Part shown: positions 1 through 64,000 of the stretch, one piece after another
Numbering within the stretch: the first letter of the stretch is position 1
Layout: each line of letters opens with the position of its first letter
Virus record (IMG/VR): IMGVR_UViG_3300031857_000140
Coordinates: 2,017 to 66,016 of that record
Origin: a virus
Taxonomy: Duplodnaviria; Caudoviricetes
Strand: one strand, 5' to 3'
Length of the DNA stretch: 64,000 nt
Made by a program: the position numbers and the translations under genes
The notes under the pieces: model-generated
The model's input: only the letters and a program-made list of their open reading frames with translations
What the model was told of the DNA's origin: nothing
The model's database searches: none

Positions 1-3000
1 ATTTTTAAATTCCGTTACAACATTTGCAGGTAGTTCCGGATACTATGGTCGAATTTCAACAGAGTATAATTACCCATACATTGAAACATTTATTGATTCA
101 ATAGCTGCCGCATCTTGGGATAGTAGATTGGTTTTTCGCACCAATTCAAATGCTGGTGGAGCCACAACCGGAATGGTAATTGACCCATTTGGAAAAGTCG
201 GCATTGGAACCACGAGTCCGGCTGCGAAACTTACAGTAGCTGGAACCACATACTTAAATCTGACATCTGATTATTTTGGGGCTTCAACTACTGTTCAAAT
301 AAGTAGTGGTAGTGGCTCTAATGCTGTAGGAATACTATCAAATACTTTTTACTTATATCCATATTCATCTAACACTACGACTAGTTTGGTTTATGGATAT
401 AACGGAAATGCAAGCTGGGGCCTTACAAACGCTGGAGGCAACAGCAGGTTTGATTTCTATAGCTACTCCGCCGGAAGTAGCATTATGTCAATAACTAGTT
501 CAGGCAACGTTGGTATTGGCACTACTAGTCCTTCGTATAAGTTAGACGTAAGTGGGCAAATTAGGGTTGATAATGGAGTAGGAAATGGTTCCGGCCAGGC
601 GCTTATAGTTGGTGGTTCTGGAGATGTAACATTATCTGATGGAGGTTCATTATTCTTTGGAGCATACGATTATGGTGGCTCAACATATATTAGAGGATAT
701 GACTCTGGTGACGTTATGTACTTCTACAGTAACGGTACCAACGCAGTTTACTTTAAAAGCGATAGAGCAATATTCAGCGTTAACGTCGGTATTGGCACGA
801 CGAGTCCGTCATCTAAACTGCACGTATCTTCTTCCGGAGAAACAACTTTAATTATAGACTCCACTTCAGCTGGAACAGCTAGAATTAATCTAACTGGAGC
901 CGGTGGTGGAGCTGGTGCTATAACTAGTACTGTAGGTGGATTATATGTTTACGCATCAGGCGCTAATCCTATTACGTTTAATACAAACGGTTCCGAACGT
1001 CTCCGTGTAGAGTCAAATGGCAACGTAGGCATTGGGACGACGAGTCCTAGTACTAAGCTTGATGTTATTGGAACTGGTATATTTGGAACTATGACCACAT
1101 CAAGGGGGTCATACTCAAATGGGCTTTCTTTGCAAAATAATGGTGGGCAAGCAACGAGTTTATTTTTGTGGCAGGACGGTGTAGCTTCTGCTCACATTGG
1201 TTCACCGGCAAATAGCACAAGTCTTCACATTGTAAACAGCTATAATACTGGCTTAATTACTGACCCAAATGCCATAGTGTTAAACAATACTGGAAACGTC
1301 GGCATTGGCACTGCGACTCCTGGAGCTAAAATCCACGTTGTAGGTACGGAGTCAAGATTTGGTGGCGTTGCAAGTGGATTCATATCTGTGTATAATGCAA
1401 CCGGTAGAAGTGGATACATCCAAGCCAATGGCGGCACAGACCTAAGAATAGCCTCTGATTCCGACCCAATGACTATGTATGTCAACGGTTCAGAGCGAAT
1501 GCGTATTTCATCTGTAGGAGCACTCAAACTAAATGCTTATGGTTCCGGTTCAAATACCGGAACCGCCACCCAGCGTCTTGCTGTTGACGCTAGCGGTAAC
1601 GTCATTGAGATACCCATTGGCTCAGGACCAGTAGACGGAAACGGTACTGCGAACTATGTTACCAAGTGGAGTGATACTGATACGATTACTAATTCTATTA
1701 TCTATGATAATGGAACGAATGTGGGTATTGGGACTGCTACTCCTTCATCTAAGCTTGATGTTGCCGGAAGCACAAACGTTTCCACAACAAATTTCTATAG
1801 ATATGATGGAGACACAGGAATATTTGGCTCTGGAACATCAATATCTGGTGGTACCGCAAATCAATTGGGTATTCGTGCAGCAAATGAGATATTGTTTGCT
1901 ACAAACGGAGCCACCGAAAAGATGCGCCTTACTACAGGCGGACAGCTTATCGTTGGCGGAACTACTGTTGGTTATGCTGGCACAAAGCTCCAAGTAGGTA
2001 ATACATCCGACGTTCAGAATGGATTAAACATCCTAACGTCCACCACTGGATATGGATACATTCTATTTGGTGATGGGGCTGGTGCTGACACCTATGTTGG
2101 TCAGATATGGTATTACCACGGTGATAACTATATGGGCTTCCAGACCAATGGAGGAGAACGAATGCGCATCAATAGCGCAGGAAACATAGGAATTGGTACT
2201 ACAAGTCCAGCATATCGTTTAGATGTTCAAGCGGCGGCAGGGGTTGCTGTAAGAGTTAGAAATACATTCAATACAGATGATGCTTATTTTCTAGCTCAAA
2301 GCACATTAGGAAGTGCATTGTTTGGCATTAACGCAACTGGACAATACTTATATACTGGTGATGCAATACCAACATTGTTTTACAATAGCGGTACCGAACG
2401 TATGCGAATCACCAGCGCCGGCAACGTCGGCATTGGTACTACGAGTCCAGCTTCTGCATTGCAAATAGGTAGCGTAGGCTCAACTGGATATAGCGTTGGA
2501 AATGGTTTAGCTTTTGGTGACGGAACAAGAGCTGGAGCATTAAATGTTGATTCTAATGGAACTACTTTATACTCTAGTACCAATCTTATATTCTCTCCCG
2601 GTACAACAGAAGCAGTTCGAATCACAAGCTCTGGCTACTTCGGTATTGGCACGACGAGCCCAGGGGCTAAATTGCACGTATCAGGTGGAGAAATAAGAGT
2701 AGACGCAGGTCAAGCAATAACTCTTGACATAGTAAATAGTATGTACTTAGTTGGTGCTTCAAACCAATTAAGACTTTACAACGGTGGAAATGCTGTAATA
2801 AACATTACCGCTGGAGGCAATGTAGGTATTTTGACAACCAGTCCAAATAATAAGCTTCAGATTGGCTCGACGGGCTCGAGTGGATATTCGGGTAATGACA
2901 TTGCTATAGGCAATGGAACGCAAGTAATGGCGTTTTACCAAAGCGCTACTGTATCTACTTGGTATACCAACACTAGCTTTTCTCTTATGCCATCTGGCGC

Positions 3001-3670
3001 TGGGTCGGTAGGAAATCTTGGTGTAGGTACTGATAGTCCAACACAACGTGTTCACGTATCTGGCAACATCCGGGTAACCGGAGCCTACTACGACTCCAAC
3101 AACTCAGCAGGCTCATCAGGGCAGGTGCTGAGCTCTACAGGCTCAGGCACCGACTGGGTGAGCCTCTCTGAAATCACAGGAGTAGACGGAACCGGTACGG
3201 CTAACTACGTTGCTAAGTGGAGCGATACGGATACCATTACGAACTCATCCATCACAGACAACGGAAGTACAGTAACGGCAACTGTTGACCGCCTGAATAT
3301 GAATAAGCAGGCGGGCATCTATGTGTTCTCAAAGACAGTAGGTACATCAGCCACCTCTGACTTCTTTAGTATATCAAACTCCCACGGAGCCCAAGCGTTC
3401 AGGGTTACCTTTGTGTGTAGCACAAGTGGTTATTCAGTGGCAAAAACATACGAGGTCGTTCACGGATATGGAGGCTCGCCAGTGTACAACAAGATTGTAG
3501 ATACTGGTGCGTATTCTGGAAATGACTTTGATGTTGTGTTTGCTGACTCAAATGGCAGCGCTGGCACGAAGGCTACTGTGACAAACAACAGCACAACAAA
3601 CTCTGGTAACATCGTAGCCACCGTATTCCTTGGTGGTGGCTCAGAAACTATAACTGTAACAGCTCTCTAA
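1..3670 (+). CDS. Long tail fibre / receptor-binding protein 1 (3' part; true start at 61954, about 1351 aa across the wrap)
   Basis: About 11 GNVGIGTTSP-type repeats with ERMRI linkers in this part; frame continuous with ATG at 61954; tail gene cluster. Confidence 0.85.
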   Translation, partial: FLNSVTTFAGSSGYYGRISTEYNYPYIETFIDSIAAASWDSRLVFRTNSNAGGATTGMVIDPFGKVGIGTTSPAAKLTVAGTTYLNLTSDYFGASTTVQISSGSGSNAVGILSNTFYLYPYSSNTTTSLVYGYNGNASWGLTNAGGNSRFDFYSYSAGSSIMSITSSGNVGIGTTSPSYKLDVSGQIRVDNGVGNGSGQALIVGGSGDVTLSDGGSLFFGAYDYGGSTYIRGYDSGDVMYFYSNGTNAVYFKSDRAIFSVNVGIGTTSPSSKLHVSSSGETTLIIDSTSAGTARINLTGAGGGAGAITSTVGGLYVYASGANPITFNTNGSERLRVESNGNVGIGTTSPSTKLDVIGTGIFGTMTTSRGSYSNGLSLQNNGGQATSLFLWQDGVASAHIGSPANSTSLHIVNSYNTGLITDPNAIVLNNTGNVGIGTATPGAKIHVVGTESRFGGVASGFISVYNATGRSGYIQANGGTDLRIASDSDPMTMYVNGSERMRISSVGALKLNAYGSGSNTGTATQRLAVDASGNVIEIPIGSGPVDGNGTANYVTKWSDTDTITNSIIYDNGTNVGIGTATPSSKLDVAGSTNVSTTNFYRYDGDTGIFGSGTSISGGTANQLGIRAANEILFATNGATEKMRLTTGGQLIVGGTTVGYAGTKLQVGNTSDVQNGLNILTSTTGYGYILFGDGAGADTYVGQIWYYHGDNYMGFQTNGGERMRINSAGNIGIGTTSPAYRLDVQAAAGVAVRVRNTFNTDDAYFLAQSTLGSALFGINATGQYLYTGDAIPTLFYNSGTERMRITSAGNVGIGTTSPASALQIGSVGSTGYSVGNGLAFGDGTRAGALNVDSNGTTLYSSTNLIFSPGTTEAVRITSSGYFGIGTTSPGAKLHVSGGEIRVDAGQAITLDIVNSMYLVGASNQLRLYNGGNAVINITAGGNVGILTTSPNNKLQIGSTGSSGYSGNDIAIGNGTQVMAFYQSATVSTWYTNTSFSLMPSGAGSVGNLGVGTDSPTQRVHVSGNIRVTGAYYDSNNSAGSSGQVLSSTGSGTDWVSLSEITGVDGTGTANYVAKWSDTDTITNSSITDNGSTVTATVDRLNMNKQAGIYVFSKTVGTSATSDFFSISNSHGAQAFRVTFVCSTSGYSVAKTYEVVHGYGGSPVYNKIVDTGAYSGNDFDVVFADSNGSAGTKATVTNNSTTNSGNIVATVFLGGGSETITVTAL

Positions 3671-3673
3671 GAT

Positions 3674-6661
3674 ATGGCAAACACTTTTAACCATAACGGT
3701 AAAGTAGTAATCACTGATGGTGGTAACGTAGGCATTGGTACGACTAGTCCAACAAGACTATTAGAAATCTCAGCAACAAATCCACAATTCAGCATCAAGT
3801 CAACAAGTGCAACAGGATTTAGTGAATTGTATTTTGGTGACAATACTGCCGACAATGGATGGATTGGGTATGCACATAATGGAGATTATATGTATTTCGG
3901 AACTAATAACTCCGAACGAATGCGCATCACTGCCGCAGGTAACGTCGGCATTGGTACGACTAGTCCAACCTATAAACTAGAGGTTGTTGGCGGAAGTGTT
4001 AACACTCAGATAGCAAGATTCATAACAGCTGATTACCCAACACACAGTGTTGGACTTGGTGTTGATGCCCAATCTACATATTGGGGAGCATCTATCTTCC
4101 AAGATGATGTCAAAAGATTTACTGTAGATAGTACTGGAGGTATTCTTGTTGGAGGAAACTATCAAGGCTCAGATGCTCCAGCTAATGGAGCTGCTATTGA
4201 GGGTAGCGTAGGTATTGGTACGACGAGTCCATCGTATAAATTGGATGTATTTGGAGGATTTAATGCTGTAACATCCGGGGTAAATATAACTTACGACAAC
4301 GGTATTCTATACCACGGTAACTACTACCAGATTACTAGTGGAAACAATTACCTATTATACGCAAGAGGAGGAGGAGCTTTACTTTTAGGTAGTGATGATG
4401 TTGAACGTATACGCATCACCAGCGCAGGCAACGTCGGCATTGGGACGACGAGTCCTGTGTCACACGCACCAAGCAGAAGAACATTGGTTGTAGCTGATAC
4501 AGTTAATGGAGCCAACGTAGAGATATGGGGTAATAATGCAGGTGGAAAGTCTATACTTCAAAGTGTAGGTGGAGATACCTATGTAGGTAATCTTGCTAAC
4601 GGTAGTGGAGCTGGAACTACATATATAACGTCTGGGAATGGAAGTACTTATACTACTTTCTTAGCAAACGGAAACGTCGGCATTGGCACGACGACGCCAG
4701 AAGGAAAGCTTCACGTATCAGGAGGTCAGGTTGTTTTAAAGGGTGGGGGAGCCACAGACCAGCAGATAGTTTACAACTTCGCTAGAGAGTATGTAAATGG
4801 AATCTATAACTCTAGTGGTCACTTCAGACTACAAGACAACTCACTAGGTGGAACTGTATATCAATGGGATGGAAGCTCATTCTGTTTTCCGAATGGCAAC
4901 GTCGGCATTGGCACGACGAGTCCAGGGTATAAACTAGAAGTAAACGGAGACATTGGCTTTAGCATTGGCGCTTCATTAAAATGGGGGGGAAATACATACA
5001 TATACGGAGAGAATAATGTCCAAATACAAGCTGTTGTCAATGGCAATACTGGATTATTCATAAACTCATCTGGCAACGTCGGTATTGGTACGACGGCCCC
5101 GGGAGCTCCTCTTCACGTATACAAGTCAGATACATATTCGGCTATTGTTTCAAGAGCAGATTGGAATAGCAGCGTACCAACGAAGCTTGCGCTTGGAAAG
5201 CAATATGGAGTTCTTGCATTCATATCTACCGACTTGGTAGAAACCACAACTGATACTTCTTATATAGCTCTTAACTACAAGAGTGGACTAACAACTTTTG
5301 CTGAGGGGCTTCGTGTTTACAACAACGGCAACGTCGGCATTGGTACGACAAGTCCTGGGGCAAAGCTTGAGGTTACTGATGAGATAAGAGTTTCATCAGG
5401 CGGTTCCTACGCATCGTTTACTGCTCGCAATACTGGCACTACTGGCGGCGGTGGCTTGCTTGGTTATCAGAATGGTGTAGCAAACGCATTCTTTGGCGTC
5501 GCTGGTTGGTATCTCGGGAATTCCGACACTGGTATTATCGTTGGAACAGATAGTTCAAGCAGACCGATTCGTTTCTACACGAATACCGAGCGTATGCGTA
5601 TTTCCGGTGATGGCAACGTCGGCATTGGGACGACGAGCCCATCTTACAAATTGCACCTAGTTGGGGGTAGTGAATATATAGATGGGGGTCTTGGTCCAAT
5701 TAACAGTTCGCCATATACATCAGCTAATCGTTTGATATTTAATAATGACTATAACGATGTAGCAAGAGGGCCAAATAAGATAACGCTATACGATGGCAGC
5801 TGGCTTGGAGGCTTTGGTATTCACAACAATACATTGGCATACTATTCGGGCGGAATTCACAACTGGTATCTAGCCTCGGATGCCACAAATGCTGTTTCGC
5901 TTATGACCCTTACGTCGGGTGGTAGTCTAGGCATTGGGACGACGAGTCCTTCCGAAAAGCTCCACGTAGACGGAAACGTAATCGTAACCTACAACAACTC
6001 GTTCCAAGGCATCAACAGCATCGGCAACAAGGCTATCCTGGCTCGGGTGTCTCCGACTACCGGAATCATCAACTACGCTGAGTACGCAACAGCTACCAAC
6101 CTCAACGGCTTTGTTCTGGGTTCCGACGACGCACGAGTCAAAGGAGACATCGCAACAGACTCTCTTGACTTCATCACCAACACATCCAGTCGGATGTTTA
6201 TCAACTCAAGTGGTAACGTTGGTATTGGAACTACAAGTCCAAGCTATAAGCTAGACGTTGTTGGAGACTCTCGCATCACCTCTGGTTCCTTAGGCGTGGG
6301 CGTAGCTCCTAACGCCACCGACGGACGGATTGACGCATCCAACGACATCGTAGCCTACTCTACCTCTGACCAGCGCCTCAAGGAGAACGTAACGCCAATC
6401 GAGAACGCACTCGAGAAGGTGAAGACGCTCACTGGTGTGGAGTTCGACTGGAAGGAAGATACGGCTCACGTCCACGGCTACCACGGACACGACGTAGGTA
6501 TCATTGCTCAGGACGTGCAGGCTGTTCTCCCAGAGGCTGTCCGCACCAACGAAAGCGGCTACCTATCTGTACGCTACGAGAAGATGATTGCGCTCTTGAT
6601 TGAGGCAAACAAAGAACTTGCTGCTCGTGTTGAATTTTTGGAACAAAAACTTAAACAGTAA
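3674..6661 (+). CDS. Tail fibre 2 with C-terminal peptidase S74-type intramolecular chaperone
   Basis: 11 GNVGIGTTSP repeats; C-terminal SDQRLKENV...GIIAQDVQAVLPEAV...VRYEKM plus coiled coil. Confidence 0.88.
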   Translation: MANTFNHNGKVVITDGGNVGIGTTSPTRLLEISATNPQFSIKSTSATGFSELYFGDNTADNGWIGYAHNGDYMYFGTNNSERMRITAAGNVGIGTTSPTYKLEVVGGSVNTQIARFITADYPTHSVGLGVDAQSTYWGASIFQDDVKRFTVDSTGGILVGGNYQGSDAPANGAAIEGSVGIGTTSPSYKLDVFGGFNAVTSGVNITYDNGILYHGNYYQITSGNNYLLYARGGGALLLGSDDVERIRITSAGNVGIGTTSPVSHAPSRRTLVVADTVNGANVEIWGNNAGGKSILQSVGGDTYVGNLANGSGAGTTYITSGNGSTYTTFLANGNVGIGTTTPEGKLHVSGGQVVLKGGGATDQQIVYNFAREYVNGIYNSSGHFRLQDNSLGGTVYQWDGSSFCFPNGNVGIGTTSPGYKLEVNGDIGFSIGASLKWGGNTYIYGENNVQIQAVVNGNTGLFINSSGNVGIGTTAPGAPLHVYKSDTYSAIVSRADWNSSVPTKLALGKQYGVLAFISTDLVETTTDTSYIALNYKSGLTTFAEGLRVYNNGNVGIGTTSPGAKLEVTDEIRVSSGGSYASFTARNTGTTGGGGLLGYQNGVANAFFGVAGWYLGNSDTGIIVGTDSSSRPIRFYTNTERMRISGDGNVGIGTTSPSYKLHLVGGSEYIDGGLGPINSSPYTSANRLIFNNDYNDVARGPNKITLYDGSWLGGFGIHNNTLAYYSGGIHNWYLASDATNAVSLMTLTSGGSLGIGTTSPSEKLHVDGNVIVTYNNSFQGINSIGNKAILARVSPTTGIINYAEYATATNLNGFVLGSDDARVKGDIATDSLDFITNTSSRMFINSSGNVGIGTTSPSYKLDVVGDSRITSGSLGVGVAPNATDGRIDASNDIVAYSTSDQRLKENVTPIENALEKVKTLTGVEFDWKEDTAHVHGYHGHDVGIIAQDVQAVLPEAVRTNESGYLSVRYEKMIALLIEANKELAARVEFLEQKLKQ

Positions 6662-7086
6662 TGGCACTTCCTAGCTCGGGCCCTTTAAGCATCAACGACA
6701 TCAGAGTAGAGCTTCAGCAGTCACAGGCCAACAGCTCTCTCCGGTCGTTGTCTAATATCGCAGGATTCTCAACTCCTGATGCTATATCTGAGTTCTATGG
6801 ATACTCGTATGCCAACTATAACTATTTCCAGATAAATAGCGTTGGATATACCTCTTCGTCAGAGGCTTGTACATTTGGTGACGCAGACAATCTAACCCTG
6901 TACTTTGCAGGAAGTGGAGGAACCCAGGCTTGTCCGTCAATAGGAACATACGTATTCACAGACACCGCACTAACAAACAAGTTTGACGGAGGCGATAAGT
7001 GGTATAAATCGAGTGAATGTAATGCGTCGTATTACATACTTAAGTTTCCAAACACTGGACTTGTAGAGAGTTCAGAGGGTTGTTAG
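6661..7086 (+). CDS. Putative fibre-tip/adhesin protein
   Basis: MALPSSGPLSINDIRVEL N-terminus typical of genes following S74 fibres; Cys-containing AT-rich C-terminus. Confidence 0.5.
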   Translation: MALPSSGPLSINDIRVELQQSQANSSLRSLSNIAGFSTPDAISEFYGYSYANYNYFQINSVGYTSSSEACTFGDADNLTLYFAGSGGTQACPSIGTYVFTDTALTNKFDGGDKWYKSSECNASYYILKFPNTGLVESSEGC

Positions 7087-7128
7087 TATTTCGTATATTT
7101 GTCTCACTAATTAGTAAACAAAACACAA

Positions 7129-7515
7129 ATGGCCATTATCTATTCTTGGGATTGCCGCACTGTCGACTGCTACCCCACCAAAGATGAGCAAGGCGTAGAG
7201 CTGGATGACGTTGTATACAACATCCACTGGCGCCTAACCGGAACCGAAGAGTCTGGAGGCAAGACCTACTCTGCTACCGTTATCGGTACGCAGATGGTTA
7301 CTGCTGACGACATCGACCCAGCTACCTTCATTCCTTTCGACGAACTTACCAACGAGATTGCAACTGGCTGGTGCACCGCAGCAATGGGTGAAGAGCAGGT
7401 TGCTAACCTCGAGACCTCTGTTGCTAACCAGATTGCTTCACAAATCAATCCGACCAGCATCACCTTAGTTATCGGTGAGCCGGCACCAGTGCCTCCCGCT
7501 CCCGTAGCTGAATAA
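7129..7515 (+). CDS. Putative tail fibre assembly/accessory protein
   Basis: DVVYNIHWRL...FIPFDELT...W pattern; position after fibres; TATATTTG at 7094. Confidence 0.5.
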   Translation: MAIIYSWDCRTVDCYPTKDEQGVELDDVVYNIHWRLTGTEESGGKTYSATVIGTQMVTADDIDPATFIPFDELTNEIATGWCTAAMGEEQVANLETSVANQIASQINPTSITLVIGEPAPVPPAPVAE

Positions 7516-7542
7516 CTTTACTAACCTCAAACTTCAATTAAA

Positions 7543-7800
7543 ATGGCGAAAGTCAAACAAGAGCTGCTCGACGCAGTAAAGGAAGTCCAGAAGAATCTTC
7601 AGGCTATCCAAATGGAACTAGGTGCAATCGCTCTTGCTGAGCTGCGCAAGGACGCCCTTCTTAAGGCGTACGAAGAGCAGCAGGTAAAAGGCAAGGAGGC
7701 TACTGATGCCATCCAAGCCGAGCACGGAGACGGGTCAGTTGACCTTGAGACCGGAGAGTTCACCCCGGCTCCTGCTCCCGAAGCAGAGGTTGTAGAGTAA
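7543..7800 (+). CDS. Small coiled-coil protein (fibre chaperone-like)
   Basis: Coiled coil ending EHGDGSVDLETGEF; followed by a terminator. Confidence 0.55.
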   Translation: MAKVKQELLDAVKEVQKNLQAIQMELGAIALAELRKDALLKAYEEQQVKGKEATDAIQAEHGDGSVDLETGEFTPAPAPEAEVVE

Positions 7801-7821
7801 GCAACAGCTAACACTACCGTC

Positions 7822-7854
7822 AAGGCCCCCACTAAAGGGGGCCTTTGTCTTTTT
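7822..7854 (+). terminator. Rho-independent terminator
   Basis: AAGGCCCCC-actaaa-GGGGGCCTT followed by a T-rich tract. Confidence 0.85.
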
Positions 7855-7883
7855 ACTTATTTTTGTATATCAATAGATAAGCT

Positions 7884-8207
7884 ATGGAAGACCGCATTAA
7901 GAATATGCTCAAGAAGCACGGGCTGTCGGGTGTTAACCGCCCAAAGAAAACCCCGTCGCATCCGACCAAGAAAGGCATCGTTCTTGCTAAGGTTGGAGAT
8001 AAGATTCGGTTGATTCGTTTTGGCGACCAGAAGATGGGCCACAACTACAGTCCCGAAGCTCGTAAGGCATTCAAGACTCGCCATGCAAAGAACATCGCCA
8101 AAGGAAAGATGAGTGCTGCCTATTGGTCGGACCGCGCGTTCTGGGCTGGCCCAAGTGGCGACAAGAAGATGCCGCCTAAATCGCAGAAATATACACGTGG
8201 AATCTAA
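7884..8207 (+). CDS. Small basic hypothetical protein
   Basis: Lys-rich; IRFGDQKM...FKTRH...AAYWS; TATTTTTG at 7858. Confidence 0.7.
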   Translation: MEDRIKNMLKKHGLSGVNRPKKTPSHPTKKGIVLAKVGDKIRLIRFGDQKMGHNYSPEARKAFKTRHAKNIAKGKMSAAYWSDRAFWAGPSGDKKMPPKSQKYTRGI

Positions 8208-8596
8208 TGGCAACAGCTACCAAAAAGAACCCGGCTCTTTGGAAACGAATAGTGTCCCAAGTGAAGTCTGGCACCAAGGGTGGGGACGCTGGGGAGTGGA
8301 GTGCGAGGAAGGCCCAATTAGCCGTTTCGTTATACAAGAAAGCAGGAGGCTCTTACGCGGGACCCAAGCGCTCGACTTCTCTCTCAAAGTGGACCCAGCA
8401 GAACTGGCGTACAAAAAGCGGTAAGCCTTCTTCTGAAACTGGAGAGCGCTATCTCCCGGAGAAAGCCATAAAGTCCCTGTCCTCAGCGGAATACGCAGCA
8501 ACGACTCGTGCCAAGAGAGAAGGAACAGCTAAAGGAAAGCAGTTTGTTGCTCAGCCAAAATCTGTTGCTAAGAAGGTCAAAAAGTTTCGTTCTTAA
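8207..8596 (+). CDS. Small basic hypothetical protein
   Basis: GG..GEWSARKAQL..LYKKAGGSY pattern; start overlaps upstream stop. Confidence 0.7.
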   Translation: MATATKKNPALWKRIVSQVKSGTKGGDAGEWSARKAQLAVSLYKKAGGSYAGPKRSTSLSKWTQQNWRTKSGKPSSETGERYLPEKAIKSLSSAEYAATTRAKREGTAKGKQFVAQPKSVAKKVKKFRS

Positions 8597-8667
8597 GATA
8601 TTTACACTCACGCAAAATGTAAGGTGTTCACATCTATACATTTGCATAAACCATTAAACGAATTTAT

Positions 8668-9768
8668 ATGAACTCAGTTGAATCACAAATGGAGCAGGCT
8701 CTCACGAGCGCAGGATTTTCGGTGTCGGACACTCCGCCCGCAGCCCTGATGAATGAGGCCGCTGAACAATTTACGGAGCCCGCTCCGGTGCAAACCGAAG
8801 CAGCTCCGCAAGCGCAGGAATCGACTCAGCCTGCAGGAGCACCTGAGCCACAAGCTCAGGGGCAACTGGAAAGTGAGCCGAGTTCTTTGACAGAACCCCT
8901 AAGCGGGGAACAATTCATGCCGTTCCCGGATGAAGTCTTTGGCGAAACGCCTGCTGACGATTATTCGGAAATGAGCGATGAGGAGTTCTCCGATATGTAT
9001 GCTCAACTTGACCCTCGCATTCAAGTTATCGCAGACTTCGTTGCCCAGACTGGTCGTTCTCCGGAAGATTGGTTTCGTTATCAGGCTCTAGACCCATCCG
9101 AAATGGATGATTTGACCGCGGTACGAATCAACCTTGCTAGTGAATATCCCAATCTGTCCAGTGAAGAGGTGAACCTGCTGTTGTCCAGCAAATACAAGAT
9201 GGACGACTCGGTTTACAGCGAAGATGAAATTCGCCTCGGTAACCTGCAGCTAAAGCTTGACGCTACAAAAGCTCGTACGCAAATGGAACAGCTCCGTGAG
9301 CAGTTCGGTTTGCCTGAGTATGAAGCACAGTCTACGCAAGAGTTTGAAAGTCCTTTCGACGAAGCGTGGTTTCGGGGAATGCACCAGTCTCTAGGTGAGC
9401 TCGGACAGATTTCGTTCGACTTACCCAATGGAAAAGAGTTCAACTTTGGTGTACCGGAATCATACCGAAACGAATTGTTCAGAGAGAACGCGAACATAGA
9501 CACGTACTTCGATAAGTACATTGACGACCAAGGAAACTGGGACCATGACCTTTGGAATATGCACCGCACGGTAACGGATAACCTTCCGAACATCTTGCAG
9601 AATATATACCAACAGGGCCTTAGCGACGGACAGCGAGCAATCGTTGAACGTGCTGCTAACGTGGACGCATCGACCCCAGTCGCCCCTGTACAAAACCAAA
9701 AAAGCGCCTTAGCCGAGCAAGTCCTAGACGCGCTCGGACGGCAACAAACCTTAACCTTTAAAATCTAA
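8668..9768 (+). CDS. Putative capsid scaffolding protein
   Basis: Very acidic, disordered N-terminus; immediately upstream of the major capsid gene; TACATTTG at 8637. Confidence 0.7.
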   Translation: MNSVESQMEQALTSAGFSVSDTPPAALMNEAAEQFTEPAPVQTEAAPQAQESTQPAGAPEPQAQGQLESEPSSLTEPLSGEQFMPFPDEVFGETPADDYSEMSDEEFSDMYAQLDPRIQVIADFVAQTGRSPEDWFRYQALDPSEMDDLTAVRINLASEYPNLSSEEVNLLLSSKYKMDDSVYSEDEIRLGNLQLKLDATKARTQMEQLREQFGLPEYEAQSTQEFESPFDEAWFRGMHQSLGELGQISFDLPNGKEFNFGVPESYRNELFRENANIDTYFDKYIDDQGNWDHDLWNMHRTVTDNLPNILQNIYQQGLSDGQRAIVERAANVDASTPVAPVQNQKSALAEQVLDALGRQQTLTFKI

Positions 9769-9776
9769 CATAAGAG

Positions 9777-11177
9777 ATGGCAACTACTAGTGCACCTCCC
9801 GTGTATAATGATAGCAAGTCGGCAGTATTTCGCCGGCTTGACCCGACGAAGTACAGCTCACTTGCTGACTTTATCGACGAAGTAAACGCTCCCGACAACC
9901 GCGACCAACTGGTTAAAACCTACGGTTACCAGCAAATCAGCGGTGGTCTTACGGGGTTTCTAAACCTTACCGGCGCCGTACGCGGAAACGGTACCGCCGA
10001 TGAGGTTCAGTACTGGGAAGAAACTCGCCTGCACGCTTACGCGTCTGTAGCTCCTACGGCTTCTGCCGCTGCTGCTGCTACTACGTTCGTAGGCCAGAAG
10101 GCAAGCAGCGATGCTTCTGTTCTTCGTTTGAATGACGTAGTTCTCGTTGGTGGTCAAGACCGTTTCATCGTTACGGCTATTAGCCCGACCGGTGAAGTTT
10201 CTAACACCGCTACTGCTAACTACACGTTCCAATCGCTTTCTAGCGCTGGTTTGACTGCTTCTGTAAGCACGGCTTCTGTTAACCTTCCGGTTATCGGTAA
10301 CCTATTTGCTCAAGGTTCTGACCAGAACCAAGGCTACCTGGAGTCTAACGTTATCAAGCGTACTAACGCTTACAGCATCATCAAGGAAGTATTCAAGGTT
10401 ACCGGTTCGCAAGCAACGAACATCGGCTGGGTTAACGTCGGCAACGGCGACTACCGCTGGTACGTTAAGGGCGAAATGGATACCCGTGCTCGCTTCCTCG
10501 ACAAGCGCGAAATGATGTTGTTGCTCGGAGTTGGAATCCCTTCAACTTCTACCATCACTACTACGAACATCGGAGGTCTTCCTACGGCTGGCGAAGGTTA
10601 CTTCTCTGCCATCGAGAACCGCGGTATCGTACAGTCTGGATACATCGACACCCTCACTGAGATGGACATCTTGGTTGCTGAACTTGACAAGCAAGGCGCT
10701 GCTCCTGAGTACGCTATGTACGTCAACACGGCTCAAGACCTGTACATCGACGACATGGTTGCTTCGTTGAACGGTGCTGCTGGATTCGGAAGCGCTACTA
10801 TCGGTGTTAACGCATTCGGTGGTAAGGTGAACGAAGCTGCAATGCTGGGCTTCAAGTCGTTCTCTCGTGGTTCTTACACGTTCCACAAGCACTCTTGGAA
10901 GCTTCTCAACGACCCGACCTTGCTGTCTGGTTCGAAGTACCTCGGCGTAATGATTCCTATGACCACTGTTGTTGACCCCAAGACTGGCACCCGTGCCGCT
11001 GCCTTGGAGCTTAACTACAAGGACACGAATGGTTACAGCCGCGAAATGGAGCACTGGATGACCGGTTCTATCTTGGGTGTTGCTAACACGAACGAGGACT
11101 CACTGCAGTTCAACTACCGTTCGGAGTGCGCCCTGATTACCCGCGCCGCCAACCAGCATATCCTTATCAAAGGTTAA
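9777..11177 (+). CDS. Major capsid protein
   Basis: 466 aa, strongly biased codons, follows scaffold, followed by strong terminator. Confidence 0.8.
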   Translation: MATTSAPPVYNDSKSAVFRRLDPTKYSSLADFIDEVNAPDNRDQLVKTYGYQQISGGLTGFLNLTGAVRGNGTADEVQYWEETRLHAYASVAPTASAAAAATTFVGQKASSDASVLRLNDVVLVGGQDRFIVTAISPTGEVSNTATANYTFQSLSSAGLTASVSTASVNLPVIGNLFAQGSDQNQGYLESNVIKRTNAYSIIKEVFKVTGSQATNIGWVNVGNGDYRWYVKGEMDTRARFLDKREMMLLLGVGIPSTSTITTTNIGGLPTAGEGYFSAIENRGIVQSGYIDTLTEMDILVAELDKQGAAPEYAMYVNTAQDLYIDDMVASLNGAAGFGSATIGVNAFGGKVNEAAMLGFKSFSRGSYTFHKHSWKLLNDPTLLSGSKYLGVMIPMTTVVDPKTGTRAAALELNYKDTNGYSREMEHWMTGSILGVANTNEDSLQFNYRSECALITRAANQHILIKG

Positions 11178-11189
11178 ACCTGGAAATCG

Positions 11190-11219
11190 GGAGGGGGTTT
11201 CGGCCCCCTCCTTTTTTTT
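11190..11219 (+). terminator. Rho-independent terminator after the capsid gene
   Basis: GGAGGGGGT-TTCG-GCCCCCTCC plus T8. Confidence 0.92.
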
Positions 11220-11241
11220 ACTCTCTTAATTTCATTTAGTT

Positions 11242-12063
11242 ATGACTACTGAACAAGCCCCTACCACCTCCAAGCGAGGTCCCCGCGTCATTGACGCACC
11301 AGCTCCAACAGCTAAGCGTGGAGTGCCCGTTATCAAGCGGGAGCAAGCACCGAGCCTACAGAAAATCTATGAGATTCCTTACGGCGGCGGTATCGTTTGC
11401 AAAATCCGTTCTGAAGCCACTGTATACGACAAGGAAACCAGACAGGTTCGCGGTATCCGTTACTGCCCTAACGAGCCCAGCGTATACACTGACGAACAGA
11501 GCCACAACGCTCGCCGTGAGCACATCCTATTCCGTAATGGAATGTTGATTGTTCCGGAAGACAAACCTAACCTCGCTGCATTCCTTGACCTGCACCCACA
11601 GAACCGTGCTAACGGTGGGGAGCTGTTCATCCTCGTTGAGCGCAGCCGTGACGTACAATTACAGGTTGACCGTGAGTTCTTGCTGCACGATGCAGTTGCT
11701 CTTGTGCGCAACAAGGAGCTCGACGAGCTACTTGCTGTTGCCGTAGCTCTTGGCATCAACATCCAACAGAAGACTATTGAAATTCGCCGCGAGCTTCTCA
11801 CAGAAGCTAAGGCGAATCCAGAGGCCTTCATTAAGATGTTTGACGACCCACGTGTCAAGTGCCGTTCTGCCGTTATCCAAGCCAATGATTTCCAAATCAT
11901 TTCGCTGCGTCCCGATGGAGTGTTCTGGTTTGATAGCGGTCGCCTGATTCTGTCTGTTCCTGCCGGTCAGGACCCGACGGACATCATGGTTCGTTTCTGC
12001 CTCACTGAGAAGGGAGCATCTGTATATGAGGAAATTGTTTCTCGTTTGGAAAAGTTGTCGTAG
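11242..12063 (+). CDS. Hypothetical protein downstream of the capsid gene
   Basis: 273-aa ORF with genome-typical codon usage; position as in crAss-like virion modules. Confidence 0.7.
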   Translation: MTTEQAPTTSKRGPRVIDAPAPTAKRGVPVIKREQAPSLQKIYEIPYGGGIVCKIRSEATVYDKETRQVRGIRYCPNEPSVYTDEQSHNARREHILFRNGMLIVPEDKPNLAAFLDLHPQNRANGGELFILVERSRDVQLQVDREFLLHDAVALVRNKELDELLAVAVALGINIQQKTIEIRRELLTEAKANPEAFIKMFDDPRVKCRSAVIQANDFQIISLRPDGVFWFDSGRLILSVPAGQDPTDIMVRFCLTEKGASVYEEIVSRLEKLS

Positions 12064-12123
12064 ATTTGCTCTACACATCAAGCGTCAGACCAATCTGGTT
12101 GGTATCTCTGGTCTGACAAAATT

Positions 12124-12150
12124 GGGGGCTTAGGCCCCCTTTTTCTTTTT
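12124..12150 (+). terminator. Rho-independent terminator
   Basis: GGGGGC-ttag-GCCCCC plus T-tract. Confidence 0.8.
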
Positions 12151-12176
12151 GTATATTTGCTTCAAAGCCAAAGACT

Positions 12177-12929
12177 ATGGCAAGTGTAGAAAGAGTATAC
12201 CGTGCAGTAAAGGACATAGCGAACAAAGACCAGCGTGGATTCATCACGCCGGCCATCTTTAACGAGTTCGCAGGCATCGCTCAGATGAACGTTTTCAACC
12301 GTTTATTTGACGAGATGGGCCTTTCTGTACGTATGCGCCGCAGTGGCGCAGATGCCCAGCGACAGTTCGCTAAGGCAAAGAAAATAGAGGAAGACCTCTC
12401 AACGTTTTCCAAGAAAGCAACGCTGAATCTTGTTGCTGGAGTAGCAGATAAGCCGTCTGACTTTGCTCGTGTTATCGCAATCACAACTCCGGGTAAGTAC
12501 GTGCTAGGAAACTACCAGCAGTACCAGGTACAGATTGTGTACAATACCGAGCACATGGACAGAATCTTAACGAGCGACCTGTCTCGTCCCACGAGCTCTG
12601 CCCCCGTTGCTTTGATTGGAAACCAGATTGAGGTGTTCCCAAATACGAATACCAGCATCACGTCTGTTGTACTGCGCTACTACAAGCTTCCGCAGGGAAT
12701 CGTTCCAACTACTGGAGCGAAGACCGCCTCTGCTCCAACATACGGATATACCTCGGTAGTTCCCGGTGTTGAGCTGTACTCTGCAGCCAACAGCGTTGAC
12801 TTTGAGATGCCTGAGCAGTACTTCACCGAATTGGTAACGGAGATTTTGACGCTTGTAGGCGTCAATCTCCGCGACAGCGATGTGTACAACTACGGAGCAA
12901 GTGAAACCACCAAAGACGAAGCTCAATAA
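12177..12929 (+). CDS. Tail ring / head-tail adaptor protein
   Basis: IANKDQRGFITPAIFN..A..AQ and LRYYKLP motifs; position. Confidence 0.65.
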   Translation: MASVERVYRAVKDIANKDQRGFITPAIFNEFAGIAQMNVFNRLFDEMGLSVRMRRSGADAQRQFAKAKKIEEDLSTFSKKATLNLVAGVADKPSDFARVIAITTPGKYVLGNYQQYQVQIVYNTEHMDRILTSDLSRPTSSAPVALIGNQIEVFPNTNTSITSVVLRYYKLPQGIVPTTGAKTASAPTYGYTSVVPGVELYSAANSVDFEMPEQYFTELVTEILTLVGVNLRDSDVYNYGASETTKDEAQ

Positions 12930-13672
12930 TGGCTAACGCATACATTCCAGTTGACCAGGTAGTCAATGACTACATCATTGCAATGCAGGAGGACGACTAT
13001 GCGTCCAATGTATCTGACTATCAGTTGCGCCAGTATGCCCTTCGCGGAATCCGCGAGTTTGGCATGGACATCGCTGCAAACATCAAGAGCACGCTGCTTG
13101 ATGTAAACGAGCAGTATGGATACGTAGAAATCCCATGTGATTTGTTGGCCCTTACAAAAATCGGACAGCTTGGTAGCGATGGTCTTGTCTACGTATTCGC
13201 GGAGAACAAGAACATGAACCTGCTAAAGAATCAGCCTGCTGAAGATGTCCCCGACTATCTGTTGGGCTTTGACTCGTACGTGTTCCGCAACTTCATATTT
13301 GAAAACACCGTTGGTCGTCTCTACGGGATGGGCGGCGGTCAGGGCGCTGGTGAGTACCGCATGAACTGGGCTGAGAACCGCATTGAGATTTCAATGCTGT
13401 CCGACACCACGCAGGTCGTAATCGAGTACATCTCCGACGAGGCCAAGTCCGATAATCCTTCTGTTCCTACTGCTGCTGAGGAAGCACTTCGAGCCTATAT
13501 GTACTGGAAGACGCTGGAGCGTAAATCCAGCGTACCGATGGGCGAGAAGCAACGTGCTCGCGCAGAATACTACAATCAGCTTCGCCTGGCTAACGCCCGC
13601 CTGAAGTCATTCAGCAAGGATGATGCTCTGCAAATCATCCGCCGCAACTACCGTCTTAGTCCTAAAGCATAA
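12929..13672 (+). CDS. Tail tubular / ring protein
   Basis: VVIEYISD...VP..AEEALRAY...ARL pattern; position. Confidence 0.65.
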   Translation: MANAYIPVDQVVNDYIIAMQEDDYASNVSDYQLRQYALRGIREFGMDIAANIKSTLLDVNEQYGYVEIPCDLLALTKIGQLGSDGLVYVFAENKNMNLLKNQPAEDVPDYLLGFDSYVFRNFIFENTVGRLYGMGGGQGAGEYRMNWAENRIEISMLSDTTQVVIEYISDEAKSDNPSVPTAAEEALRAYMYWKTLERKSSVPMGEKQRARAEYYNQLRLANARLKSFSKDDALQIIRRNYRLSPKA

Positions 13673-13675
13673 TCT

Positions 13676-16600
13676 ATGCCGTCTATTGATAAGCTCATAC
13701 CGCGCTATCTCAACACTGATGACGATGAGCGTCTCGTTAAGAGCGTAGAAATGACGGATGCGCAGAACTTGCGCATCTCTGTCGACGTTGAACGTGATGC
13801 GCTTGTAATCAAAAATGCTTATGGAAACGTAGCGAGGTCTAGCACGCTTGAGAACGGCTCCATGCCAGCGGGAACCAACAAGGCTCTCGGCTCTGTTGCT
13901 GACGACACCACCAATCAGATTTACTTCGCTGTGTACAACAGCGGTGGAAACCACTTGATTGTGCGCTACGATGCCAACGGAAAGAAGGCATACAAGGTAT
14001 ACCAAAGCTCAGTACTGCAGTTTTCATTGGACTCGTTTGTGCAGATGTCTATCGTGCGCAACTCCAACACGGACATCCTTCTCTACCTCAACGACGGCCT
14101 TAGCGCTCCGAAGAAGATAAATGCCACCAAGGCAGAGCAGAGCCTTACGGGCAATGGAGGATACCCTTCTACGTTCCTTAATGGAACTAGTGAGGAGAAG
14201 CTGTTGTACATCACGGTGGCTAAGCAGCCACCTTTGGCGCCGCCCACAATCACGTTCGTAAACAACCCATCGTACCCGCAGAACGAAATGTTCGAGAAGA
14301 ACTTTCAGTTTGCATACCAGTATGAGTACATCGACGGTGAGCAGAGCGCTCTAAGCCCATACTCTCGTTTGGCGGTATCGGCATCGCAGTTGAAAGACGG
14401 ATTCATCAATACCGGACAGAAGAACTTCTTCAACCAGATTAACGTAACGGTAGCCAACAACAAGGGCGACGTTAGCAAAATCAAGGTATATGCTCGTCGT
14501 GGAGACCGCGATGCGCCTTTCTTCTTGATTGCTACGCTGTTGAATAACCCTTCTGGTGGAACGCAGGTAGTGAACTTCCGCGATGACCAGAGCTTCATTC
14601 CTTTGGCAGCGGAGGTGCAGGACAAGCGTTACGACAACGTACCACAGGTTGCTGACTCTCAGGCTATATGCAGTAGCCGCCTCTTTTATGGCGGCTACAC
14701 CGAGGGCTACCCGAACCTATCTGTTGAGGGCACGAGCGTCACTCCGAACTACAACGAGAAGACCACGCCCATCGACATAGATGTTCAGTTCGTTTCAAAT
14801 CCAGCTTCTGCGTTTGATGACCCTACTGAGCAGAACAGATACTTCTCAATCAACTACGCAAACATTCCTGCTGTTGTAACGGAAGACTCTTCGGTATTCT
14901 TGTCCTTTTCTTGGGACGACGGATTTGTTGTCCTAAAGAATAGGCTTGGAGACAACGACAACTACAACTTCTGGATGCAGGGTGGGGCTCCGAGCGCAAA
15001 CGACATTTCTGTTAAGCCAGGTGGCGTTGGTTTGTTTTCAACTATGTCTGCGGCAGAAAAGGCTTCAGCCATCTCTGGTATTAGAATACCGGCGCCAAAC
15101 CAAGGAGAGCCCGGCCCAAATGCCGATGGACCACTCAACTGTCCGCCAACTATCCGTTTCATCAAGCAAAAAGGAACGAGCGAGACAGAAGACCGTGAAG
15201 TACCCATTGAGGCTATACGCAATGGAATCAAATTGCTTACCAGCGGAATTCAAGTGCGTAAGCGTATTGACATTCCAGCTGGGACTACTCGACTTCGCGT
15301 AATACAAATCATCGAAGGACAGATATTGGGTCGCTATCCAATCTTAGCTAATCCTCAGCCTGGAAACGGTGGATTCAGTACGTTTACCACGTCTGATGCT
15401 ACTGCTGGAACTGTTGAATCTGCAGCATTCAAGGGAAAGGGATATGCCTATATCTGGCCTGTATCTGAGGGTTCTACTTCTACGTTAAAGACCTATAAGG
15501 TCCTAATTGATACCCTTACTATTTCCATTGACAAGTTTGTCTTTGGTCAAAAGCAAACGGATGTTATTGACCCAGATTCTCCAACAGCTCAGTTTGACTT
15601 CATCGAGGGTCCATCAAACTCAAAGGACCAGAACAACCGGATTATCATCAACCAATACGTAAGTAATGGTCGTGGTCAAGAGGTAAAGCTCGGTCCTGGA
15701 TATGCTCAGGGTGAAACTCGCGACGGTCAAGTGCTACGCACCAATGCATCTGTTACGTCGGGTGGTTGCTTCCTTATCCCCCGTGATAAGATGGACGGCC
15801 AGCGCTGCTTCAAGTCGGGCTCAGCTCACCAGCTTGGCATCGTGTACTTCGATGACCGTGGTCGTGCAGGTGGCGTTCAGCGAGTAGGAACAGCAGAAAT
15901 CCTGCACACCAATAACCGCGCCACACAGAACAACCTTGACGGATTCGCAAACATCGTTATGCGAATCAAGCACAAGCCACCCGTATGGGCAAAGAGATAC
16001 TCTCCGGTATACGCTGGAGTTGGCTCTGTGGTTAACAAGGTTCAGTACAGCGTAGGTGGTGCATACCTCGCATTCAACGACCAATCCAATCAGGGTTCAT
16101 TTGGTGCAAACCAGAGCATCTATCTGGCGTTAAATACCCTGCAAGGCAAGGAGAACTCGTACACCAACCAGTTTGGTGCCATGATTGAATACGGCTTTGC
16201 CATTGGTGATAAGGTGCGCATCGTCCGTTACGGAAACAACCAAAAGGTTCAGTACGTATTCAAAGTCGTTAAGACCGTCAACCTGATTGACGACCTGGCC
16301 ATCAACCCGCTGTTAGATAGAAGCTCTAAGGCTTCTATCCAAAACACCACGGGTACGTTCTTGGTCATTGAGGAAAACGAAGGAGCTACTGGCTTCAATG
16401 CGAAGAGTATCCTTAACAACAACAGCAATTGGAACGACGATTGCGTTATTGAGATATTCCGAGAGAATAAGGCCTTTGACAGCAAGCTATACTACGAGAT
16501 TGGAACTAGCCTTCCCATCACGAGCGGTGTTCACGCTTCTGAGCGTGTAACAGGCTCAAGCTCGGTAAAGGTTACTGCTCAGAGCGCAAATACAGTAACG

Positions 16601-18745
16601 GCCTACTCGGTCAACCAATTCTACAAGGGTGACATCATTGAGGATGACTTTGGGAATCAAATCATCGTAGGCAACGTAACGCCAAGTACCGCAGAGACCG
16701 GATTTAACTATCTGTTCTACGGCACAACAGCTAATACATTCGTTACGCCGTACACGGCTACGTTTGACGTAGCCAACCCAGATTCTATTGTGATGCTCAG
16801 CGCGGGAGACTCGTACTTCCGTTTGCGCACCTTGCTCACAGGAGCAGGTGCTGCAAACCAGAACATCATCAGCAATACGCGCATTGCCTTTGCTCAGAAC
16901 AACATCGTTGACTTCATCGAGGACCCACGGGTTAGTGACTTCTACGAGTCTGACTTCCAATCACTTGGCCGTTCATTCCCGTATCTTCCAGATGCGAAGA
17001 CTTACAAGCGCATTGGCTCACTCACGTGGTCTGACCCATTCAACAACGAGAACACCACCCTTGGCCTTTCTTCGTTCAACCTAACGAAGATTAACTACAA
17101 GGACTTGGCCTACGACTACGGTTCCATCCGTAGTCTTGTTCCGTACAATGAGATGATGTACGTATTGCACGAGCGACGTGCTGGCATCATTCCTGTTGGT
17201 CGCAACATCATCACCGCAGATACCGGAGAATCGCTTGTCGCCTCTAACTTGATTCTCGGCCCAGTGAAATACTACACTGGTGAATTTGGAATCAACAACA
17301 ATCCTGAATCTGTTGCCTCTTATCGTGGCTACGTGTTCTTCATTGACGCTATCGCTGCAAAGGTGTGCCGTATCGGATTTGAGAGCGGAATTGAGGTAAT
17401 CAGCGAACAGCTTGTTGATGCGTTCTTTGAGGACAATCTGTACTCTACGGTAACCACGGCCACAAACCGCCGTTACATCGGCGGTGTGGACAAGGAGAAC
17501 ACCGAGTACATCATCAGTGCTGCAGCGCTTTACACTTCCGAGATTACCGTTGAAGATGACCTAACCGGAAATACTGTCAATGGATTCGGTTCTACTAACA
17601 GCGCCTCATCGTTAATCAATGCTGTCCCAGTTTACGACGACAGCCTGACGTTCAACTTTGAGTCAGACCCTCGTGACTTTGACATCAACCAAGACACCTT
17701 TGGAACATCTGGTGCTGGTCTGATTATTACAGACCAGCTAACCAATCAGCCCATCATTGCACTTGCGGAGAGCTACTCTCCAGCATATCAAGATGGAGCA
17801 CTCACGAGTGCTATTCCAGTTGCGGTTACCAGCTCTTCGTTTGATGCGTTTATGCTGTCGACCTTTAGCCAGCAGACTACGCAGCTAACGCTGACCAATT
17901 CTGCTGAGTCAACGGGAACGATTACCAATACTGTTGAGACACTACCTGCATTCACTATAGCTTACGACATTCGTGGAAACTACTGGAGCACGAGGTATTC
18001 GTACATACCTGAGCAAATTGTTTCGCTCTCTGATGCGGTCTACACCTTCAAGAACGGAATTATTTACGAACATAATCCTACTGTTGCTCGTAATACATTT
18101 TATGGCGTTGCTGCTCCAAGCATCGTTGAAGTGATTTCAAACTTCAATCCTTCAATGGTAAAGGTCTACGAGGCCATTAGCCTCGAAGGAAACAGCAATG
18201 CTTGGTCTTGTACGCTGAATAACTCAACGCAGAACTCAGCAATCGCAAGCAGCATCTGGCAAGACAAGGAAGGCTTCTACTACGCGCCAATCCATCAGGA
18301 TTCAACGATGGGGACCATCTCTACCACTTCAACAGCTAACATCACCTCGGTAGATGGAACCTCGCAGTTCTTCTCTTTGGGTGTAGTTAACTCCGCCTCT
18401 GGTAGCGTCATCAACTTCAAGAACGCAATCAACAACATTCCGTTCCCAGTTGGTAGCACCACTGCGCTGTACAAGTTGAACTCTGTTTCTAGCCGCCTGG
18501 AGCCTCTCGGCTACCGCGCGGACAGCAAGAGTGGTGAGAAGCAAATCACCTGCAACGCAACGGCTTTAGGTCTGGTACAGAACGATGTAGTAATCCTTGT
18601 GGCTACTCCATCCATTGAAGGCGACCAGATGCGTGACTACTATATGCAGGCTACGCTTACGAATTCGCTAACTACTCCACACGAGTTGTACGCGATTAAC
18701 TTGATATACACAAAGTCTAACCTACATAACCAGCAAGGTCAGTAA
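13676..18745 (+). CDS. Tail stabilisation / nozzle protein (P22 gp10-like, crAss-like)
   Basis: LNTDDDERL...DAQNLR N-terminus, FKSG..HQLGIVYFDDRGR, GEFGINNNPES, WSTRYSYIPE. Confidence 0.75.
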   Translation: MPSIDKLIPRYLNTDDDERLVKSVEMTDAQNLRISVDVERDALVIKNAYGNVARSSTLENGSMPAGTNKALGSVADDTTNQIYFAVYNSGGNHLIVRYDANGKKAYKVYQSSVLQFSLDSFVQMSIVRNSNTDILLYLNDGLSAPKKINATKAEQSLTGNGGYPSTFLNGTSEEKLLYITVAKQPPLAPPTITFVNNPSYPQNEMFEKNFQFAYQYEYIDGEQSALSPYSRLAVSASQLKDGFINTGQKNFFNQINVTVANNKGDVSKIKVYARRGDRDAPFFLIATLLNNPSGGTQVVNFRDDQSFIPLAAEVQDKRYDNVPQVADSQAICSSRLFYGGYTEGYPNLSVEGTSVTPNYNEKTTPIDIDVQFVSNPASAFDDPTEQNRYFSINYANIPAVVTEDSSVFLSFSWDDGFVVLKNRLGDNDNYNFWMQGGAPSANDISVKPGGVGLFSTMSAAEKASAISGIRIPAPNQGEPGPNADGPLNCPPTIRFIKQKGTSETEDREVPIEAIRNGIKLLTSGIQVRKRIDIPAGTTRLRVIQIIEGQILGRYPILANPQPGNGGFSTFTTSDATAGTVESAAFKGKGYAYIWPVSEGSTSTLKTYKVLIDTLTISIDKFVFGQKQTDVIDPDSPTAQFDFIEGPSNSKDQNNRIIINQYVSNGRGQEVKLGPGYAQGETRDGQVLRTNASVTSGGCFLIPRDKMDGQRCFKSGSAHQLGIVYFDDRGRAGGVQRVGTAEILHTNNRATQNNLDGFANIVMRIKHKPPVWAKRYSPVYAGVGSVVNKVQYSVGGAYLAFNDQSNQGSFGANQSIYLALNTLQGKENSYTNQFGAMIEYGFAIGDKVRIVRYGNNQKVQYVFKVVKTVNLIDDLAINPLLDRSSKASIQNTTGTFLVIEENEGATGFNAKSILNNNSNWNDDCVIEIFRENKAFDSKLYYEIGTSLPITSGVHASERVTGSSSVKVTAQSANTVTAYSVNQFYKGDIIEDDFGNQIIVGNVTPSTAETGFNYLFYGTTANTFVTPYTATFDVANPDSIVMLSAGDSYFRLRTLLTGAGAANQNIISNTRIAFAQNNIVDFIEDPRVSDFYESDFQSLGRSFPYLPDAKTYKRIGSLTWSDPFNNENTTLGLSSFNLTKINYKDLAYDYGSIRSLVPYNEMMYVLHERRAGIIPVGRNIITADTGESLVASNLILGPVKYYTGEFGINNNPESVASYRGYVFFIDAIAAKVCRIGFESGIEVISEQLVDAFFEDNLYSTVTTATNRRYIGGVDKENTEYIISAAALYTSEITVEDDLTGNTVNGFGSTNSASSLINAVPVYDDSLTFNFESDPRDFDINQDTFGTSGAGLIITDQLTNQPIIALAESYSPAYQDGALTSAIPVAVTSSSFDAFMLSTFSQQTTQLTLTNSAESTGTITNTVETLPAFTIAYDIRGNYWSTRYSYIPEQIVSLSDAVYTFKNGIIYEHNPTVARNTFYGVAAPSIVEVISNFNPSMVKVYEAISLEGNSNAWSCTLNNSTQNSAIASSIWQDKEGFYYAPIHQDSTMGTISTTSTANITSVDGTSQFFSLGVVNSASGSVINFKNAINNIPFPVGSTTALYKLNSVSSRLEPLGYRADSKSGEKQITCNATALGLVQNDVVILVATPSIEGDQMRDYYMQATLTNSLTTPHELYAINLIYTKSNLHNQQGQ

Positions 18746-18764
18746 AAAACCTTATTTTTGTAAT

Positions 18765-19721
18765 ATGGCTCAACCCAAGAAATTTGTTGTAGGAGGTCTG
18801 TTGAATCTTGGCTATGGTCTTGCCACTGCTGGAGCTTCTTACGCTCAGCGCCAGAAGGCACTACGTCAGGCAGCACAGCTCGACCAAGCCGAAGAAGGAA
18901 ACATCATGTCCCTCGCTGCTCGCCGTCGTGTTGCTCGTCAAGAGACCGATTCGCAGGCTGCGTTAGACCAGGCTGCTCGTTCTACTGCGTCTACGCTTGC
19001 CGCGGCCCAAGAGGCCGGCGGCTCACGTGCTGTTCAGGCTATTTCACCTTCTGCTGCTCGCGCTCAAGAAGAGGCAACGAATCGTGCTCTGCAGCAGTTC
19101 GGTGCCTACGGTGCACAGATGAGCCAGCAAGAAGACTCCGACCTAATCAATATGCGTCGTGCTCGCCTTTCAGAGCAGCGCAGTGGCTTACAGGCCGCTG
19201 CTGATGCGGCAACACAGAACATGGTTCAAGGTCTTGGACTTGCTGCCGGTGGTCTTGCTCAGACCCTTGGTGGTCTTCCCAAGATGGGAAAGAAAGACAA
19301 AACATCTCCTGATGCTATCACGTCTCAAGCTCCCGGAACATCTAAGATGGGTGAGTTTGCTGCCGGACAGATGCAAGAGATTCGTGGTGCATTATCAACT
19401 CCGCTTGCCCGTCCAAAGGTTAAGATTGGAACTCCATCCAATGAAAACTTCGTAGGTGAGGGAATCGAAATGGAAGAAGTGGATGTAAAGCCACAAGGTA
19501 TGGCTCAAGGCGGTAAGGCTGTAAAGACACCTGGTGCATTCTCTCATAAGACCAATCCTATTGACGTTATGAAAGACGGAAAGAAGATTGCAGAAATGAC
19601 TGGCGGCGAATATATCTTTAACCCTAAGCAGTCTGAAACGATGCGCAATCTTTCGAAGAACGGAAACTCTGCTCTTCATAAGTTTGTCCGTGACTTGCTA
19701 AGTAAACGCCAATTCAAATAA
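18765..19721 (+). CDS. Putative ejection/pilot protein 1
   Basis: Ala/Gln-rich helical body; C-terminal MAQGG...SH...EMTGGEYIFN motif. Confidence 0.6.
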   Translation: MAQPKKFVVGGLLNLGYGLATAGASYAQRQKALRQAAQLDQAEEGNIMSLAARRRVARQETDSQAALDQAARSTASTLAAAQEAGGSRAVQAISPSAARAQEEATNRALQQFGAYGAQMSQQEDSDLINMRRARLSEQRSGLQAAADAATQNMVQGLGLAAGGLAQTLGGLPKMGKKDKTSPDAITSQAPGTSKMGEFAAGQMQEIRGALSTPLARPKVKIGTPSNENFVGEGIEMEEVDVKPQGMAQGGKAVKTPGAFSHKTNPIDVMKDGKKIAEMTGGEYIFNPKQSETMRNLSKNGNSALHKFVRDLLSKRQFK

Positions 19722-21028
19722 TGCGTAACGCAGACTACATACCAGTTGGTCAGATTCCAATGATTGACCTTGGCGCCCAGTATGAGGCAGCCAAGTCCCG
19801 TCGTGAGGAAGCTGAAAACCGCAAGCTGGAATACCTAAGCCAGTTCAAAAGAGTCCGTGGTCCTTTGACCGACGGACTCAAGCCTGAGATTCAAAAGCGT
19901 TGGGATTCTATCGAGGCGCTGTTGGAAGAAGGAGATATGTCATTGGATGGACGCAAGAAGCTTCAGCAGCAGTATCAAGACTACGCTGACTTCGCGTCAT
20001 ACGGAGTTGACTTTACTCGCGCTCTTGATGAGCGCGAAGCAGAGGTTCTGGCAAACCCAGAGCGCTACAATCTTGACGTGCTGAAGGAGCTTGAAACATA
20101 CCGCACGGTTACCCCGACAGCAGAGGCGTTCATGAATATGTCGCTTCCCAGCCTTTCTCAGTACTCGAAGTACACGCCGAAAAAGATGTCTCCGAAGGAG
20201 ATGGCCTTTAGCGTTTACGAGAACGCCAAGAACTTTGACGCTCTTGACAACTTCCGCAACAAAGACGGAAGCATCAACAGCAATGCCGTTAAGGAAGCTG
20301 TTGCCGCTCAGTACATTGGCCTTACCGATGAGGAGATTCGCAACATTGCTGCTGACCGCCTAGCCAAGCTTGGACGCTTGACTGGCTCAGTAGACGATGT
20401 GTACGCTCTTGATTCATTGACCAAGGATGACCTGCTTCGCTACCAAGAGGAGCACATGGCAGAAGTAGAGGAGCGCCTATTGGGTGAGCTTGCTAAAGAT
20501 GTTGAGACTGCTGCCGAGAAGCGTGCTGCTGAGCTGCGCGACTACGCAGCGAAGGTTGGCATCCAAGGCCGTCAAAGCGAGCGTGAGATTCGTCTCCGTT
20601 CACAGATGGACAAAGATGCACAGACCCCTGCGGCAACTCGAAACATCTATGCTCCGATTATGTCATTCCTTGACAATGAAATCACCAGCGATATGTTTGA
20701 TGCAGACGACGTTAAGACTGCTAAAAACATAGGCGCTGCGTTAAGTAAGATTGGCTTTGAAGTTGATGATGCTGGGTTCTTTGCAGAGCAAATAAAAATC
20801 AAGTCTCCAGATGGTAAAGAAGTAACTATTGACTTGCCGGAGACCTTTGATGGACAGTCTGCTGACGCTTTCAAAGCACAGATTTCTCAGGCGATAATCA
20901 ACAATCTTCCCGGTGAAAACGAGGGAGACAAATTGATGTACTTGAACAGGTTGTATAGTTCTGGAATCGTTCCACAGGAAGGTGGGGGTGCCTCAGCTGA
21001 AGAACTACGGAAAAAATATAATTACTAA
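19721..21028 (+). CDS. Putative ejection protein 2
   Basis: Helical charged protein between pilot and giant internal protein. Confidence 0.55.
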   Translation: MRNADYIPVGQIPMIDLGAQYEAAKSRREEAENRKLEYLSQFKRVRGPLTDGLKPEIQKRWDSIEALLEEGDMSLDGRKKLQQQYQDYADFASYGVDFTRALDEREAEVLANPERYNLDVLKELETYRTVTPTAEAFMNMSLPSLSQYSKYTPKKMSPKEMAFSVYENAKNFDALDNFRNKDGSINSNAVKEAVAAQYIGLTDEEIRNIAADRLAKLGRLTGSVDDVYALDSLTKDDLLRYQEEHMAEVEERLLGELAKDVETAAEKRAAELRDYAAKVGIQGRQSEREIRLRSQMDKDAQTPAATRNIYAPIMSFLDNEITSDMFDADDVKTAKNIGAALSKIGFEVDDAGFFAEQIKIKSPDGKEVTIDLPETFDGQSADAFKAQISQAIINNLPGENEGDKLMYLNRLYSSGIVPQEGGGASAEELRKKYNY

Positions 21029-24000
21029 TGGAAGACGAACTCATTTTGTCTGAGCAAGACCGAGGAAGGCTTGACGACATTGTTAGCAAGATGGTTGCCA
21101 ACAAAGAGTCGGATGCCAACATTCAGTTTGTTGTAAATGACTTCAAGCAGAAGTATTCCGTAAAAAAAAAAGAACCTTCCGAATCCACCGAGGTGGAGGC
21201 AGGTATGGAATCAGCTACAAAGGCTGGTTCTTCGGTATCTCCCGAAACTCAGCCTAAAAAGAAGGTAACCATAACTACTCCCGATGGCAAGCCAGCCATC
21301 GTGGAGTGGGGTCCTACTGAGTTCAAGAGCTCGGATGAGGCTCCTGTGCCCGATATGCGTCTATCTGACATCTTGGGCAACGTAGATGCAACCATTGACG
21401 AGGCAACAAAGAAAAAGCTCGCTGCTGCTATTGGTGTTACCGGCGGTGTCATTACCAAGGTCATTGGGCAGAACCCACTAAAGACTACTGGAGAGGCTAT
21501 TCAGGATGCTCAAAAGTTTGCCGAGAATACGGCAACAGCTTACAACGTAGGCGCGCTTGAAGCACAAATACTCAACAATCTTTCAGACAATGTTCCTGAT
21601 TTTGAGAGAGTTGCTGCACTTAGAAAAAAACAAAACGAAGAATCAAGCAAGCTGTTGTCCACTCAGATGAAGGGACAAGGCTTTGGCGATTTCTTTGACT
21701 TAATGTCTACCAATCCAGCCACCTATCTCGCCGAGGTACTTACTAACTCAGCAACACGAGTTGCAGGAGGACTTGGTTCTCTGCAGGCGGAAGAGATTCC
21801 TCTTGTCGCTGGCCTTGGTGCATTTACTGCCGGAGCTGGCGCACGTGGATACCTTGCTGGGCGTAACAGCCTTGCCGCAGAGATGTCATCTCGTACGCTT
21901 GACAAGCTTGAAGAGAAGGGTGTAGATGTTACAGATGCCAAACAGCTTCGTACAGCATTCCAGAATAAGGAGCTTATGGATGCCGTGGCTAAAGAAATTC
22001 AGGCCCCTTCTAATTTTGTTGCTGCTCTTGATGTTGTCAGCGCTATGGCTGCCGGAGGAATGGGTGGCCCCGTAAAAGAACTTGCTGCTCAAGCCGCCGC
22101 AGGTATGACTGGAGAGGCTGGAGCTCAGCTTATTGAATCTGGAAAGATTACATCTCCAGCGGCAATTCTTACCGAAGGTATTGCTGAAATACCTGGCGGT
22201 ATCGTAGAAATTGGTGCGGCAGCTAAGACTAAAGACTTAGCTCGTAAAGCTGAAATCAACAAGGAAATCAAGGACATTGAGGCTCAGATTGAAACCACTG
22301 AAGACCAAGATACTAAAGACATTCTCCTTGATGAACTCAATAAGCGCCGCACAGAGAAGAATCAGATATTCAAAGAGTTTGCAGATTTTGCAAATTCACT
22401 AACCGAGGAGCAGCAGGCTGAACTCAGCGACTTGAACAAAGAGTTCGTTAAAGTCACACGGGCGCTTGATAATATGCCCGTTGAGTCTGTGCGAAAATCG
22501 CTAACCGAACAGCGCGCTGCAATCATTGAAAAGATTGCAGCGCTAGAAAATCAAGTAACACCTAAAACCGAAACAGATGCCGTTCAAGAGCAAGCAGCAG
22601 GTGAAGTACCTGTTCAGCCAGGAGCCACAGTTGGCGAAGAAGTGGCGCAAGGAGAACCCCAAGCAGAACCTCAAGGCCCTGCCGAAGAAGGTCAAGCCGC
22701 AGAAGAAGTCGTAGCGGAGGCGGCCCCTGAGGAGGCCGCTCCTGCTACCCAAGAGTTAAACGAGCAAGACCTGCCGGGTTTTGACCGCATGATGACTGAG
22801 CTTGATGGAGTAGTTAAGAAGTCCGAACAGCGAAGAGCATCACGCGCAAAGATTTTTGAGAACGCCATGAACTACGTCGTAGGCTCTAAGGCCTACGAGG
22901 ACGCAACAGATGTGCAGCGTGAATCACTGGTGCGCATGGTCAACAAGATGTTTGGCAAGCGCGAGAAGTCAGCTCCTTCTGTTGGTCGTTTGTTTGGTGC
23001 CGTTAAGGACATCAACAAAATCACGATGGCTGAATCAGAGCTGTTGAAGAATCAGATTCGCAGCGCAGCTCGTGGTGCCAAAGAAGCAAAGACCGCAATC
23101 TCAAACGCAAGCAAGCAGGTTTCTGATTCGCTGAAAGACCTTATCACCAAGGGACAGATTACCGTCAAGCAAGCAGGTGCACTCGTTAAGCGCTTCTCTC
23201 GCGTGAATCCTCTTGACGATGCGTCAATAGACCGATTTGTAAACTACGCGACCAAGGTCTTCCAGAACGCTGAATACGATGACATTGTACGAAATCTTGA
23301 GAGCAACGCCAAGAAAGCCAAGAAGAATTCACAGACCAAGCTTGGCATCTCTGAGGGTCTTGTTCAGCCGTTGCTCCGAATCTTCAGCATCAAGCCGGAC
23401 TCCATCCCTGATGCAGTGTTTGATACCTATCGTGAACTTGTTGACGTAATGTCAAAGCGAAAGGCTGTACTGGAACTTCCGGAGATTCAATCTCTTCGTG
23501 AAAAGGCCAAGTCAGTAATTGACGCTGTTGACTTTGAGCTTTCAATGGTTCCGTCGTTAGCTGAAGCGTTTAACGCATACGCTGGAAAGGTCCTGACCAA
23601 AGAAGGAAAGATTGACTATGCCGCCACCGTTAACAAGATGGTGAGGGAAGGAGCTGTTACCGACGACCAAGGTCAGATTCTTCGTGACTTCCGCTCTTCA
23701 GTTCTTCCTCGTGCTGAGAAGACCGAGCGTTCTGAAGCAGAGATTCAAGAGGAGCGTGAGCTGCTGATGGAAATCATCTCTGAGTCAGATGTCAATGCCA
23801 GTGAGCTCCCAAGTAAGGATGAGCGCGAGCTTGCTCAAAAGCTCGCAGACCTAATCAAGACTGATGCTGTTGAGTCTCTTGACAACGACCAGCTCAACAA
23901 CCTTGTCCGTGTGATTGACAACATCAACAACGGATACTTGCCTCACTACGCACAGCTAATGGTTGAGCGCCTTACAGCGCTCAATGACGCAGACACTCTT

Positions 24001-26532
24001 GCAGGAGCCATTGAATCTGCTAAGCCTCTCACCGTAAGTGGAGCGATTGGCAAGGTCAAGTCTTTGTTTACAGGTAAGAAGCCTATTGCTGAGATGATTC
24101 GCCGTAACCCACTGTTCTACATTGACCAGTTGTTTGGCAACTTCAAGAGCAAGGACATCTTCAATTCCGTCTTTGGCGCAGTGTCTCGTGCGCAGTCTAA
24201 GTTTGAATACGCATCCAACAGCATTCGTAACCGACTGAATGACGCAGAGGAAAAAGTATTTGCGTCATTTGATTATGACGGAGATGCTACTACTCTCTCT
24301 CGCTTTAAGATGATGACTTACTTGCGTGAGCTTGAGTTCTTGTCTAATCCAGAAAGCAATCAAGTAAATCCTGCTATTGCTTACCTGCAAGCTACCATAG
24401 ACCAGATTGAATCAGGTCGTTCCATCTATGGAGACAAAGATGCCGAGAAGCTTCAGAGCATATTAGACAAATACGCTAAGGATGGTAACATCGACATGGA
24501 AGCACTGTACGCTTCATTCAATCCTGCGGAAAAGGCTGCTATTGAGGAGATTCAAAAGATAAACACTGAGCTTCGCGACAAGGCTGTACACACGGCTGTC
24601 GTAATCCGCGGTGATAAGATTACTCCTTTGGAGAACTACGTTCACCTAAACGTGCTTCACGAGCATCGTGCAGAAGAGGCACTGATGGGTGATATGTTCA
24701 TCAATGACTACAACAATTCACTTCGTCCTTCTACACGTGCTAAGTCGTTGATTGAGCGAACTGGAACAGTATCGCCAATAAACTTTGACGTGTTCTCGTC
24801 TACGGCTCGCGGAGCAAACTATGTCCTGATGGACTACTACCTCACTGAGCCTGTCCGTACCGCGCGTAAGATGTTCAATGAGACTGGAAAGATGCTCAAA
24901 GAGGATGGCGCTTCAAAGGAAAAGAAGGAGATGCTTAATGCAATCGAAGGCGTTTTTGAGGAGTCAATAGATAACCTCCTTGGAAAGAACTTCACATCAA
25001 GCTCGTTTGCTGATGAGGTCGCTGACTTTGCCTCTCGTCAGGGATACCGTGCAATTTTGGCAAGCTTTCCGCGCTTCGTTGGTGAACTTATTTCCAACCT
25101 TGGATTTGCTGCTATTGTGGCCCCGCAGGACATGGCTACTGGCATGGCTATGCGTGATGTAGTGCTATCGGCTGATGGAGCTAACATTATGAACGCTGTT
25201 GGAAGTAAGCAGACAACCAGACTATACCCCAACGACAGCCTCAGTGGTCGATTGATTGACACGTCAATCATGAACCAGGCTGCCGGAGCAAAAGGTAGCC
25301 GCTCAAAGTCTGATGTAGCGAACAGAATCCAGAAGATGTACAACGTATTTAAGGTTAGAAAATACGTTAATGCTGTTGCTGTTGCCTCTGATGCCCTCAT
25401 ATCTACGCCTGATAAGCTCGTTATGCGACCTCTTTGGTTTGGTTCGTTTGTCAATGAGTTTAAAAAGGCCTCCGGTGGGGTAGAGCCTGACCTCAATCTT
25501 ATTGCTCAGAACGATGAGCAGTACATGAACGACAACAAAGCAGCCATTGAGGCTGCTACCAAGGCAGCCGACGAGAAGTCAATCTTTGCTGGTGCTTCTG
25601 ATAACGCATTCACCGGAATCCTAAAAGGTGTTCCAGCGAAAAACCAGAAGGCATACGTTCAGTACTTCAACCGATTCAACAGCTTCATGACTCGGTTCTT
25701 GATTTATGAATACGTTACTGCCCGCACTGGAATCTATGCAGCTATGGGCAACGGTTCAGTGTCTCGCAAGCAGGGTGTAGCCCTGCTCGCAGGTGTTACG
25801 ACGCGCATGGTAATGTACTCTATGCTCATCCCAATCCTCAATGAACTGATGATAAGTATGTTCAGCGATGCTGAGGAAGAGGACGACAAGACGTTGTTCC
25901 AGCGCTTGTCTCAGGGAACAATCTCTGCCGTTAGCTCGCTGTTGCTTGGTCGTGACTTTGGAAACATCATCAAGGTACCTGTATCGTACGGCGTAGAGCG
26001 AGTGAACAAAGAGTATCTTGACTTCCTTCGTGACGGAGAGTACGACCCATATCAAGACCAAATTATGTTCTCACAGATTCCTGTAGAGGAACGTGGAAAC
26101 AAAGGGGTAAACATTCAGGACTTCTTGATAAATATGCTTGGTCCAATTGCTCCGGCTGTGCGCACTTCGATATTCGCCATTGAAAAGATGACGGCTCCAG
26201 AGAAGAAGGAAGCTGATGCGATTTCTCGTGCGGAGAAAGAGAAGGCAATTCGTATCCCTCTCGAGGTACTTGGTCAGATGGGACTCATACCTCTCTACAA
26301 GGACATCCGTAAGGTGGCTCTTGCTGAGATGTATAAGGGCCTGAAGAATCCGAAAGCTACAGGTGGCTTTGACAAGATTAGCAAAACAGATATGCAGCTC
26401 TTGTACCCGGAACTCTATCAACAGCTCTACGGACAAGATGGCCTTATGCTTGAATATGAAGCAGTTAATCGTGAGATTGAACGCGAGCGGAAGCGGCTCT
26501 TAGAAGCCGCTAAAGACCAGTCGGCAAGGTAG
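21028..26532 (+). CDS. Giant internal virion / ejection protein (1834 aa)
   Basis: Size, Gly/Ala membrane-like segments, acidic linker, last gene of the tail block. Confidence 0.65.
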   Translation: MEDELILSEQDRGRLDDIVSKMVANKESDANIQFVVNDFKQKYSVKKKEPSESTEVEAGMESATKAGSSVSPETQPKKKVTITTPDGKPAIVEWGPTEFKSSDEAPVPDMRLSDILGNVDATIDEATKKKLAAAIGVTGGVITKVIGQNPLKTTGEAIQDAQKFAENTATAYNVGALEAQILNNLSDNVPDFERVAALRKKQNEESSKLLSTQMKGQGFGDFFDLMSTNPATYLAEVLTNSATRVAGGLGSLQAEEIPLVAGLGAFTAGAGARGYLAGRNSLAAEMSSRTLDKLEEKGVDVTDAKQLRTAFQNKELMDAVAKEIQAPSNFVAALDVVSAMAAGGMGGPVKELAAQAAAGMTGEAGAQLIESGKITSPAAILTEGIAEIPGGIVEIGAAAKTKDLARKAEINKEIKDIEAQIETTEDQDTKDILLDELNKRRTEKNQIFKEFADFANSLTEEQQAELSDLNKEFVKVTRALDNMPVESVRKSLTEQRAAIIEKIAALENQVTPKTETDAVQEQAAGEVPVQPGATVGEEVAQGEPQAEPQGPAEEGQAAEEVVAEAAPEEAAPATQELNEQDLPGFDRMMTELDGVVKKSEQRRASRAKIFENAMNYVVGSKAYEDATDVQRESLVRMVNKMFGKREKSAPSVGRLFGAVKDINKITMAESELLKNQIRSAARGAKEAKTAISNASKQVSDSLKDLITKGQITVKQAGALVKRFSRVNPLDDASIDRFVNYATKVFQNAEYDDIVRNLESNAKKAKKNSQTKLGISEGLVQPLLRIFSIKPDSIPDAVFDTYRELVDVMSKRKAVLELPEIQSLREKAKSVIDAVDFELSMVPSLAEAFNAYAGKVLTKEGKIDYAATVNKMVREGAVTDDQGQILRDFRSSVLPRAEKTERSEAEIQEERELLMEIISESDVNASELPSKDERELAQKLADLIKTDAVESLDNDQLNNLVRVIDNINNGYLPHYAQLMVERLTALNDADTLAGAIESAKPLTVSGAIGKVKSLFTGKKPIAEMIRRNPLFYIDQLFGNFKSKDIFNSVFGAVSRAQSKFEYASNSIRNRLNDAEEKVFASFDYDGDATTLSRFKMMTYLRELEFLSNPESNQVNPAIAYLQATIDQIESGRSIYGDKDAEKLQSILDKYAKDGNIDMEALYASFNPAEKAAIEEIQKINTELRDKAVHTAVVIRGDKITPLENYVHLNVLHEHRAEEALMGDMFINDYNNSLRPSTRAKSLIERTGTVSPINFDVFSSTARGANYVLMDYYLTEPVRTARKMFNETGKMLKEDGASKEKKEMLNAIEGVFEESIDNLLGKNFTSSSFADEVADFASRQGYRAILASFPRFVGELISNLGFAAIVAPQDMATGMAMRDVVLSADGANIMNAVGSKQTTRLYPNDSLSGRLIDTSIMNQAAGAKGSRSKSDVANRIQKMYNVFKVRKYVNAVAVASDALISTPDKLVMRPLWFGSFVNEFKKASGGVEPDLNLIAQNDEQYMNDNKAAIEAATKAADEKSIFAGASDNAFTGILKGVPAKNQKAYVQYFNRFNSFMTRFLIYEYVTARTGIYAAMGNGSVSRKQGVALLAGVTTRMVMYSMLIPILNELMISMFSDAEEEDDKTLFQRLSQGTISAVSSLLLGRDFGNIIKVPVSYGVERVNKEYLDFLRDGEYDPYQDQIMFSQIPVEERGNKGVNIQDFLINMLGPIAPAVRTSIFAIEKMTAPEKKEADAISRAEKEKAIRIPLEVLGQMGLIPLYKDIRKVALAEMYKGLKNPKATGGFDKISKTDMQLLYPELYQQLYGQDGLMLEYEAVNREIERERKRLLEAAKDQSAR

Positions 26533-26574
26533 TTCGGCCTTAATATCTTTTCTGTGCCCATGTATTTTTGCTGC

Positions 26575-26793
26575 ATGGGATGGAAGGAGATTTTCAAGAA
26601 TAGTAACGACTACAACGAGAAGAACATACTCGGTGCTTTGTCGTTTGCAGTGATGGTTATGGTGATGATTGCCGACCTCGTAACGGGAGTTATGGGCACG
26701 CATCTTCCCCTTAACGAATACGTATACAACAGCTTTGTAATAGTAACTCTGGGTTGCTTTGGCATCTCAGGAATAGAGAAATTCGCTAAGTAA
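26575..26793 (+). CDS. Putative holin
   Basis: Two hydrophobic helices; ATG just after TATTTTTG at 26563. Confidence 0.55.
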   Translation: MGWKEIFKNSNDYNEKNILGALSFAVMVMVMIADLVTGVMGTHLPLNEYVYNSFVIVTLGCFGISGIEKFAK

Positions 26794-27044
26794 TGAAAAT
26801 GCCCGTGTCATTCGACCAGTTCCAAAAGCATCCGGTCGCTGCCATCGCCTTCATCGCGCTTGTCGCAATCGGCTATCTTTACGTAGACCAGAAGATGACT
26901 AATGGTAAGATAGATGACCGATGCCAAACAAGGGTAACGGAGCTTGAAGTAAAGGTCGACAAATATGTTGAGCATATTCGTCGCCTCGATTCAGCTCTCG
27001 CTTACACAAGTGCTAAAAACGAAATGCTCATACAGACCAAATGA
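26793..27044 (+). CDS. Membrane protein, lysis module
   Basis: One TM helix plus coiled coil; overlapping start/stop. Confidence 0.6.
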   Translation: MKMPVSFDQFQKHPVAAIAFIALVAIGYLYVDQKMTNGKIDDRCQTRVTELEVKVDKYVEHIRRLDSALAYTSAKNEMLIQTK

Positions 27045-27382
27045 CACGCTCAATTCTCTTCCTCGCTGCAGGAATCACTGTAGGTGCCCTCATCGCCAAG
27101 AAACAAGAACCAGAAAAGCCTGTTGACCCCGTTGATTTGATTATTGAGAAATCAAATCAGACCATGAAGCAAGCAAGCGAAGTGTCCGCAAAGGCAGACA
27201 AGCAAGTAGCCAAAAGCATCGGAGAGATGAAGCAGACCATTCAGGTTCTGGAAGAGGAGAAGGAACAGTTGGTTGAACAAGTAAAGGTCATGCAAGATGA
27301 GATTGTTGCCGTTAAGTCTGCTCCTGTGCAGCCTTTCGATGTACTCGCAATCGGTGTACCCGATACAGCGAGTAGAAAATAA
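27041..27382 (+). CDS. Membrane-anchored coiled-coil protein (i-spanin-like)
   Basis: N-terminal anchor plus long coiled coil. Confidence 0.45.
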   Translation: MTRSILFLAAGITVGALIAKKQEPEKPVDPVDLIIEKSNQTMKQASEVSAKADKQVAKSIGEMKQTIQVLEEEKEQLVEQVKVMQDEIVAVKSAPVQPFDVLAIGVPDTASRK

Positions 27383-27662
27383 AGACACCGTAGTCGTAAT
27401 GACTAAGGCACAAGCGATTGCGATGAACAATCGCTTTCTTTCCATGGACTCAACAATCAAAGCATACGATGAAGCCTACAAACTCAAGTATTTTCAGTAT
27501 CATAGCGCAAGCCAAGCTTTGGCTCGCCAAGATTCAATCATTGCTGAACTCAATCGACAGCTCCTCGTCAAGCCCTCGTTCAAAAAAATGACGCAACAGG
27601 ACGTTTTCATGTCCGTGTATTTCATCGTATTTTCGTCGGCCCTAATGTACTTGACGCTGTGA
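27297..27662 (+). CDS. Exported/membrane protein, lysis module
   Basis: Signal-peptide-like N-terminus, coiled coil, C-terminal TM; overlaps upstream gene. Confidence 0.5.
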   Translation: MRLLPLSLLLCSLSMYSQSVYPIQRVENKDTVVVMTKAQAIAMNNRFLSMDSTIKAYDEAYKLKYFQYHSASQALARQDSIIAELNRQLLVKPSFKKMTQQDVFMSVYFIVFSSALMYLTL

Positions 27663-28102
27663 AATGGTTCTCTCTGGTTATCGCAATCCCCTTACTCGTT
27701 GGGTGTTCGGCAGAATGGCATCTAAAGAAGGCCATCAAGAAGAACCCCGCATTGTTGTCGGAGCCCACGGTTGTTACGAAATGGGACACGATTACGATGC
27801 CGCCGATAACCATCGTGGACACGCTGGAGATACCAGCGGTTGGCGACAGCTCCGTAATAGAAAACGACTCACTACAAGTAGTCGTTAAGACCGTAGTCGA
27901 CCAGAACGGAAACAAGCGTCTGTCCGTTTCGGCTAAGACAAAAACCATCCGGGTTCCCCATTATGTCAAGGTAGAATGCCCACCACAGGTTAAGCTGTTG
28001 GCCATTCCTTGGTACTACAAAGTGTACAAGGTGTCATTTTTCATCTTGATACTCCTGCTGATTGTGGCTCTTGCTCGGCGCATCAGCTCATCCATTGTTT
28101 AA
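27659..28102 (+). CDS. Lipoprotein with C-terminal TM helix (u-spanin-like)
   Basis: Lipobox LLVG-C, beta-rich middle, C-terminal FFILILLLIVAL. Confidence 0.55.
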   Translation: MKWFSLVIAIPLLVGCSAEWHLKKAIKKNPALLSEPTVVTKWDTITMPPITIVDTLEIPAVGDSSVIENDSLQVVVKTVVDQNGNKRLSVSAKTKTIRVPHYVKVECPPQVKLLAIPWYYKVYKVSFFILILLLIVALARRISSSIV

Positions 28103-28163
28103 CCAAAAAATATAACTACCTTTGAATCAGGAAGTAACGGCTATTGCCAAAAAGAAACTACCA

Positions 28164-28367
28164 ATGGAATGGGAATACTACACCAATCCGAGCAAGAAAA
28201 TCCAGATTGACAACCTTCTTGAGAAGGCAGCTTCGGTGTTCGCAAACTGCGACTCTACCAAAGAAGCGCGCGCTGAAGCACGTAGTCAGGAAAAGAAAAT
28301 CTTGAGCGAGATTGCTAAAATTGATGCCCTCTTCGCTGAGCGATGCGGGTGCAACGAGCTATACTAA
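28164..28367 (+). CDS. Hypothetical protein
   Basis: ORF downstream of TACCTTTG at 28117; last plus-strand gene. Confidence 0.55.
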   Translation: MEWEYYTNPSKKIQIDNLLEKAASVFANCDSTKEARAEARSQEKKILSEIAKIDALFAERCGCNELY

Positions 28368-29324
28368 ACCCTTTAGTCGCTCCTTGTTGATTTGGGAGAT
28401 GTCGTAGTGCTTTTTACAGTACTCATATAGCTCCCCAGCAAGGTTTTGCGCCTTCTCTAACGTCATCTCGGCAACAGCTTTTCTCCAGTCTTCTGGAGTA
28501 TTGCAGAGTATTCCCGTCTTATTGTGGATGATTGCCTCCTTGTACGGCGTAGTATTCGAAGCGATGATTGCTGTCTTGGTATATCCAGCCTCAACCACCT
28601 TTAGTTCGGACTTGCAGCGATTGAACTTGTTGTTGAGCAGCGGAGCCAGAGCCACATCAAAGTGGCGATAGAGCTGCGCGTATAGGTGGATGTCCAGAGG
28701 ATACATCGTGTACTTAGCACGAAGAAGGTCTGGATAGTCCATAAGGTTCATGCAGTACAGCTCGTAATCCTCAAAGGTCATGCCCATTGAGAGCAGGTCA
28801 TTGCGGTGCCCGTTGGCACCGAGGTAGCCAAAACGAACCAGTCCCTTTGGGTTAGCATCCTTCTCCTGCTCGGCCCATTGCTTTTCCTTTTCGTATACCG
28901 TATTTGGAATGATTCTAAATAAGGCATTCTTGTTTACCTTCCGCATCTTGTGTTCGAGTACCGGGGATGGCGTCCAAATCTCATCTGCGATGCGTATGCT
29001 GGCGAGGATTTCTCGCGACACTTGCTTCTTGTAGAACTCCTTGGCTGGGTTGTCGTCGGGCAGTTCCCAGAAGTCATCGTTGTCAAGGATAAGCTTGACC
29101 TTGTAGCGCTTGAGCCAACGCTTGAATGCGTTGTAGTTAGAGACGGTGCAACGGCGAGACACTACTACCGAACTTACTTGGGTCATATCAAACTCCTTGA
29201 GCTCGTCAAAGCTGGCGAAGAAGTGGATATTGATTCCCTCCTCCGCTTTAAGGCGGAGGAAGGGAGTCATCAATCTGTGGTAGTTGATGCCGTTTAGGCC
29301 ATCAAGGAATATCAATGTTATCAT
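28359..29324 (-). CDS. Glycosyltransferase (GT-B, GT4-like)
   Basis: GINYHRL..P, LDNDD, APL..NKFNRCKSELKVVEAG..IASNTTPY, TGIL. Confidence 0.8.
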   Translation of the reverse strand: MITLIFLDGLNGINYHRLMTPFLRLKAEEGINIHFFASFDELKEFDMTQVSSVVVSRRCTVSNYNAFKRWLKRYKVKLILDNDDFWELPDDNPAKEFYKKQVSREILASIRIADEIWTPSPVLEHKMRKVNKNALFRIIPNTVYEKEKQWAEQEKDANPKGLVRFGYLGANGHRNDLLSMGMTFEDYELYCMNLMDYPDLLRAKYTMYPLDIHLYAQLYRHFDVALAPLLNNKFNRCKSELKVVEAGYTKTAIIASNTTPYKEAIIHNKTGILCNTPEDWRKAVAEMTLEKAQNLAGELYEYCKKHYDISQINKERLKGLV

Positions 29325-29529
29325 CGTAGTATTCCAACAGCGCAGCTCGAATCATATCGAACTCTCCGTCGATGTCTCTTTTGAATTTACGTATAGTATT
29401 GTGCAGTCTGTCGGCGTCAACCCTTGGACTTCCTTCGTCGTTGTGCAGGCTTTCGTACAGGTTGGTCGCTGCATTCGCTATCCTCGACGTTGCCAAGAAG
29501 TATGTCCGACTCAATTCCTCTTTGTCCAT
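29302..29529 (-). CDS. Hypothetical protein
   Basis: ORF packed between glycosyltransferase and resolvase. Confidence 0.55.
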   Translation of the reverse strand: MDKEELSRTYFLATSRIANAATNLYESLHNDEGSPRVDADRLHNTIRKFKRDIDGEFDMIRAALLEYYDDNIDIP

Positions 29530-29878
29530 GGGATATGATGGTAGCTATAAATTGCTCTTTGGGTAGAGATGGGTCGAATCTTGTTTCTTGCGAGAGATAG
29601 TACTTCGGAGTATCGTCAGGAATATGACCGTGATTTCGAAGATAATCAGCAAGGAACTTACTGCAGCAAATAGCGTTGTCAACATCATAGCGGCAGTTGT
29701 AGCGAACAGCAATCGAAATTCTTTCCAGGCGAAACTTACCGTAAGGTGCAAGCGCAACAGCGATGGCCTTCCAGTATGATTCTTTGTGCTTCTTTCTGAC
29801 CATGAAATGTCTCCCTGCATAATATGCATTAAGGCTTGGCGGCTTTGGTAGAGCAATTTCAATAGTCCCATTGTTCAC
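29417..29878 (-). CDS. RusA-like Holliday junction resolvase
   Basis: PPSLNAYY...RYDVDN...K...D.L...IPDD. Confidence 0.7.
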   Translation of the reverse strand: MNNGTIEIALPKPPSLNAYYAGRHFMVRKKHKESYWKAIAVALAPYGKFRLERISIAVRYNCRYDVDNAICCSKFLADYLRNHGHIPDDTPKYYLSQETRFDPSLPKEQFIATIISHGQRGIESDILLGNVEDSECSDQPVRKPAQRRRKSKG

Positions 29879-29883
29879 TACCT

Positions 29884-31668
29884 CTAAGTTAGCTCAATCT
29901 TCCTGGAATCCAAATACATCGGGGAAAAAGTTTTCTTTCCGAAGATTGGGTACATCCCTGTCCGGTCGTTATTAAGCTGAAAGATAACTGGCTGGTCGAA
30001 CGGAGTGGGCGAGCCACCGGTCTCGGTGTTGCGCACTTTACGCACGTGAATCTCCGTTCTGAATCGCATCTCTGGCTCAGGGTGCAAAACCTTACGGTGA
30101 AACGTAACAAACGAATCAGCACGGTTAACCCACTTGCCGCCACCTTCGGTGTCCTCCGCAAAGGGAGCCACTGGCAAGCCATCGGGCCCCTTTCTCCGAA
30201 CAGCTTCTGTAATGGCGTGTGTGTTTACCCACACCGCCATATCGTTCTGCGTAGCGAAGGTTAGGAACTCAGAGGCGGCCTCGTAGTGGTATTCGTGAGA
30301 GGTTATGCCTGAGCTGTTCTTACCCACGGTAATCTTCAAGCTGTTGTATGGGTCGATTAGGTATCCATCATAGCGCTCCTGACGTACCAGCTTCTCCGCA
30401 AAAACCATCAGGTCTGCATAGCTATACACCTGCGCGTTGCTGATGATGGTGAAGTGCTTGTTGACCCACTTGAATGCCTCGCTGCGTTCTTCGTGGCGCA
30501 TCATGTCAATGGGCTTGTCGAGCAAGAACTCCATAAGCCGCATCTTAAAGGATGCGGTCTTGTTCTCGCTGGAATAGACCACCCATCGCCAGCCATGCAG
30601 CACAGCTGATGATACCATAAGGAACTGAGCCATCGTGGTCTTACCCACGTTGCTATGACCATTGATTATGGTGAACTCCTTCTTAAATAAGAAATACTTA
30701 TCAAGCCATTCGAATCCAGTGGTGAGTCCGCGGACAATCTCTCCACGCGCAAACTTCTCAATCCAGTTGTAGTCTGAATCATCGGATGAGATGAACGACA
30801 TATCCCCATCGTTGATTTGCATATCTCTGCGGATACGCGCCTCGTCTTCGATGACATCACGGATGGGCATCCGCTTGCCTTCCTCGATTCCATCTCGGAT
30901 GGTCTTGCGTGCATTAGCCGGGTCTTCTACGTTTTCTTTCTTGAGAATCTCACGGATAAGGACACGCTCGGCTTCATCTTCCTCCATCCGACCGGCGGCA
31001 ATATAGCCGCCGCAAAGGATGGCTGCACGAAGTAGTATGGCGTGCTTCTCTCCGTCTTGCGCACGGCGCACCATGCGTGCCACGATGTTGAGCTTCTCGT
31101 AGTCGGTATGCAGCTCTTGGATTTGAGCTACTTGCTGCTCCTGCTGCTCCTTGAGCATACCGCCGAACACCTTGCTGTTCTCGTTGAGGACAAGCTCTGG
31201 GTCGTAGCTCTCAAAACACGCACGAGATTCATTAACTCCCGATGGGTCGGCCATGAGTCCATAGGTGCTATCAAAGTACGACTGGAGCGACCGGAAGTGC
31301 TCTCTGTGGCGCTCTGGGTTGCTTACTCGTACGAGGGCTTTGAGGCCCTCTCCCGAAGGAGAAATCCAGCAGGCATACACATACTCATCCGTAGAGAGCA
31401 GAGCCTTTGAGGCCTCTGCGTTTACGTGGTCAAAGTCAAGCACGATAAGGCCGCTGTGTGCCTCAAGCGCATCGTCCTTTCTCGTGGTGAAGACCCCGGA
31501 GAAAAGGGCTACAGGCAAAGACCTTTTGAGCTCGCTGTTTCCTGCTCGGATAGCAAGAATGTTATCCATGCTCTTGCCGCTTACAATGCGCTCAAGGGCG
31601 GCCTTGACATCTATGTAGTGCGGCTTGTCCGTTTTGGTGACGGACTGAAACATTGTGATGGTGCTCAT
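29884..31668 (-). CDS. Primase-helicase fusion (BT4734/VirE-N primase domain plus SF4 helicase)
   Basis: LKRSLP..FSG.F, GLIVLDFDH, ISPSGEGLK; Walker A GHSNVGKT; LIDPYN; VRKVRN. Confidence 0.85.
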   Translation of the reverse strand: MSTITMFQSVTKTDKPHYIDVKAALERIVSGKSMDNILAIRAGNSELKRSLPVALFSGVFTTRKDDALEAHSGLIVLDFDHVNAEASKALLSTDEYVYACWISPSGEGLKALVRVSNPERHREHFRSLQSYFDSTYGLMADPSGVNESRACFESYDPELVLNENSKVFGGMLKEQQEQQVAQIQELHTDYEKLNIVARMVRRAQDGEKHAILLRAAILCGGYIAAGRMEEDEAERVLIREILKKENVEDPANARKTIRDGIEEGKRMPIRDVIEDEARIRRDMQINDGDMSFISSDDSDYNWIEKFARGEIVRGLTTGFEWLDKYFLFKKEFTIINGHSNVGKTTMAQFLMVSSAVLHGWRWVVYSSENKTASFKMRLMEFLLDKPIDMMRHEERSEAFKWVNKHFTIISNAQVYSYADLMVFAEKLVRQERYDGYLIDPYNSLKITVGKNSSGITSHEYHYEAASEFLTFATQNDMAVWVNTHAITEAVRRKGPDGLPVAPFAEDTEGGGKWVNRADSFVTFHRKVLHPEPEMRFRTEIHVRKVRNTETGGSPTPFDQPVIFQLNNDRTGMYPIFGKKTFSPMYLDSRKIELT

Positions 31669-31964
31669 TTGAATTCTTTGTCGTAGTCTTTTTCCTTGTG
31701 AAAAAACGAGCGAGATATGGGCTTGCTTTCGTAAATCTTGATGACACGAAAGTTGTGCACGACCTTGCTACCAATAACTGCGCTCTGCAGTGAATTGATT
31801 ATGTCTTTCGACCTATTCATCGAAAGCAAATCCTTTGCCCTTGATACCATTTGAATGGGCACCTCTTCGGTGCCCTTCGTGTTTGATATAAGGTTCTTTC
31901 CTTTCTTGGTGTGCCAGAACACCTGCAGCTTGTGCAGGTATATCATCTGCCCCTCTTCAGACAT
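31665..31964 (-). CDS. Hypothetical protein
   Basis: Basic ORF abutting both neighbours; start chosen to avoid overlap. Confidence 0.55.
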   Translation of the reverse strand: MSEEGQMIYLHKLQVFWHTKKGKNLISNTKGTEEVPIQMVSRAKDLLSMNRSKDIINSLQSAVIGSKVVHNFRVIKIYESKPISRSFFHKEKDYDKEFK

Positions 31965-31965
31965 A

Positions 31966-32493
31966 CTAAAGAGCCTTTGCCAATACCAGTTCTTCGGTGG
32001 TGATGGGATTATATAGCTCGTACTCTTGTATTGCTTCGACAAGCGATGTAGCCCTAACTACCGGAGCTATGTACTTGTCGTTCTTTTCCATGTAGTACGT
32101 GAGCATATAATCCTTATACACTCTGTTCTTTTCTTTGTTGGAGACCATGTGCTTTATTTGAAGTGCGCCATCTCGGAACCTTGCAGTGTACCACGAATCG
32201 TAGTATCCTCCGCTTGGAGTTAAGGATAGTGCGGTGTTGTGTTTTTTGATGCTGTGCAATGTGCTTGGATGGTCTCTGCTAAAGAGGTCCCCAAGCTCCA
32301 TTAGTGAAAGTCCGGTGTTCTCTCGAAGGTAGCCCCACACCATGCGGCGTGTCTCTACGGCATTACGCTCGCGCGTCTTATCGTAGAGCAATGAAGGCGA
32401 CACCTTGTTGATGCTGCAGAATACGTTTATCACAATGTCAATCAGCGCGTGTACGCTAATTGCCCTTGGTTCATTCTCGTTAGTATCGCTCAT
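31966..32493 (-). CDS. DnaA domain IV-like helix-turn-helix protein
   Basis: KTRERNAVETRRMVWGYLRENTGLSLMELGDLFSRDHPSTLHSIKK resembles Bac_DnaA_C (R....AR...YL...T..SL..IG..F.RDHSTV.H). Confidence 0.75.
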   Translation of the reverse strand: MSDTNENEPRAISVHALIDIVINVFCSINKVSPSLLYDKTRERNAVETRRMVWGYLRENTGLSLMELGDLFSRDHPSTLHSIKKHNTALSLTPSGGYYDSWYTARFRDGALQIKHMVSNKEKNRVYKDYMLTYYMEKNDKYIAPVVRATSLVEAIQEYELYNPITTEELVLAKAL

Positions 32494-32944
32494 GGTATGT
32501 GAGGTTGTCGTATTCGTTTGGACCAAAGTATACCCACGCTGTCATCGGCGTATCAATCTCATCAATGGTGATGCTTGTCTCTCGGCGGCGGTACCACAGC
32601 GGATGGCCTTCCAAGATGTCAAGGCGGCGAAGCGCATTCTTGTTTACCAAGTATAGCTCTACCTCCACGTTGTAGCCCTTGTTCTTCTTGTAGAGAAGAA
32701 ACGGAAGACCACCTTGGCGGATTACGAGCGGGTATTTCTCGGTGGTCTTTCCTTTGCCCACAAAGATGGCATCCTCCAGTAGGAAGTTGTTACCATATCC
32801 GCTTTTCAGCGTGCCGTACACGGCAACAGCTATATCGTTATCTAAAACATTATGCTCCCCCTGCATACCAGTAGGCTTAGATAATACTCCAGATAGTCTT
32901 TCGTTCCGCTCATTATTGGATTGCTGTCCCATGTTAGTTTCCAT
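32480..32944 (-). CDS. Gamma-glutamylcyclotransferase (AIG2-like)
   Basis: VAVYGTLKSG..N, V.VELY.V, LDILEG.P..Y.R, AWVY. Confidence 0.85.
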   Translation of the reverse strand: METNMGQQSNNERNERLSGVLSKPTGMQGEHNVLDNDIAVAVYGTLKSGYGNNFLLEDAIFVGKGKTTEKYPLVIRQGGLPFLLYKKNKGYNVEVELYLVNKNALRRLDILEGHPLWYRRRETSITIDEIDTPMTAWVYFGPNEYDNLTYHERY

Positions 32945-32989
32945 TGTTTTGAATTTTCGTCGTAAGTAATTTGGAATGACTGATAGAAG

Positions 32990-33181
32990 TCACTCCTGCG
33001 TTTTCCCTGCCTCATCTGCCTTCCTATTTATCCATCTGCTGTACATCTTCGCGGCAACAGCTAATCGCTGCGGCGCGAACTTATAGGTGCTCTTTAGGCG
33101 TGCTTGCGCGATGCGCATGAACTGGTTCATCTGTTCTTCATTCTTCTTAAGGAAGAATCTTTGTAGGTCGTATAGGGTCAT
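32990..33181 (-). CDS. Hypothetical protein
   Basis: Small ORF in operon. Confidence 0.5.
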   Translation of the reverse strand: MTLYDLQRFFLKKNEEQMNQFMRIAQARLKSTYKFAPQRLAVAAKMYSRWINRKADEAGKTQE

Positions 33182-33576
33182 AGTAAATCTGTTGCTTTGA
33201 TTAGAACTCCAAGCGAGGTGTTTTCATCTCCGCCCGGGACATTTTTACGTTCATACTTAGTCCTGCACAAGTCCTTGAGTCGGTTGGTAGACACAATGAC
33301 AAGGTATAGGATGTCGTCTTCTTCCATGAATACTTCGTTATCCTTATGTCGGCATCCCTTTTCGGATGCCGCAATAAGCACCCAGTAGTCTGCCTCGGTC
33401 GTGGCTATGCCCGAAGGCTTGCCACGCGATGAGTACTCGATGTAGAAGTTACCAGTGCGATAGGTTGCGAAGTCCAGTTTGACTTCAACGGTTGTGTTGC
33501 TGAGCAGCTTGCCCAAAAGCAGTTCGCCCATTTTTCCGATGCGCAGGTCATGACGGAAATCAGAATTGTACTCCAT
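33178..33576 (-). CDS. PD-(D/E)XK-like nuclease
   Basis: GE...VEVK.D....TGNFYIEY..RGKPSGIATTEADYW. Confidence 0.6.
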   Translation of the reverse strand: MEYNSDFRHDLRIGKMGELLLGKLLSNTTVEVKLDFATYRTGNFYIEYSSRGKPSGIATTEADYWVLIAASEKGCRHKDNEVFMEEDDILYLVIVSTNRLKDLCRTKYERKNVPGGDENTSLGVLIKATDLL

Positions 33577-33597
33577 CGCAGAAGAAAAGATGATAGT

Positions 33598-33633
33598 GAA
33601 AAGAAAAGAGGGCGGCTATAAGGCCGCCCCCTT
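33598..33633 (-). terminator. Rho-independent terminator
   Basis: Minus strand GGGCGGC-cttata-GCCGCCC plus T-tract. Confidence 0.8.
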
Positions 33634-33637
33634 ATAC

Positions 33638-33913
33638 TTAGAACGGCAAGTCGTCGTCGGCACCGGCGGGAGCCTTCGATGCACCCGGCTTGGTGCTTGC
33701 TGCTTTGGGATTGAACACGCTAATGAAGGCGCTGTCGTCCGTCTTGATAACGAAGTCAAGGTTTACGCTACCACGTGCGGTAAGGTATTTCTTGAGCTCA
33801 TCAAGCTGTTCAGACTTGAACGAGATTGAGTACTTGCGTACGCCTGAATCGTAAGACTTAAGCTCGCCTACGTATCCAATATAGATGTCTTTCTTTTCCA
33901 TTTTGATTGACAA
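33638..33913 (-). CDS. Putative single-stranded DNA-binding protein
   Basis: Small beta-rich protein with acidic DDDLPF tail, next to exonuclease. Confidence 0.6.
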   Translation of the reverse strand: MSIKMEKKDIYIGYVGELKSYDSGVRKYSISFKSEQLDELKKYLTARGSVNLDFVIKTDDSAFISVFNPKAASTKPGASKAPAGADDDLPF

Positions 33914-34699
33914 TTAAATTTCCCCTTCAAGGTAGAACGAGCTGGAAGGCTTGTCCCTTTCAAAGTGCTCTCGGATGGTGTTAATCGCCCGATTGAACTT
34001 CTCCTCACCGAAGCGAAGGGTTTGCTCCGATGCTTTGTATACGGCAGGGACATAAGGGAAAGACTTCTCTTGGGTGACCCAGTAGAAGTCCTCATATCCG
34101 AAGACCTTGCAGTAAAGATACGCCTGAATATCGTACCCTAAGTATTTTACGTCAGAACGAAATGCTGACATTGAACGTGTTGTCTTGGAATCAGAGATGA
34201 ATCCATTGCCCTTGCAGTCGAGGAATCCCCTAAAAGGGATTCCGTCTACCTCTTCGTTGAACTCAACCTGGTAGTCTCCACTCAGGTAGATTTCAATGAT
34301 GCCGCATTCGTTAAGTCGGTCCACCATGTCAATGATTTGCTGGTGGTCATCGAGGCTAAGGATGGTGCGCTCACCAATGGATGCATCCATTTCGTTCTTC
34401 CACTCTTTGTAGACGCTTGTAGCACGAGGGCTTTTGGCTCCATCAGCCAACAGCTTCTCAATGATGTGCGTATCATCCATTACAAAGAAGCGTTCATCAA
34501 ACGCTTCGGGGGTAAACAGCAGGCAGTCGTATGCGCTTCCGAACTGAAGAGCCTCGCTGTCCTTCTTGAGCTTGCCCATCATGTACATCTCAAAGAGCGC
34601 GATGTCTTGCAGTGCGTACTTGATAGAGCTGTAGGATAGGTATGGCTTCCCAGTGCGCTCAATCATCTGGGTAATCCACTTGTCTTTCTTCTTAGCCAT
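33914..34699 (-). CDS. RecE/ExoVIII-like PD-(D/E)XK exonuclease
   Basis: LSYSSIK, FGSAYD, FRGFLD...DSKTT, YDIQAYLY, FYWVTQEK. Confidence 0.8.
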   Translation of the reverse strand: MAKKKDKWITQMIERTGKPYLSYSSIKYALQDIALFEMYMMGKLKKDSEALQFGSAYDCLLFTPEAFDERFFVMDDTHIIEKLLADGAKSPRATSVYKEWKNEMDASIGERTILSLDDHQQIIDMVDRLNECGIIEIYLSGDYQVEFNEEVDGIPFRGFLDCKGNGFISDSKTTRSMSAFRSDVKYLGYDIQAYLYCKVFGYEDFYWVTQEKSFPYVPAVYKASEQTLRFGEEKFNRAINTIREHFERDKPSSSFYLEGEI

Positions 34700-34946
34700 T
34701 GTGGTATTTGTTGCTTAGTGAATTGTATGCCCCTTGCAGTTGGTCGGCTACCTCTTTTGCCTGCTTGGTTTCTATCATGTCTACAACGCTGATTGCTTTC
34801 TCAAGTTCTTCCATTGCCGTAACCATAGCTGGCACGTTGTATGAGCTACCGTAGTTAGATAGGATTCGGCCTGCAAGCATTTCAGCTTCCTTCTTTTTGA
34901 TATGTGGATGTTCCTTGAAATACTCAAGGTATTCTGATGGTTTCAT
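34692..34946 (-). CDS. Hypothetical protein
   Basis: ORF in tightly packed operon. Confidence 0.5.
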   Translation of the reverse strand: MKPSEYLEYFKEHPHIKKKEAEMLAGRILSNYGSSYNVPAMVTAMEELEKAISVVDMIETKQAKEVADQLQGAYNSLSNKYHNG

Positions 34947-35084
34947 TTCAATTTCTCTATGATTAAACTAAGTGCGTTGACATATCCTTCCCAGTACTTG
35001 GATTCGGTATCTCTACGGCTATACAAACATACGTTTCGATTGTATTGCGCCTTACGATATTGCTCAAGAATATCTTGGGATACG

Positions 35085-35417
35085 CTAATCTTTTCCATTC
35101 TTCTTTTTGGTTTTTTTGTTGCTTATGCTTTCCATATACTCATCATTGCGAATGCACATATCGCATACCCATTCAAATTCCCACATCTCATCTTCAGGAA
35201 ACTTTGGTTTTACATCATTCGGAGAGCCGCATCTATCGCATCGAATGCTATTCTCTAAGTCGTATGGAATCCATTCACCTGTATCCTTGAAGTCATTTGA
35301 TACCTCAACGTACCACAGGCCAAAGTCAAAGATGATAGACCACGTTACGTTTGGGTAGCGCAACCACGTTACGCCGATGGCGAACTGGTCAACGTATTTT
35401 CCTGATGTGATTTTCAT
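35085..35417 (-). CDS. Hypothetical protein with two CxxC motifs
   Basis: CDRC...CDMC. Confidence 0.5.
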   Translation of the reverse strand: MKITSGKYVDQFAIGVTWLRYPNVTWSIIFDFGLWYVEVSNDFKDTGEWIPYDLENSIRCDRCGSPNDVKPKFPEDEMWEFEWVCDMCIRNDEYMESISNKKTKKKNGKD

Positions 35418-35605
35418 TTCAATTTCTTTTCAAGGATTACTGCTAATGCTATAAGCAATACCCCAATGGTTAGCTGAATAGCGATTGGTGACAACACCCA
35501 CCACCAAGACCAATCGATATGGCCGGTAAGCTTTAGGGCAATGAATAAGAGTGTTAGGAGTCCAGAGAATCCAACGCTTGGGTATTTTTTTGGTTTGATT
35601 TCCAT
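35414..35605 (-). CDS. Small membrane protein
   Basis: LFIALKLTGHIDWSWWWVLSP motif common in phage membrane proteins. Confidence 0.7.
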   Translation of the reverse strand: MEIKPKKYPSVGFSGLLTLLFIALKLTGHIDWSWWWVLSPIAIQLTIGVLLIALAVILEKKLK

Positions 35606-35618
35606 TGTTAGGTTTTGT

Positions 35619-35798
35619 TTAGTTATTCGGAAATTCTCCGAGTTGGGTTTCATTTTTTGACAGCTCTACGATAAAGTCAGCGACCTTCTCGCACTGCTGT
35701 TTGTTTAGGAACTGAACGCTGCTAGAGTGGAACGTATGACGAATCTTATCGTACACCAACTTCTTTATCAGCTCCCACTTTTCTTCTTCTGTTCTCAT
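35619..35798 (-). CDS. Hypothetical protein (59 aa, MRTEEEKWEL...)
   Basis: Hand-translated; start lies inside the 25-bp repeat. Confidence 0.55.
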   Translation of the reverse strand: MRTEEEKWELIKKLVYDKIRHTFHSSSVQFLNKQQCEKVADFIVELSKNETQLGEFPNN

Positions 35799-36053
35799 CT
35801 CTCGTTGGTGTTAAAGGTTATGTATTTTTTTGAAATTTTTATCCTTTAAGTACTGCTTTCTCTTTTCTACTACTTTAAGTGCTTCATCGTATGTAGCCAC
35901 AATAGATTGACGTTTGTTATCATTCCAAGTGAAGTTAGGTAACAAACTATCAATGTATTCCCATTTAAACAAAAAGCATTGCTTTTCTTGTGCATAAAAC
36001 CCCTCTATTGTTTCTAATATTCTATACTTCATTTCTCGTTGGTGTTAAAGGTT
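35795..36053. repeat. 25-bp direct repeat TCATyTCTCGTTGGTGTTAAAGGTT at 35795-35819 and 36029-36053
   Basis: 24/25 identical, flanking gene 35811..36032. Confidence 0.9.
35811..36032 (-). CDS. AT-rich hypothetical protein (cassette-like)
   Basis: Start and stop both inside the repeats. Confidence 0.65.
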   Translation of the reverse strand: MKYRILETIEGFYAQEKQCFLFKWEYIDSLLPNFTWNDNKRQSIVATYDEALKVVEKRKQYLKDKNFKKIHNL

Positions 36054-36193
36054 TCGTTTAGGAGGTCTGCTAACTCTTGAGCATCTTCACCGATAGAGCC
36101 AATTATCTTTCCGTCTACAAGTACGTTGTATCCGTATTCATCACAGCATCCGTCTCCGCAGGTGTGCCAGTATGGTTGAAGTTCTATTTTCAT
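36029..36193 (-). CDS. Hypothetical protein (54 aa, CGDGCC motif, ends ETFNTNEK)
   Basis: Hand-translated; overlapping start/stop codons on both sides. Confidence 0.6.
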   Translation of the reverse strand: MKIELQPYWHTCGDGCCDEYGYNVLVDGKIIGSIGEDAQELADLLNETFNTNEK

Positions 36194-36492
36194 TTTAATT
36201 TACTCTTAATGTGTTCGTCAAAGTCTGAATACTTCAGTCCCCACGTTACACTGAACCACATCATCTCCTTCTCTGCATAGGCTGCTCGCAACTTAAGTTC
36301 TCGCATAAGGTACTTCTTGCCCCACTCCTCAAGTTGTTCGCCCTGAGCAACAGTCATAGTGTACTTCTGGTACCACTTGTCTACGCCAACGATGTCGTCG
36401 TAGTTCACGTCGTGTCCAGCAATCTCAAACATCTTATTGACGATGTCAATCATTGCCTTCTCCTTCTTTTGTTCTCTCGTTAGTCGTTTCAT
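36190..36492 (-). CDS. Hypothetical protein
   Basis: ORF with overlapping start/stop junctions. Confidence 0.6.
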   Translation of the reverse strand: MKRLTREQKKEKAMIDIVNKMFEIAGHDVNYDDIVGVDKWYQKYTMTVAQGEQLEEWGKKYLMRELKLRAAYAEKEMMWFSVTWGLKYSDFDEHIKSKLK

Positions 36493-36749
36493 TGCACATT
36501 ATGCTCAATTAGAATCTCCCAATAGTCGCCGTGGTCAACGAATCCTGATACGATTCCATCAAGCCCATACAGCGACATATTCGTGCCGACAGGTATATAT
36601 GGTCCCCCGCTTGGGTCAACGAATATGATGTTGTCATCGTTGTCCCATCCGAATCGTGTGTACTTGAAGTCTCCCTTCCAGTCAATGTTGCCGTTCTCAT
36701 TCTTTTCAAACGTGAACTCGTCTCCGTATCTGTTTGTGTACTTGCTCAT
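36489..36749 (-). CDS. Hypothetical protein
   Basis: NRYG...FVDPSGGPYI pattern. Confidence 0.6.
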   Translation of the reverse strand: MSKYTNRYGDEFTFEKNENGNIDWKGDFKYTRFGWDNDDNIIFVDPSGGPYIPVGTNMSLYGLDGIVSGFVDHGDYWEILIEHNVQ

Positions 36750-37108
36750 TGGAATGTTTGAATTTTAGCATCTACCTCTTTCAGCTCAGACCAAGTGCCC
36801 AAGTATGTGATAGCTCGCACCTTTCGGTTATCAATCCATACGTACTCCTGGCCATCCTTGATACGTGGCTTGTCCATCACCAGTCCGTGGTACTTGAAGC
36901 CATTGTCGCTTAACCACTTCTCAGTAACAGCTTTGTCCTTTGATTCCCTTGCGGTAAAGAACGTAATCACGTTACCCTCGTCGTACCATTTGTTGATGAT
37001 GCCAAGCGCATCAGGATAAGCAGATGCGCTGGCATACAGATGGCTGTCCTCGTTCTTGATGTCGTCGCATATCGTACCATCAATGTCTATAAGAAACACT
37101 CGTGTCAT
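36746..37108 (-). CDS. HAD-superfamily phosphatase
   Basis: IDIDGT, FFTAR, KP, WIDN. Confidence 0.85.
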   Translation of the reverse strand: MTRVFLIDIDGTICDDIKNEDSHLYASASAYPDALGIINKWYDEGNVITFFTARESKDKAVTEKWLSDNGFKYHGLVMDKPRIKDGQEYVWIDNRKVRAITYLGTWSELKEVDAKIQTFQ

Positions 37109-37521
37109 TGCTCAAGGTATTGGTAATGCGTTCCCTCGTTGCCGTTGGTTCCGATGATGTCCATTCGCCGGTTCAGCTCCTCTTCCATCTCTTCCCACTC
37201 TTGGTCGCGAGCGTGAGCGGAGCACGGCGTAATCGCCGGCTCTCGCTCTCCAGCTACGTAGATGTTAGATAGGGGCTGAGAGACAAACTCACGGATGCCT
37301 CGCTCGATGTTGAGATAGGTCTCCTCATCTTCTCCATCCCGGAAATTTCCATAGACAGAACCAAGCGTAGCCTCAAGCTCTTTTACCAATCCCTTGGCGT
37401 GGAACTTAGCACCCTTGCTGTATAGTTTACTATGGGTAAACTCATCCATGTACTCCAATCCAATCTGGAGGCAGGCCACCATCTTGATGATTGCCTCGTT
37501 GAGTTGTTCCTCGTTCTTCAT
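37105..37521 (-). CDS. Hypothetical protein
   Basis: ORF ending RMDIIGTNGNEGTHY. Confidence 0.55.
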   Translation of the reverse strand: MKNEEQLNEAIIKMVACLQIGLEYMDEFTHSKLYSKGAKFHAKGLVKELEATLGSVYGNFRDGEDEETYLNIERGIREFVSQPLSNIYVAGEREPAITPCSAHARDQEWEEMEEELNRRMDIIGTNGNEGTHYQYLEQ

Positions 37522-37694
37522 TCCCTATCCTTGTTGAAGGTATAGGCAACAGCTAAGAATCCTCCGAGCGCTACGAACGCCAGCTTTGTTGTTGCATCAT
37601 CGGCCACCAATAGACCGATAACGGATAGTATTGTACCGAAAAGGTATGTTTTCTTGTTGACCATTACTCGTCGCTTCTATCTGATGGTTCGTCG

Positions 37695-37729
37695 GAAAAA
37701 AGGAGCCAGGCCAAGACGGCCGTGACTCC
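37695..37729 (-). terminator. Rho-independent terminator after the SSAP gene
   Basis: Minus strand GGAGTCAcGGCC...GGCCTGGCTCC plus T6. Confidence 0.7.
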
Positions 37730-37776
37730 AATCATTCCGATTGCAAACGCTAACAATCCTAACGATTGTACTAACA

Positions 37777-38310
37777 TTAGGCCGTTACGTGTAAGCGAAG
37801 TGAGTGTGTCTGTTCCTCGCTGAGGATAGTACCATACTTAGAAATCACTGCATCAAAGCGTTTCTTGCGTTCAGGCGCATTGGCTCCCGCCTTGATATGC
37901 TCCGCAGCCTTCTCTAAGTCGGGGGCCGCCGATGCCTTGGGCGCAGATGGTAGCTCCTGCTTGGCGATAGCAAGCGATACTTCTTCTGCTGTTGCAATGG
38001 ATGACTCAACACCGATGCCGAGGAACCCAAGCGCACGACCTACGGCCGACGTCTCGCAGTTCTCCACGTACGATGTCTTGTTAATCATTGATGCCGACCG
38101 GTCTTCTTGAGCGAAGCCCGTAGCAGCGACAGCTCCCTTGCTGTCGCGTATGGTCGCCTTCATGACGCACATATCTGAGTCTATCGCTACCATCTCGGTC
38201 TCGATTGAATAGCCCTTGTACTCGGGCAGTTTACGCAGGGCAATAATGCGTTCGTTCACCTGAACGTACTCCTTGCCCTTGATGTTGGTTGTCTTTAGTT
38301 GGTAAGCCAT
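37777..38310 (-). CDS. Putative single-strand annealing recombinase (Rad52/Sak-like)
   Basis: IKGKEYVQVNERI...ENCETSAVGRAL..LGIG. Confidence 0.6.
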   Translation of the reverse strand: MAYQLKTTNIKGKEYVQVNERIIALRKLPEYKGYSIETEMVAIDSDMCVMKATIRDSKGAVAATGFAQEDRSASMINKTSYVENCETSAVGRALGFLGIGVESSIATAEEVSLAIAKQELPSAPKASAAPDLEKAAEHIKAGANAPERKKRFDAVISKYGTILSEEQTHSLRLHVTA

Positions 38311-38468
38311 TGATTTGAATTTGAATTAGTTAAAGTTAAGGAATCATTTTGAGTTGGACAAGTTGTACTGCATTACTTTCGCAATACCCTTGTCAAGTTC
38401 TACACCACAAGAGTAGTGCACAGATTGGATTTTTACCATCCAGTCGAGGTAGGACAATCGCTTCGGCG

Positions 38469-38807
38469 CTACGCCTTTGTCATTGCCACTTGAAATCTTG
38501 GTTCGAGCCATCCTTCTTGTATGTAAATGTTTCTAATGATATGCAGCATCTTCAGGAAGTGGGTTGCTGTTTGCAGCAGGCTCAGCTCCTTGTGGTGGTC
38601 TTTCCCAATGCGCTCATTGAGGAAGTGAATCTGTTCCCATGAGGTAGCACAGATTAGGTTGATGAATGACTTTCGGTTGTAGCGAGCTGACTCAATCAGC
38701 TCGTCGGCCCAGACGTGGTACTCGTTGTCCTTGGGGTTGGAGCCAAGTAACGAGTCCACCATCTGGTCAACCTTAGCATAGCTCGATTCTAATTTTCCAA
38801 ATACCAT
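38469..38807 (-). CDS. Hypothetical protein
   Basis: ORF on the coding strand of the block. Confidence 0.5.
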   Translation of the reverse strand: MVFGKLESSYAKVDQMVDSLLGSNPKDNEYHVWADELIESARYNRKSFINLICATSWEQIHFLNERIGKDHHKELSLLQTATHFLKMLHIIRNIYIQEGWLEPRFQVAMTKA

Positions 38808-39016
38808 AGGAATGCGAAAAATACCCAGGCAAGGAAGGCGATGAACGCCGCCTCTGCAATGATGTACACAAGCAAGCCGATAATCTTAGAATGTAGCGAG
38901 CCGTTGCCGGAGAACGCCATACGTATTGCAGTCAGGAAACTAACCATTCGATTGTTCTCATTATTAGGTAAAACAAAGCGTAGTGAGGAGCGTGGATAAC
39001 AATCCACGCAAGGGCC

Positions 39017-39232
39017 TCAATGTAGCGAGGGACTTTCTGTTTCTGTTCGTTCATGTAGGGTTAGGTATTTTTTGATTTCATCTATACTCTCCAAGCATTG
39101 CTTGGCTCTGAGGTTTATGCCCGGTATGTGCATAAGAGAGCTGTAGTCGTCCACGAAATGGAGGTTGGTCTCTATGCGAGCCAACTCCATCTCTATGGCG
39201 CTTTGCCAGGTGATTGATTCCCTAACGCTCAT
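39017..39232 (-). CDS. Hypothetical protein
   Basis: ORF overlapping upstream stop. Confidence 0.5.
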   Translation of the reverse strand: MSVRESITWQSAIEMELARIETNLHFVDDYSSLMHIPGINLRAKQCLESIDEIKKYLTLHERTETESPSLH

Positions 39233-39719
39233 CGCTTATGATTTCAGACACCATGAAGTCAGGCTTGTCCTCATGCTCGTTAATCGCATACTCGTCAAGC
39301 GGCGCTATCCACGAAGTCTTAGCAAGCTCAACAGCTTCCTGCGCGCTCTGCGCATACACGTTGTACACTCGCCGCATCGTATACCTAATCTCGGTGTCAG
39401 AGGTAACCTCGTACCGCTTTATCGAGCTTGCCGGAACCGGATGTTGCATTGGCTCCTTCTTTTCCTCGCCTTGGAAGATTACGCTCGTAAACGACTCATT
39501 CTTCACGCGTGGGTCGTAGGCAATCTCTACGAGCTTGGTGCCGTCGGGCACCTTGCGCATATCAAGACTGCTTGCTGTTATCTCCCGCGCACGCTTCTCG
39601 TTGTCGGCGTAGCAGTGAAAGACAGAGAAGGTTGGTTCTCCTTCTTGGGGTCGGCGGTCAAAGCCCTTGGCTCCCTTTCCACGGATGGGATTGGGGATGG
39701 TAATTACGAATTGTTTCAT
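39222..39719 (-). CDS. Hypothetical protein
   Basis: ATG after AT-rich leader and promoter-like element at 39747-39780. Confidence 0.6.
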   Translation of the reverse strand: MKQFVITIPNPIRGKGAKGFDRRPQEGEPTFSVFHCYADNEKRAREITASSLDMRKVPDGTKLVEIAYDPRVKNESFTSVIFQGEEKKEPMQHPVPASSIKRYEVTSDTEIRYTMRRVYNVYAQSAQEAVELAKTSWIAPLDEYAINEHEDKPDFMVSEIISDER

Positions 39720-39958
39720 TTTAATTGATGTTTTTGAATTTGATTTGTACAAAGGTTAATAAGAAAATTGAATTGTGCAACTATTTGCGTACTAATTGAA
39801 GCGTTCTCGCCCTAACATATTGACACTCAGCGATATTTCGTTGATTTTTTCTTCAAGATAATCTCGCATTTCTTCGTCATCAAAGACGTATTTGCCGTTA
39901 TCGTCGATGTAATACATCAGTGGGACAGCGATTTCGGTAGGAAGATTTCGGTTATTGC

Positions 39959-40153
39959 TCATGGTTGTTGGTTTTTATGTTGTTTCCATTCGAGGTAGAA
40001 GCCTATGGCGACCACCACATTCATACCCAACGACGCTATGATTTCATGAACGTCTTGGTAAACATTGGTCGATAGATGCACGTGCCCCACCATCCAAAAT
40101 GGTATGGACAAGTTTCCTGCTATCCATCGTATCGTGAAGTCAATGAATCTCAT
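39959..40153 (-). CDS. Small membrane protein
   Basis: Two hydrophobic segments. Confidence 0.55.
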   Translation of the reverse strand: MRFIDFTIRWIAGNLSIPFWMVGHVHLSTNVYQDVHEIIASLGMNVVVAIGFYLEWKQHKNQQP

Positions 40154-40680
40154 TGTCTTGACATAATCTTACGTAGCTTGGCCACGTAGTTAGGGTCTTC
40201 AGCGTAGTACCCATTGAGCAGTGATAGGAACTGCTCGTTGGTTCTGCAATGCTTGGCGTAGGTAGCGCACCACATCGCATAGTCAAGGACACTATCTTCC
40301 CACGAATCGTAGTAGGCGTGTCCGTGTTGGCTTCCACGCGCAAGGTTGATGCGCGTCTTGGCCTCCTTCATCCCAAAGAGATTGTTGTTCTCTACGAAGA
40401 TGTTAGACCTAAAGGTGTTGGTCTCCAGCTTGGCCTGAGCAACAGCTACATCAGCAAAGCGCACGTTGAGTTCCTTCAGCTTTGAGCGTAGGCGCTCTTC
40501 GCTGAACTGGTTGCCCATCCCACGCATTTGGATGATGCGCTCGTACTCTGTCGCATCGACCACGTTGATGGAAAGAAAGATAAAGGCAGCAGCCACAAAG
40601 GCTGCGCCTTTGATGATAGTGGTTCCAAAAGGAAGCTTACGATAAGTAAGCGTATCTGGATTGAAGGTGTATATACCCAT
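40150..40680 (-). CDS. Membrane-anchored glucosaminidase (GH73-like)
   Basis: AQAKLET, NNLFGMK, YDSWEDSV.DY, YAEDPNY..KL; N-terminal TM. Confidence 0.85.
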   Translation of the reverse strand: MGIYTFNPDTLTYRKLPFGTTIIKGAAFVAAAFIFLSINVVDATEYERIIQMRGMGNQFSEERLRSKLKELNVRFADVAVAQAKLETNTFRSNIFVENNNLFGMKEAKTRINLARGSQHGHAYYDSWEDSVLDYAMWCATYAKHCRTNEQFLSLLNGYYAEDPNYVAKLRKIMSRQ

Positions 40681-40682
40681 GG

Positions 40683-41255
40683 CTAATAGAAGATTTCCCT
40701 GCGGTCATAGTCATCGTAGCCATTCCCTTCGCTGTCCACCCATTGCTCTTTCTTTGGGTCATACTCTACAACCTTCTCATCGACCATGTAGGAGAACGTA
40801 CCCTCGACTATGCCATCCTCTCTGGTGTGCATAAGAGCGAACTCCTCTGATTCTTCCTCGGCTTCGACGATGAATTCAATGTCGGGGAACATCTCAAACA
40901 TCTTCTCCATTACCGGGATGGGATACGACCAAGCGGTAGAGAACATCACGCGCACAAGCGTATCGCTCTCGCGTTCAACAATGGTGTGGCAAGCGTTCCA
41001 CTTGGTGCCCCAATTCTCAACAGACCAATCGTACCAGTTGGGTATGTTGTTGGCCTTGCAATGCTCCTTCTCCTCCTTGCCGATGTTACCTCGGAAGATG
41101 TTGTCGGGCATAGGTATGATTGACTCGAAGTCAAACGATAGGCGCTCGTCTTCACGCTCTGCGCTGTTGTTCACCTTGGTTGTCTTCGCAAGGAAGGCAT
41201 CAAGGCTCTCTTTGGAGCCTGATGCCCTGATGATGTTATACGTCCAGTTCGGCAT
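40683..41255 (-). CDS. YubB/DUF1281-like protein
   Basis: MPNW..N, FDFESIIPMP, WYDW..ENWGTKWNA, FSTAWSYP. Confidence 0.8.
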   Translation of the reverse strand: MPNWTYNIIRASGSKESLDAFLAKTTKVNNSAEREDERLSFDFESIIPMPDNIFRGNIGKEEKEHCKANNIPNWYDWSVENWGTKWNACHTIVERESDTLVRVMFSTAWSYPIPVMEKMFEMFPDIEFIVEAEEESEEFALMHTREDGIVEGTFSYMVDEKVVEYDPKKEQWVDSEGNGYDDYDRREIFY

Positions 41256-41259
41256 AGTT

Positions 41260-41961
41260 TCAGTGTTTTAAGGTTATGACTTTATTTGGTTTTGGTTGGA
41301 TTAGTTTGCAATGTTCTGGGAAGTTGTATCGTTGGGTTGGAGATACGTATACTGCCGAGCCATGCTCTCGCCACATGGTTCTCACCACGCGCTTCTTAAC
41401 ACCCTTGAGGCTACCATTGGTAATCATTACTATGTCGCCAATCATAGGTTGTCTGCTTGCCTGTTCGATGGGTGTATTGTTAATGAACAGCCAATCTCGG
41501 TTCCAGCCCCAGGGTTCATTTGACAAATGGTAGTAGTCCGACACTACTTCATCTGAATTCATTACAATAAGAGGAGATGTCATCTGCCTTTCGACCGATG
41601 CTATCATGCTGTCGTTGTGGTTTGCTCTGTCCCTAAACATGAACATACCAGCCCTCATTTCATTGAAGCTCGTGCATAGCACACGTGTTCCGTTAGGTAT
41701 GTTTGCGGGCGCAGGCATAAGCCATTCTGTATAGAAACCTAATCCCGAAGCAGTCCTATCAAACGGAGACCATATTTTTACACAGCCATGCCTTGTGAGG
41801 GATTCAATGACGTACTCGTTACCGAATCTGTTGTTAGACCAGTTCGACCTTGGACACATATCCGACAGCATAACTCTGTCGCCCACACGTGGGTTTCTTG
41901 GGTCGTAGTTAAATGAGAAGCTAATGCTCTCTTGTACAACATCTATTTCTGGCATAATCAA
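41260..41961 (-). CDS. Hypothetical protein with repeated SH3/KOW-like modules
   Basis: VGDRV...EWL, GTRV...DWL, IGDIV...G.K. Confidence 0.5.
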   Translation of the reverse strand: MIMPEIDVVQESISFSFNYDPRNPRVGDRVMLSDMCPRSNWSNNRFGNEYVIESLTRHGCVKIWSPFDRTASGLGFYTEWLMPAPANIPNGTRVLCTSFNEMRAGMFMFRDRANHNDSMIASVERQMTSPLIVMNSDEVVSDYYHLSNEPWGWNRDWLFINNTPIEQASRQPMIGDIVMITNGSLKGVKKRVVRTMWREHGSAVYVSPTQRYNFPEHCKLIQPKPNKVITLKH

Positions 41962-41973
41962 TTAGGTTTTAGG

Positions 41974-42882
41974 TTATTGTTTGTCAGCAGCCTTGAAGCT
42001 GTTGTTCCATTCCATTTCTTCGAGCTTGTCAATCACCGCATCGGCAGATGCAGGGATGTAGGTGTAGCAGTCAAGGCATTCGCTGTTGAAGTTGACCTTG
42101 GCGTGCGGGTTTTGACACCCGCCGCACTTGAAGGTCTTGTCGATGAACGGCGCATCGTAGTCGTAGTCGTCTACCGAGTACGATTCGTAGGGGTACATGA
42201 TGCGCGTGTCCTCTACCTGGCGCCAGTATTCGTCGTCGTACTTGGTGCCGTACGCGCCGGTCGACGTGCCCTTGCTTGGTAATGTCGCCGTGCCGTAGCC
42301 ACCCCATGAAGACAATGGCTTGTACGAGTAGCTCTTGTTGGAGTACCAGTTGCCGTCGACCCATTCGCCAAGTCCCTCGTTGAAGATGCGGTAGTCACCG
42401 CTGTCGTCAAGGAAGATGAGCTTGTTGTCGCTCTCAATGAATCGGTAGATGCTTTCTTCAATGAATGGGTTGTCGAGCGTAGCAACGCTCGGCACTAACA
42501 TAGTAGAGAGCAGGTCTGCAAACTCTGCGGTGTCGGAGCGCTCACGTGTGCCGAGGCCGAAGATGATGCCGTTGTGTACGAAGCCAACAGAATCGGACAC
42601 GAAGAACGGATGCAAATACTCTGGCGTTAGGCCGTGCGTAGCGATGCGGAAATGGATGAGCATGGGCAGGTCGCCATACTTACCATGCACCTCGACATAG
42701 CGCTTGTAGAACTTCTCAAAGTTCTTGGTGCTGTTGGCGAGGTCTTGGTTGGGGAACTTCTCTGCGACGAGCTTGCCGTCGGCAACATAGAGTATGCCGG
42801 CGCCGTCGTCGTTGTTGTTCCATGAGTTAGACAGCTTGGTCTTGGCAATACGCTTGCCTGAATTAAGGATTGCAATACACAT
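41974..42882 (-). CDS. Class II (Ntn) glutamine amidotransferase
   Basis: N-terminal MC, N.DGAG, HFRIATHG, HPF, HNGII, SDT. Confidence 0.9.
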   Translation of the reverse strand: MCIAILNSGKRIAKTKLSNSWNNNDDGAGILYVADGKLVAEKFPNQDLANSTKNFEKFYKRYVEVHGKYGDLPMLIHFRIATHGLTPEYLHPFFVSDSVGFVHNGIIFGLGTRERSDTAEFADLLSTMLVPSVATLDNPFIEESIYRFIESDNKLIFLDDSGDYRIFNEGLGEWVDGNWYSNKSYSYKPLSSWGGYGTATLPSKGTSTGAYGTKYDDEYWRQVEDTRIMYPYESYSVDDYDYDAPFIDKTFKCGGCQNPHAKVNFNSECLDCYTYIPASADAVIDKLEEMEWNNSFKAADKQ

Positions 42883-42932
42883 AAGTAAATAGGATTTAGA
42901 TTAAACAATAGGATAGGAAAGGCATAGACAAA

Positions 42933-44552
42933 CTATGCCTTGGATGCAAGGAACTTGAGCGTCTTGTCGCTCACCTTGACAACGCGGTCGGTGTAATCTT
43001 GTCCGTCGCCGAGGTTACGGATAAGGTCGTAGCCAACATCAGCCCATTCCTTGATGTCCTCGATGCGGATGGAGATGCGCTTGCTCACACGCTTGAGCGT
43101 GCTTACGAAGAACTCCATGAGTACACCTTGCCCGGTCTTGCTGAACTGCAATGAATCGTACATGGCATCGGCAAACTGCGAGTACCAGCACGCAATGCGC
43201 AACAGCTTGACCTCATCGTACTGCTTGCGCAGGTGCTTGTGCAGTTCGCTGTTGCGGTTGAGCATCATCCGCTGCACATCTGTTGCCGTAGCATTAGGGT
43301 ACTTGACCATGATACGGAATAGGTCGCGCCGCCATAGCAACGTAGCTACGTCATGCACACGAGATACGATACGGAACTCAATGTAGTCGTGCTTGATGTT
43401 GAACGACACGTAACGCTCGTCGCGGGCAAGGTACTTGTCTGCCTTGGCGTAGGCACGCGACCAACGAGAGGTCGCACGCTTGCGGTACAAGGCAAGGAAC
43501 AGCGGCATGAACGATGCGTACTGCTTGAACAAGTCGCTACCCGAAGTACCCACCTTGCCGAAGTTGATGTGCCCACCGCATGAGGTAGTGGAGTCGGCGT
43601 TGATGTGGTCTTTGAGCAGTTCGCTGCCGGCAATGTCCGTGTCAAGTCGGTCGGACAAGAGGTCGTAGGTAGGTGAGACAAGTTCGTACCCGGTGTCGTC
43701 GTTGAGCGAGCCATCGCGCTCGCGTGACCATCCGGTAGCATCGACCTCGTACAATTCGTATCGGTCAAGTATTTTGCCGTCTTCCTTCTCTACCTCAAAG
43801 CCAATGGTAAAGAGCGTACCTGCCGTGGTGTAGGTGTTGCGCGGTCCGCTGTGGTAGTCGTGGCACGCGCCCTCGCCCGGTTCCTCGGTAGAGTACACGT
43901 CCGGGCCTTCGTGCCAGAATATGCTGTTGCCTACGTCGCTCTCGTGGTAGTATTCTTGTACATCGTCGGCGTACACTGCGTTGTCAAGCCAAATGTTTTG
44001 GCCGTCGTAGCGACCGCCACCGCAGTACACGTACTCATCCTCGTGGTCAGCGGAAAAGTATAGGTCGCCCTCAATCTCTACGATTAGGTCGCCGTACTCG
44101 CTGTCAAGTACGACAACATCTTGCCGTTCAATACGGCATTCTGTTACCTCGTCACGCAGGGCATACTCGCCCTCGTGTTCGCTTGGTGCTGTTAGCACAA
44201 CACACTGCGACAGCGGATGTTCTTCGCCGTCGTAGGTGGTTACCATTTCTACATCTTCTTCTTGCATGGTTTCTTGGGGTTGGTTGGTTGGGGTTACTTG
44301 TTCTATTGTTAATCCTGTGTCAGCTTGAGCAACAAGCTCAAGCCATTCAGGTACGTACACGTGGGACTCGTTGTCAATGTCAAGTTTGTAGCGCGTACGC
44401 TGTCCGACCGGGTAGTGGTCGTATTCAACTACGCCAACAATTCGCCCGAAGTATCTATTCAGAGCCCACATTTGCGGGGTAATTGAACATGGCCCTTCGT
44501 AGGTAGCATGGAGGTTTAGGCGAACAAGGTCGCCGACATTTAAGGTACTCAT
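42933..44552 (-). CDS. Putative amidoligase (glutamine synthetase-like fold) with acidic N-terminal extension
   Basis: IGFEVE, DGSL, ELVSP, CGGHIN, RY..FN, IEFR; start uncertain. Confidence 0.8.
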   Translation of the reverse strand: MSTLNVGDLVRLNLHATYEGPCSITPQMWALNRYFGRIVGVVEYDHYPVGQRTRYKLDIDNESHVYVPEWLELVAQADTGLTIEQVTPTNQPQETMQEEDVEMVTTYDGEEHPLSQCVVLTAPSEHEGEYALRDEVTECRIERQDVVVLDSEYGDLIVEIEGDLYFSADHEDEYVYCGGGRYDGQNIWLDNAVYADDVQEYYHESDVGNSIFWHEGPDVYSTEEPGEGACHDYHSGPRNTYTTAGTLFTIGFEVEKEDGKILDRYELYEVDATGWSRERDGSLNDDTGYELVSPTYDLLSDRLDTDIAGSELLKDHINADSTTSCGGHINFGKVGTSGSDLFKQYASFMPLFLALYRKRATSRWSRAYAKADKYLARDERYVSFNIKHDYIEFRIVSRVHDVATLLWRRDLFRIMVKYPNATATDVQRMMLNRNSELHKHLRKQYDEVKLLRIACWYSQFADAMYDSLQFSKTGQGVLMEFFVSTLKRVSKRISIRIEDIKEWADVGYDLIRNLGDGQDYTDRVVKVSDKTLKFLASKA

Positions 44553-45003
44553 CACATCAAGTTTTTTGCTCACGTATTGCACCTCGTGGGCATGGGTGTT
44601 CCTCGCATCATCAAGCCCTGCGAGGTTAGGCTTTGGGGGTTGCTTGGTCACGAACCAACGCACTCACTCATAAAAACGAACACAGAAAAGTTTTGAGCAG
44701 TGGGCAACCCTGACGTTAAGAGTTTGGCTCCGTAGCCAGAGCAATTAGAAAAGAGAAAAGAACTACCGACATAGCACCAGCAATTCCAAAGGCGAGCGCA
44801 GTGGGCGCTTCAACAGCTAAAAAAATATCGTACATGGTTTCTACTTTGTTAGGTCAGCAATTTTATTAGGGTCAATCGTTCCGTACATTTTGTGTACTTT
44901 GTTTAGGTATGCTTTCGCATCCTTGAACGCCTTGCTTCGCTCGTCGGCATACATATATGCGTGCCTTGCATTGCGTATTCTTTGCAGTTCATTCAGTGCC
45001 ATA

Positions 45004-45237
45004 TCATTCAAGGTCTAACTGGTTTGTAACTGGATTGAAATACCTTTCGGTCATGCCCATTAGCGTACGTTTTCCATTGATGTACCAATAAGACGGAGCG
45101 CTAATAAAATAGCGCCCGTCGTCTTGCTTGGTTACACTAAAAGAGCGCATAGTTTGCCCAAAGAACGAGAGCGCTTCGCTCGTGAAGAATTTGGGCGCAG
45201 TTTGCGCGGTCAATTCTTTGATGTCTTCAATAGTCAT
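45004..45237 (-). CDS. Early hypothetical protein
   Basis: MTIEDIK...FF..AL.FFG; start overlaps upstream stop. Confidence 0.6.
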   Translation of the reverse strand: MTIEDIKELTAQTAPKFFTSEALSFFGQTMRSFSVTKQDDGRYFISAPSYWYINGKRTLMGMTERYFNPVTNQLDLE

Positions 45238-45461
45238 AGCAAAAATGTTTTTTCCTCTTGTACAAATTGCTTCCATTTAGCGTCCTGGTCATTGTAGACC
45301 TGCGCTATTTGCTCACGGAACGCGCCGTACTTGTTGAACGCTTCGGTTTGGTAGAACTTTTCGCTAAAGGTTTCGTACATACTAAATAGGAAACCAACGC
45401 CGTGCGCGCGTTCAATCTTTGCTAACGTGCGTACGTGCTTGCTTGCTTGTGTCCGTTTCAT
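45234..45461 (-). CDS. Early hypothetical protein
   Basis: ATG after AT-rich leader, downstream of terminator. Confidence 0.55.
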   Translation of the reverse strand: MKRTQASKHVRTLAKIERAHGVGFLFSMYETFSEKFYQTEAFNKYGAFREQIAQVYNDQDAKWKQFVQEEKTFLL

Positions 45462-45484
45462 TTTCAATTCAATTAGCATTAAAC

Positions 45485-45511
45485 AAAAAAGGCGCACCAA
45501 TTAGGTACGCC
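45485..45511 (-). terminator. Rho-independent terminator ending the putative first early transcript
   Basis: Minus strand GGCGTACC-taatt-GGTGCGCC-TTTTTT. Confidence 0.8.
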
Positions 45512-45744
45512 GTTCAACACGGAAAAACGTAGCAATTCGCTACCATACGTTAGGGCGCGGCATTTTATGCCGTTAGCCCTTCGCATAGCCGCATAGGTTT
45601 GTACATAGTACGTGCCGTTTGCGTTCGCGTTTTGCTACGTTTCCGTCCGTTTTTTTCAAGGTGTGCACCCTTGTGCGGCATAAGTATGCCGACCTTTTGC
45701 GCTATGCGCCTATGTGTACCGCACCTTTTGTGCGTTCGGGTCTA
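45512..45744 (-). ncRNA. Candidate structured RNA element
   Basis: No ORF in the track; 11-bp long-range stem (45525-35/45632-42); two CGGCAT-loop-ATGCCG hairpins. Confidence 0.45.
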
Positions 45745-45951
45745 CTAACGTGCGGCCTTTAGCGCGCGTTTTCGTTCGCGTTCGGCTTTTCGTGCTGTGC
45801 GCTTGTCAATTCCTACCGCTACCGCATTTTGTACCGCGTCGTTAGCATATTGGGCGCGCGCTTTTCTCGCGGAACTTTTGCGCCCTTTGGCGTTGGTACG
45901 TGCTTCGCGCGTTCGTTTGCCTTGTTCGCTCTCGCGCCATATTAGGAACAT
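45745..45951 (-). CDS. Arg/Lys/Ala-rich small protein
   Basis: KRTREAR..KGRKSSARKAR and KRTARKAERERKRALKAAR. Confidence 0.6.
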   Translation of the reverse strand: MFLIWRESEQGKRTREARTNAKGRKSSARKARAQYANDAVQNAVAVGIDKRTARKAERERKRALKAAR

Positions 45952-45960
45952 AACAGCCGC

Positions 45961-46299
45961 CTATTTTTCAAGTTCGGAAATGATAGCGCGCAGGGTGCTT
46001 ACTTCGTACTTGTCCACGAATTCGCCCAAACGAATTTTACCTAATTTGAGCGCGCGCGTTTTGGCGAACGAATCAAAGAAAATAGGCTGAGTTCGGCTAA
46101 TTGCGAATGTGCGTAGGTACTTCGCGCCCTCTTTTGGCGGCATTTCCTTTGCCTTGACAATTTTACGCAGGGCGAAAAGGGCGCCCTCTTCGGCGCTCTC
46201 ACAGCCGCCAATTTTGGGGACTAATTCGCCTTTAGTGTTTTGTTGGTACATAACGCGTCCGAGGTCGGCGCGGCTTGGGGTTTTTTGAGTAGTGTTCAT
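45961..46299 (-). CDS. Putative first early protein, unknown function
   Basis: ATG about 35 nt after the predicted sigma-54 start site. Confidence 0.65.
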   Translation of the reverse strand: MNTTQKTPSRADLGRVMYQQNTKGELVPKIGGCESAEEGALFALRKIVKAKEMPPKEGAKYLRTFAISRTQPIFFDSFAKTRALKLGKIRLGEFVDKYEVSTLRAIISELEK

Positions 46300-46344
46300 T
46301 TTGTCTTTATTTAATTGGGGCTTCGTTGCCCTTACTTACTATGA

Positions 46345-46361
46345 TGCAAAGGCCGTGCCAA
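46345..46361 (-). promoter_or_regulatory. Sigma-54 (RpoN) -24/-12 promoter
   Basis: Minus strand TTGGCACGGCCTTTGCA matches YTGGCACGRNNNTTGCW at every position. Confidence 0.75.
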
Positions 46362-46398
46362 AGTGTAGAAAAGTAGAAAAAAATACCTTATGCGCTTA

Positions 46399-46465
46399 AT
46401 TTAGAATGGGTCTAAATAAGGGCGAACGGACAAGAGAAACACTATTTAGAATCGTTCTAAATAGT
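46399..46465. promoter_or_regulatory. Two palindromic operator sites ATTTAGAATnnnTCTAAAT
   Basis: 46399-46417 and 46444-46462; the second extends to 11-bp perfect arms (46441-46465). Confidence 0.75.
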
Positions 46466-46769
46466 AGGGCGGTTCGGGGCAAAGGGTCAACGTGTTGGGG
46501 TTTGGGGGTTTTTGGGGTGGGGGTTGTGCCCGACCAAAAAGGCACAAGGGGCAAGGGGCGCTACCTGTTGCACCACGAGAAGCCCGAACCACAAAACGCC
46601 AAAACCGAAAACGAAAAACAAAACGGAAGGCACCCCGTACCAAAATGGAAATGACTTCGGGTTGCGGTGGGTGTGGCTGTGGGGGTGGTAGTATCCCCTC
46701 CAAAAACATTTCTCAATCGGTTTTAAGGGTCAAACCGAACCCATAAATCCTGCGTGAGATTTTGCGTGG

Positions 46770-47177
46770 TCATTTGGAGCGACGTTCAGCTGTTATGATT
46801 GTATGACAATTGGCACAGCGGATTTCGCATTTGCGTATTTCGGCTTTGATTACTTTGATGGAGTTGCCGCAGTAAATCATGGATGAGACGTCGTTCTTTT
46901 TGTCGGACAGGTGGTCGAACTGGAGAACGCGATGGTCGGTTGTACCGCAGTCTGTGCATTTACCGTGAAGGCGTTTGTAGCGGTCTACGAATGCTCTGTT
47001 TCGGTCACGTTGGGATTTGTTCTGTGCTACGCGGGTATGGCTGTTGGATGCATACCATGAGGCTGAGCGTTGGGCAGAACAGCTTTTGCAGGACGACTGT
47101 AGGCCGTCTGATTTGCGTTTGTTCTTGGAGAACTCTGTGAGTGGCTTTAGGGTAGCGCAGCCAGGACAGCGTTTCAT
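46770..47177 (-). CDS. HNH endonuclease with N-terminal Cys4 domain
   Basis: CPGC..KP..EF.K...DGL.S.CKSC; CTDC...FDH...CANCH. Confidence 0.85.
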   Translation of the reverse strand: MKRCPGCATLKPLTEFSKNKRKSDGLQSSCKSCSAQRSASWYASNSHTRVAQNKSQRDRNRAFVDRYKRLHGKCTDCGTTDHRVLQFDHLSDKKNDVSSMIYCGNSIKVIKAEIRKCEIRCANCHTIITAERRSK

Positions 47178-47631
47178 GGACGTGAATATAGCTGTCATTG
47201 ACCGCATTGGTGCTACATGACGAAAAAAAAGAGAAAAGGAAAGGGGGATTCAATATGTTTGACAAAACAACGTAAGTATCTGTGAATCAGATAATTCATG
47301 TCTATCACATTGCCACTGCTCACGTCAGAGCATAGTGCGCCTGTATTGTTGTTCTTTGCTGTGTGCTACTGCGGTGTAGCGCTGATGTGGTCTGGCGTAG
47401 TGGTACCAGAGTCCTTCGTTCGTGGTGCCCTTCGTTGCTCTGCCCCTGTTTTGAGACAGGGGCGACGCTAGTGCGTCGGCGATGTCGGTGGTGCTGCCGC
47501 GGTGTCCTTCGGCTTAAGCGAAGTTAGTTCACAAAACCCGAACTAAGTTCACCGAAAACAAGATTGTAGATAAGTTTATGTAACGAGTTCCATCCATTCA
47601 CTATATTTGTTCTGTCACAATTCTACATCCA

Positions 47632-48159
47632 ATGGTTGGTTACATCTACAAGACTACCAATAAGGTAAACGGCTTCGTCTACATCGGACAGCATCAATGC
47701 AGTTTCTTTGACCGCAAGTACCGCGGCTCAGGTAGCATATTCAGGCAAGCACTAGAGGAACACGGCTGGGACAACTTCATCACCGAGCTGGTATGCTGGG
47801 CAGAGACCATAGAGAAGCTCAACGAGCTTGAGATACTATGGATTGATGCACACAAGGGACAGAAGATGTACAACATCAGCAAAGGAGGAAACGGAGGAGC
47901 TAAGTACATATACGTGGACCTGCAGACGAAACTCATCTACGTAGGCGTTAGGTCAGCAGCAAAAGCAGCAGGTGTTGGAGTAGATGCATTCAACAAATGG
48001 GTCAACGTAGGAGGAAACTCAAAAGGCCTAACGGAATACTACGAAAACAACAAGAACCCAAACTTCAGGGAAAAGCCAAAATACCTATGGATAACACACC
48101 GATGGGCCAGGCTGAAAACAACAGATATGCTAAATATGAAAAACCCTATATTTGCATAA
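47632..48159 (+). CDS. GIY-YIG homing endonuclease
   Basis: YIYKTTNKVNGFVYIGQH, YRGSG, E..WI, YNISKGG. Confidence 0.9.
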   Translation: MVGYIYKTTNKVNGFVYIGQHQCSFFDRKYRGSGSIFRQALEEHGWDNFITELVCWAETIEKLNELEILWIDAHKGQKMYNISKGGNGGAKYIYVDLQTKLIYVGVRSAAKAAGVGVDAFNKWVNVGGNSKGLTEYYENNKNPNFREKPKYLWITHRWARLKTTDMLNMKNPIFA

Positions 48160-48206
48160 GGAAGGCCAACAGCCAACCAGCAGGATTGTGACAAATTCTT
48201 ATAGAG

Positions 48207-48236
48207 AGGGGAGCCCTAAAGCTCCCCTTTTCTTAT
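48207..48236. terminator. Terminator between convergent genes
   Basis: AGGGGAGC-cctaaa-GCTCCCCT plus T-tract. Confidence 0.8.
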
Positions 48237-48847
48237 TTCAACCAGCTGTAGTACTGCTTGGTGCGGCTAGCGCGGTCATCAAGACCGTGCGTGCCGCCAT
48301 TCACCCGCTTGGTCAATGCAAGGATGGTTTCGTCCGTAACGCCCTTGTCGCAGATGTCCCACAACTTGTTCCTATCAAAGAAGAACCGAGCACTATCAAA
48401 AGCAAACTCAGTAGCAACAGCATCTGGCTTCTCCAACAGCTCAGGTTTCTTCAGCCACTTAGCAAACGCCTCGTAGTTGGCCTTACCGGTAAGTTGCAAC
48501 GCACCACGACCACGGTACTTCCATCCATCTCCTGATGCCTCATCACCGTTGCCCATGCGTGAAGCATACACGCGGTTAGCAATCTTTTCCGGCTTGCGCT
48601 CGTACTCCTTAGCCAAAGCCTCCGTCGGGAAGTACTTCTTGAAGATGCCAAGCAATCCCTTAGCCGAGTAGTTGAGGTTCTCTGAGAATGCCTTGAAGCC
48701 ACCCGTCTCATGCGCGGTCTGTCCGAAGAAGTGAGCAGCGCGCTCTGGACTCAATCCGTAATGCTTTGCCGCTGCCTTGATGGTGCCAGGACCAAACGCC
48801 CCGTCAGGTGTTACACCAATCTTTTCCTGTAGTGATTTCAAGCTCAT
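48233..48847 (-). CDS. Endolysin, GH19 (chitinase/lysozyme-like) with N-terminal peptidoglycan-binding motif
   Basis: LQEKIGVTPDGAFGPGT; AHF.GQ.AHETGGF...ENLNYS; YRGRGALQLTG..NY; T.RVNGG..GL.DR. Confidence 0.92.
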   Translation of the reverse strand: MSLKSLQEKIGVTPDGAFGPGTIKAAAKHYGLSPERAAHFFGQTAHETGGFKAFSENLNYSAKGLLGIFKKYFPTEALAKEYERKPEKIANRVYASRMGNGDEASGDGWKYRGRGALQLTGKANYEAFAKWLKKPELLEKPDAVATEFAFDSARFFFDRNKLWDICDKGVTDETILALTKRVNGGTHGLDDRASRTKQYYSWLK

Positions 48848-48984
48848 CGTCCTTGTGCGTTATAGGGTTTGGAATAGTTCTTAGAGCCTTTGTTATTAGA
48901 AGCCTTCTTAGAGTGCTTTCCGCGCTTCTTGCTCTTGCTTACAAACTTTGCAACAGCTTGTAACTTACCTGTCTTACCAGCCAT
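48844..48984 (-). CDS. 46-aa basic protein (GKHSK...KPYNAQGR)
   Basis: Hand-translated; stop overlaps endolysin start. Confidence 0.6.
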   Translation of the reverse strand: MAGKTGKLQAVAKFVSKSKKRGKHSKKASNNKGSKNYSKPYNAQGR

Positions 48985-49061
48985 TATTCGGGTGTTATGT
49001 TCAGGAGTAAAACTACTAACTTTGTCTCACTTACTTAGGTTTGAAAACGCTAAAAAGACTT

Positions 49062-49658
49062 ATGAAAACCCCAAAGAAACCCAGCTACGCCAAAGGAGGC
49101 TCGCTGAAACCAGTACAGCCCAGCCAGACTGGACTGTCTAAGCTTCCCACGGAAGTGCGTAACAAAATGGGATACATGATGGGCGGCGGTAAGCTGGGCA
49201 TGATGTACCAAAACGGAGGAATGATGGGCGGCAAAAAGAAGCAAGTACCACCTCGTAAGATTACCGACGTGCTTGACCGCAACGGACGCGTAATCTCACC
49301 CGAGCGCCGCAAGCTTGAAGCAGCAGCTGACGCCATGAAGCTCAAGAACGCCGAGGCTACCTTCAACCGCAACGCCAAGGCACGCGAGATGCAAAACCTC
49401 ACCGAGATGCGCAATCAGCTCAAGAGTTCCGACCCGGACGCCGTTGCAGCATTCGACCGCAGCCTCAAGGCTAAAGGCATGATGGTGGCCAAGCGCCCAG
49501 TCAAGAAGATGGCCAAAGGCGGTGTGATGAAGAACACCAAAGACAACAACAGCTACATCTCTAACGCTGTTGACATGAGCCCGTCAACGAAGAAGCAAAT
49601 GGAAGCCCTGCGCCAAGCCATGATGTACTTCACCGGCGTAAGCCCAAAAAACAAGTAA
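49062..49658 (+). CDS. Basic protein with repeated [YM]xxGG motifs
   Basis: YAKGG, YMMGG, YQNGG, MAKGG; TAACTTTG at 49017. Confidence 0.7.
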   Translation: MKTPKKPSYAKGGSLKPVQPSQTGLSKLPTEVRNKMGYMMGGGKLGMMYQNGGMMGGKKKQVPPRKITDVLDRNGRVISPERRKLEAAADAMKLKNAEATFNRNAKAREMQNLTEMRNQLKSSDPDAVAAFDRSLKAKGMMVAKRPVKKMAKGGVMKNTKDNNSYISNAVDMSPSTKKQMEALRQAMMYFTGVSPKNK

Positions 49659-49693
49659 CAACAACTATATATTTGTAACACAAAACCAAAACG

Positions 49694-49933
49694 ATGAAAA
49701 AGTACCGCACCGCCAAGAAATACCAAAACGGAGGCAAAACTGTTCCCACCAAAACTACCAAGCCTGCTGCAAAGACTGCAGTTAAGAAGCAAAGCCCATA
49801 CGCTACCGAAGGCGAGCGCCTTGGCTCAGCACTGAAGCGTGGCGACTACATGGGTGCAGTTAAGGAAGCAGGTCAGTCTCTAGCTGGAATTCCGAAGGAA
49901 TTCGTTGGAGCACTGAAGCGCTCACTGCGCTAA
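49694..49933 (+). CDS. Small basic protein (YQNGG)
   Basis: TATATTTG at 49668; followed by a terminator. Confidence 0.65.
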   Translation: MKKYRTAKKYQNGGKTVPTKTTKPAAKTAVKKQSPYATEGERLGSALKRGDYMGAVKEAGQSLAGIPKEFVGALKRSLR

Positions 49934-49950
49934 ACAACAGCTACTAAAAG

Positions 49951-49979
49951 AAAAAGGGGGCCATAAGCCCCCTATTCTT
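49951..49979. terminator. Bidirectional terminator
   Basis: A-tract, GGGGGC-cataa-GCCCCC, T-rich tail. Confidence 0.75.
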
Positions 49980-49996
49980 GTTTATAGACGTTTCTA

Positions 49997-50365
49997 CTAG
50001 AACTGCTCTGACCAGTATACCATGATGTTGTTTAAGGTATCGGCCTTGTGCAATGTCTGCACGGTGATGTCCTTACTCCAGTATACTGTGTGCTTTCCTT
50101 CCTCATTTGAAAATGACCATGTGGTGTCGCTCTCGCTGATGATTTCACTTAGTTCAGAAAGCTGAGAAGGCTTGAACTCCCATAAAGTACAAACTACAGA
50201 GTCTCCGATTTCAGCATCATACCATACACCTTGGTACGGAGTGCATTCCATGTTCTCGATTCGAGAAGGCGTATCCTCAAAGTAAGGACGGCTAAAGTGA
50301 AGGTACAGGCCAAAGGCAAGAACAGTGGTGCCAGCGGCAGCGAGAAGGGGGAGGTTGGTTTTCAT
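49997..50365 (-). CDS. Membrane-anchored protein, isolated moron-like gene
   Basis: N-terminal TM; own promoter (TACATTTG on minus strand) and terminator; opposite to neighbours. Confidence 0.65.
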   Translation of the reverse strand: MKTNLPLLAAAGTTVLAFGLYLHFSRPYFEDTPSRIENMECTPYQGVWYDAEIGDSVVCTLWEFKPSQLSELSEIISESDTTWSFSNEEGKHTVYWSKDITVQTLHKADTLNNIMVYWSEQF

Positions 50366-50501
50366 AGTTGGTATCAATTTTTAGTTAATTGTAGTACAAA
50401 TGTAGATAAAGTTTTGAATTGTGCAAGTGCAAGCAAAAATTTTTTTCACATCACCAAGCAAAAGTCCAATATGGTAACTTTGCTATTCAACGTCTACAGA
50501 C

Positions 50502-50687
50502 ATGAAAAAGTATCGAGTTAAGTCCTACAACGAAGGGGGCGAGATGGAGTCAGAGCAGGAAATCGAGGTCATGAACCCCGACCTGATGATGGCCGTCAAG
50601 CAAGTACAGGCAGCCGTTAAGGCAACAGGTATGGCCCCGGCCCACTACAAAATCAAAGCTTGCTACTACTCCGAAAGTGAAGACTAG
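50502..50687 (+). CDS. Small protein (YNEGG)
   Basis: TAACTTTG at 50475. Confidence 0.6.
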   Translation: MKKYRVKSYNEGGEMESEQEIEVMNPDLMMAVKQVQAAVKATGMAPAHYKIKACYYSESED

Positions 50688-50895
50688 TAAGTACTACGCT
50701 AGCAACGCAAAGGCTCGCGCTAAGAAGGCTGAATACGATACCGAGTATCACTCAACCAAAGAGCGCAAGAAATACCGTGCGTTCCTAAATAAGAAGAACC
50801 GTGATGCCGGAACCTACGGTAACGGAGACGGTGAAGACTATGACCACGACGAGCGCCGGATGATTCCGGCCTCTCGCAACAGAGCAAAGAAGTAA
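50677..50895 (+). CDS. Small basic protein, degenerate HNH-like
   Basis: GDGEDYDH...SRNR. Confidence 0.5.
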   Translation: MKTSKYYASNAKARAKKAEYDTEYHSTKERKKYRAFLNKKNRDAGTYGNGDGEDYDHDERRMIPASRNRAKK

Positions 50896-51011
50896 TGGCT
50901 AAGAGCACTAAGAAGCGAGCAGGAGCTGTTGTCGGCCAGAAGAAGGTCAGCAAAGAGCGTGCAGCACAAGGAAAGACAAACTACGAACTACTAAACAAAC
51001 TAAGCAAATGA
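50895..51011 (+). CDS. 38-aa basic peptide
   Basis: Hand-translated; overlapping start/stop on both sides. Confidence 0.6.
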   Translation: MAKSTKKRAGAVVGQKKVSKERAAQGKTNYELLNKLSK

Positions 51012-51112
51012 CCGGAATTGAATTTGAGGACTGGCTCGAGGAGCTAGAAGAAGCAAAGCAGCCAACCTGCAACATCGAAAACCCAGAGGACTGTGAAGCC
51101 TGCGGTAGCTAA
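51008..51112 (+). CDS. 34-aa acidic peptide ending CNIENPEDCEACGS
   Basis: Hand-translated; ATGA overlap with the upstream gene. Confidence 0.7.
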   Translation: MTGIEFEDWLEELEEAKQPTCNIENPEDCEACGS

Positions 51113-51116
51113 AAAG

Positions 51117-51230
51117 ATGACCGTAACCCAGAAGTACAACTCCATGAAGCGTCAAGCGGAGGAGGCCGGGATGCGCGTATATGAAAAGGACGGAAAGCTT
51201 AGGGTCGTCCGTGTAAAGAAGAAGAAATGA
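51117..51230 (+). CDS. 37-aa basic peptide
   Basis: Hand-translated; stop overlaps next start. Confidence 0.55.
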   Translation: MTVTQKYNSMKRQAEEAGMRVYEKDGKLRVVRVKKKK

Positions 51231-51454
51231 AACTCAAGAAGCTAGATAAGAACATCATGGTGAAAGCCCCAGAAGGCCACCACTGGATGAACGACGGAAG
51301 CGGTCGCTTCTACCTGATGAAGCATTCTGGTAAGTTCGTCAAGCATCCTGGCGCAAGCCTCGAGGCTCCGTTCCGCCTAGTGACCCACGATAAGCCATCA
51401 ACAGCTAAAGAGCAGATGGCTATTGGTGCTCTGATGAAGGCAAAGAAAGCCTAA
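51227..51454 (+). CDS. Small hypothetical protein
   Basis: KAPEGHHWM...YLMKH pattern. Confidence 0.6.
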   Translation: MKLKKLDKNIMVKAPEGHHWMNDGSGRFYLMKHSGKFVKHPGASLEAPFRLVTHDKPSTAKEQMAIGALMKAKKA

Positions 51455-51884
51455 ACGGCTCCTCTCCATTCATCTTTCTATAGAGACGGGCGACCAAAAG
51501 TCGCCCTTTCTGCGATAGAGCATAGCGCACTCGGTAGTTGAACTTGTTCTCTTCGCGGAAAAACATATCCTGCTCGGCGTTGCTTGGGGACAGCTTGTCG
51601 AAGTGCTTGTACACCAGTCCAAGCTCTTTGAGTTTGTATAGCTGTTTCTTCCGCAGCTGCTCCTTGCTGCGCATCATTGCCTTCCCTACGTAGTCCATTG
51701 TCCAGAACTCAAGGTCATAGACAAAGAATAGAAATTCTATATCTGTGGAGTTGAGCCCGTAGTTGAGCTCAGCGTCCATATATAGGAAGGTGATGTTCTT
51801 CAGGTCGTTTCTCTGAATGAACTTGGGGTCAATTTTAGAGAATTCTCTGAAAAGCTTCTTTCGGCTTACCCTACTTTTCGGCAT
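51420..51884 (-). CDS. Winged-helix (MarR-like) DNA-binding protein
   Basis: LNSTDIEFL...LKELGLV...YALSQKGR. Confidence 0.6.
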   Translation of the reverse strand: MPKSRVSRKKLFREFSKIDPKFIQRNDLKNITFLYMDAELNYGLNSTDIEFLFFVYDLEFWTMDYVGKAMMRSKEQLRKKQLYKLKELGLVYKHFDKLSPSNAEQDMFFREENKFNYRVRYALSQKGRLLVARLYRKMNGEEPFRLSLPSSEHQ

Positions 51885-51913
51885 ATCAGTATCTTTGTTT
51901 CAAAAGTACTAAT

Positions 51914-52882
51914 ATGGGAAGTCTTAGCGGAACTAAAATTAAAGACACCTTCGGGCTGCTGTTGAAGCTCGCCACCTCTACGGTGTCTGCGTCTGAGCAA
52001 GTCGTACAGGATGGTGAAGGAACCAACACAGCTCTTAAGCTCTCCACAGACACGGTAGAATCAACGGGTGACTTCAAGTGCACGGGAACCGTCACCACGT
52101 CCACCACAGACGTGGAGGCGTTGATGCTGAGCTCAACGGGTGTGTTTGTAAAGCGCAACCTCAGCACCAATCCAATCGGAACAACGTCGGTAACGGCCAA
52201 CTCACCGCTCTCTGCCACAGGAAGCACCATCGGCGTACTTCCTGCCAGCTCGCTGACCCCACTTACGGAGGCGACCGCTGCAAACGCAGATAAGTTCTTG
52301 ATTTGGGACGAGTCAGCAAGCTCATACAAGTACATTACTCTTGTGGAGCTGTCCGACTATGTGGTCAATACCGGAGCTACTGTTGTGCCTAATATGTTTG
52401 TGGCCAAGCCACAGGCTACCGCAGCACTCGGTACCGCGGCTACAATGATTAGCTTCGCAGAGCTTTACAGCGCTGCAGCAACTGGAATGGTTACAGAGGC
52501 CACCTCTTCAGTAGCCTACGGCGGAGCAACGGCAAGCATCTCTTTGGTTGACGCAACAAACATCCGAGACAACATCCGACTCAGCTCGGAAGGTATGTAC
52601 GACATTACTGCTTGCGTAGAATATACTATCTCTTCAGGAACCCCGGACATCACCGTACAGCTCTACATTAACGATGGAGCAAGCAGCGTGGTGCTCATAG
52701 AAGACATCGAAGCCACCAAGACTGGAAAGCACGTGGTGACTCTTAGGTACTTCTACTATGCACCAAGTGGCGATGTTCCAGTGGATATAGCCCTGCGATG
52801 CTCTGCAACATCGGCTGCAACGCTTACTAAAAACACAACGGTTACAGTTACTAACTTAGGCACGTTATCATTGCCAGCGTAA
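51914..52882 (+). CDS. Putative virion fibre/decoration protein
   Basis: Ser/Thr/Ala-rich; L.GTKIKDT...LLK N-terminus; beta-rich C-terminal domain. Confidence 0.5.
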   Translation: MGSLSGTKIKDTFGLLLKLATSTVSASEQVVQDGEGTNTALKLSTDTVESTGDFKCTGTVTTSTTDVEALMLSSTGVFVKRNLSTNPIGTTSVTANSPLSATGSTIGVLPASSLTPLTEATAANADKFLIWDESASSYKYITLVELSDYVVNTGATVVPNMFVAKPQATAALGTAATMISFAELYSAAATGMVTEATSSVAYGGATASISLVDATNIRDNIRLSSEGMYDITACVEYTISSGTPDITVQLYINDGASSVVLIEDIEATKTGKHVVTLRYFYYAPSGDVPVDIALRCSATSAATLTKNTTVTVTNLGTLSLPA

Positions 52883-52884
52883 AC

Positions 52885-53196
52885 GTGACTAGAGAGCAGC
52901 GAATCGAAATGTTCATCCTCGTAAGAGAGAAGATGGACGAGATTGCCGACATTGTAAAAGACCATAATGCCGGACCAGACTTCATGGCGACGTACTGCTT
53001 CGGTCTGGCGTGTGACGAGGGAACCGAAGACGGCCCTGAGAGCTACGAGTTCCTCGCCGGGTACAGCGTAGACGGAACCGAAGAACTCAACATCATGTTC
53101 AACGTAATGGCGCACAGCTATGTGTCAGAACAGAAGGACGACGATGACGACGACGACTTACCAACCAACTCAATTGAATACTGGTTAAACAAATAA
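52885..53196 (+). CDS. Acidic hypothetical protein
   Basis: ORF in operon. Confidence 0.6.
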   Translation: MTREQRIEMFILVREKMDEIADIVKDHNAGPDFMATYCFGLACDEGTEDGPESYEFLAGYSVDGTEELNIMFNVMAHSYVSEQKDDDDDDDLPTNSIEYWLNK

Positions 53197-53206
53197 TGAA
53201 ATTCAA

Positions 53207-53443
53207 ATGGAACTTATTAGAAAAATCATCGTGGGGCAAAACCCCAAAGACGCCATGGCATACTTTGTCGGGCAAAAGACAGGAGATTCTGTAGTCGATT
53301 CAATTATTCAAGACGAGCGAGCCTTAGCTTTGCATGGCATTCGCCGTTATCTGGTCTACATTTACAATTCCGAAAAGGGCACTATGCTCTGGAAGACCAT
53401 AGACGAGATGCCTTGTTTAATTGAACACGATTGCGACTTCTAA
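53207..53443 (+). CDS. Small hypothetical protein
   Basis: IRKI.VG.NPKDAMAY.VGQ...WK...MP..IE. Confidence 0.7.
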   Translation: MELIRKIIVGQNPKDAMAYFVGQKTGDSVVDSIIQDERALALHGIRRYLVYIYNSEKGTMLWKTIDEMPCLIEHDCDF

Positions 53444-54081
53444 TGAAACCGATTAGATTCTTTGTTGTAAAAGTACCCAAAGCCGTCAACGATACCATTG
53501 AGATTGCCGGCCAAGAAATGTATCTGGACACTCGCTTCAACGAGTTCGCTCACCGCGCATTTTCAGGTGAGGTGGTGGGTGTGCCGGAAAGATACAAGAC
53601 AGGCGTGTCCGTAGGGGACACGCTATACTTCCACCATCACGTGCTGTTGGGTGGAAACCACATGGTATATGGTAACCAACAGTTTAATGAAACAAAACAC
53701 AAACGAGGTCAGTTCATCTTTGAAGACAAAGACCTTTATTACGTCGGATGGGATGGAGGTTACGACCCACATAGCTGTCAGGCCTACGCATACAAGAGCA
53801 AGGAGACGGGTGAAGTACGTCTGCTTGGCCATTGGATATTCCTGGTACCAGCAAAGCAGGAAGACGAGCTAACAAGCAAGGTTCTTGAACTAGTTCAAAA
53901 CAAGAAGCCATACAACCAGTATGGCTATGTGCGCTTTGGCTCAGACCGTTTGGAGGAGCTCGGCCTCAAGCCGGGCGACAAGGTATTCATCCAAAAGAAT
54001 GCCGACTACGAAATGGAGATTGAAGGCGAGAAGCTGTATCGTGTCCTGTTATCGCACATCTATGCGCAAGTCCAAGAGTAG
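53443..54081 (+). CDS. Tandem GroES-like co-chaperonin protein
   Basis: MKP...VV.V, GEVVGVP...VSVGDTLYF and G.V..G...LKPGDKVF.....EMEIEGEKLY. Confidence 0.6.
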   Translation: MKPIRFFVVKVPKAVNDTIEIAGQEMYLDTRFNEFAHRAFSGEVVGVPERYKTGVSVGDTLYFHHHVLLGGNHMVYGNQQFNETKHKRGQFIFEDKDLYYVGWDGGYDPHSCQAYAYKSKETGEVRLLGHWIFLVPAKQEDELTSKVLELVQNKKPYNQYGYVRFGSDRLEELGLKPGDKVFIQKNADYEMEIEGEKLYRVLLSHIYAQVQE

Positions 54082-54358
54082 TTTTGACAACGTAGGAACG
54101 GCACACCGTTTGATGTCCGCGATGGAGATTGCCATCGAGAACATGATTCAGGAGATACAGAAGCCTGTCGACCAAGAGCTGTCCGGCTCGCAGCGAAAGG
54201 CTGAGCTGCAAGCAATTAAGCAAACTGCAATTGACGCTAAAGAACTAATTGTTGAACGCGAGAAGCTACAGCTTCTGGTAAAGCAGCTTAACGAAAGTGG
54301 AGAAATCAAAGAAGAACGAGACTACTCAGGAGGATTCGCAGAGCAATTCTCAAAATAG
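54062..54358 (+). CDS. Putative terminase small subunit
   Basis: Helical 98-aa protein directly upstream of the large subunit. Confidence 0.5.
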   Translation: MRKSKSSFDNVGTAHRLMSAMEIAIENMIQEIQKPVDQELSGSQRKAELQAIKQTAIDAKELIVEREKLQLLVKQLNESGEIKEERDYSGGFAEQFSK

Positions 54359-54388
54359 CGAGTGGGTCTTTATCTATTGGGATAGCTG

Positions 54389-56485
54389 ATGGCTGGATTA
54401 GTCGAAATAGAAGACGAGGTAATCGTCAACATCTGTCCGCGAGGAACGGCCGGGGACGTTGTTACCTATGGAGACCTAGCCATCCAGCTTCCCAAGCAAC
54501 CAAGAAAGCAAGACATCTTATTCCACGATAAGCCTAAAGAGCAGCAGATGTGGGCGCGTCAGGAGATGCCTGACGAGCTTCGTCGCATCAACTCAATGGA
54601 GGAGTGGATGACTATGCCTGAATCCTTTAGAAAGAAATACACCAACTACATCCAACAAGAGTATGAGCGCAGACGCACCGGACTATGGTTCTTCAACAAC
54701 GGAGTACCTACTTACATCACCGGAAACCACTACTTTTTTCTGCAATGGGCCAAGATTGACGTGGGTTACCCGTCCTACCTTGGGTTCCAGCGAGAGCTAT
54801 TCATACATCTTGAAGCCTGCAATGTAGACCCAAGGTCTCTAGGGCAGGTGTACGTCAAGTGCCGACGCTCTGGATACACCAACATGAGCGCCTCTACCAT
54901 CATCAACGAGGCTACTCAGGTGAAAGAGAGGCTGTTGGGTGTGATGTCAAAGACAGGTAGCGACGCACAGGAGAACATCTTCATGAAGAAGATAGTCCCC
55001 ATCTACAAATCACTGCCGTTTTTCTTCAAGCCAATCCAGGATGGTACCACCAACCCACGGATGGAGCTCGCCTTCCGCGAGCCATCGAAGCGAATCACCA
55101 AGACCAACAAGACATCGCAGCGCGGCGAGGCCCTCAACACGGTAGTCAACTGGAAGAACACCACCAACAACGCCTATGACGGTGAAAAGCTGCACGTCCT
55201 GTACTTAGATGAGGCCGGCAAGTGGGAAAAGCCTACCGACATCCGTGAATCGTGGCGCATTCACCGCACCTGTCTGCTCGTTGGTCGTAAGATTGTAGGA
55301 AAGGCCATCGTTGGTTCTACGGTAAACCCGCTTGACCGCGGCGGCCGACAGTTCAGAGACCTGTATGAAGCCAGCAACCCAGCGGAGCGCAACGAAAACG
55401 GACGCACCAAGAGCGGATTGTACTCAATTTTCATACCAGCATACGAAGCACTGGAAGGATTCTTTGACAAATACGGTCAGCCCATTGTTGATGACCCAGA
55501 GGTACCAGTTTTTGGTATAGACGGAGAGAAGATTACCATCGGAGCACGCACATTCCTAAAGAACGAGCGTAAAGCGCTGGCAAACGACAGCTACGAACTC
55601 AACGAGGTCATACGTCAGTTCCCATTCACCACAGCAGAAGCGTTTCGCGACAGCTCTAAGGCGTCGCTCTTCAACGTGCAGAAGATATACGAGCAAATCC
55701 AGCACAATCAAGAACTGTACCCAAATCCTGTGCTCGTTGGGAACTTCGTTTGGAAGGATGGAAAGCAAGATACGGAGGTGTATTTCAAGCCAGACCCAAA
55801 CGGGAGATGGCGCGTGGTATGGATGCCGCCGCATGAGCTCAGAAACAAGCAAGGTCCTCAGAATGATTGGCTAGGAGTAGGAGGCGTTGACTCCTACGAC
55901 ATTGACGTAACTGTTGACGCAAGGAGCTCAAAGGGCGCCTGCCATATTTACAATAAGTTCAACCTGCAGTACCCAGCCAATATGTTTGTGGCGGAGTACG
56001 CATCACGTCCGCCTCTCGCCAAAATATTCTACGAGGATGTGCTGATGGCTGCAAAGTTCTACGGCTACAGCCTTCTTATTGAGAACAACAAATATGGAAT
56101 TGCTCGCTATTTTGAACAGCGTGGATACGACCATTATCTGATGGGTAGGCCTGAGCACCTAAGCTCAGGCTACGGCAGCACGACAAAAACAAAGGGTATT
56201 CCGTCAAACTCACAAGACATTATTCAGGCTCACGCACAGGCAATCGAAGCATACATCCATGCACACGTAGGCCTTAACGAAGAGACGCTGCAATTTGGTA
56301 AGATGTACTTTGAGAGGACATTAGAGGATTGGATTAACTTCAAGGTCGATGACCGTACCGCTTTTGACTTGTCAATCTCCAGCGGACTTGCGCTTTTAGC
56401 AGCGCAAGGAGCGACGGCAAAGAAAGAAAAAACCGACTTTAACGTGAAAAAGTTTTTTCGTCCGGGTCGCGTCATCTTACGCTGA
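54389..56485 (+). CDS. terL: Terminase large subunit
   Basis: KCRRSGYT Walker A, LYLDEAGK Walker B, GST, GVDSYD nuclease, LIENN. Confidence 0.92.
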   Translation: MAGLVEIEDEVIVNICPRGTAGDVVTYGDLAIQLPKQPRKQDILFHDKPKEQQMWARQEMPDELRRINSMEEWMTMPESFRKKYTNYIQQEYERRRTGLWFFNNGVPTYITGNHYFFLQWAKIDVGYPSYLGFQRELFIHLEACNVDPRSLGQVYVKCRRSGYTNMSASTIINEATQVKERLLGVMSKTGSDAQENIFMKKIVPIYKSLPFFFKPIQDGTTNPRMELAFREPSKRITKTNKTSQRGEALNTVVNWKNTTNNAYDGEKLHVLYLDEAGKWEKPTDIRESWRIHRTCLLVGRKIVGKAIVGSTVNPLDRGGRQFRDLYEASNPAERNENGRTKSGLYSIFIPAYEALEGFFDKYGQPIVDDPEVPVFGIDGEKITIGARTFLKNERKALANDSYELNEVIRQFPFTTAEAFRDSSKASLFNVQKIYEQIQHNQELYPNPVLVGNFVWKDGKQDTEVYFKPDPNGRWRVVWMPPHELRNKQGPQNDWLGVGGVDSYDIDVTVDARSSKGACHIYNKFNLQYPANMFVAEYASRPPLAKIFYEDVLMAAKFYGYSLLIENNKYGIARYFEQRGYDHYLMGRPEHLSSGYGSTTKTKGIPSNSQDIIQAHAQAIEAYIHAHVGLNEETLQFGKMYFERTLEDWINFKVDDRTAFDLSISSGLALLAAQGATAKKEKTDFNVKKFFRPGRVILR

Positions 56486-56523
56486 ATCAAATAAGTATAT
56501 TTGCATATTAGCCCGCAGTGGAT

Positions 56524-58959
56524 ATGCAAAGAGATTATACAGCAAAAGGCCAGTCTACATTCCCCGACCCGTTAGCGAGTACGGAGGAAAAAATGGCAAA
56601 AGGCTATGGCCTTCAATATGCCAAGGCCATGTATGCACAGTGGATTGGCGTTGACTACAACAATTCACTTTACGGTCGTCGGTTCAATGAGATGCAGAAC
56701 AACCGCGACTACGCACAGGGTACTCAGGATACGTCAATCTACCGACAAATCCTAAGTTCTCTTGATGCAAACAACGGTGACGGAACGATGCTTACGCTGG
56801 ACTATACTCCAGTGCCCATCATCCCGAAGTTTGTTCGCATCGTAGTAAACAAGATTCTTTCTCGTAAGCCGTACCCACAGGTACAGGCTATTGACCCATT
56901 GTCTCGTTCCGAGAAAGACAAGAAGAAAAATTCAGCTGTCCTGCGCATCGAAAACAAGTCGATGCTTCAGGAGGCTAAGTCGCTTGGTCTTTCGCTGAAG
57001 GTAGACCCGGACGCTTTGCCCGACACCCCAGAGGAAACGGAAATCTTCCTGGACACCAACGTCAAGACTGACGCAGAAATCGCTGCGCAGCTCGCCACGG
57101 AGATGACCCTCACGTGGAATGACTTTGACGACGGCATCTACCGTCGTTGCGTGGAGGACTTGGTTACCTGCGGTATCGCTGTTACCAAGCGTACCAACGA
57201 CCCTAACTACGGAATCCGTGAGCAATATGTAGACCCTGCATATTTCATCCATAACTACACGGATGACCCCAACATGGCGGACCTCACCTACGCTGGACAC
57301 TTCCGCACGGTGACCATCATGGAGCTCAAGCGTTTGGCTGGCAATCAGTTTACGGAAGAGCAGTACCAGCAGATTGCTCAGACGGTTATGAACCGCTACG
57401 GAAACGACCCGCTGCGCTACAGCACTCAAGGGTACAACTACGAGACCATCAGCAATCGCTACCGCTACGGATACGATGAGTTCAAGGTGCAGATTATGGA
57501 CTTTGAGTTCATGTCTGTTGACGACATCGTATTCGAGAAGAAGGAGTCCAAGTTTGGCAACGTAGGATTCTACTACAAGGGCAGCACCTACAACGCTCCG
57601 CAGCAGTCGGTGTTTGACCGCGAGGCAGTGTACATGAAGAACGCCACCGTCTACGGCGGTATCTACATTGTGGGCACAGACTTCATGTTCAACTACGGAG
57701 TTCAGAAGAACATCCCGAAGAACGTACACGACATCGCTCGTGCTCGTCTTTCGTACTCTTGCGTGGCCACCAACCTGCGTGGCATGATTCCAAAGTCAAT
57801 GGTGTCAAGCATCATCGGCTTTGGTGATATGCTTCAAATCACGCACCTGAAGCTTCAGCAGTCTATCGCCAAGGCTAAGCCTGATGGTCTTATCATCGAC
57901 ATCGAAGGACTGGAGAACGTACAGCTCGGTCGTGGTGGTGAGCTCCAGCCTTTGGAGATTCAAGACATCTATGAGCAGACGGGTGTATTCTACTACCGCT
58001 CTAAGAATCCAGAGGGCGGGTTCCAAAACCCGCCTGTGCGCGAAATCGGAAACGCTATTCGTAACGTAGAGCAGCTGATTGGTTTGTACAACCACTACCT
58101 GCGCATGATTCGTGACGCTACGGGAATCAACGAAGTCGTTGATGCCAGCACTCCTAAGTCGGAGGCATTGGTTGGTGTTCGTGAGCAGGCTATCGCCGCT
58201 TCGAACAACGCTACCTACGACATCACGCACGCTGCTCAGGTACTCTACAAGAAGGTATGCGACGACATCGTACGATGCCTTCAGGTCATTCCGCCAAAGA
58301 GCATCATCTACAAGGTATACACTAACGCCATTGGTGAGACCAATATGTCTGTTCTAACATCGTTTGATAACCTGTCGATGTACAACTTCGGCGTGGTGGT
58401 CATGGGAGAGATGGATGACCGCTCTAAGATTTACCTTGAGCAGAACATCAACATGGCCCTTTCTCAAAAGGAGATTGACCTTGAAGATGCGATTGCTATC
58501 CGACAGCTAAGAGACCCGGAGCAGGCAGAGCGCTTGCTTGTGGTGCGCCGTAAGAAGCGCATGAAGCAGCGGATGGAAGAGGCTCAGCAGCAGGCTCAGT
58601 TCCAAGCTGAGGCCAACGCTCAGGCTTCACAGGTAGCTGCTCAGTCAACGATGCAGGCAGACCAGGTGAAGGCTCAGCTTGAGGCTCAGAAGATTCAGCT
58701 TGAGACCCAGGCCAAGGCGCAGCTCATGGAGCTGCAGCACCAGTACGACATGGAGCTTCAGAAGCTCAAGAACGAAGCTGTTGTGGGCTCACAGATGGTC
58801 AAAGGTCAGACGCAAGAAAGCCTTGACAACATGAAGGAGAACCGCAAGGACGCTCGTATCAACAAGCAGGCAGAAGCGCAGTCTAAGCTGATTGCACAAC
58901 GCAAAGGGGAAGAGGGCGCCATGCAGCCCGACCTAGGCGAAGCACTAATGAATGTTTAA
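56524..58959 (+). CDS. Portal protein
   Basis: About 810 aa after terL; PIIPKFV..VV, TGINE; C-terminal Gln-rich coiled coil. Confidence 0.85.
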   Translation: MQRDYTAKGQSTFPDPLASTEEKMAKGYGLQYAKAMYAQWIGVDYNNSLYGRRFNEMQNNRDYAQGTQDTSIYRQILSSLDANNGDGTMLTLDYTPVPIIPKFVRIVVNKILSRKPYPQVQAIDPLSRSEKDKKKNSAVLRIENKSMLQEAKSLGLSLKVDPDALPDTPEETEIFLDTNVKTDAEIAAQLATEMTLTWNDFDDGIYRRCVEDLVTCGIAVTKRTNDPNYGIREQYVDPAYFIHNYTDDPNMADLTYAGHFRTVTIMELKRLAGNQFTEEQYQQIAQTVMNRYGNDPLRYSTQGYNYETISNRYRYGYDEFKVQIMDFEFMSVDDIVFEKKESKFGNVGFYYKGSTYNAPQQSVFDREAVYMKNATVYGGIYIVGTDFMFNYGVQKNIPKNVHDIARARLSYSCVATNLRGMIPKSMVSSIIGFGDMLQITHLKLQQSIAKAKPDGLIIDIEGLENVQLGRGGELQPLEIQDIYEQTGVFYYRSKNPEGGFQNPPVREIGNAIRNVEQLIGLYNHYLRMIRDATGINEVVDASTPKSEALVGVREQAIAASNNATYDITHAAQVLYKKVCDDIVRCLQVIPPKSIIYKVYTNAIGETNMSVLTSFDNLSMYNFGVVVMGEMDDRSKIYLEQNINMALSQKEIDLEDAIAIRQLRDPEQAERLLVVRRKKRMKQRMEEAQQQAQFQAEANAQASQVAAQSTMQADQVKAQLEAQKIQLETQAKAQLMELQHQYDMELQKLKNEAVVGSQMVKGQTQESLDNMKENRKDARINKQAEAQSKLIAQRKGEEGAMQPDLGEALMNV

Positions 58960-58968
58960 CTTTGTGAT

Positions 58969-59337
58969 ATGAGCAGTTGTTCCTCCAATTCAGTAAACTT
59001 AGACAACGCGAAGCAGGTAGATATTACCTGCCGTCGTGGAGATACATTTACGCTAGAGATTAACTTTTACGACCCTAACGGAAACCCAATCAACCTAACT
59101 GGTTACACTTGGAAGATGGACGTTTCTGTTAGCGATAACGTAGCTCCTGTACTTGACGATACTGCATTTACCTACACGGGAAATAGCACTGGAACACTAT
59201 ACGTAGCAGCCAGCGCTGCTACGATGTCTACCATTGCTGGTGGAGTTTACATCTACGGACTTCAGAGTACCGATGGTGGCGTTGTAAAGACGTGGATATA
59301 CGGAACCTTTAACGTAAACGAGGACGTCGTTTCATGA
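58969..59337 (+). CDS. Putative tail/fibre adaptor protein
   Basis: RGDTF.L...D..G.PINLTGY...Y.Y.LQ. Confidence 0.55.
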   Translation: MSSCSSNSVNLDNAKQVDITCRRGDTFTLEINFYDPNGNPINLTGYTWKMDVSVSDNVAPVLDDTAFTYTGNSTGTLYVAASAATMSTIAGGVYIYGLQSTDGGVVKTWIYGTFNVNEDVVS

Positions 59338-59660
59338 GTTCTTCAGTAGTAGTAAACGAAGTAACCACCTCGGTCGTTGTAAACGAAGTCGAGACCTCTG
59401 CTATTGTTTTAAAACAAAAGAATAACACGGTAACCGTTACTGGAGTAATAGGTGGCGTCAGCCTTGACGCTAACTACGTCTACATTCAGTCGTCTCCTTC
59501 CGCCGTATGGGTTGTTACGCACAACCTTGCAAAATATCCTTCTGTAAGTGTTGTTGACTCTGCCGACAACATTGTATTTGGAGAAGTATTATATAATTCA
59601 GTAAACCAAGTAACCCTAACTTTCGCTGGAGCTTTCAGCGGCAAAGCATTCTTTAACTAA
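59334..59660 (+). CDS. Tail-associated protein
   Basis: W.VTHNL.KYPSV.VVD...F...FSG.A. Confidence 0.55.
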   Translation: MSSSVVVNEVTTSVVVNEVETSAIVLKQKNNTVTVTGVIGGVSLDANYVYIQSSPSAVWVVTHNLAKYPSVSVVDSADNIVFGEVLYNSVNQVTLTFAGAFSGKAFFN

Positions 59661-61147
59661 TGGCTATTAAGTTTGTATCGTCCATTAACCTCAACCAGAA
59701 TGAGCTGCAAAATGCGGTCATTCAGAACTTGGCTTCTCCTCCAGGGAGTCCGGTAGAGGGACAAGTTTACTACGACTCCTCCGCGGGTGATAAGTCAATT
59801 TACTTCTGGGACGGAACCCAGTGGATTGACGTAGGTGGTGACATCCGAAGCGTAACCGCAGGAGCTGGTCTTACCCAGACTGGTACTCGTGACATTACCA
59901 TCAACGTAGGTCAGGGTACTGGTATCTTGGTTAACCCAGACAACGTACAGCTGTACCACCTTGGTCTTGAGAACCTCACCGACCCTAACGCTGACCGAAT
60001 CTTCTTCTGGGACGACTCAGCAGGTGCTTCTCAGTGGCTTGAGGTATCTACCGCTACGGGTATCAATATCAGCGGTACGACCCTTCAGCTTGGTTCTATC
60101 CCCAATAGTTCACTCACGAACTCAAGTGTAACCTACACCGCTGGTGCTGGTTTGACGGGTGGTGGAACTGTTGCTCTTGGTTCAAGCGCTACGCTTACCG
60201 TTGGTGCTGGAACGGGTATCACGGTCAACGCTGACGACGTAGCCCTTAAGAACGCAGGAAGCCTAAACAACAACGCGGTAACCAAGTGGGATTCGTCCAA
60301 CGGCCAGCTTGTTAACTCCATCATTACGGACGACGGTTCAACGGTAACGATTGCTGGCAACCTCGACGTAAACGGAACGACGACGACCATCGACAGCACG
60401 ATTGTATCTATTGGTGACAATATGATGCAGTACGCCAACGCTAACGTGGCCAACAGCGTCGACATTGGTTTCTACGGAAACTACGTCAACAGCGGAACGA
60501 AGTACGCTACGTTCTTCTACGACGCTTCTGTAAGCTCTGTAAGTGAGGCTGTCTTTACTCTTGGCCAGACATCAACTGAGCCAACGTCTACCGTTAGTGG
60601 CCTTACTGTTGGTCGCCTTGTTGCTAACCTAACTGGTGATGTAACTGGTAACGCCTCTACTGCTACTGCACTTCAGACGGCCCGCACCATCAGCATCACG
60701 GGAGACGCCACGTGGACGGTAACGTTTGACGGAACAGCTAACGTAACCTCTGGTCTTACGCTCGCTAACTCTGGTGTTACTGCCGGAACGTATGGTAGCG
60801 CTTCTAGCGTTGCTCAGGTTACGTTTGACGCTAAGGGACGTGCTACGAGCGCAAGCTCTGTAACAATTGCTATCACGGCATCGCAGGTCACTGACTTCAC
60901 TAGTGCTGTTCAGGCCATCATTGACGGCAGCGGAGCTGTTGCTAACGTAGGTGATGGAAGCAATACCTCTTACGCCATCACTCACAACCTCAATAGCCGT
61001 GACGTGATTGTGCAGGTGTACGATAATGCTACGTATGACACTGTATACACCGATGTTATCCGTACTAGCGTGAATGTTGTCACTGTAACATTTGCTACAG
61101 CACCCGCAAGCAACGCCTACAGGGTCGTTATCCAAAGGGTTTCGTAG
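59660..61147 (+). CDS. Proximal tail fibre protein
   Basis: AG.GL repeats, GDVTGNASTATAL...RTI, GVTAGTYG...DAKGR, ITHNL. Confidence 0.75.
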   Translation: MAIKFVSSINLNQNELQNAVIQNLASPPGSPVEGQVYYDSSAGDKSIYFWDGTQWIDVGGDIRSVTAGAGLTQTGTRDITINVGQGTGILVNPDNVQLYHLGLENLTDPNADRIFFWDDSAGASQWLEVSTATGINISGTTLQLGSIPNSSLTNSSVTYTAGAGLTGGGTVALGSSATLTVGAGTGITVNADDVALKNAGSLNNNAVTKWDSSNGQLVNSIITDDGSTVTIAGNLDVNGTTTTIDSTIVSIGDNMMQYANANVANSVDIGFYGNYVNSGTKYATFFYDASVSSVSEAVFTLGQTSTEPTSTVSGLTVGRLVANLTGDVTGNASTATALQTARTISITGDATWTVTFDGTANVTSGLTLANSGVTAGTYGSASSVAQVTFDAKGRATSASSVTIAITASQVTDFTSAVQAIIDGSGAVANVGDGSNTSYAITHNLNSRDVIVQVYDNATYDTVYTDVIRTSVNVVTVTFATAPASNAYRVVIQRVS

Positions 61148-61168
61148 ACACGTGTAACATATTTGAGC

Positions 61169-61205
61169 AGCGGTGGTTGGCGTAAGCTTTCCACCGCTTT
61201 TCTTT
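61169..61205 (+). terminator. Rho-independent terminator
   Basis: AGCGGTGG...CCACCGCT plus T-tract. Confidence 0.65.
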
Positions 61206-61216
61206 ATCTTTGTAGT

Positions 61217-61957
61217 ATGAAGCTGTGCGGTAAATGCAAAACTGAGAAACCATTTGAAGAGTTCCATAAGTGCAAGTCGCACAAAGATGGCCTATCATCT
61301 CATTGCAAACCCTGCAAGAAGGTTGCTGACAGAAAATACAACGAAGAAAACAGGGATGTTGTTGCGGCTAAGAAAAAAGAATACAACGAAAGAAACAAAG
61401 AGCGCCTAGCTGAAAAAAAGAAAATATACTCGCAAAATAATAAAGAGTTATTAAAGGAATATAAGAGACAATACTATCTAAAGAACAAAGAGTCTATATC
61501 CATTAAGCAACGTGAGCATTATGAAAAAACTAGAGACTCTTACATTTCAAGAACTAGGAAGCACTATATAGCTAATAAAGAATCTATTGCTGTCAAGAAG
61601 AGAGAGTACGAAAAGAAACGAAAGGAGTCAAACCCAGTATTCAAATTGATTTGCAATATGAGAACAAGTATATATAGGTCTTGTAGAGCGATGAGTTTGA
61701 ACAAGAAGTTTAAGACATTTGATGCTCTCGGCATCACACAAGATGAGTTTAAGATATATATTGAGTCACACTTTGTTGAAGGTATGACTTGGAATAACTA
61801 TGGGCACGGCGAAGGCAAGTGGTCCATTGACCACACAAAGCCACTTTGCACAGCAAAGACAGAAGAAGACGTTTTCACATTGAATCACTACACTAATCTC
61901 CGGCCGATGTGGTGGTTCGACAATTTAGCTAAAGGCGGAAAATATCAAGAACAATGA
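61217..61957 (+). CDS. Free-standing HNH-type homing endonuclease
   Basis: CGKC..KP..EF.K...DGL...CK.C; Lys-rich repeats; WSIDH.KPL...HYTNLRP.W..DN..KG; AT-rich. Confidence 0.85.
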   Translation: MKLCGKCKTEKPFEEFHKCKSHKDGLSSHCKPCKKVADRKYNEENRDVVAAKKKEYNERNKERLAEKKKIYSQNNKELLKEYKRQYYLKNKESISIKQREHYEKTRDSYISRTRKHYIANKESIAVKKREYEKKRKESNPVFKLICNMRTSIYRSCRAMSLNKKFKTFDALGITQDEFKIYIESHFVEGMTWNNYGHGEGKWSIDHTKPLCTAKTEEDVFTLNHYTNLRPMWWFDNLAKGGKYQEQ

Positions 61958-64000
61958 GCGTGAGATTTTTATCAGGAGTAAACGTAGACAGCAATACGCT
62001 GGTTGTTGATGACGTAAATAACCGAGTAGGTATTGGTACGGCGAGTCCGGGCACCATTTTAGAAGTATCTTCAGCAACTCCAATCTTTAGAATTTCATCA
62101 TCTCTAAATTCATCGTTTCACGGAATTGAATTTCGAAATGGTGGTGCGCTTGATGCTGAGATAAAGCAGCTTCCTGAAACTGGAGAATTTAGAATCTCAA
62201 ACGGAAGGAACTCAAGCTGGGGTGGCTTTATTACGCTTTACACCGATACGGCAGAACGAATGCGCATCACTAGCGCAGGCAACGTGGGTATCGGAACTAC
62301 TTCACCAAGTGAAAAACTTGATGTGAATGGAAACGGAAGATTTTTAAATTCCGTTACAACATTTGCAGGTAGTTCCGGATACTATGGTCGAATTTCAACA
62401 GAGTATAATTACCCATACATTGAAACATTTATTGATTCAATAGCTGCCGCATCTTGGGATAGTAGATTGGTTTTTCGCACCAATTCAAATGCTGGTGGAG
62501 CCACAACCGGAATGGTAATTGACCCATTTGGAAAAGTCGGCATTGGAACCACGAGTCCGGCTGCGAAACTTACAGTAGCTGGAACCACATACTTAAATCT
62601 GACATCTGATTATTTTGGGGCTTCAACTACTGTTCAAATAAGTAGTGGTAGTGGCTCTAATGCTGTAGGAATACTATCAAATACTTTTTACTTATATCCA
62701 TATTCATCTAACACTACGACTAGTTTGGTTTATGGATATAACGGAAATGCAAGCTGGGGCCTTACAAACGCTGGAGGCAACAGCAGGTTTGATTTCTATA
62801 GCTACTCCGCCGGAAGTAGCATTATGTCAATAACTAGTTCAGGCAACGTTGGTATTGGCACTACTAGTCCTTCGTATAAGTTAGACGTAAGTGGGCAAAT
62901 TAGGGTTGATAATGGAGTAGGAAATGGTTCCGGCCAGGCGCTTATAGTTGGTGGTTCTGGAGATGTAACATTATCTGATGGAGGTTCATTATTCTTTGGA
63001 GCATACGATTATGGTGGCTCAACATATATTAGAGGATATGACTCTGGTGACGTTATGTACTTCTACAGTAACGGTACCAACGCAGTTTACTTTAAAAGCG
63101 ATAGAGCAATATTCAGCGTTAACGTCGGTATTGGCACGACGAGTCCGTCATCTAAACTGCACGTATCTTCTTCCGGAGAAACAACTTTAATTATAGACTC
63201 CACTTCAGCTGGAACAGCTAGAATTAATCTAACTGGAGCCGGTGGTGGAGCTGGTGCTATAACTAGTACTGTAGGTGGATTATATGTTTACGCATCAGGC
63301 GCTAATCCTATTACGTTTAATACAAACGGTTCCGAACGTCTCCGTGTAGAGTCAAATGGCAACGTAGGCATTGGGACGACGAGTCCTAGTACTAAGCTTG
63401 ATGTTATTGGAACTGGTATATTTGGAACTATGACCACATCAAGGGGGTCATACTCAAATGGGCTTTCTTTGCAAAATAATGGTGGGCAAGCAACGAGTTT
63501 ATTTTTGTGGCAGGACGGTGTAGCTTCTGCTCACATTGGTTCACCGGCAAATAGCACAAGTCTTCACATTGTAAACAGCTATAATACTGGCTTAATTACT
63601 GACCCAAATGCCATAGTGTTAAACAATACTGGAAACGTCGGCATTGGCACTGCGACTCCTGGAGCTAAAATCCACGTTGTAGGTACGGAGTCAAGATTTG
63701 GTGGCGTTGCAAGTGGATTCATATCTGTGTATAATGCAACCGGTAGAAGTGGATACATCCAAGCCAATGGCGGCACAGACCTAAGAATAGCCTCTGATTC
63801 CGACCCAATGACTATGTATGTCAACGGTTCAGAGCGAATGCGTATTTCATCTGTAGGAGCACTCAAACTAAATGCTTATGGTTCCGGTTCAAATACCGGA
63901 ACCGCCACCCAGCGTCTTGCTGTTGACGCTAGCGGTAACGTCATTGAGATACCCATTGGCTCAGGACCAGTAGACGGAAACGGTACTGCGAACTATGTTA
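61954..64000 (+). CDS. Long tail fibre 1, N-terminal part (MSVRFLSGVNVDSNTLVVDDVNNRVGIGT...), runs off the window end
   Basis: ATG overlaps the TGA of the upstream HNH gene; open frame in phase with ORF 128..3670; not in the ORF track because no stop lies in the window. Confidence 0.9.
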   Translation, partial: MSVRFLSGVNVDSNTLVVDDVNNRVGIGTASPGTILEVSSATPIFRISSSLNSSFHGIEFRNGGALDAEIKQLPETGEFRISNGRNSSWGGFITLYTDTAERMRITSAGNVGIGTTSPSEKLDVNGNGRFLNSVTTFAGSSGYYGRISTEYNYPYIETFIDSIAAASWDSRLVFRTNSNAGGATTGMVIDPFGKVGIGTTSPAAKLTVAGTTYLNLTSDYFGASTTVQISSGSGSNAVGILSNTFYLYPYSSNTTTSLVYGYNGNASWGLTNAGGNSRFDFYSYSAGSSIMSITSSGNVGIGTTSPSYKLDVSGQIRVDNGVGNGSGQALIVGGSGDVTLSDGGSLFFGAYDYGGSTYIRGYDSGDVMYFYSNGTNAVYFKSDRAIFSVNVGIGTTSPSSKLHVSSSGETTLIIDSTSAGTARINLTGAGGGAGAITSTVGGLYVYASGANPITFNTNGSERLRVESNGNVGIGTTSPSTKLDVIGTGIFGTMTTSRGSYSNGLSLQNNGGQATSLFLWQDGVASAHIGSPANSTSLHIVNSYNTGLITDPNAIVLNNTGNVGIGTATPGAKIHVVGTESRFGGVASGFISVYNATGRSGYIQANGGTDLRIASDSDPMTMYVNGSERMRISSVGALKLNAYGSGSNTGTATQRLAVDASGNVIEIPIGSGPVDGNGTANYV
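62340..64000. repeat. Repeat of window positions 1-1661 (wrap-around of a 62,339-bp circular or terminally redundant genome)
   Basis: Sequence from 62340 reads as position 1 onward; ORFs 639..851 and 62978..63190 are identical and offset by 62,339. Confidence 0.98.

Follow-up and report, generated by a model that had tools for sequence, protein, structure and literature searches.

How might a phage rebuild long tail fibres from exchangeable parts while keeping both the reading frame and the fold intact? This question is raised by the window analysed here (64,000 nucleotides), in which two adjacent fibre genes carry many copies of the motif GNVGIGTTSP. A reading of the DNA from sequence alone (the sequence-only reading) had proposed that these repeats are in-frame crossover points by which modules are gained, lost and reordered. 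We find that the proposal is probably right in the following form: codon-locked capping-loop joints permit homology-driven, in-frame exchange of modules in the fibres.

The two fibre genes and their joints

The window represents a wrapped 62,339-bp phage genome, in which positions 1..1661 are identical to 62340..64000, and therefore fibre gene 1 begins at 61954 rather than at the window start (Table 1). All repeat positions named in the sequence-only reading were correct, while its array coordinates had to be extended to this gene start and to two extra copies at 62020 and 62278. Gene 1 encodes 1351 aa in total, and its boundary with gene 2 is TAA GAT, both genes lying in one reading frame. 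An HNH/EndoVII-like ORF adjoins gene 1 just upstream. The Peptidase_S74 domain is present only in gene 2, where its SDxxxK motif appears as SDQRLK; gene 1 lacks S74 and ends in a different 208-aa domain common to contig L039. The repeat stretches of the two genes matched no Pfam family, and megablast against GenBank phages gave no match for the fibre region or for 50000-59000. Only distant protein matches were found; for instance, the portal shares about 30% identity with the portals of Cellulophaga and Flavobacterium podophages.

Altogether, we counted 24 in-frame, same-strand joints, including 13 in gene 1 and 11 in gene 2, in agreement with the earlier estimate of about 24; the peptide pattern returns 23 copies, and 24 once the first residue may be T (TNVGIGTATP, 1715). 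The distances between them range from 177 to 312 nt except for two gaps of 423 and 465 nt, where mostly 180-310 bp had been read. A search with the 29-mer allowing up to 3 mismatches found 14 matches, all on the + strand and three of them in the wrapped duplicate of the window start, and none in 100 shuffled sequences. The linker that had been described ahead of many repeats is seen, as an ERMRI-type linker, at about 9 of the 24 copies. Of the second kind of junction, copy 2 precedes the C-terminal tip domain of gene 1.

Table 1. Features of the fibre locus and candidate recombination genes in the window
Feature	Position	Strand	Basis or remark
Fibre gene 1, 5' part	61954..62339	+	runs on at 1..3670; matches phrog_9942, phrog_18345 tail fibre
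Fibre gene 1, remainder	1..3670	+	frame of base 2; TAA stop 3668-3670
Fibre gene 2	3674..6661	+	995 aa, 11 joints
Peptidase_S74 intramolecular chaperone domain, gene 2	6365..6544	+	PF13884, E 1.6e-19, aa 898-957
Joint 1 (NRVGIGTASP)	62020..62049	+	peptide pattern
Joint 2	62278..62307	+	peptide pattern; ERMRI linker from 62254
Joint 3	191..220	+	peptide pattern and 29-mer search
Joint 4	503..532	+	peptide pattern
Joint 5	779..808	+	peptide pattern and 29-mer search
Joint 6	1019..1048	+	peptide pattern and 29-mer search; linker from 995
Joint 7	1292..1321	+	peptide pattern
Degenerate joint ERMRISSVGALKL, without GIGT	1493..1540	+	L099 shared segment begins 1489
Second kind of junction (VDGNGTANYVTKWSDTDTITNS), copy 1	1630..1715	+	
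Joint 8 (TNVGIGTATP)	1715..1744	+	peptide pattern with T allowed
Degenerate joint EKMRLTTGGQLIVGGTT..TKLQV	1916..2000	+	L099 shared segment begins 1916
Joint 9	2180..2209	+	peptide pattern; linker from 2156
Joint 10	2420..2449	+	peptide pattern and 29-mer search; linker from 2396
Joint 11	2633..2662	+	peptide pattern
Joint 12	2816..2845	+	peptide pattern
Joint 13	3011..3040	+	peptide pattern
Second kind of junction, copy 2	3181..3266	+	77% nt identity to copy 1
Joint 14	3722..3751	+	peptide pattern and 29-mer search
Joint 15	3938..3967	+	peptide pattern and 29-mer search; linker from 3914
Joint 16	4202..4231	+	peptide pattern
Joint 17	4427..4456	+	peptide pattern and 29-mer search; linker from 4403
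Joint 18	4670..4699	+	L094 identity 100% before, 97.3% after
Joint 19	4895..4924	+	left breakpoint of L094 block replacement
Joint 20	5072..5101	+	peptide pattern
Joint 21	5327..5356	+	start of module common to L099 at 98.7%
Joint 22	5612..5641	+	linker from 5588; start of module common to L096, L097 at 92.3%
Joint 23	5921..5950	+	peptide pattern
Joint 24	6212..6241	+	right breakpoint of L094 replacement; extra-module site in L095, L099
PD-(D/E)XK exonuclease, RecE/exonuclease VIII-like, candidate agent	33914..34699	-	
Rad52-fold protein, probable single-strand annealing protein, candidate agent	37777..38310	-	

S74 fibres form trimers. An AlphaFold2 monomer model of gene 2 aa 640-995 (three modules and S74) had a mean pLDDT of 38.5. 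Sequence comparison matched the fibres to Bd2133 (8OND) in three stretches (E 7.6e-11), each of which aligns the ERMRI..GNxGxGT..P..KL.V motif. In the passages of Caulton 2024 (PMC10769870) that concern it, this motif forms capping loops at the edges of trimeric beta-helix domains. Both genes probably code for long S74/MAT-type beta-helix fibres, which would be trimeric like the solved relatives.

The modules between the joints had been described as AT-rich, mostly unrelated to each other and distinct from GC-richer constant parts, and this description held. GC3 is 0.18-0.42 in 21 of the 24 modules, compared with 0.59 in both stretches that had been named constant and 0.56 in the other 49 ORFs. 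Only 16 of 276 module pairs reach a blastp E<0.01, mostly through about 20 residues beside the joint.

Codon spelling of the joints

Synonymous sites are more conserved in the joints than codon bias predicts, which leaves the crossover proposal standing on this point. Synonymous homozygosity summed over 14 conserved columns of the window joints was 6.49, compared with simulated values of 4.64 under genome codon usage (sd 0.22, maximum 5.72) and 4.89 under fibre codon usage (sd 0.23, maximum 6.05), and none of 20,000 simulations reached the observed value. The signal is carried by Ile ATT (22/23), Ser AGT (17/20), Asn AAC (16/19), Thr ACG (14/24 and 12/20) and Gly column 3. For Val, GTC is used more often in joints (11/20) than in modules (8%), with a column homozygosity that is not significant (p 0.06 and 0.39). 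No significant codon excess was found in Gly columns 0 and 5, Lys, Leu and Ile -4, or in Pro against fibre usage.

The same preferences were observed in 191 joints of relatives, where the preferred codons are much more frequent in joints than in modules: GGC (71% versus 14%), AAC (86% versus 36%), GTC (51% versus 6%), ATT (88% versus 52%), ACG (45% versus 9% and 34% versus 9%) and AGT (82% versus 26%). As an internal control, background codons are used in the conserved K, L and V columns that immediately follow these joints. Elsewhere in the genome, only 7% of Ser residues are encoded by AGT, and ATT and ACG are not the favoured codons either. Selection for accurate translation or for optimal codons therefore fails to explain the codon lock, and we rejected it. 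Other lineages spell the motif differently: most of the 12 copies in S-CRES1 read GGC AAC GTT GGT ATC GGT ACG AGT, and S-TIM5 is mixed. Each gene pool thus has its own lock, which is what homogenisation would lead one to expect. Two linked spellings co-exist (GTC..ACG ACG and GTA..ACT ACT), and these might act as compatibility groups.

Exact in-register tracts of at least 17 nt occur in 25 of 276 joint pairs, compared with 2.0 in recoded nulls (maximum 9 of 300). Between joints of the window genome, exact homology has a median of 8 nt and a maximum of 26 nt. Such lengths are at or below the requirement of RecA-type recombination, so recombination events would be rare.

Module exchange among relatives

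All relatives, like the window itself, are metagenome assemblies. Each kind of event in the crossover proposal was seen among them, and it gains support accordingly. For example, contig L094 is 99.6% identical to window positions 2792-4924 (2,133 nt), a stretch that ends with the repeat at 4895 and in which four gene-2 modules are at 100% and a fifth is at 97.3%. After that joint, nine unrelated modules stand in place of the window's five, and similarity returns at about 6211-6212 (joint 24), with the first ~60 nt past the right-hand joint still diverged. Gain or loss is represented by L095 and L099, which have one extra module (180 or 270 nt) exactly between joints and flanking segments 94-95% identical to the window. 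Lone modules are shared at 98.7%, 95.2% and 92.3% nucleotide identity amid unrelated neighbours. Reordering is seen in module clusters 6 and 19, whose order in L010 is the opposite of that in L020, and in the two window modules that begin at 4697 and 5612, which L079 and L080 carry in opposite orders and in different genes. The number of modules per fibre locus ranges from 6 to 35 among relatives; 151 of 238 modules are singletons, and the shared ones occupy varying positions, in reversed orders. The exact 29-mer is present in 89 stretches of IMG/VR, and in four of five sampled carrier contigs (46.7-204 kb) no homologue of the window phage's portal was found, the DNA common with the fibre region being the joint only. 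Four complete relatives found through the Rad52-like gene (L119, L121, L122 and L132) were of no use for comparing fibres; the adaptor protein was unmatched in three and weakly matched in one.

The ends of shared segments cluster at the joints, as placed at the resolution of the joint itself, since a shared module brings its conserved joints into every BLAST alignment and breakpoints cannot be placed finer. Of 44 informative ends, 30 are no more than 45 nt away from the midpoint of a joint, where random placement gives a mean of 13.7 (maximum 26 in 5,000), and 23 are within 30 nt (random mean 9.2, maximum 20). Among the relatives, 61% of 182 ends are within 45 nt of a joint, compared with 26% under the null (maximum 37% of 2,000). 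The other 14 are farther than 45 nt from any joint; two of them coincide with degenerate joints (1489/1493 and 1916), and others are at the KW junction or in module interiors. Module order is thus not collinear among relatives and breakpoints coincide with the repeats, so that here too the proposal is not refuted.

Could structure alone account for this pattern? Random illegitimate recombination would then yield products that fold only when joined at domain boundaries, and the spelling would be kept on other grounds, such as pausing of translation while the trimer folds co-translationally, and would have no role in exchange. In solved relatives the motif does lie at the structural boundary of beta-helix domains, the exact homology tracts are short, some breakpoints are off the joints, and selection for intact domains would likewise leave surviving breakpoints at joints. 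However, the preferred codons make up one specific string rather than simply rare or optimal codons, this string varies between lineages while the peptide stays, and exact tracts are about twelve-fold above the recoded nulls. Random illegitimate joins would also be mostly out of register, yet the shared segments span joint to joint. We regard this explanation as unlikely. Duplication and divergence, with an array grown by tandem duplication and no exchange between genomes, is hardly credible: the gene 1 modules after 2420 and 2816 are weak paralogues, as it would expect, but lone modules at 92-99% nucleotide identity sit within arrays that are unrelated elsewhere, entire blocks distinguish near-identical genomes, and the GC3 of modules is unlike that of the genome.

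It is very improbable that assemblers produced the mosaics as chimeric contigs by switching from one co-occurring strain to another at a shared repeat. Every compared sequence is a metagenome assembly, many IMG/VR relatives stop at or just before the fibre genes, and the ends of the window's record overlap by 3,677 nt. On the other hand, only about 12-17 nt in a row match exactly at the left junction of L094, because two synonymous sites inside the joint differ, and this is shorter than the usual assembly k-mers. The same arrangements also recur in separate contigs (L096 and L097; L079-L082; L006 and L008), and L094 independently confirms 2.1 kb of the window arrangement. A site-specific system merits as little credence. 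The sequence-only reading had pointed to a fold of the repeat, and the partial dyad CGTCGGC-ATTG-GC(A)CGACG could form a DNA or RNA hairpin at which a nuclease or recombinase, for instance the upstream HNH endonuclease, starts exchange. Pairing of Val position 3 with Thr1 position 3 is indeed 0.60 versus 0.46 in shuffled columns (reached by 0 of 2,000 shuffles), and the HNH/EndoVII-like ORF is a neighbour of gene 1. Nevertheless, the other third-position pair is unassociated (0.36 versus 0.38), control columns that do not pair show as much association (8-23: 0.51 versus 0.41), which fits two linked spellings rather than a helix, and the peptide by itself fixes three of the five outer pairs; the hairpin idea thus receives no real support. 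The HNH gene is absent from several relatives with equally mosaic fibres, and no recombinase family was found in the 47 ORFs scanned.

Proposed mechanism and known systems

At the level of sequence, comparison demonstrates the codon lock, the mosaic relatives and the breakpoints at joints; module exchange driven by homology would account for them as follows. Each fibre is a chain of short, mostly dissimilar segments (~60-145 aa), each beginning with the capping-loop motif (ERMRITSA)GNVGIGTTSP..KL.V, whose ~30-45 nt stay near-identical in DNA, in one frame and on one strand. Short-homology recombination between any two copies, whether they share a genome or belong to sister genomes or co-infecting phages, would keep both the reading frame and the structural register. 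Unequal exchange would then add or remove modules, exchange with another phage would swap them, and recurrent exchange would homogenise the copies within the gene pool. The DNA spelling may have been selected for recombination rather than being its by-product. Changes of modules may alter host recognition, and the modules themselves may be 'binding' modules rather than shaft segments.

The candidate agents are the phage's own exonuclease and Rad52-like annealing protein. The exonuclease had been recognised from the sequence, and its ORF indeed belongs by family to DUF3799 PDDEXK (E 1.6e-19) and to phrog_412 exonuclease VIII (E 1.3e-41), matches that convey family membership only. The annealing protein predicted at 37777 is supported only by its fold and lacks a sequence-family assignment. 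In Foldseek, its AF2 model (pLDDT 78) resembles Mgm101, RAD52 and the 80alpha Sak (E 3e-4 to 5e-3, TM 0.33-0.44; best E 3e-4 with TM 0.40-0.44), while the sequence has no Pfam or PDB match and a PHROG match to a family of unknown function; PF27148 is the Atlas lead. As had been claimed for invertase and reverse transcriptase, no family match to either, or to an integrase, was found in the 47 ORFs scanned at E<=0.001 (5 ORFs at E<=0.1; within 9000-56600 only ORFs of at least 110 aa).

A further, rather doubtful, suggestion is that the ~30-nt spelling forms a shared 'universal joint', a DNA-level standard held by second-order selection for evolvability that moves modules between unrelated phage families. 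If the suggestion is true, modules cross from 40-60-kb podophage-like genomes to a 204-kb genome, and a whole aquatic gene pool of beta-helix modules is recombinable in frame. The preferred explanation, homology-driven exchange at the joints, offers a testable rule for rebuilding long phage fibres, namely an in-frame DNA joint at a structural loop, where modules could be gained, lost or swapped with the fold left intact. If this rule holds, it explains the wide differences in fibre loci among otherwise similar uncultured phages and makes the joints natural splice points for constructing chimeric fibres. The joint is also a sequence signature for locating such loci in metagenomes.

Several known systems likewise vary a receptor-binding protein, by dedicated means. 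Invertible fibre segments and shufflons (Gin/Cin/Min, R64 Rci) depend on a site-specific recombinase and on inverted sites, and diversity-generating retroelements depend on a reverse transcriptase with template and variable repeats. Unlike these, the window copies are all direct (+ strand) and the scanned ORFs include no such enzyme family. The window fibres also resemble Bdellovibrio MAT and S74-type phage fibres (Bd2133 8OND; Bd3182 8OJN/8ONB/8ONC; Bd1334 8OML; T5 pb1; K1F endosialidase): the capping-loop motif aligns with that of 8OND, and the C-terminal Peptidase_S74 with SDxxxK of S74-type fibres also ends gene 2. The relevant passages of Caulton 2024 (PMC10769870) describe chimeric tips and concern tip-domain exchange, whereas in the window fibres the whole shaft is modular; in the searchable text of that paper 'shuffl' occurs 0 times and 'recombination' twice, both in methods. 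Ongoing shuffling of protein fragments in host-interacting phage proteins is reported by Smug et al. 2023 (PMC10684548), in the parts consulted without a named DNA-level joint, unlike the window system.

Our literature search found no description of this motif, array scale, codon lock or DNA-level joint in fibres. The principle is already known from T-even phages; the motif, the array scale and the codon lock are what appears to be new. According to the relevant sections of Trojet 2011 (PMC3157838), which cite Tetart 1996 and 1998 on these motifs, T-even distal fibre and adhesin genes carry conserved gp37 motifs and glycine-rich gp38 motifs between hypervariable segments and undergo motif-mediated recombination. 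A criterion for this T-even type is that crosses yield motif-crossover recombinants with altered host range; the window system is known from sequence comparison. The window fibres similarly alternate conserved motifs with hypervariable segments, and their relatives in nature are chimeras whose exchange points lie at the motifs. In contrast to the glycine core of gp38, the motif here is a beta-helix capping loop in another protein family and fold, and about five motifs there compare with 24 joints in two genes here. The codon lock is quantified here, and the window's 29-mer also occurs in contigs where no homologue of the window phage's portal was found. Finally, T-even segments are swapped in place, whereas the modules of the window fibres are also gained, lost and reordered.

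Organization of the fibre genes and their joints

The phage genome unit is 62,339 bp long and wraps within the window, so that positions 1-1661 are identical to 62340-64000. The source record (G000; 66,016 nt) carries a terminal overlap of 3,677 nt (window-equivalent 60324 via the wrap to 1661) that stops within fibre gene 1, and in many IMG/VR relatives the contig ends at or just ahead of the fibre genes, a pattern expected if the fibre locus breaks assemblies. The two fibre genes share one frame, with TAA GAT alone between them before the ATG (3668-3676). No ribosome-binding site is evident ahead of this ATG, and in L007 (L-numbers denote contigs or loci compared with the window) a single ORF of 1857 aa takes the place of both genes. 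No nucleotide match to a phage was found in the GenBank phage collection; the portal is ~30% identical to Cellulophaga and Flavobacterium podophage portals, and this distant match together with the PF25729 domain hints at a Bacteroidota-type podophage.

The sequence-only reading had proposed about 24 GNVGIGTTSP repeats across the two genes, and we counted exactly 24 copies, referred to below as joints; gene 1 has 13 and gene 2 has 11, all of them in frame and in one orientation. The gaps between them measure 177-312 nt, with two exceptions (423 and 465 nt), and approximately nine joints are preceded by an ERMRI-type linker peptide. The joint 29-mer occurs with at most three mismatches at 14 sites, including three in the wrapped duplicate, and at none in 100 shuffles. 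The two copies of a second junction type are 77% identical in nucleotides, and gene 1 has the appearance of a head-to-tail fusion of two fibre bodies. Both second-junction regions are common to L039 and the window, and a related ..AVTKWDSS..LVNS.ITDDG string is present in the adaptor-like gene.

Features of the fibre locus and of other genes considered in the analysis
Feature	Position	Strand	Description
Fibre gene 1	61954 via wrap to 3670	+	1351 aa; PHROG tail-fibre match
Fibre gene 2	3674-6661	+	995 aa; PHROG tail-fibre match
Peptidase_S74 chaperone domain	end of fibre gene 2	+	E 1.6e-19; carries SDQRLK
Degenerate joint	1493	+	ERMRISSVGALKL; inside one of two long gaps (423/465 nt)
Degenerate joint	1916	+	EKMRLTT..; inside one of two long gaps (423/465 nt)
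Second junction, copy 1	1630-1715	+	GTANYV.KWSDTDTITNS, preceded by VDG.; mid-gene 1
Second junction, copy 2	3181-3266	+	just ahead of gene 1 C-terminal tip domain
1689-aa protein	13676-18745	+	crAss muzzle-protein C-terminal domain, PF25729, E 4.2e-9
Candidate annealing protein	37777-38310		177 aa; Rad52-like, model-based
Adaptor-like gene	59660-61147		upstream of fibre genes; search query for relatives
HNH/endonuclease VII-like ORF	61163-61957	+	phrog_1035, E 2.1e-23

Gene 2 has matches to Bdellovibrio fibres of solved structure, namely Bd2133 (8OND, E 7.6e-11), Bd3182 and Bd1334, and three separate stretches of it each align a linker-motif-KL.V unit with them. According to Caulton et al. 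2024 (PMC10769870), these fibres are made of trimeric, intertwined beta-helix domains whose edges carry the consensus motif as capping loops, and in Bd3182 a pair of these loops flanks a surface cleft. By homology, each module (the stretch between joints) would be one beta-helix segment with a capping loop at its start; a monomer structure model of the fibre had a pLDDT of 38.5.

The proposed contrast between AT-rich modules and GC-richer constant parts was recovered. The fibres have a GC3 of 0.36-0.39 versus 0.56 in the rest of the genome, with 0.18-0.42 in 21 of 24 modules, 0.60-0.64 in the last two gene 2 modules, and 0.59 in the stretches that had been called constant. The modules are also mostly unrelated to each other, as claimed, since just 16 of 276 pairs gave blastp E<0.01, mostly across ~20 joint-adjacent residues.

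Module exchange among relatives

Using the adaptor-like gene as a query, we identified 78 related IMG/VR loci. Nucleotide identity is ~66-80% in the portal-to-adaptor region, while within the fibre genes these relatives share almost only the 50-60-nt joint (82-96%) and occasional single modules, with a median inter-locus HSP of 53 nt. The number of modules per locus ranges from 6-7 (L015, L018) to 35 (L039). Clustering of 238 modules from 30 fibre ORFs (at least 40% identity over at least 70% of length; L042 and L056, whose 1,800-aa ORFs contain just three motifs apiece, were excluded) yielded 151 singletons and 34 clusters. The comparison of module order called for by the sequence-only reading revealed variable positions of shared modules and two cases of opposite order: clusters 6 and 19 in L010 versus L020, and a pair of window modules (after 4697 and after 5612) whose counterparts in L079 and L080 also lie in different genes.

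The clearest recent events came from a metagenome scan with gene 2. L094 matches window 2792-4924 at 99.6%, with seven of eight mismatches in the last 156 nt; four of its gene 2 modules are identical to those of the window and the fifth is at 97.3%. The identity stops at the end of joint 4895-4924, five window modules are replaced by nine unrelated ones, and similarity returns at joint 6212 (91-94%, the first ~60 nt still diverged). In L099, the modules after 5327 and 5921 are present at 98.7% and 95.2% among unrelated neighbours, and L096 and L097 have the module after 5612 at 92.3%. One added module (180 and 270 nt, in L095 and L099) lies exactly between the window's last two joints.

For the window, 33 HSPs of at least 120 nt from 20 of 113 loci defined 25 distinct intervals with 44 informative ends. 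A joint midpoint lay no more than 30 nt from 23 of these ends (random mean 9.2, maximum 20 in 5,000) and no more than 45 nt from 30 of them (random mean 13.7, maximum 26). Outlying ends at 1489 and 1916 coincide with degenerate joints, and further ones lie at the second junction type or inside modules. Among relatives, 61% of 182 ends, some from similar loci and hence not independent, lay within 45 nt, compared to a null of 26% (sd 3%, maximum 37% of 2,000).

Codon usage in the joints and its possible origin

Synonymous homozygosity summed over 14 conserved columns was compared with the codon usage of the 49 other ORFs of the genome and, separately, of the fibre modules. The observed value of 6.49 exceeded the expected 4.64 (sd 0.22) or 4.89 (sd 0.23) and was reached in none of 20,000 simulations, in agreement with the claim that the repeats keep the same synonymous codons. 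Contributing columns were Ile (ATT 22/23), Ser (AGT 17/20, versus 7% of Ser codons elsewhere in the genome), Asn (AAC 16/19), Thr (ACG 14/24 and 12/20) and the second Gly. GTC is over-represented at Val (11/20 versus 8% in modules), with homozygosity of that column not significant (p 0.06 and 0.39); the excess was likewise not significant for two Gly columns, Lys, Leu, the upstream Ile, and Pro against fibre usage. The pattern is stronger in 191 joints of relatives (excluding the window and the near-duplicate loci L006, L012 and L081), where usage inside versus outside the joint was GGC 71% vs 14%, AAC 86/36, GTC 51/6, ATT 88/52, ACG 45/9 and 34/9, and AGT 82/26, and in the linker CGC 42/5 and ACC 52/13.

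Amino acid conservation alone does not produce this codon lock, because the K, L and V residues lying 3-6 codons beyond the relatives' joints are just as conserved yet have background codons. A hairpin had also been proposed for the consensus, without visible covariation. Three of its five outer pairs are set by the peptide, and while one third-position pair is associated (0.60 vs 0.46), the second is not (0.36 vs 0.38); unpaired control columns are associated as strongly, so that two linked spellings fit instead of a helix. In cyanophage S-CRES1 (L090, ORF from 1288), most of 12 joints read GGC AAC GTT GGT ATC GGT ACG AGT, whereas S-TIM5 has the same peptide in mixed spelling. The former points to a codon-locked joint of similar kind, mostly uniform in a spelling of its own, in an unrelated cyanophage. 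A peptide kept but spelt differently in other lineages argues against a universal constraint on codons, and the spellings argue for joints that were probably homogenised within a gene pool, as repeated exchange at them would do.

Exact in-register tracts of at least 17 nt link 25 of 276 window joint pairs, and tracts of at least 20 nt link nine, versus 2.0 (maximum 9 of 300) and 0.4 in peptide-preserving recoded joints; the tracts are short all the same (median 8 nt, maximum 26 nt). A scan of 47 ORFs gave no hit to a reverse transcriptase, invertase or integrase family, consistent with the absence of the first two in the sequence-only reading. Of the exonuclease and annealing protein suggested there as agents, a PD-(D/E)XK exonuclease is indeed encoded (DUF3799; phrog_412 exonuclease VIII). 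The annealing protein, for which no sequence-family assignment was found, is a candidate from its structure model (pLDDT 78), which matches Mgm101, RAD52 and the 80alpha Sak annealing protein (E 3e-4 to 5e-3, TM 0.33-0.44); we infer that both may act at the joints. Three complete relatives of ~61 kb (L119, L121, L122) encode a Rad52-like protein 84-86% identical to the window's and gave no match to the adaptor-like protein; relatives seem to differ in how the replication and structural halves are paired.

The HNH ORF has low GC, overlaps the fibre gene 1 start codon, and looks like a free-standing homing endonuclease; as such, it could provoke gene conversion beside the fibre locus. Judged by the size of the adaptor-fibre gap, there is no room for it in L007, L010, L014 and L025, and at the same place an insert of 650-830 nt is present in L002, L015, L018 and L020.

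Distribution of the joint and comparison with T-even phages

The exact 29-mer is present in 89 stretches in IMG/VR. Among five sampled carrier contigs (46.7-204 kb), four lacked a match to the window phage's portal (three of them possibly fragments, one rated complete), and in these four the joint is the sole DNA in common with the window fibre region; the 204-kb carrier has 12 joint matches to that region. The fifth is a relative with a portal 65% identical to the window's. The literature searched, largely outside subscription journals, contained no description of the motif strings or of a DNA-level joint in such fibres.

The window fibres follow the same logic as those of T-even phages, from which the principle is known. 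They differ in motif and fold, in array scale and in the measured codon lock, and the joint spelling also occurs in contigs where the window phage's portal was not found.

Follow-up and report, generated by a model that had tools for sequence, protein, structure and literature searches.

What keeps one short word so frequent along a phage genome, and what might read it? The window analysed here, i.e., the whole stretch of 64,000 nucleotides, comes from a 66,016-bp IMG/VR virus record with direct terminal repeats and wraps round the genome, positions 62340-64000 repeating positions 1-1661, which leaves 62,339 bp of unique sequence, as the preliminary description had assumed. That description claimed at least 37 copies of the 8-mer CAACAGCT (or AGCTGTTG), and a scan of both strands returned exactly 37 matches, each at the place given for it and nowhere else, with 26 on the plus strand and 11 on the minus strand. 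The plus-strand copies followed by A, which make up the 9-mer CAACAGCTA, lie at 6087..6094, 7802..7809, 8211..8218, 11306..11313, 16725..16732, 18330..18337, 32824..32831, 33055..33062, 37547..37554, 40440..40447, 44811..44818, 49547..49554, 49935..49942 and 51399..51406; the other plus-strand copies lie at 6729..6736, 15582..15589, 21533..21540, 25677..25684, 26419..26426, 26727..26734, 28472..28479, 34448..34455, 39329..39336, 43200..43207, 48434..48441 and 48951..48958. On the minus strand the 8-mer is found at 5029..5036, 14199..14206, 20296..20303, 21650..21657, 23039..23046, 27993..28000, 30339..30346, 41997..42004, 50924..50931, 58776..58783 and 60934..60941.

The core of the signal is the 7-mer CAACAGC, present in 74 copies (40 on the plus and 34 on the minus strand) and followed by T in 37, A in 19, G in 15 and C in 3. 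Copies outside the 8-mer are located on the plus strand at 439..445 (repeated at 62778, where the window wraps round), 3586..3592, 6013..6019, 12788..12794, 13936..13942, 16420..16426, 20275..20281, 24216..24222, 29335..29341, 29755..29761, 48167..48173, 48415..48421, 60451..60457 and 60487..60493, and on the minus strand at 1580..1586 (again at 63919), 9177..9183, 11734..11740, 14536..14542, 14870..14876, 19918..19924, 23524..23530, 23866..23872, 25195..25201, 25372..25378, 25378..25384 (overlapping the preceding copy by one base), 25938..25944, 37988..37994, 41163..41169, 42082..42088, 42730..42736, 43248..43254, 43923..43929, 47040..47046, 49566..49572, 51958..51964, 53643..53649 and 54931..54937. 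The densities are 11.9 (7-mer) and 5.9 (8-mer) per 10 kb.

The expectation of about 2 copies of the 8-mer, put forward earlier, underrates chance, since the tetramers that make up the word are frequent: a mean of 3.44 (largest 9) came from 100 dinucleotide shuffles, an order-3 Markov model gave 5.7, and three kinds of codon-preserving shuffle, each run 300 times (synonymous shuffling within genes or across the genome, and third-base swaps that preserve dinucleotides), gave 7.1-10.2 (largest 16), from which the observed 37 is removed by z 13-18. For CAACAGC the same three shuffles gave 18.1-24.7 (largest 36) against 74, and under the order-3 Markov model it ranked first among 7-mers by z-score (74 vs. 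20.4, z 11.9), while CAACAGCT was the top octamer on a single strand by count (26). Under realistic nulls overall the 8-mer is expected 3-10 times and the 7-mer 18-25 times, and the implied enrichment of 37 over 2 shrinks to ~4-5 fold for the 8-mer, with 3-4 fold for the 7-mer. The two checks proposed beforehand, Markov z-scores and synonymous-codon shuffling, came out in favour of the signal, the shuffles never approaching the observed counts, so that the result named beforehand as refuting the claim was not obtained.

Could the word still be a functionless by-product, i.e., of context-dependent mutation, of hitch-hiking with avoided words such as GATC, which does not occur, or of amino-acid and codon-pair preferences beyond the shuffles? 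The excess is indeed partly compositional (20.4 under the order-3 Markov model vs. 7.6 under a uniform one), and CAACAGC outnumbers its reverse in most sampled bacterial genomes. However, a mutation bias would lift neighbour words as well, whereas no variant with a single mismatch exceeds 31 copies vs. 74, and the dinucleotide-preserving third-base swaps reach just 24.7. Taken with the comparisons of relatives given below, we regard such an origin as very unlikely.

The gene context, assigned by our own rough gene calls, leads in the same direction. The 74 sites occupy four of the six reading frames, with 32 sense (xxC AAC AGC 22, xCA ACA GCx 9, CAA CAG Cxx 1), 37 antisense (GCT GTT Gxx 22, xxG CTG TTG 15) and five intergenic, the last at 7802, 44811, 48167, 49935 and 50925 (within the 8-mer at 50924..50931). 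These counts agree with the frames noted previously (ATA, NSF, QQL, KLL, AVA) and bear out the presence of sites in genes of both strands and between genes at 7802 and 49935. The over-representation is thus independent of coding and is no coding by-product. It has, in addition, an orientation: on the terminase-sense strand the 8-mer is biased 26:11 and the 9-mer 14:0, regardless of local gene direction, and in the block of minus-strand genes the ratio toward that strand is 11:2. The closest relative, G001, shows 14:6 in the same orientation. The strand skew of the 8-mer and 9-mer implies a directional reader.

Sites aligned between the two genomes are kept above their flanks. From G001 to the present phage 24/30 sites were retained vs. 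62/177 flanking 7-mers (Fisher p 4.9e-6), and in the reverse comparison 24/43 vs. 84/255 (p 0.0057); all 13 of the 13 aligned G001 8-mer sites are present here, where 10 more are found. This supports purifying selection on the sites. The 26.4 kb unaligned to G001 carry CAACAGC at 11.7 per 10 kb vs. 12.0 in the aligned part, which supports independent accumulation of sites in DNA that the relatives do not align. Several of the gains are single transitions from CGACAGC, as a by-product of mutation might produce, but retention well above the flanks argues against that explanation. The data support CAACAGC as a word kept by selection at the DNA level.

Which property of the phage goes with the word? 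The large terminase gene (54389..56485, plus strand; PHROG 6681, E 6.8e-193) served for genome orientation and for finding relatives, and none of 41 terminase-sampled loci with TerL identity of 64-70% exceeded 7.1 CAACAGC per 10 kb. When the C-terminal 299 aa of the tail fibre (3674..6661, plus strand) were used as the probe, three more CAACAGC-rich phages were found: G415 (first among 7-mers, 47 vs. 15.8 expected), G416 (fourth, 38 vs. 15.1) and G417 (second, 44 vs. 16.4), TerL identity to the present phage being 65% for G415 and 69% for G417. Most of their sites (33/47, 33/38 and 38/44, respectively) lie outside DNA similar to this genome. Enrichment in the phages found by tail fibre and not in equally distant ones found by terminase means that the signal tracks a host proxy, not a nameable phage gene. 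G415-G417 may be one lineage, and the fibre link would then reflect no more than one or two events in evolution. In G416 the strand ratio is 12:2, and there is no strand bias in G415 (9:12, terminase-sense strand) or G417 (7:7). The absence of the excess from equally related phages of similar GC content is a further argument against a by-product, although G003 and G004 hold 30 and 29 copies (expectation 16.2 in G004); a word of comparable excess was not found in G003, G004 or G005. A sister clade is enriched in ACAGCG instead of CAACAGC.

Some replication and recombination genes of the phage could in principle supply the reader. The primase-helicase (29884..31668, minus strand; PHROG 18375, E 1e-127; BT4734-like_N and DnaB_C) is the candidate if the word is a priming site, and binding or nicking sites for HNH endonucleases or for the DnaA domain-IV-like HTH protein (31966..32526, minus strand; Pfam Bac_DnaA_C, E 4.9e-10) would be variants of the same idea. 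Lagging-strand priming would call for a site every 1-2 kb per strand, and a primase specific for a 7-mer would make that word abundant; the 40 plus-strand and 34 minus-strand sites give a spacing of 1.56 kb and 1.83 kb, respectively, of the same order as the length of Okazaki fragments. Moreover, the primase-helicase is the sole replication gene shared by all enriched genomes examined, the shifted ACAGCG of the sister clade fits a specificity set by a fast-evolving phage protein, and the 9-mer subset is strictly one-stranded, as are T5-type nick sites. Yet known primase sites are trinucleotides, and the similarity to the primase-helicase of this phage is equal for the non-enriched G003-G005 (53-56%) and the enriched G415-G417 (56-60%). 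The enriched G416 and G417 gave no detectable DnaA_C protein, single-strand annealing protein, exonuclease or amidoligase (CheckV completeness of the contigs 61% and 86%); the DnaA_C protein, undetected in all of G415-G417, was largely set aside as the reader. Neither iteron-like clustering of sites near replication genes nor the switch of strand preference expected of a bidirectional origin was seen along the genome. A phage-encoded reader is therefore, in our judgement, unlikely.

The host of the phage is taken to be an uncultured Bacteroidota bacterium. Among 401 sampled Bacteroidota genomes none was clearly enriched in CAACAGC or CAACAGCT, the maxima being 4.8 and 0.96 per 10 kb; in the richest, G048, CAACAGC comes only 55th among 7-mers ranked by over-representation in 400 kb, with a count that is largely compositional (215 vs. 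146.9 expected). Host machinery other than a Chi-reading helicase-nuclease might also read the word, e.g., a protein of the nucleoid or of replication, a DNA-uptake system, or a defence nuclease that it switches off as a 'passport'. The tail-fibre link speaks for this, and so does the fact that the word depends neither on the gene content of the phages nor on their restriction-avoidance pattern (CATG is absent in G415-G417, rather than GATC alone as in the present phage). The 7-mer is also almost balanced between the strands, which would be more natural for a protein binding duplex DNA than for a translocating reader. On the other side, the bias of the 8-mer and 9-mer implies a directional reader, an extended flanking consensus of the uptake-sequence type was not found round CAACAGC, and uptake-sequence-like densities occurred in none of the sampled Bacteroidota genomes. 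We know of no precedent for a non-Chi host word of such kind enriched in phages, and consider this explanation slightly more doubtful than a phage-encoded reader.

The claim of a selected DNA signal was supported by the shuffles, conservation and gain, and among the functions listed with it a Chi-like site fits best, since a precedent is documented for no other, one in which the host signal is the phage's top octamer. Classical Chi sequences are G-rich, unlike the favoured-orientation word, which is A/C-rich; its complement GCTGTTG resembles GCTGGTGG, and the polarity would then be opposite to the lambda case. Besides the lack of clear enrichment in the 401 Bacteroidota genomes and of strand bias in G415 and G417, several results count against a Chi-like function: G418 has the fibre (56% identity) yet no enrichment (20 vs. 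11.1 expected), nothing convincing was seen in the way of terminal clustering of sites along the genome, and recombination genes are encoded by the phage itself. The latter are a PD-(D/E)XK exonuclease of RecE/exonuclease VIII type (33914..34699, minus strand; PHROG 412, E 1.3e-41; Pfam DUF3799), a probable Rad52/Mgm101/Sak-like single-strand annealing protein (37777..38310, minus strand; PHROG 11717; AF2 pLDDT 77.5; Foldseek matches of the model to Mgm101, E 7.8e-4, and Rad52, E 7.5e-3, TM 0.3-0.4) and a RusA-like Holliday junction resolvase (29417..29878, minus strand; PHROG 34, E 4.6e-8), whereas the lambdoid study describes Chi-rich phages without such a module (PMC12315714). [quoted passage not shown]

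We tentatively favour, as a serious possibility still short of probable, that CAACAGC is a Chi-like site read by the break-processing helicase-nuclease of the host, as in LLS, P1 and MD8. In Bacteroidota this enzyme is AddAB (PMC2887965), which would be the candidate here. Dense sites, one 7-mer per ~0.84 kb, would be sensible if each were recognised with low probability; for B. subtilis AddAB the reported probability is 0.13 for a single Chi (PMC4027173). On this reading selection keeps adding and preserving CAACAGC, preferably as CAACAGCT and, on one strand, as CAACAGCTA, the word being set by the host and not by a phage gene. We infer that the reader would be a host enzyme and the effect protection or recombination: a free double-strand end left after injection or a packaging cut would let the helicase-nuclease enter, and on meeting the word in the right orientation the enzyme would each time break off its digestion of the 3'-ended strand and start RecA loading. 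The phage DNA would thereby survive, and recombination-dependent replication or circularisation could follow.

All 37 copies of the octamer CAACAGCT listed in the preliminary description were recovered, 26 on the terminase-sense (+) strand and 11 on the − strand, and the expectation of about two copies put forward there proved too low, since the null models used here give 3.44–10.2. Dinucleotide shuffles predict 3.44 copies (largest count 9), an order-3 Markov model 5.7 and three codon-preserving shuffles, run 300 times each, 7.1–10.2. The real unit of the enrichment is the 7-mer CAACAGC, i.e., the octamer less its final T, which occurs 74 times (40 + and 34 −) and is the top 7-mer of the genome under the order-3 Markov model (20.4 expected, z 11.9; 18.1–24.7 expected by codon shuffles). 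Reproduction of the count by synonymous-codon-shuffled genomes had been named as the result that would speak against a selected DNA signal; the largest shuffled counts were 16 for the octamer and 36 for the 7-mer and thus fall short of the 37 and 74 observed. No single-mismatch variant of CAACAGC exceeds 31 copies. The core is followed by T at 37 sites, A at 19, G at 15 and C at 3; no preference was seen ahead of it, and apart from this following base the flanks of the 74 sites are random. The octamer is the most frequent one on one strand (26 copies) and, as in phages rich in Chi, the recombination signal read by the host's break-processing helicase-nuclease, it is a short non-palindromic word at or near the top of the octamers by count, above composition and codon expectation.

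The sites use four reading frames and lie 32 times in sense and 37 times in antisense orientation to the genes, with 5 of the 74 between genes (rough gene calls), so that a promoter, operator or terminator element was rejected, as was a protein-coding repeat, given the four frames and the lack of common flanks. Spacing is indistinguishable from random (gap CV 0.87 vs. 0.98; 12% of random sets are equally even), and this dispersion argues against origin iterons or DnaA-box-like sites; near the gene of the DnaA domain-IV-like protein only one 12-nt pair containing CAACAGC was found. The 26:11 bias of the octamer is not due to transcription, because it is 15:9 where the local genes run on the + strand and 11:2 where they run on the − strand; relative to the genes themselves 17 octamers are sense and 20 antisense. 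The closest complete relative, G001, has a bias of 14:6 in the same orientation, and three more distant phages, discussed below, gave 12:2 (G416), 9:12 (G415) and 7:7 (G417). Copies of the 7-mer that are not followed by T show the opposite bias (14:23). The 9-mer CAACAGCTA occurs 14 times on the + strand and never on the − strand, and in a comparison with T5-type nick sites this subset alone is one-stranded, the 7-mer as a whole lying on both strands. Polar chromosome words such as KOPS and AIMS (PMC3384302) are likewise short and skewed, are read by a translocase and orient chromosome segregation, and they change strand at both origin and terminus, whereas no switch was seen along this genome or that of G001, nor in pooled loci of a sister clade. 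Five + octamers lie within 3 kb at 48.4–51.4 kb, ahead of the packaging genes, and none in the 14 kb past the start of the large terminase gene (TerL), which is a weak hint only; 5-kb profiles of this phage and G001 show no clear gradient, and the signs of terminal clustering and of a strand switch, weak here, were not reproduced in G001 and are absent from the pooled sister-clade loci.

Comparison with G001 (TerL 91% identical; 36 kb aligning at 82%), which carries 47 copies of CAACAGC as its second-ranked 7-mer behind a collagen-like repeat, bears on whether the word is maintained. Within the aligned DNA, the present phage retains 24 of the 30 sites of G001, and G001 retains 24 of the 43 sites of the present phage, against only 35% and 33% of the flanking 7-mers (Fisher p 4.9e-6 and 0.0057). 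All 13 aligned octamer sites of G001 are present here, together with 10 extra ones, and since G001 has no private aligned site, the pattern can be read as a net gain in the lineage of the present phage. CAACAGC is as dense in the 26.4 kb that do not align to G001 (11.7 per 10 kb) as in the aligned part (12.0), and from this equal density and the conservation of sites it follows that the word is both kept and gained anew. That its excess is a functionless by-product is considered very unlikely.

Among 80 relatives' loci sampled through the terminase, densities of 8–11 CAACAGC per 10 kb were found only in the three closest (L001, L002, which belongs to G002, and L029, which belongs to G001; TerL 90–93%), and none of the 41 loci of 64–70% TerL identity exceeded 7.1 per 10 kb. 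The last 299 residues of the tail fibre were then used as a probe, tail-fibre similarity being a proxy for host only, and the four best contigs were studied in full. In G415 (TerL 65%) CAACAGC is the first-ranked 7-mer, with 47 copies observed and 15.8 expected; in G417 (TerL 69%) it is second behind the overlapping AACAGCA (44 against 16.4), and in G416, a fragment without TerL, it ranks fourth (38 against 15.1). G418 (TerL 46%) is not enriched (20 against 11.1). Most of these sites lie outside DNA similar to that of the present phage (33 of 47, 38 of 44, 33 of 38 and, in G418, 13 of 20). The TerL distance of G415 and G417 equals that of the non-enriched G003–G005. No DnaA domain-IV-like protein, single-strand annealing protein (SSAP), exonuclease or amidoligase was found in G416 and G417 (contigs 61% and 86% complete). 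The word thus tracks the host-range marker and not phage phylogeny, the restriction-avoidance pattern or any nameable accessory gene, although G415–G417 may be one lineage. The DnaA domain-IV-like protein was rejected as a reader, since it was not detected in G415–G417 and there are no iterons.

The avoided words themselves form a separate pattern, surveyed as 4-base palindromes in the window, G001–G005, G415–G418 and loci L001–L080. GATC is absent from the present phage (0 vs. 218 expected), G001 and G002; G003 and G004 lack both GATC and CCGG, G415–G417 lack CATG, rather than or besides GATC, and other relatives lack GGCC, TCGA or CGCG. AGCT, and often CTAG, is missing from the sister clade, in which a gene for a DNA methyltransferase (PHROG 757; L125 11022–11645, −; L126 1908–2555, +) is found close to the recombination genes. 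The missing palindromes are a strong, lineage-specific mark of restriction avoidance, which implies unmodified DNA.

Other relatives have words of their own. In the sister clade (TerL 78–82%; L031, L034, L035, L038, L040, L044, L048, L049, L054 and L125–L127) ACAGCG is enriched 3.5–4.5 fold, leads the dispersed 6-mers in all loci free of collagen-like repeats and favours the terminase-sense strand both in late regions (170:110) and in the oppositely transcribed early regions (43:11); because AGCT is entirely missing, this clade is unable to carry CAACAGCT. CCTGGA is an outlier in G414 (L070 + L128; 45 vs. 9.4 expected) and AGCGGTA in G005 (32 vs. 10.3). No strong over-represented word was seen in G003 and G004, and none comparable in 50 kb of Flavobacterium phage elemoE (NC_055854.1). 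At least 120 loci in viral_contigs have two octamers within 30 nt, the dense ones among those listed being peptide repeats with common flanks.

The primase-helicase is common to all these phages, and it is the foremost candidate if the word is a site for a phage protein, a reading that we hold to be doubtful. Primase sites of T7 and T4 are likewise needed again and again on the lagging-strand template, roughly every 1–2 kb, but they are trinucleotide cores, unlike a 7–8-mer, and to our knowledge have not been reported as the top over-represented 7–8-mers of any genome.

The unique genome comprises 62,339 bp, and the window wraps around it, positions 62340–64000 duplicating 1–1661; one tail-fibre ORF of 1,351 aa spans the wrap point (61954–64000, then 1–3670). 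The source record is a 66,016-bp IMG/VR virus with direct terminal repeats. PHROG and Pfam scans recognised the large terminase, the portal, tail fibres and two virion proteins, one of 1,689 and one of 1,834 aa. They also gave a primase-helicase and a DnaA domain-IV HTH protein, two lysins, HNH endonucleases, a RusA-like resolvase and a PD-(D/E)XK exonuclease, but nothing recognisable as a DNA polymerase. Three early proteins of unassigned function had no match in structure and family searches against PDB sequences. The DnaA domain-IV HTH protein (186 aa; 31966–32526, −; Bac_DnaA_C E 4.9e-10) adjoins the primase-helicase, is probably an origin binder and is strongly diverged, with only 26% identity even to G001. 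Two HNH or endonuclease VII-like genes (46770–47207 and 61163–61957) and a homing endonuclease (47632–48159) interrupt modules. A + strand-only repeat, GGCAACGTCGGCATTGG(N)ACGACGAGTCC, at 797–5940 and 10434 was rejected as a DNA signal, for it encodes the GNVGIGTTSP-type peptide repeat of both tail-fibre genes. Four − strand genes (41974–42882, 42933–44663, 32480–32944 and 28359–29324) resemble GATase-like, Amidoligase_2-like (by language-model neighbours only, scores 0.89–0.98), gamma-glutamyl cyclotransferase and glycosyltransferase genes; the set is also common to the sister clade and could form a system for peptide or amide modification.

The host is very probably a Bacteroidota bacterium, because the cultured relatives of TerL (identity ≤47%) come from phages that infect Flavobacterium, Cellulophaga, Tenacibaculum and Maribacter, a Shine-Dalgarno-like 4-mer precedes only 4 of 77 rough gene calls, and several gene starts are preceded at 20–35 bp by TATATTTG-type elements (promoter consensus TAnnTTTG). 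Shine-Dalgarno sequences are described as absent in Bacteroidetes (PMC7797042). The TATATTTG-type elements stand upstream of + strand genes (7094, 12152, 47602, 49668, 56496 and others) and are almost lacking ahead of the − strand early genes at 28–47 kb, which suggests that the early genes use a different promoter type.

Sampling of 401 Bacteroidota genomes found none enriched, with at most 4.8 CAACAGC and 0.96 octamers per 10 kb, whereas the phage has 11.9 and 5.9; this is a small fraction of Bacteroidota, and the true host is probably outside it. In the richest genome (G048) the excess is largely compositional, as judged by k-mer ranking over 400 kb, and neither the five richest genomes nor four MAGs with phage-like contigs had a host-like outlier; endolysin and TerL searches matched only MAG contigs of mixed taxonomy. 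It was reported that the Chi of Pseudomonas phage MD8 ranks just 43rd in that phage's host (PMC12315714). A DNA uptake sequence was considered and rejected, since no consensus extends beyond the core and the base that follows it, and none of the sampled genomes is enriched. Neisseria DUS and Pasteurellaceae USS are, like CAACAGC, frame-independent short words found about once per kb on both strands, but they are 9–12 nt long with flanking preferences and are a property of the competent host's chromosome; we know of no case of their selection in phages.

The reading ranked first is that the word is a Chi-like signal, which we would put at somewhat under an even chance. It leads because Chi, the only documented host signal to become a phage's most frequent octamer, is the sole precedent of its kind, and because the rank is the same, the density similar, the word frame-independent, the preferred strand that of packaging and the presumed host group one that uses AddAB (PMC2887965). 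According to one study, 20 of the 23 Chi sites of phage LLS, which occur once per 1.86 kb, share one orientation, P1 carries 50 sites at one per 1.9 kb, and the 32 sites of MD8 all lie on the same strand; in each phage this richness was put down to exploiting RecBCD or being shielded from it (PMC12315714; Zheng et al., Genome Res 2025). Common to these three phages and the present one are a short, non-palindromic top octamer found once per 1.7–1.9 kb (1.7 kb here), an excess for which codon usage is no explanation, frequent overlapping and near-variant words, and a preference for the coding strand of the packaging genes. In LLS, P1 and MD8, however, the word is the experimentally known host Chi and growth is RecBCD- or RecA-dependent, whereas here the word is a candidate Chi; their strand bias is 87–100%, against 70% for the octamer and none for the 7-mer, and their sites cluster at one end, whereas no clear terminal cluster is seen here.

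A further difference concerns recombination genes, since LLS, P1 and MD8 lack a recombination module, whereas the present phage has an exonuclease, a probable Rad52-like SSAP and a RusA-like resolvase. The SSAP candidate is a PHROG 11717 protein (37777–38310, −), whose homologues carry Pfam PF27148; its AlphaFold model from a 32-sequence alignment (pLDDT 77.5) matches Mgm101, Rad52 and the 80-alpha Sak SSAP in Foldseek with E 7.8e-4 to 2e-2 and TM of only 0.3–0.4, so that on the predicted fold it is probably a Rad52/Mgm101/Sak-like SSAP. In the sister clade its gene is directly upstream of the exonuclease, i.e., in the SSAP slot, and in G003–G005 and the cultured Flavobacterium phage (elemovirus) an Erf-type SSAP is present instead. 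Absence of a recombination module had been considered as a correlate of enrichment, the Erf-type SSAP being found only in the non-enriched G003–G005 and elemovirus and not in the present phage, G001 and G002, and was dropped because the PHROG 11717 protein models as a Rad52/Mgm101-like SSAP. No RecBCD inhibitor was recognised in the genome, most small ORFs being without any match. Against the Chi-like reading stand the fact that the phage is not Rec-less, the modest bias, which is absent in G415 and G417, and the lack of enrichment in any sampled Bacteroidota genome.

If the Chi-like reading holds, the host AddAB would read CAACAGC(T) as Chi. The Chi of B. subtilis is a 5-mer (PMC2887965), and that of B. 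fragilis AddAB was called unknown in two articles of 2010 and 2014 (PMC2887965, PMC4027173). For the AddAB of B. subtilis the probability of recognising one Chi is 0.13 (PMC4027173), which would favour many copies. A length of 5–8 nt is common to AddAB-type Chi sites and the present word. Chi sequences of B. subtilis, L. lactis and S. aureus are known, and AGCG(G), the Chi core of Bacillus and Staphylococcus, is contained in ACAGCG(G) of the sister clade and AGCGGTA of G005. Unlike these, CAACAGCT does not contain it. Literature searches for the exact word returned only primers and unrelated motifs, and none of the literature found names CAACAGC as a signal or gives a Bacteroidota Chi sequence.

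That the word is read by another host factor is judged unlikely. The same low probability is given to its serving as a "passport" specific to the host, recognised in Bacteroidota by machinery other than a classical AddAB that reads Chi, such as a nuclease of defence or repair that would spare DNA carrying the word; ACAGCG, CCTGGA and AGCGGTA would then be passwords of different uncultured hosts. The remaining probability is assigned to unlisted readings. The finding is provisionally placed with Chi-type enrichment in phages.

In the conservative, Chi-like version, the phage would reveal which Chi a Bacteroidota AddAB reads. Only a few bacterial groups have a known Chi, and if phages do collect the host signal, CAACAGC(T) and the words of the sister lineages would be concrete, cheaply testable candidates. 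The Chi-rich strategy would then no longer be confined to temperate lambdoid phages of Proteobacteria but include a podovirus-like family with its own recombination genes, which would complicate the current rule that Chi accumulates in Rec-less phages alone. If the reader is not AddAB, the signal would be something new. Should the interpretation prove true, k-mer outliers of phages would allow such signals to be inferred for uncultured hosts.

Follow-up and report, generated by a model that had tools for sequence, protein, structure and literature searches.

A conserved structured RNA between a basic-protein gene and an intrinsic terminator in an uncultured phage: a candidate antitermination-type element

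Downstream of the gene of a very basic 68-aa protein, the minus strand of an uncultured phage genome encodes a conserved structured RNA with a core of about 240 nt (45481-45718; covariance model R1), which has an intrinsic terminator at its end. Judged by its covariation, this RNA is a new family in a small clade of uncultured phages, without an entry in Rfam 15. Its layout recalls that of processive antitermination systems, and we tentatively regard it as a cis-acting transcription gate of that type, a reading that is quite possible, if still short of probable. The window, i.e., the whole stretch of DNA analyzed here, has a length of 64,000 nt and corresponds to bases 2017-66016 of a virus record that is 66,016 bp long and has direct terminal repeats. 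All positions are those of the window unless a relative is named.

The locus and its relatives

Read along the minus strand, the locus consists of a 112-aa ORF (45961-46299), which is the first gene of the presumed unit, the ORF of the basic protein (45745-45951), 283 nt without a credible ORF and the ATG of a 75-aa ORF (45234-45461; ATG at 45461). The Arg-rich 68-aa ORF and the non-coding stretch behind it had been singled out in a first-pass annotation made from the letters alone, and both are present: 21 of the 68 residues are K or R, and the protein ends in ...KRTARKAERERKRALKAAR. A blastn search with 44700-46400 against 50,697 phage records yielded no match. An alignment of the relatives of the 68-aa protein retrieved nine metagenome loci, all of which share the region (L017 ends inside the RNA), and a fourth, more distant lineage (L033/L034) was found via the downstream 75-aa protein. 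Over the 299-nt stretch with the RNA, L012 is 100% identical to the window, L014, L011 and L013 are 96.7-98.3% identical, L018 and L019 are 77% identical, and L015 and L016 keep both ends around an unrelated centre. The order of 112-aa homologue, basic protein, RNA, terminator(s) and 75-aa homologue is kept in four lineages. Homologues of the 112-aa ORF occur in L019 (126 aa), L016 (112 aa) and L033 (106 aa). Those of the 75-aa protein occur in L019, L016, L002 and L033, and this conservation even in distant relatives argues that the 75-aa gene is real. The distance from the U tract of the terminator to the next ATG is 22 nt in the window, ~26 nt in L019 and ~36 nt in L033.

The 68-aa ORF differs from its counterpart in L016 by 22 synonymous and only 3 non-synonymous codon changes (13 and 0 versus L013), and on this pattern it is a real gene under purifying selection. 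Its family is tiny, with 6 matches at E<=1e-3 among 1.84 billion representatives, one of which is a 536-aa repetitive protein; besides close relatives, it includes relatives of 62% identity. In the AF2 model, the N-terminal part folds into short helices and residues 27-67 form a single long one (pLDDT 75, pTM 0.35). Neither the protein nor its alignment has a match in Pfam, PHROG or PDB, even at E 10, and a Protein Atlas search with the 68-aa and 112-aa proteins gave no usable match. We had presumed a resemblance of the N-terminus to ribosomal protein bS21, an idea that was dropped given the lack of a Pfam match even at that threshold. A presumed amidoligase likeness of a 576-aa protein of the phage was dropped on similar grounds (no Pfam match at E 1).

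Weak homologues of the basic protein (E 1.5e-5 and 9.6e-5) occur in two distant phages, at L036 1495-1743 (-) and L002 ~3047-3271 (+). They sit after the 75-aa homologue rather than before it, between the 75-aa and 56-aa homologues, and the two records that hold them (G001 and G003) contain no R1 match. In L002 (G001), the sequence after the weak homologue has no strong fold (z -1.21), and the + strand from 1000 to 4200 is devoid of a terminator-like site. Either the gene may have moved in these phages or the match may be compositional.

Fold, covariation and terminator

Folding of the minus strand at 45462-45760 gives -110.8 kcal/mol, versus -87.85 +/- 4.47 kcal/mol for 200 shuffles (z -5.13), none of which is as good; the + strand of the same region reaches z -3.82. 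The single-sequence folds have z-scores of -5.16 (window), -5.06 (L016), -6.66 (L019) and -4.06 (L033), and those of the window, L016 and L019, obtained independently, share one architecture. From 5' to 3', the RNA is composed of three short hairpins, an A-rich linker, a long helix with a variable tip and the terminator, all on the minus strand. The first hairpin, H1 (45699-45709; GCGC-AUA-GCGC), is directly preceded by an invariant ACAUAG and has a stem that is invariant in three lineages; in L033 it reads UCGC-UAA-GCGA. H2 (45676-45691; CGGCAU-ACUU-AUGCCG) carries compensatory changes in L019 and becomes GCGGCC-UAU-GGUCGC in L033. H3 (45657-45673) has a 5-bp stem, with two compensatory pairs in L019, and a 7-nt loop, GUGCACA, for which similar 7-nt loops can be read from the sequences of L019 (GAGACCA) and L033 (AGAGCCA). 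The linker at 45650-45656, seven A residues followed by CGG (AAAAAAACGG), is invariant in three lineages and takes the form A5-CGG in L033 (AAAAACGG). Then follows a large domain (45519-45650), in which a closing helix of ~20 bp (arms 45627-45650 and 45519-45540) is set over a three-way junction from which two long hairpins emerge (45590-45623 and 45542-45589). The long-range stem that the first-pass annotation had seen is found again at 45525-45540/45627-45642, where 16 nt are 88% complementary. A spacer of 7 nt separates the large domain from the terminator.

RNAalifold on 8 sequences predicts 80 pairs, of which 17 show compensatory changes. The covariance model R1, built from five sequences, recognizes the RNA once in the window (282.9 bits) and matches L011-L016, L018 and L019 over its full length. 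In the R1-fitted alignment (9 rows, 6 distinct sequences, three lineages), 95.1% of the cells of 76 pairs are paired and 21 of these pairs show compensatory double changes, numbers to be read with the small base of three to four lineages in mind and with the leaning of a model-fitted alignment to its own structure. None of 500 shuffles reaches any of five measures, and sliding the partners by 1-3 columns leaves 0-3 such pairs. On this covariation the non-coding stretch is a real conserved structured RNA, a result in line with the novel non-coding RNA that the first-pass annotation had put forward as its alternative. The G-U pairs are strand-specific and, together with the better z-score of the minus strand, indicate that the RNA is transcribed from that strand. 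Small internal ORFs were considered as well, but a coding role was rejected, as their frame is not preserved (an indel at ACGGACGG versus ACGG-CGG) and the substitutions follow the pairing.

The core is also well conserved in relation to its surroundings. It is 98.3% (L014), 97.9% (L011), 97.1% (L013) and 77.1% (L019) identical to the window, compared with 75.6-99.0% for the flanking segments in L014, L011 and L013 and 65.8-68.9% for those in L019. Four of five comparisons have it as the best or near-best conserved segment, and only L016, with its swapped centre, deviates. There, an unrelated sequence has taken the place of the large domain and folds once more into a long helix over a three-way junction. 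In L033 (R1 17.9 bits, E 4e-5), H1 and H2 are present with other stem sequences, H3 is weak and the large domain is a single plain 11-bp hairpin. From the swap in L016 and the differences in L033, the conserved parts are the 5' module, the linker, the long helix and the terminator, with the tip of the large domain free to vary.

Hairpins of the form CGGCAT-N3-6-ATGCCG occur exactly twice in the 64-kb window, as H2 and at the tip of the large domain (45558-45572), where 0.01 are expected and none of 100 shuffles gave two or more. The idea that they are two equivalent boxB-like hairpins found no support, since the common CGGCAT/ATGCCG stem exists only in the window's own lineage: the two stems of L019 differ, the second hairpin of L016 lies in the swapped domain and L033 has its plain hairpin at that place. 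Further complementary stretches that had been noticed are real but lie outside the conserved nested fold. They connect 45702-45714 (in the 5' module, overlapping H1) with 45584-45596 (the junction strands) over 13 nt (92% complementary), and 45582-45598 with 45692-45708 over 17 nt (76%). The former pairing would exclude the consensus fold; its CAUAG/CUAUG complements are also present in L016 and L019, and by sequence it could be an alternative conformer or a pseudoknot. As a long-range pairing between 5' module and junction (CAUAGGCGCAUAG with CUAUGCGGCUAUG) it was rejected, as a fraction of 0.05-0.31 of the shuffled domains reaches duplex energies as good in four sequences.

Searches for the RNA elsewhere stayed empty within their scope. 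For four lineages against Rfam 15 at E<=1 to 5, no family comes near its gathering score; the best overlaps are TarB (22 bits; gathering 80) and cow-rumen-3 (18.8 bits; gathering 86.7). The combined motif has 0 matches in 185,579 species genomes, R1 has none in the whole records of five more distant relatives, and a search for related loci with query P0010 found none. A scan of viral_contigs for the two invariant RNA motifs returned, besides the window's own fragment, chance matches in coding regions of unrelated phages.

The element at 45484-45511 is an intrinsic (Rho-independent) terminator: a G+C-rich hairpin (45511-45491; 8 bp, of which 6 G-C, with the 5-nt loop UAAUU) is followed by U6 (tail TTTTTTGTTT) and is kept in relatives. 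The first-pass annotation had rightly placed such a terminator before the next genes. Its U tract lies 22 nt ahead of the ATG. It is among the two strongest minus-strand terminator-like sites in 28000-47999. In the R1 alignment its helix is 100% paired, with one pair changed on both sides and two on one side. All lineages retain the terminator; in L019 it shows compensatory and wobble changes, and L033 has two of them in tandem.

Phage and transcription setting

The + strand of the phage encodes a terminase, a portal, tail fibres and a protein whose C-terminal domain is of the crAss 'muzzle' type. The minus-strand block from ~28.4 to 48.8 kb holds a primase-helicase, an exonuclease, endolysin-like genes and numerous small ORFs. 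Shine-Dalgarno sequences are absent from the phage genes, and ARAGORN detects 0 tRNA or tmRNA genes in the window. The nearest cultured relatives of the terminase are found in Flavobacterium (39.7% identity) and Cellulophaga phages, which makes a Bacteroidota host likely. An 1834-aa protein of the virion gene block (21028-26532, +) contains a single DYDGD motif at residue 1082 and has no Pfam match; it is a candidate virion RNA polymerase of the crAss type. The Bacteroidota-type -7 motif TANNTTTG occurs 44 times in the whole window versus 39 times in shuffles, which is not above shuffles, and 39 of the 44 copies are on the + strand. From 35031 to 49750, the minus strand has no copy; its gene block may be read from other promoters or by a different polymerase.

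A candidate promoter/operator region (46399-46490, minus strand) lies upstream of the 112-aa ORF. It comprises a promoter-like site, TTGACC-18-TACTAT, at 46490-46461 and two ATTTAGAA-N3-TTCTAAAT palindromes (46399-46466) that are 45 bp apart, one of which overlaps the promoter-like site; site and palindromes alike are pattern matches. The palindromes look like operators of an early promoter. A third palindrome of this type is located at 28902-28924. In the distant relative L002, the HNH gene is followed by a motif of similar sequence, CTAGAAT..TTCTAAAT (1040-1090). On the minus strand between 46461 and 44000, no sigma-70-like site was found. An independent promoter behind the terminator, which the first-pass annotation had weighed against its own proposal, did not turn up in the pattern scan, as there is no promoter-like site between terminator and ATG.

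Just upstream of the unit of 112-aa gene, 68-aa gene and RNA, a free-standing HNH gene (46770-47207, minus) and a GIY-YIG homing-endonuclease gene (47632-48159, +) bracket ~420 bp of non-coding DNA. An HNH gene is present at the same place in L002, L019 and L033. Compared with the window, L016 (645-1470) and also L015 carry an 825-bp insertion with two extra ORFs (108 and 90 aa), which adjoins the upstream side of the promoter region of the 112-aa ORF and holds a terminator similar to the one after the RNA. The insertion was rejected as a second copy of the RNA, as it has only this similar terminator behind the two extra ORFs.

Candidate roles of the RNA

As a gate, the RNA would be co-transcribed from the minus strand with the two upstream small genes (112 aa and basic 68 aa). 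Polymerases coming from upstream would halt at the terminator unless the folded nascent RNA, acting on them in cis, makes them terminator-resistant, possibly with assistance of the basic protein encoded just upstream, and the downstream genes would be read only upon such read-through. Because the 75-aa gene starts 22 nt past the U tract and the site at 46490-46461 is the only promoter-like site on the minus strand for kilobases upstream, its transcription presumably must pass the terminator (two of them in L033). The sequence data then leave three options: regulated read-through mediated by a factor, where the RNA would act on the polymerase with or without the basic protein, a fixed leakage, or a second polymerase that ignores the terminator. 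We favour the first because of the constrained single-stranded motifs and loops close to the terminator, the fixed linkage to a basic-protein gene and the precedents of N/nut, put and conAn. Against a gate, a partial, unregulated read-through would likewise express the downstream genes, and the weak homologues of the basic protein in G001 and G003 have another position, in records that lack an R1 match. In addition, the DYDGD protein and the precedent of a virion polymerase in phage phi14:2 imply that the antitermination logic of host-type polymerases may not apply.

The likeness to lambda N/nut, HK022 put and conAn is, as an analogy, one of layout only; searches in Rfam, Pfam, PHROG and PDB found no homology to N, put or conAn. 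The functional idea of the first-pass annotation, which had taken lambda N as a model, is plausible in outline. The order of gene, RNA, terminator and gene, without space for a promoter before the last, recurs in four lineages, while an N-family or any other protein-family match is missing. Lambda and our phage have in common that the first transcription unit (a presumed one in our phage) includes the gene of a small, very basic, largely helical or unfolded protein as well as RNA hairpins, and that a terminator (tL1 in lambda) gates, or in our phage would gate, the next genes. However, the RNA of the present phage comes after the protein gene instead of before it, and measures ~240 nt with a long helix and a junction, where nut has one short hairpin. 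A nut hairpin is of the boxB type, i.e., a 5-bp hairpin with a pentaloop and an upstream boxA. The hairpin loops here have 3, 4, 7 and 3 nt, although the stem of H3 does have 5 bp. The likely host differs as well (Bacteroidota), and the 68-aa protein has no protein-family match.

The put RNA of HK022, in the available text of PMC9378689, is a ~70-nt RNA with two stem-loops that works without a protein. It is a cis-acting folded nascent RNA between promoter and terminators that does not rely on an alternative pairing of the terminator (PMC9378689), as the RNA described here would be if it is a gate. Our RNA is situated directly before a terminator, and its put-type position with respect to an upstream promoter depends on the pattern match at 46490-46461. 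Compared by size and architecture rather than by sequence, it differs from put (PMC9378689, available text) in its ~240 nt, its modularity and its constant place beside a basic-protein gene. A further comparison is that with conAn on Gram-positive conjugative plasmids, where, according to the available portion of PMC8191782, a protein gene is directly followed by a ~300-nt RNA that antiterminates in cis at the start of a long operon. That RNA is bracketed by a long inverted repeat and holds stem-loops; antitermination is the work of the RNA, to which the protein contributes processivity. In pLS20, ConAn1 comprises at least 172 codons, and the first terminator is 1475 bp downstream (PMC8191782, same portion). 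A large RNA directly downstream of a protein gene is shared with our phage, in which this position is found in four lineages. The differences are the 68-aa protein, the terminator only 7 nt past the RNA and the phage instead of plasmid background, a comparison made by size and not by ConAn1 sequence. A literature search found no closer comparable phage RNA.

A more specific version of the gate, which we consider rather doubtful, is a new two-part processive antitermination system of Bacteroidota-type phages, made up of a 68-85-aa Arg/Lys-rich helical protein and a modular ~240-nt RNA. Protein and RNA would together reprogram the polymerase, of the host or carried in the virion, so that it reads across the terminator(s) between the first two genes and the remaining non-structural block. 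With equal reserve, such a system might be unrelated in sequence to N/nut, put or conAn. Since the basic protein of L016 is still 96% identical despite the swapped central domain of its RNA, any RNA binding by this protein would not be directed to that domain. To our knowledge, few processive antitermination systems are known. The examples discussed in PMC9378689 and PMC8191782 belong to lambdoid phages or to Gram-positive bacteria, including the conjugative elements of the latter. If true, the gate would carry such control into Bacteroidota phages, given nearest cultured relatives that infect Flavobacterium and Cellulophaga, and would offer a defined RNA for tests on the polymerases of these phages.

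The strongest competitor of the gate, although we consider it on the unlikely side, is a stable non-coding RNA acting in trans. Such an RNA, with its 3' end set by the terminator, would be freed from the early transcript or have a transcript of its own. It would act on a target of the host or the phage and might do so in a ribonucleoprotein that includes the basic protein. Expression of the downstream genes would then depend on leak-through or on another polymerase. A multi-domain fold that is often better conserved than the flanking genes is what a functional RNA in itself would display, and like sRNAs it ends in a terminator. This alternative also gains from the doubt over which polymerase reads the block, raised by the DYDGD protein and the strand bias of TANNTTTG. 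A precedent is the crAss-like phage phi14:2. According to the accessible part of a preprint (10.1101/2020.03.07.982082), the early genes of this phage are read by a virion polymerase, and two long intergenic regions of its early block give very abundant, persistent non-coding RNAs. Both phages would have sense-direction non-coding transcripts within an early block, and our phage shares the crAss-type virion proteins and the Bacteroidota background (terminase relatives in Flavobacterium and Cellulophaga phages). Nonetheless, the g004-g006 non-coding stretch of phi14:2 is ~1.7 kb long, its last 300 nt fold with z -1.0, and R1 has no convincing match in the early region (best 9.1 bits). No promoter-like site is found in front of the RNA in the window, and in L019 only ~6-8 nt separate the RNA from the stop codon of the basic-protein gene, too few for a promoter in between. 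As L016 and L033 show, the central domain tolerates exchange and reduction, and the place right before the next ATG, kept in four lineages, looks cis-regulatory. If the RNA acts in trans, it would join the abundant, unexplained early non-coding RNAs of phi14:2 as a small, well-folded example. Whichever of these two readings applies, gate or trans-acting RNA, it is a new RNA family with covariation support that Rfam 15 does not contain. In phi14:2 itself (L029), a terminator-like hairpin is present ~20 nt before the ATG of g006 (4560-4581), and the non-coding DNA before g006 contains a tRNA T-arm-like sequence, GGGGGUUCGAAUCCCCC (4470-4500).

A passive operon end appears improbable. The terminator would then attenuate transcription by a fixed fraction, and the RNA would shield the 3' end of the upstream mRNA from exonucleases or direct its processing. 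A strong terminator with a structured region upstream suits this explanation, and no extra factor is needed. However, 3' protection requires a terminator hairpin only. Left unaccounted for are the upkeep of 76 pairs, a conservation exceeding that of the flanking coding segments, the invariance of single-stranded motifs (ACAUAG and A7-CGG) and the similar 7-nt loops of H3.

A riboswitch or protein-dependent attenuator, in which a ligand-binding fold would choose between terminator and antiterminator pairing, is very unlikely. The succession of conserved fold, terminator and gene is the classical riboswitch layout, but no convincing choice between two pairings was found here. When the transcript is folded only up to the terminator loop, the large domain stays intact in all three lineages tested. 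For the 5' arm of the terminator, the only partner left is one of 5-6 bp (GGUAC), which occurs in the window and L019 and is lost in L016; a GGUAC/GUACC antiterminator helix was dropped as too short and not conserved. A search for mutually exclusive terminator and antiterminator pairings, by folding without the 3' arm of the terminator, accordingly found no conserved competitor, which makes a classical attenuator unlikely and fits the processive mechanism better. The replaceable central domain and the lack of an Rfam riboswitch match further weaken the case.

That the element acts at the DNA level, as operator palindromes, an origin or another protein-binding site, is barely credible: its two CGGCAT palindromes look operator-like and the unrelated viral contig L010 has CGGCATTACATGCCG repeats, but the palindrome spacers differ (3 and 4 nt), the relatives keep the pairing and not the palindrome sequences, the G-U pairs are strand-specific, and a long nested fold with compensatory changes is maintained. 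L010, a high-GC contig, is the only sequence besides the window's fragment that a scan for the twin-hairpin pattern returned, and its palindromes are operator-like. At 1470-1620 it carries three copies of CGGCATTACATGCCG, with related half-sites nearby, which are probably protein-binding sites. The half-site that they have in common with the hairpins of the window seems to be a coincidence.
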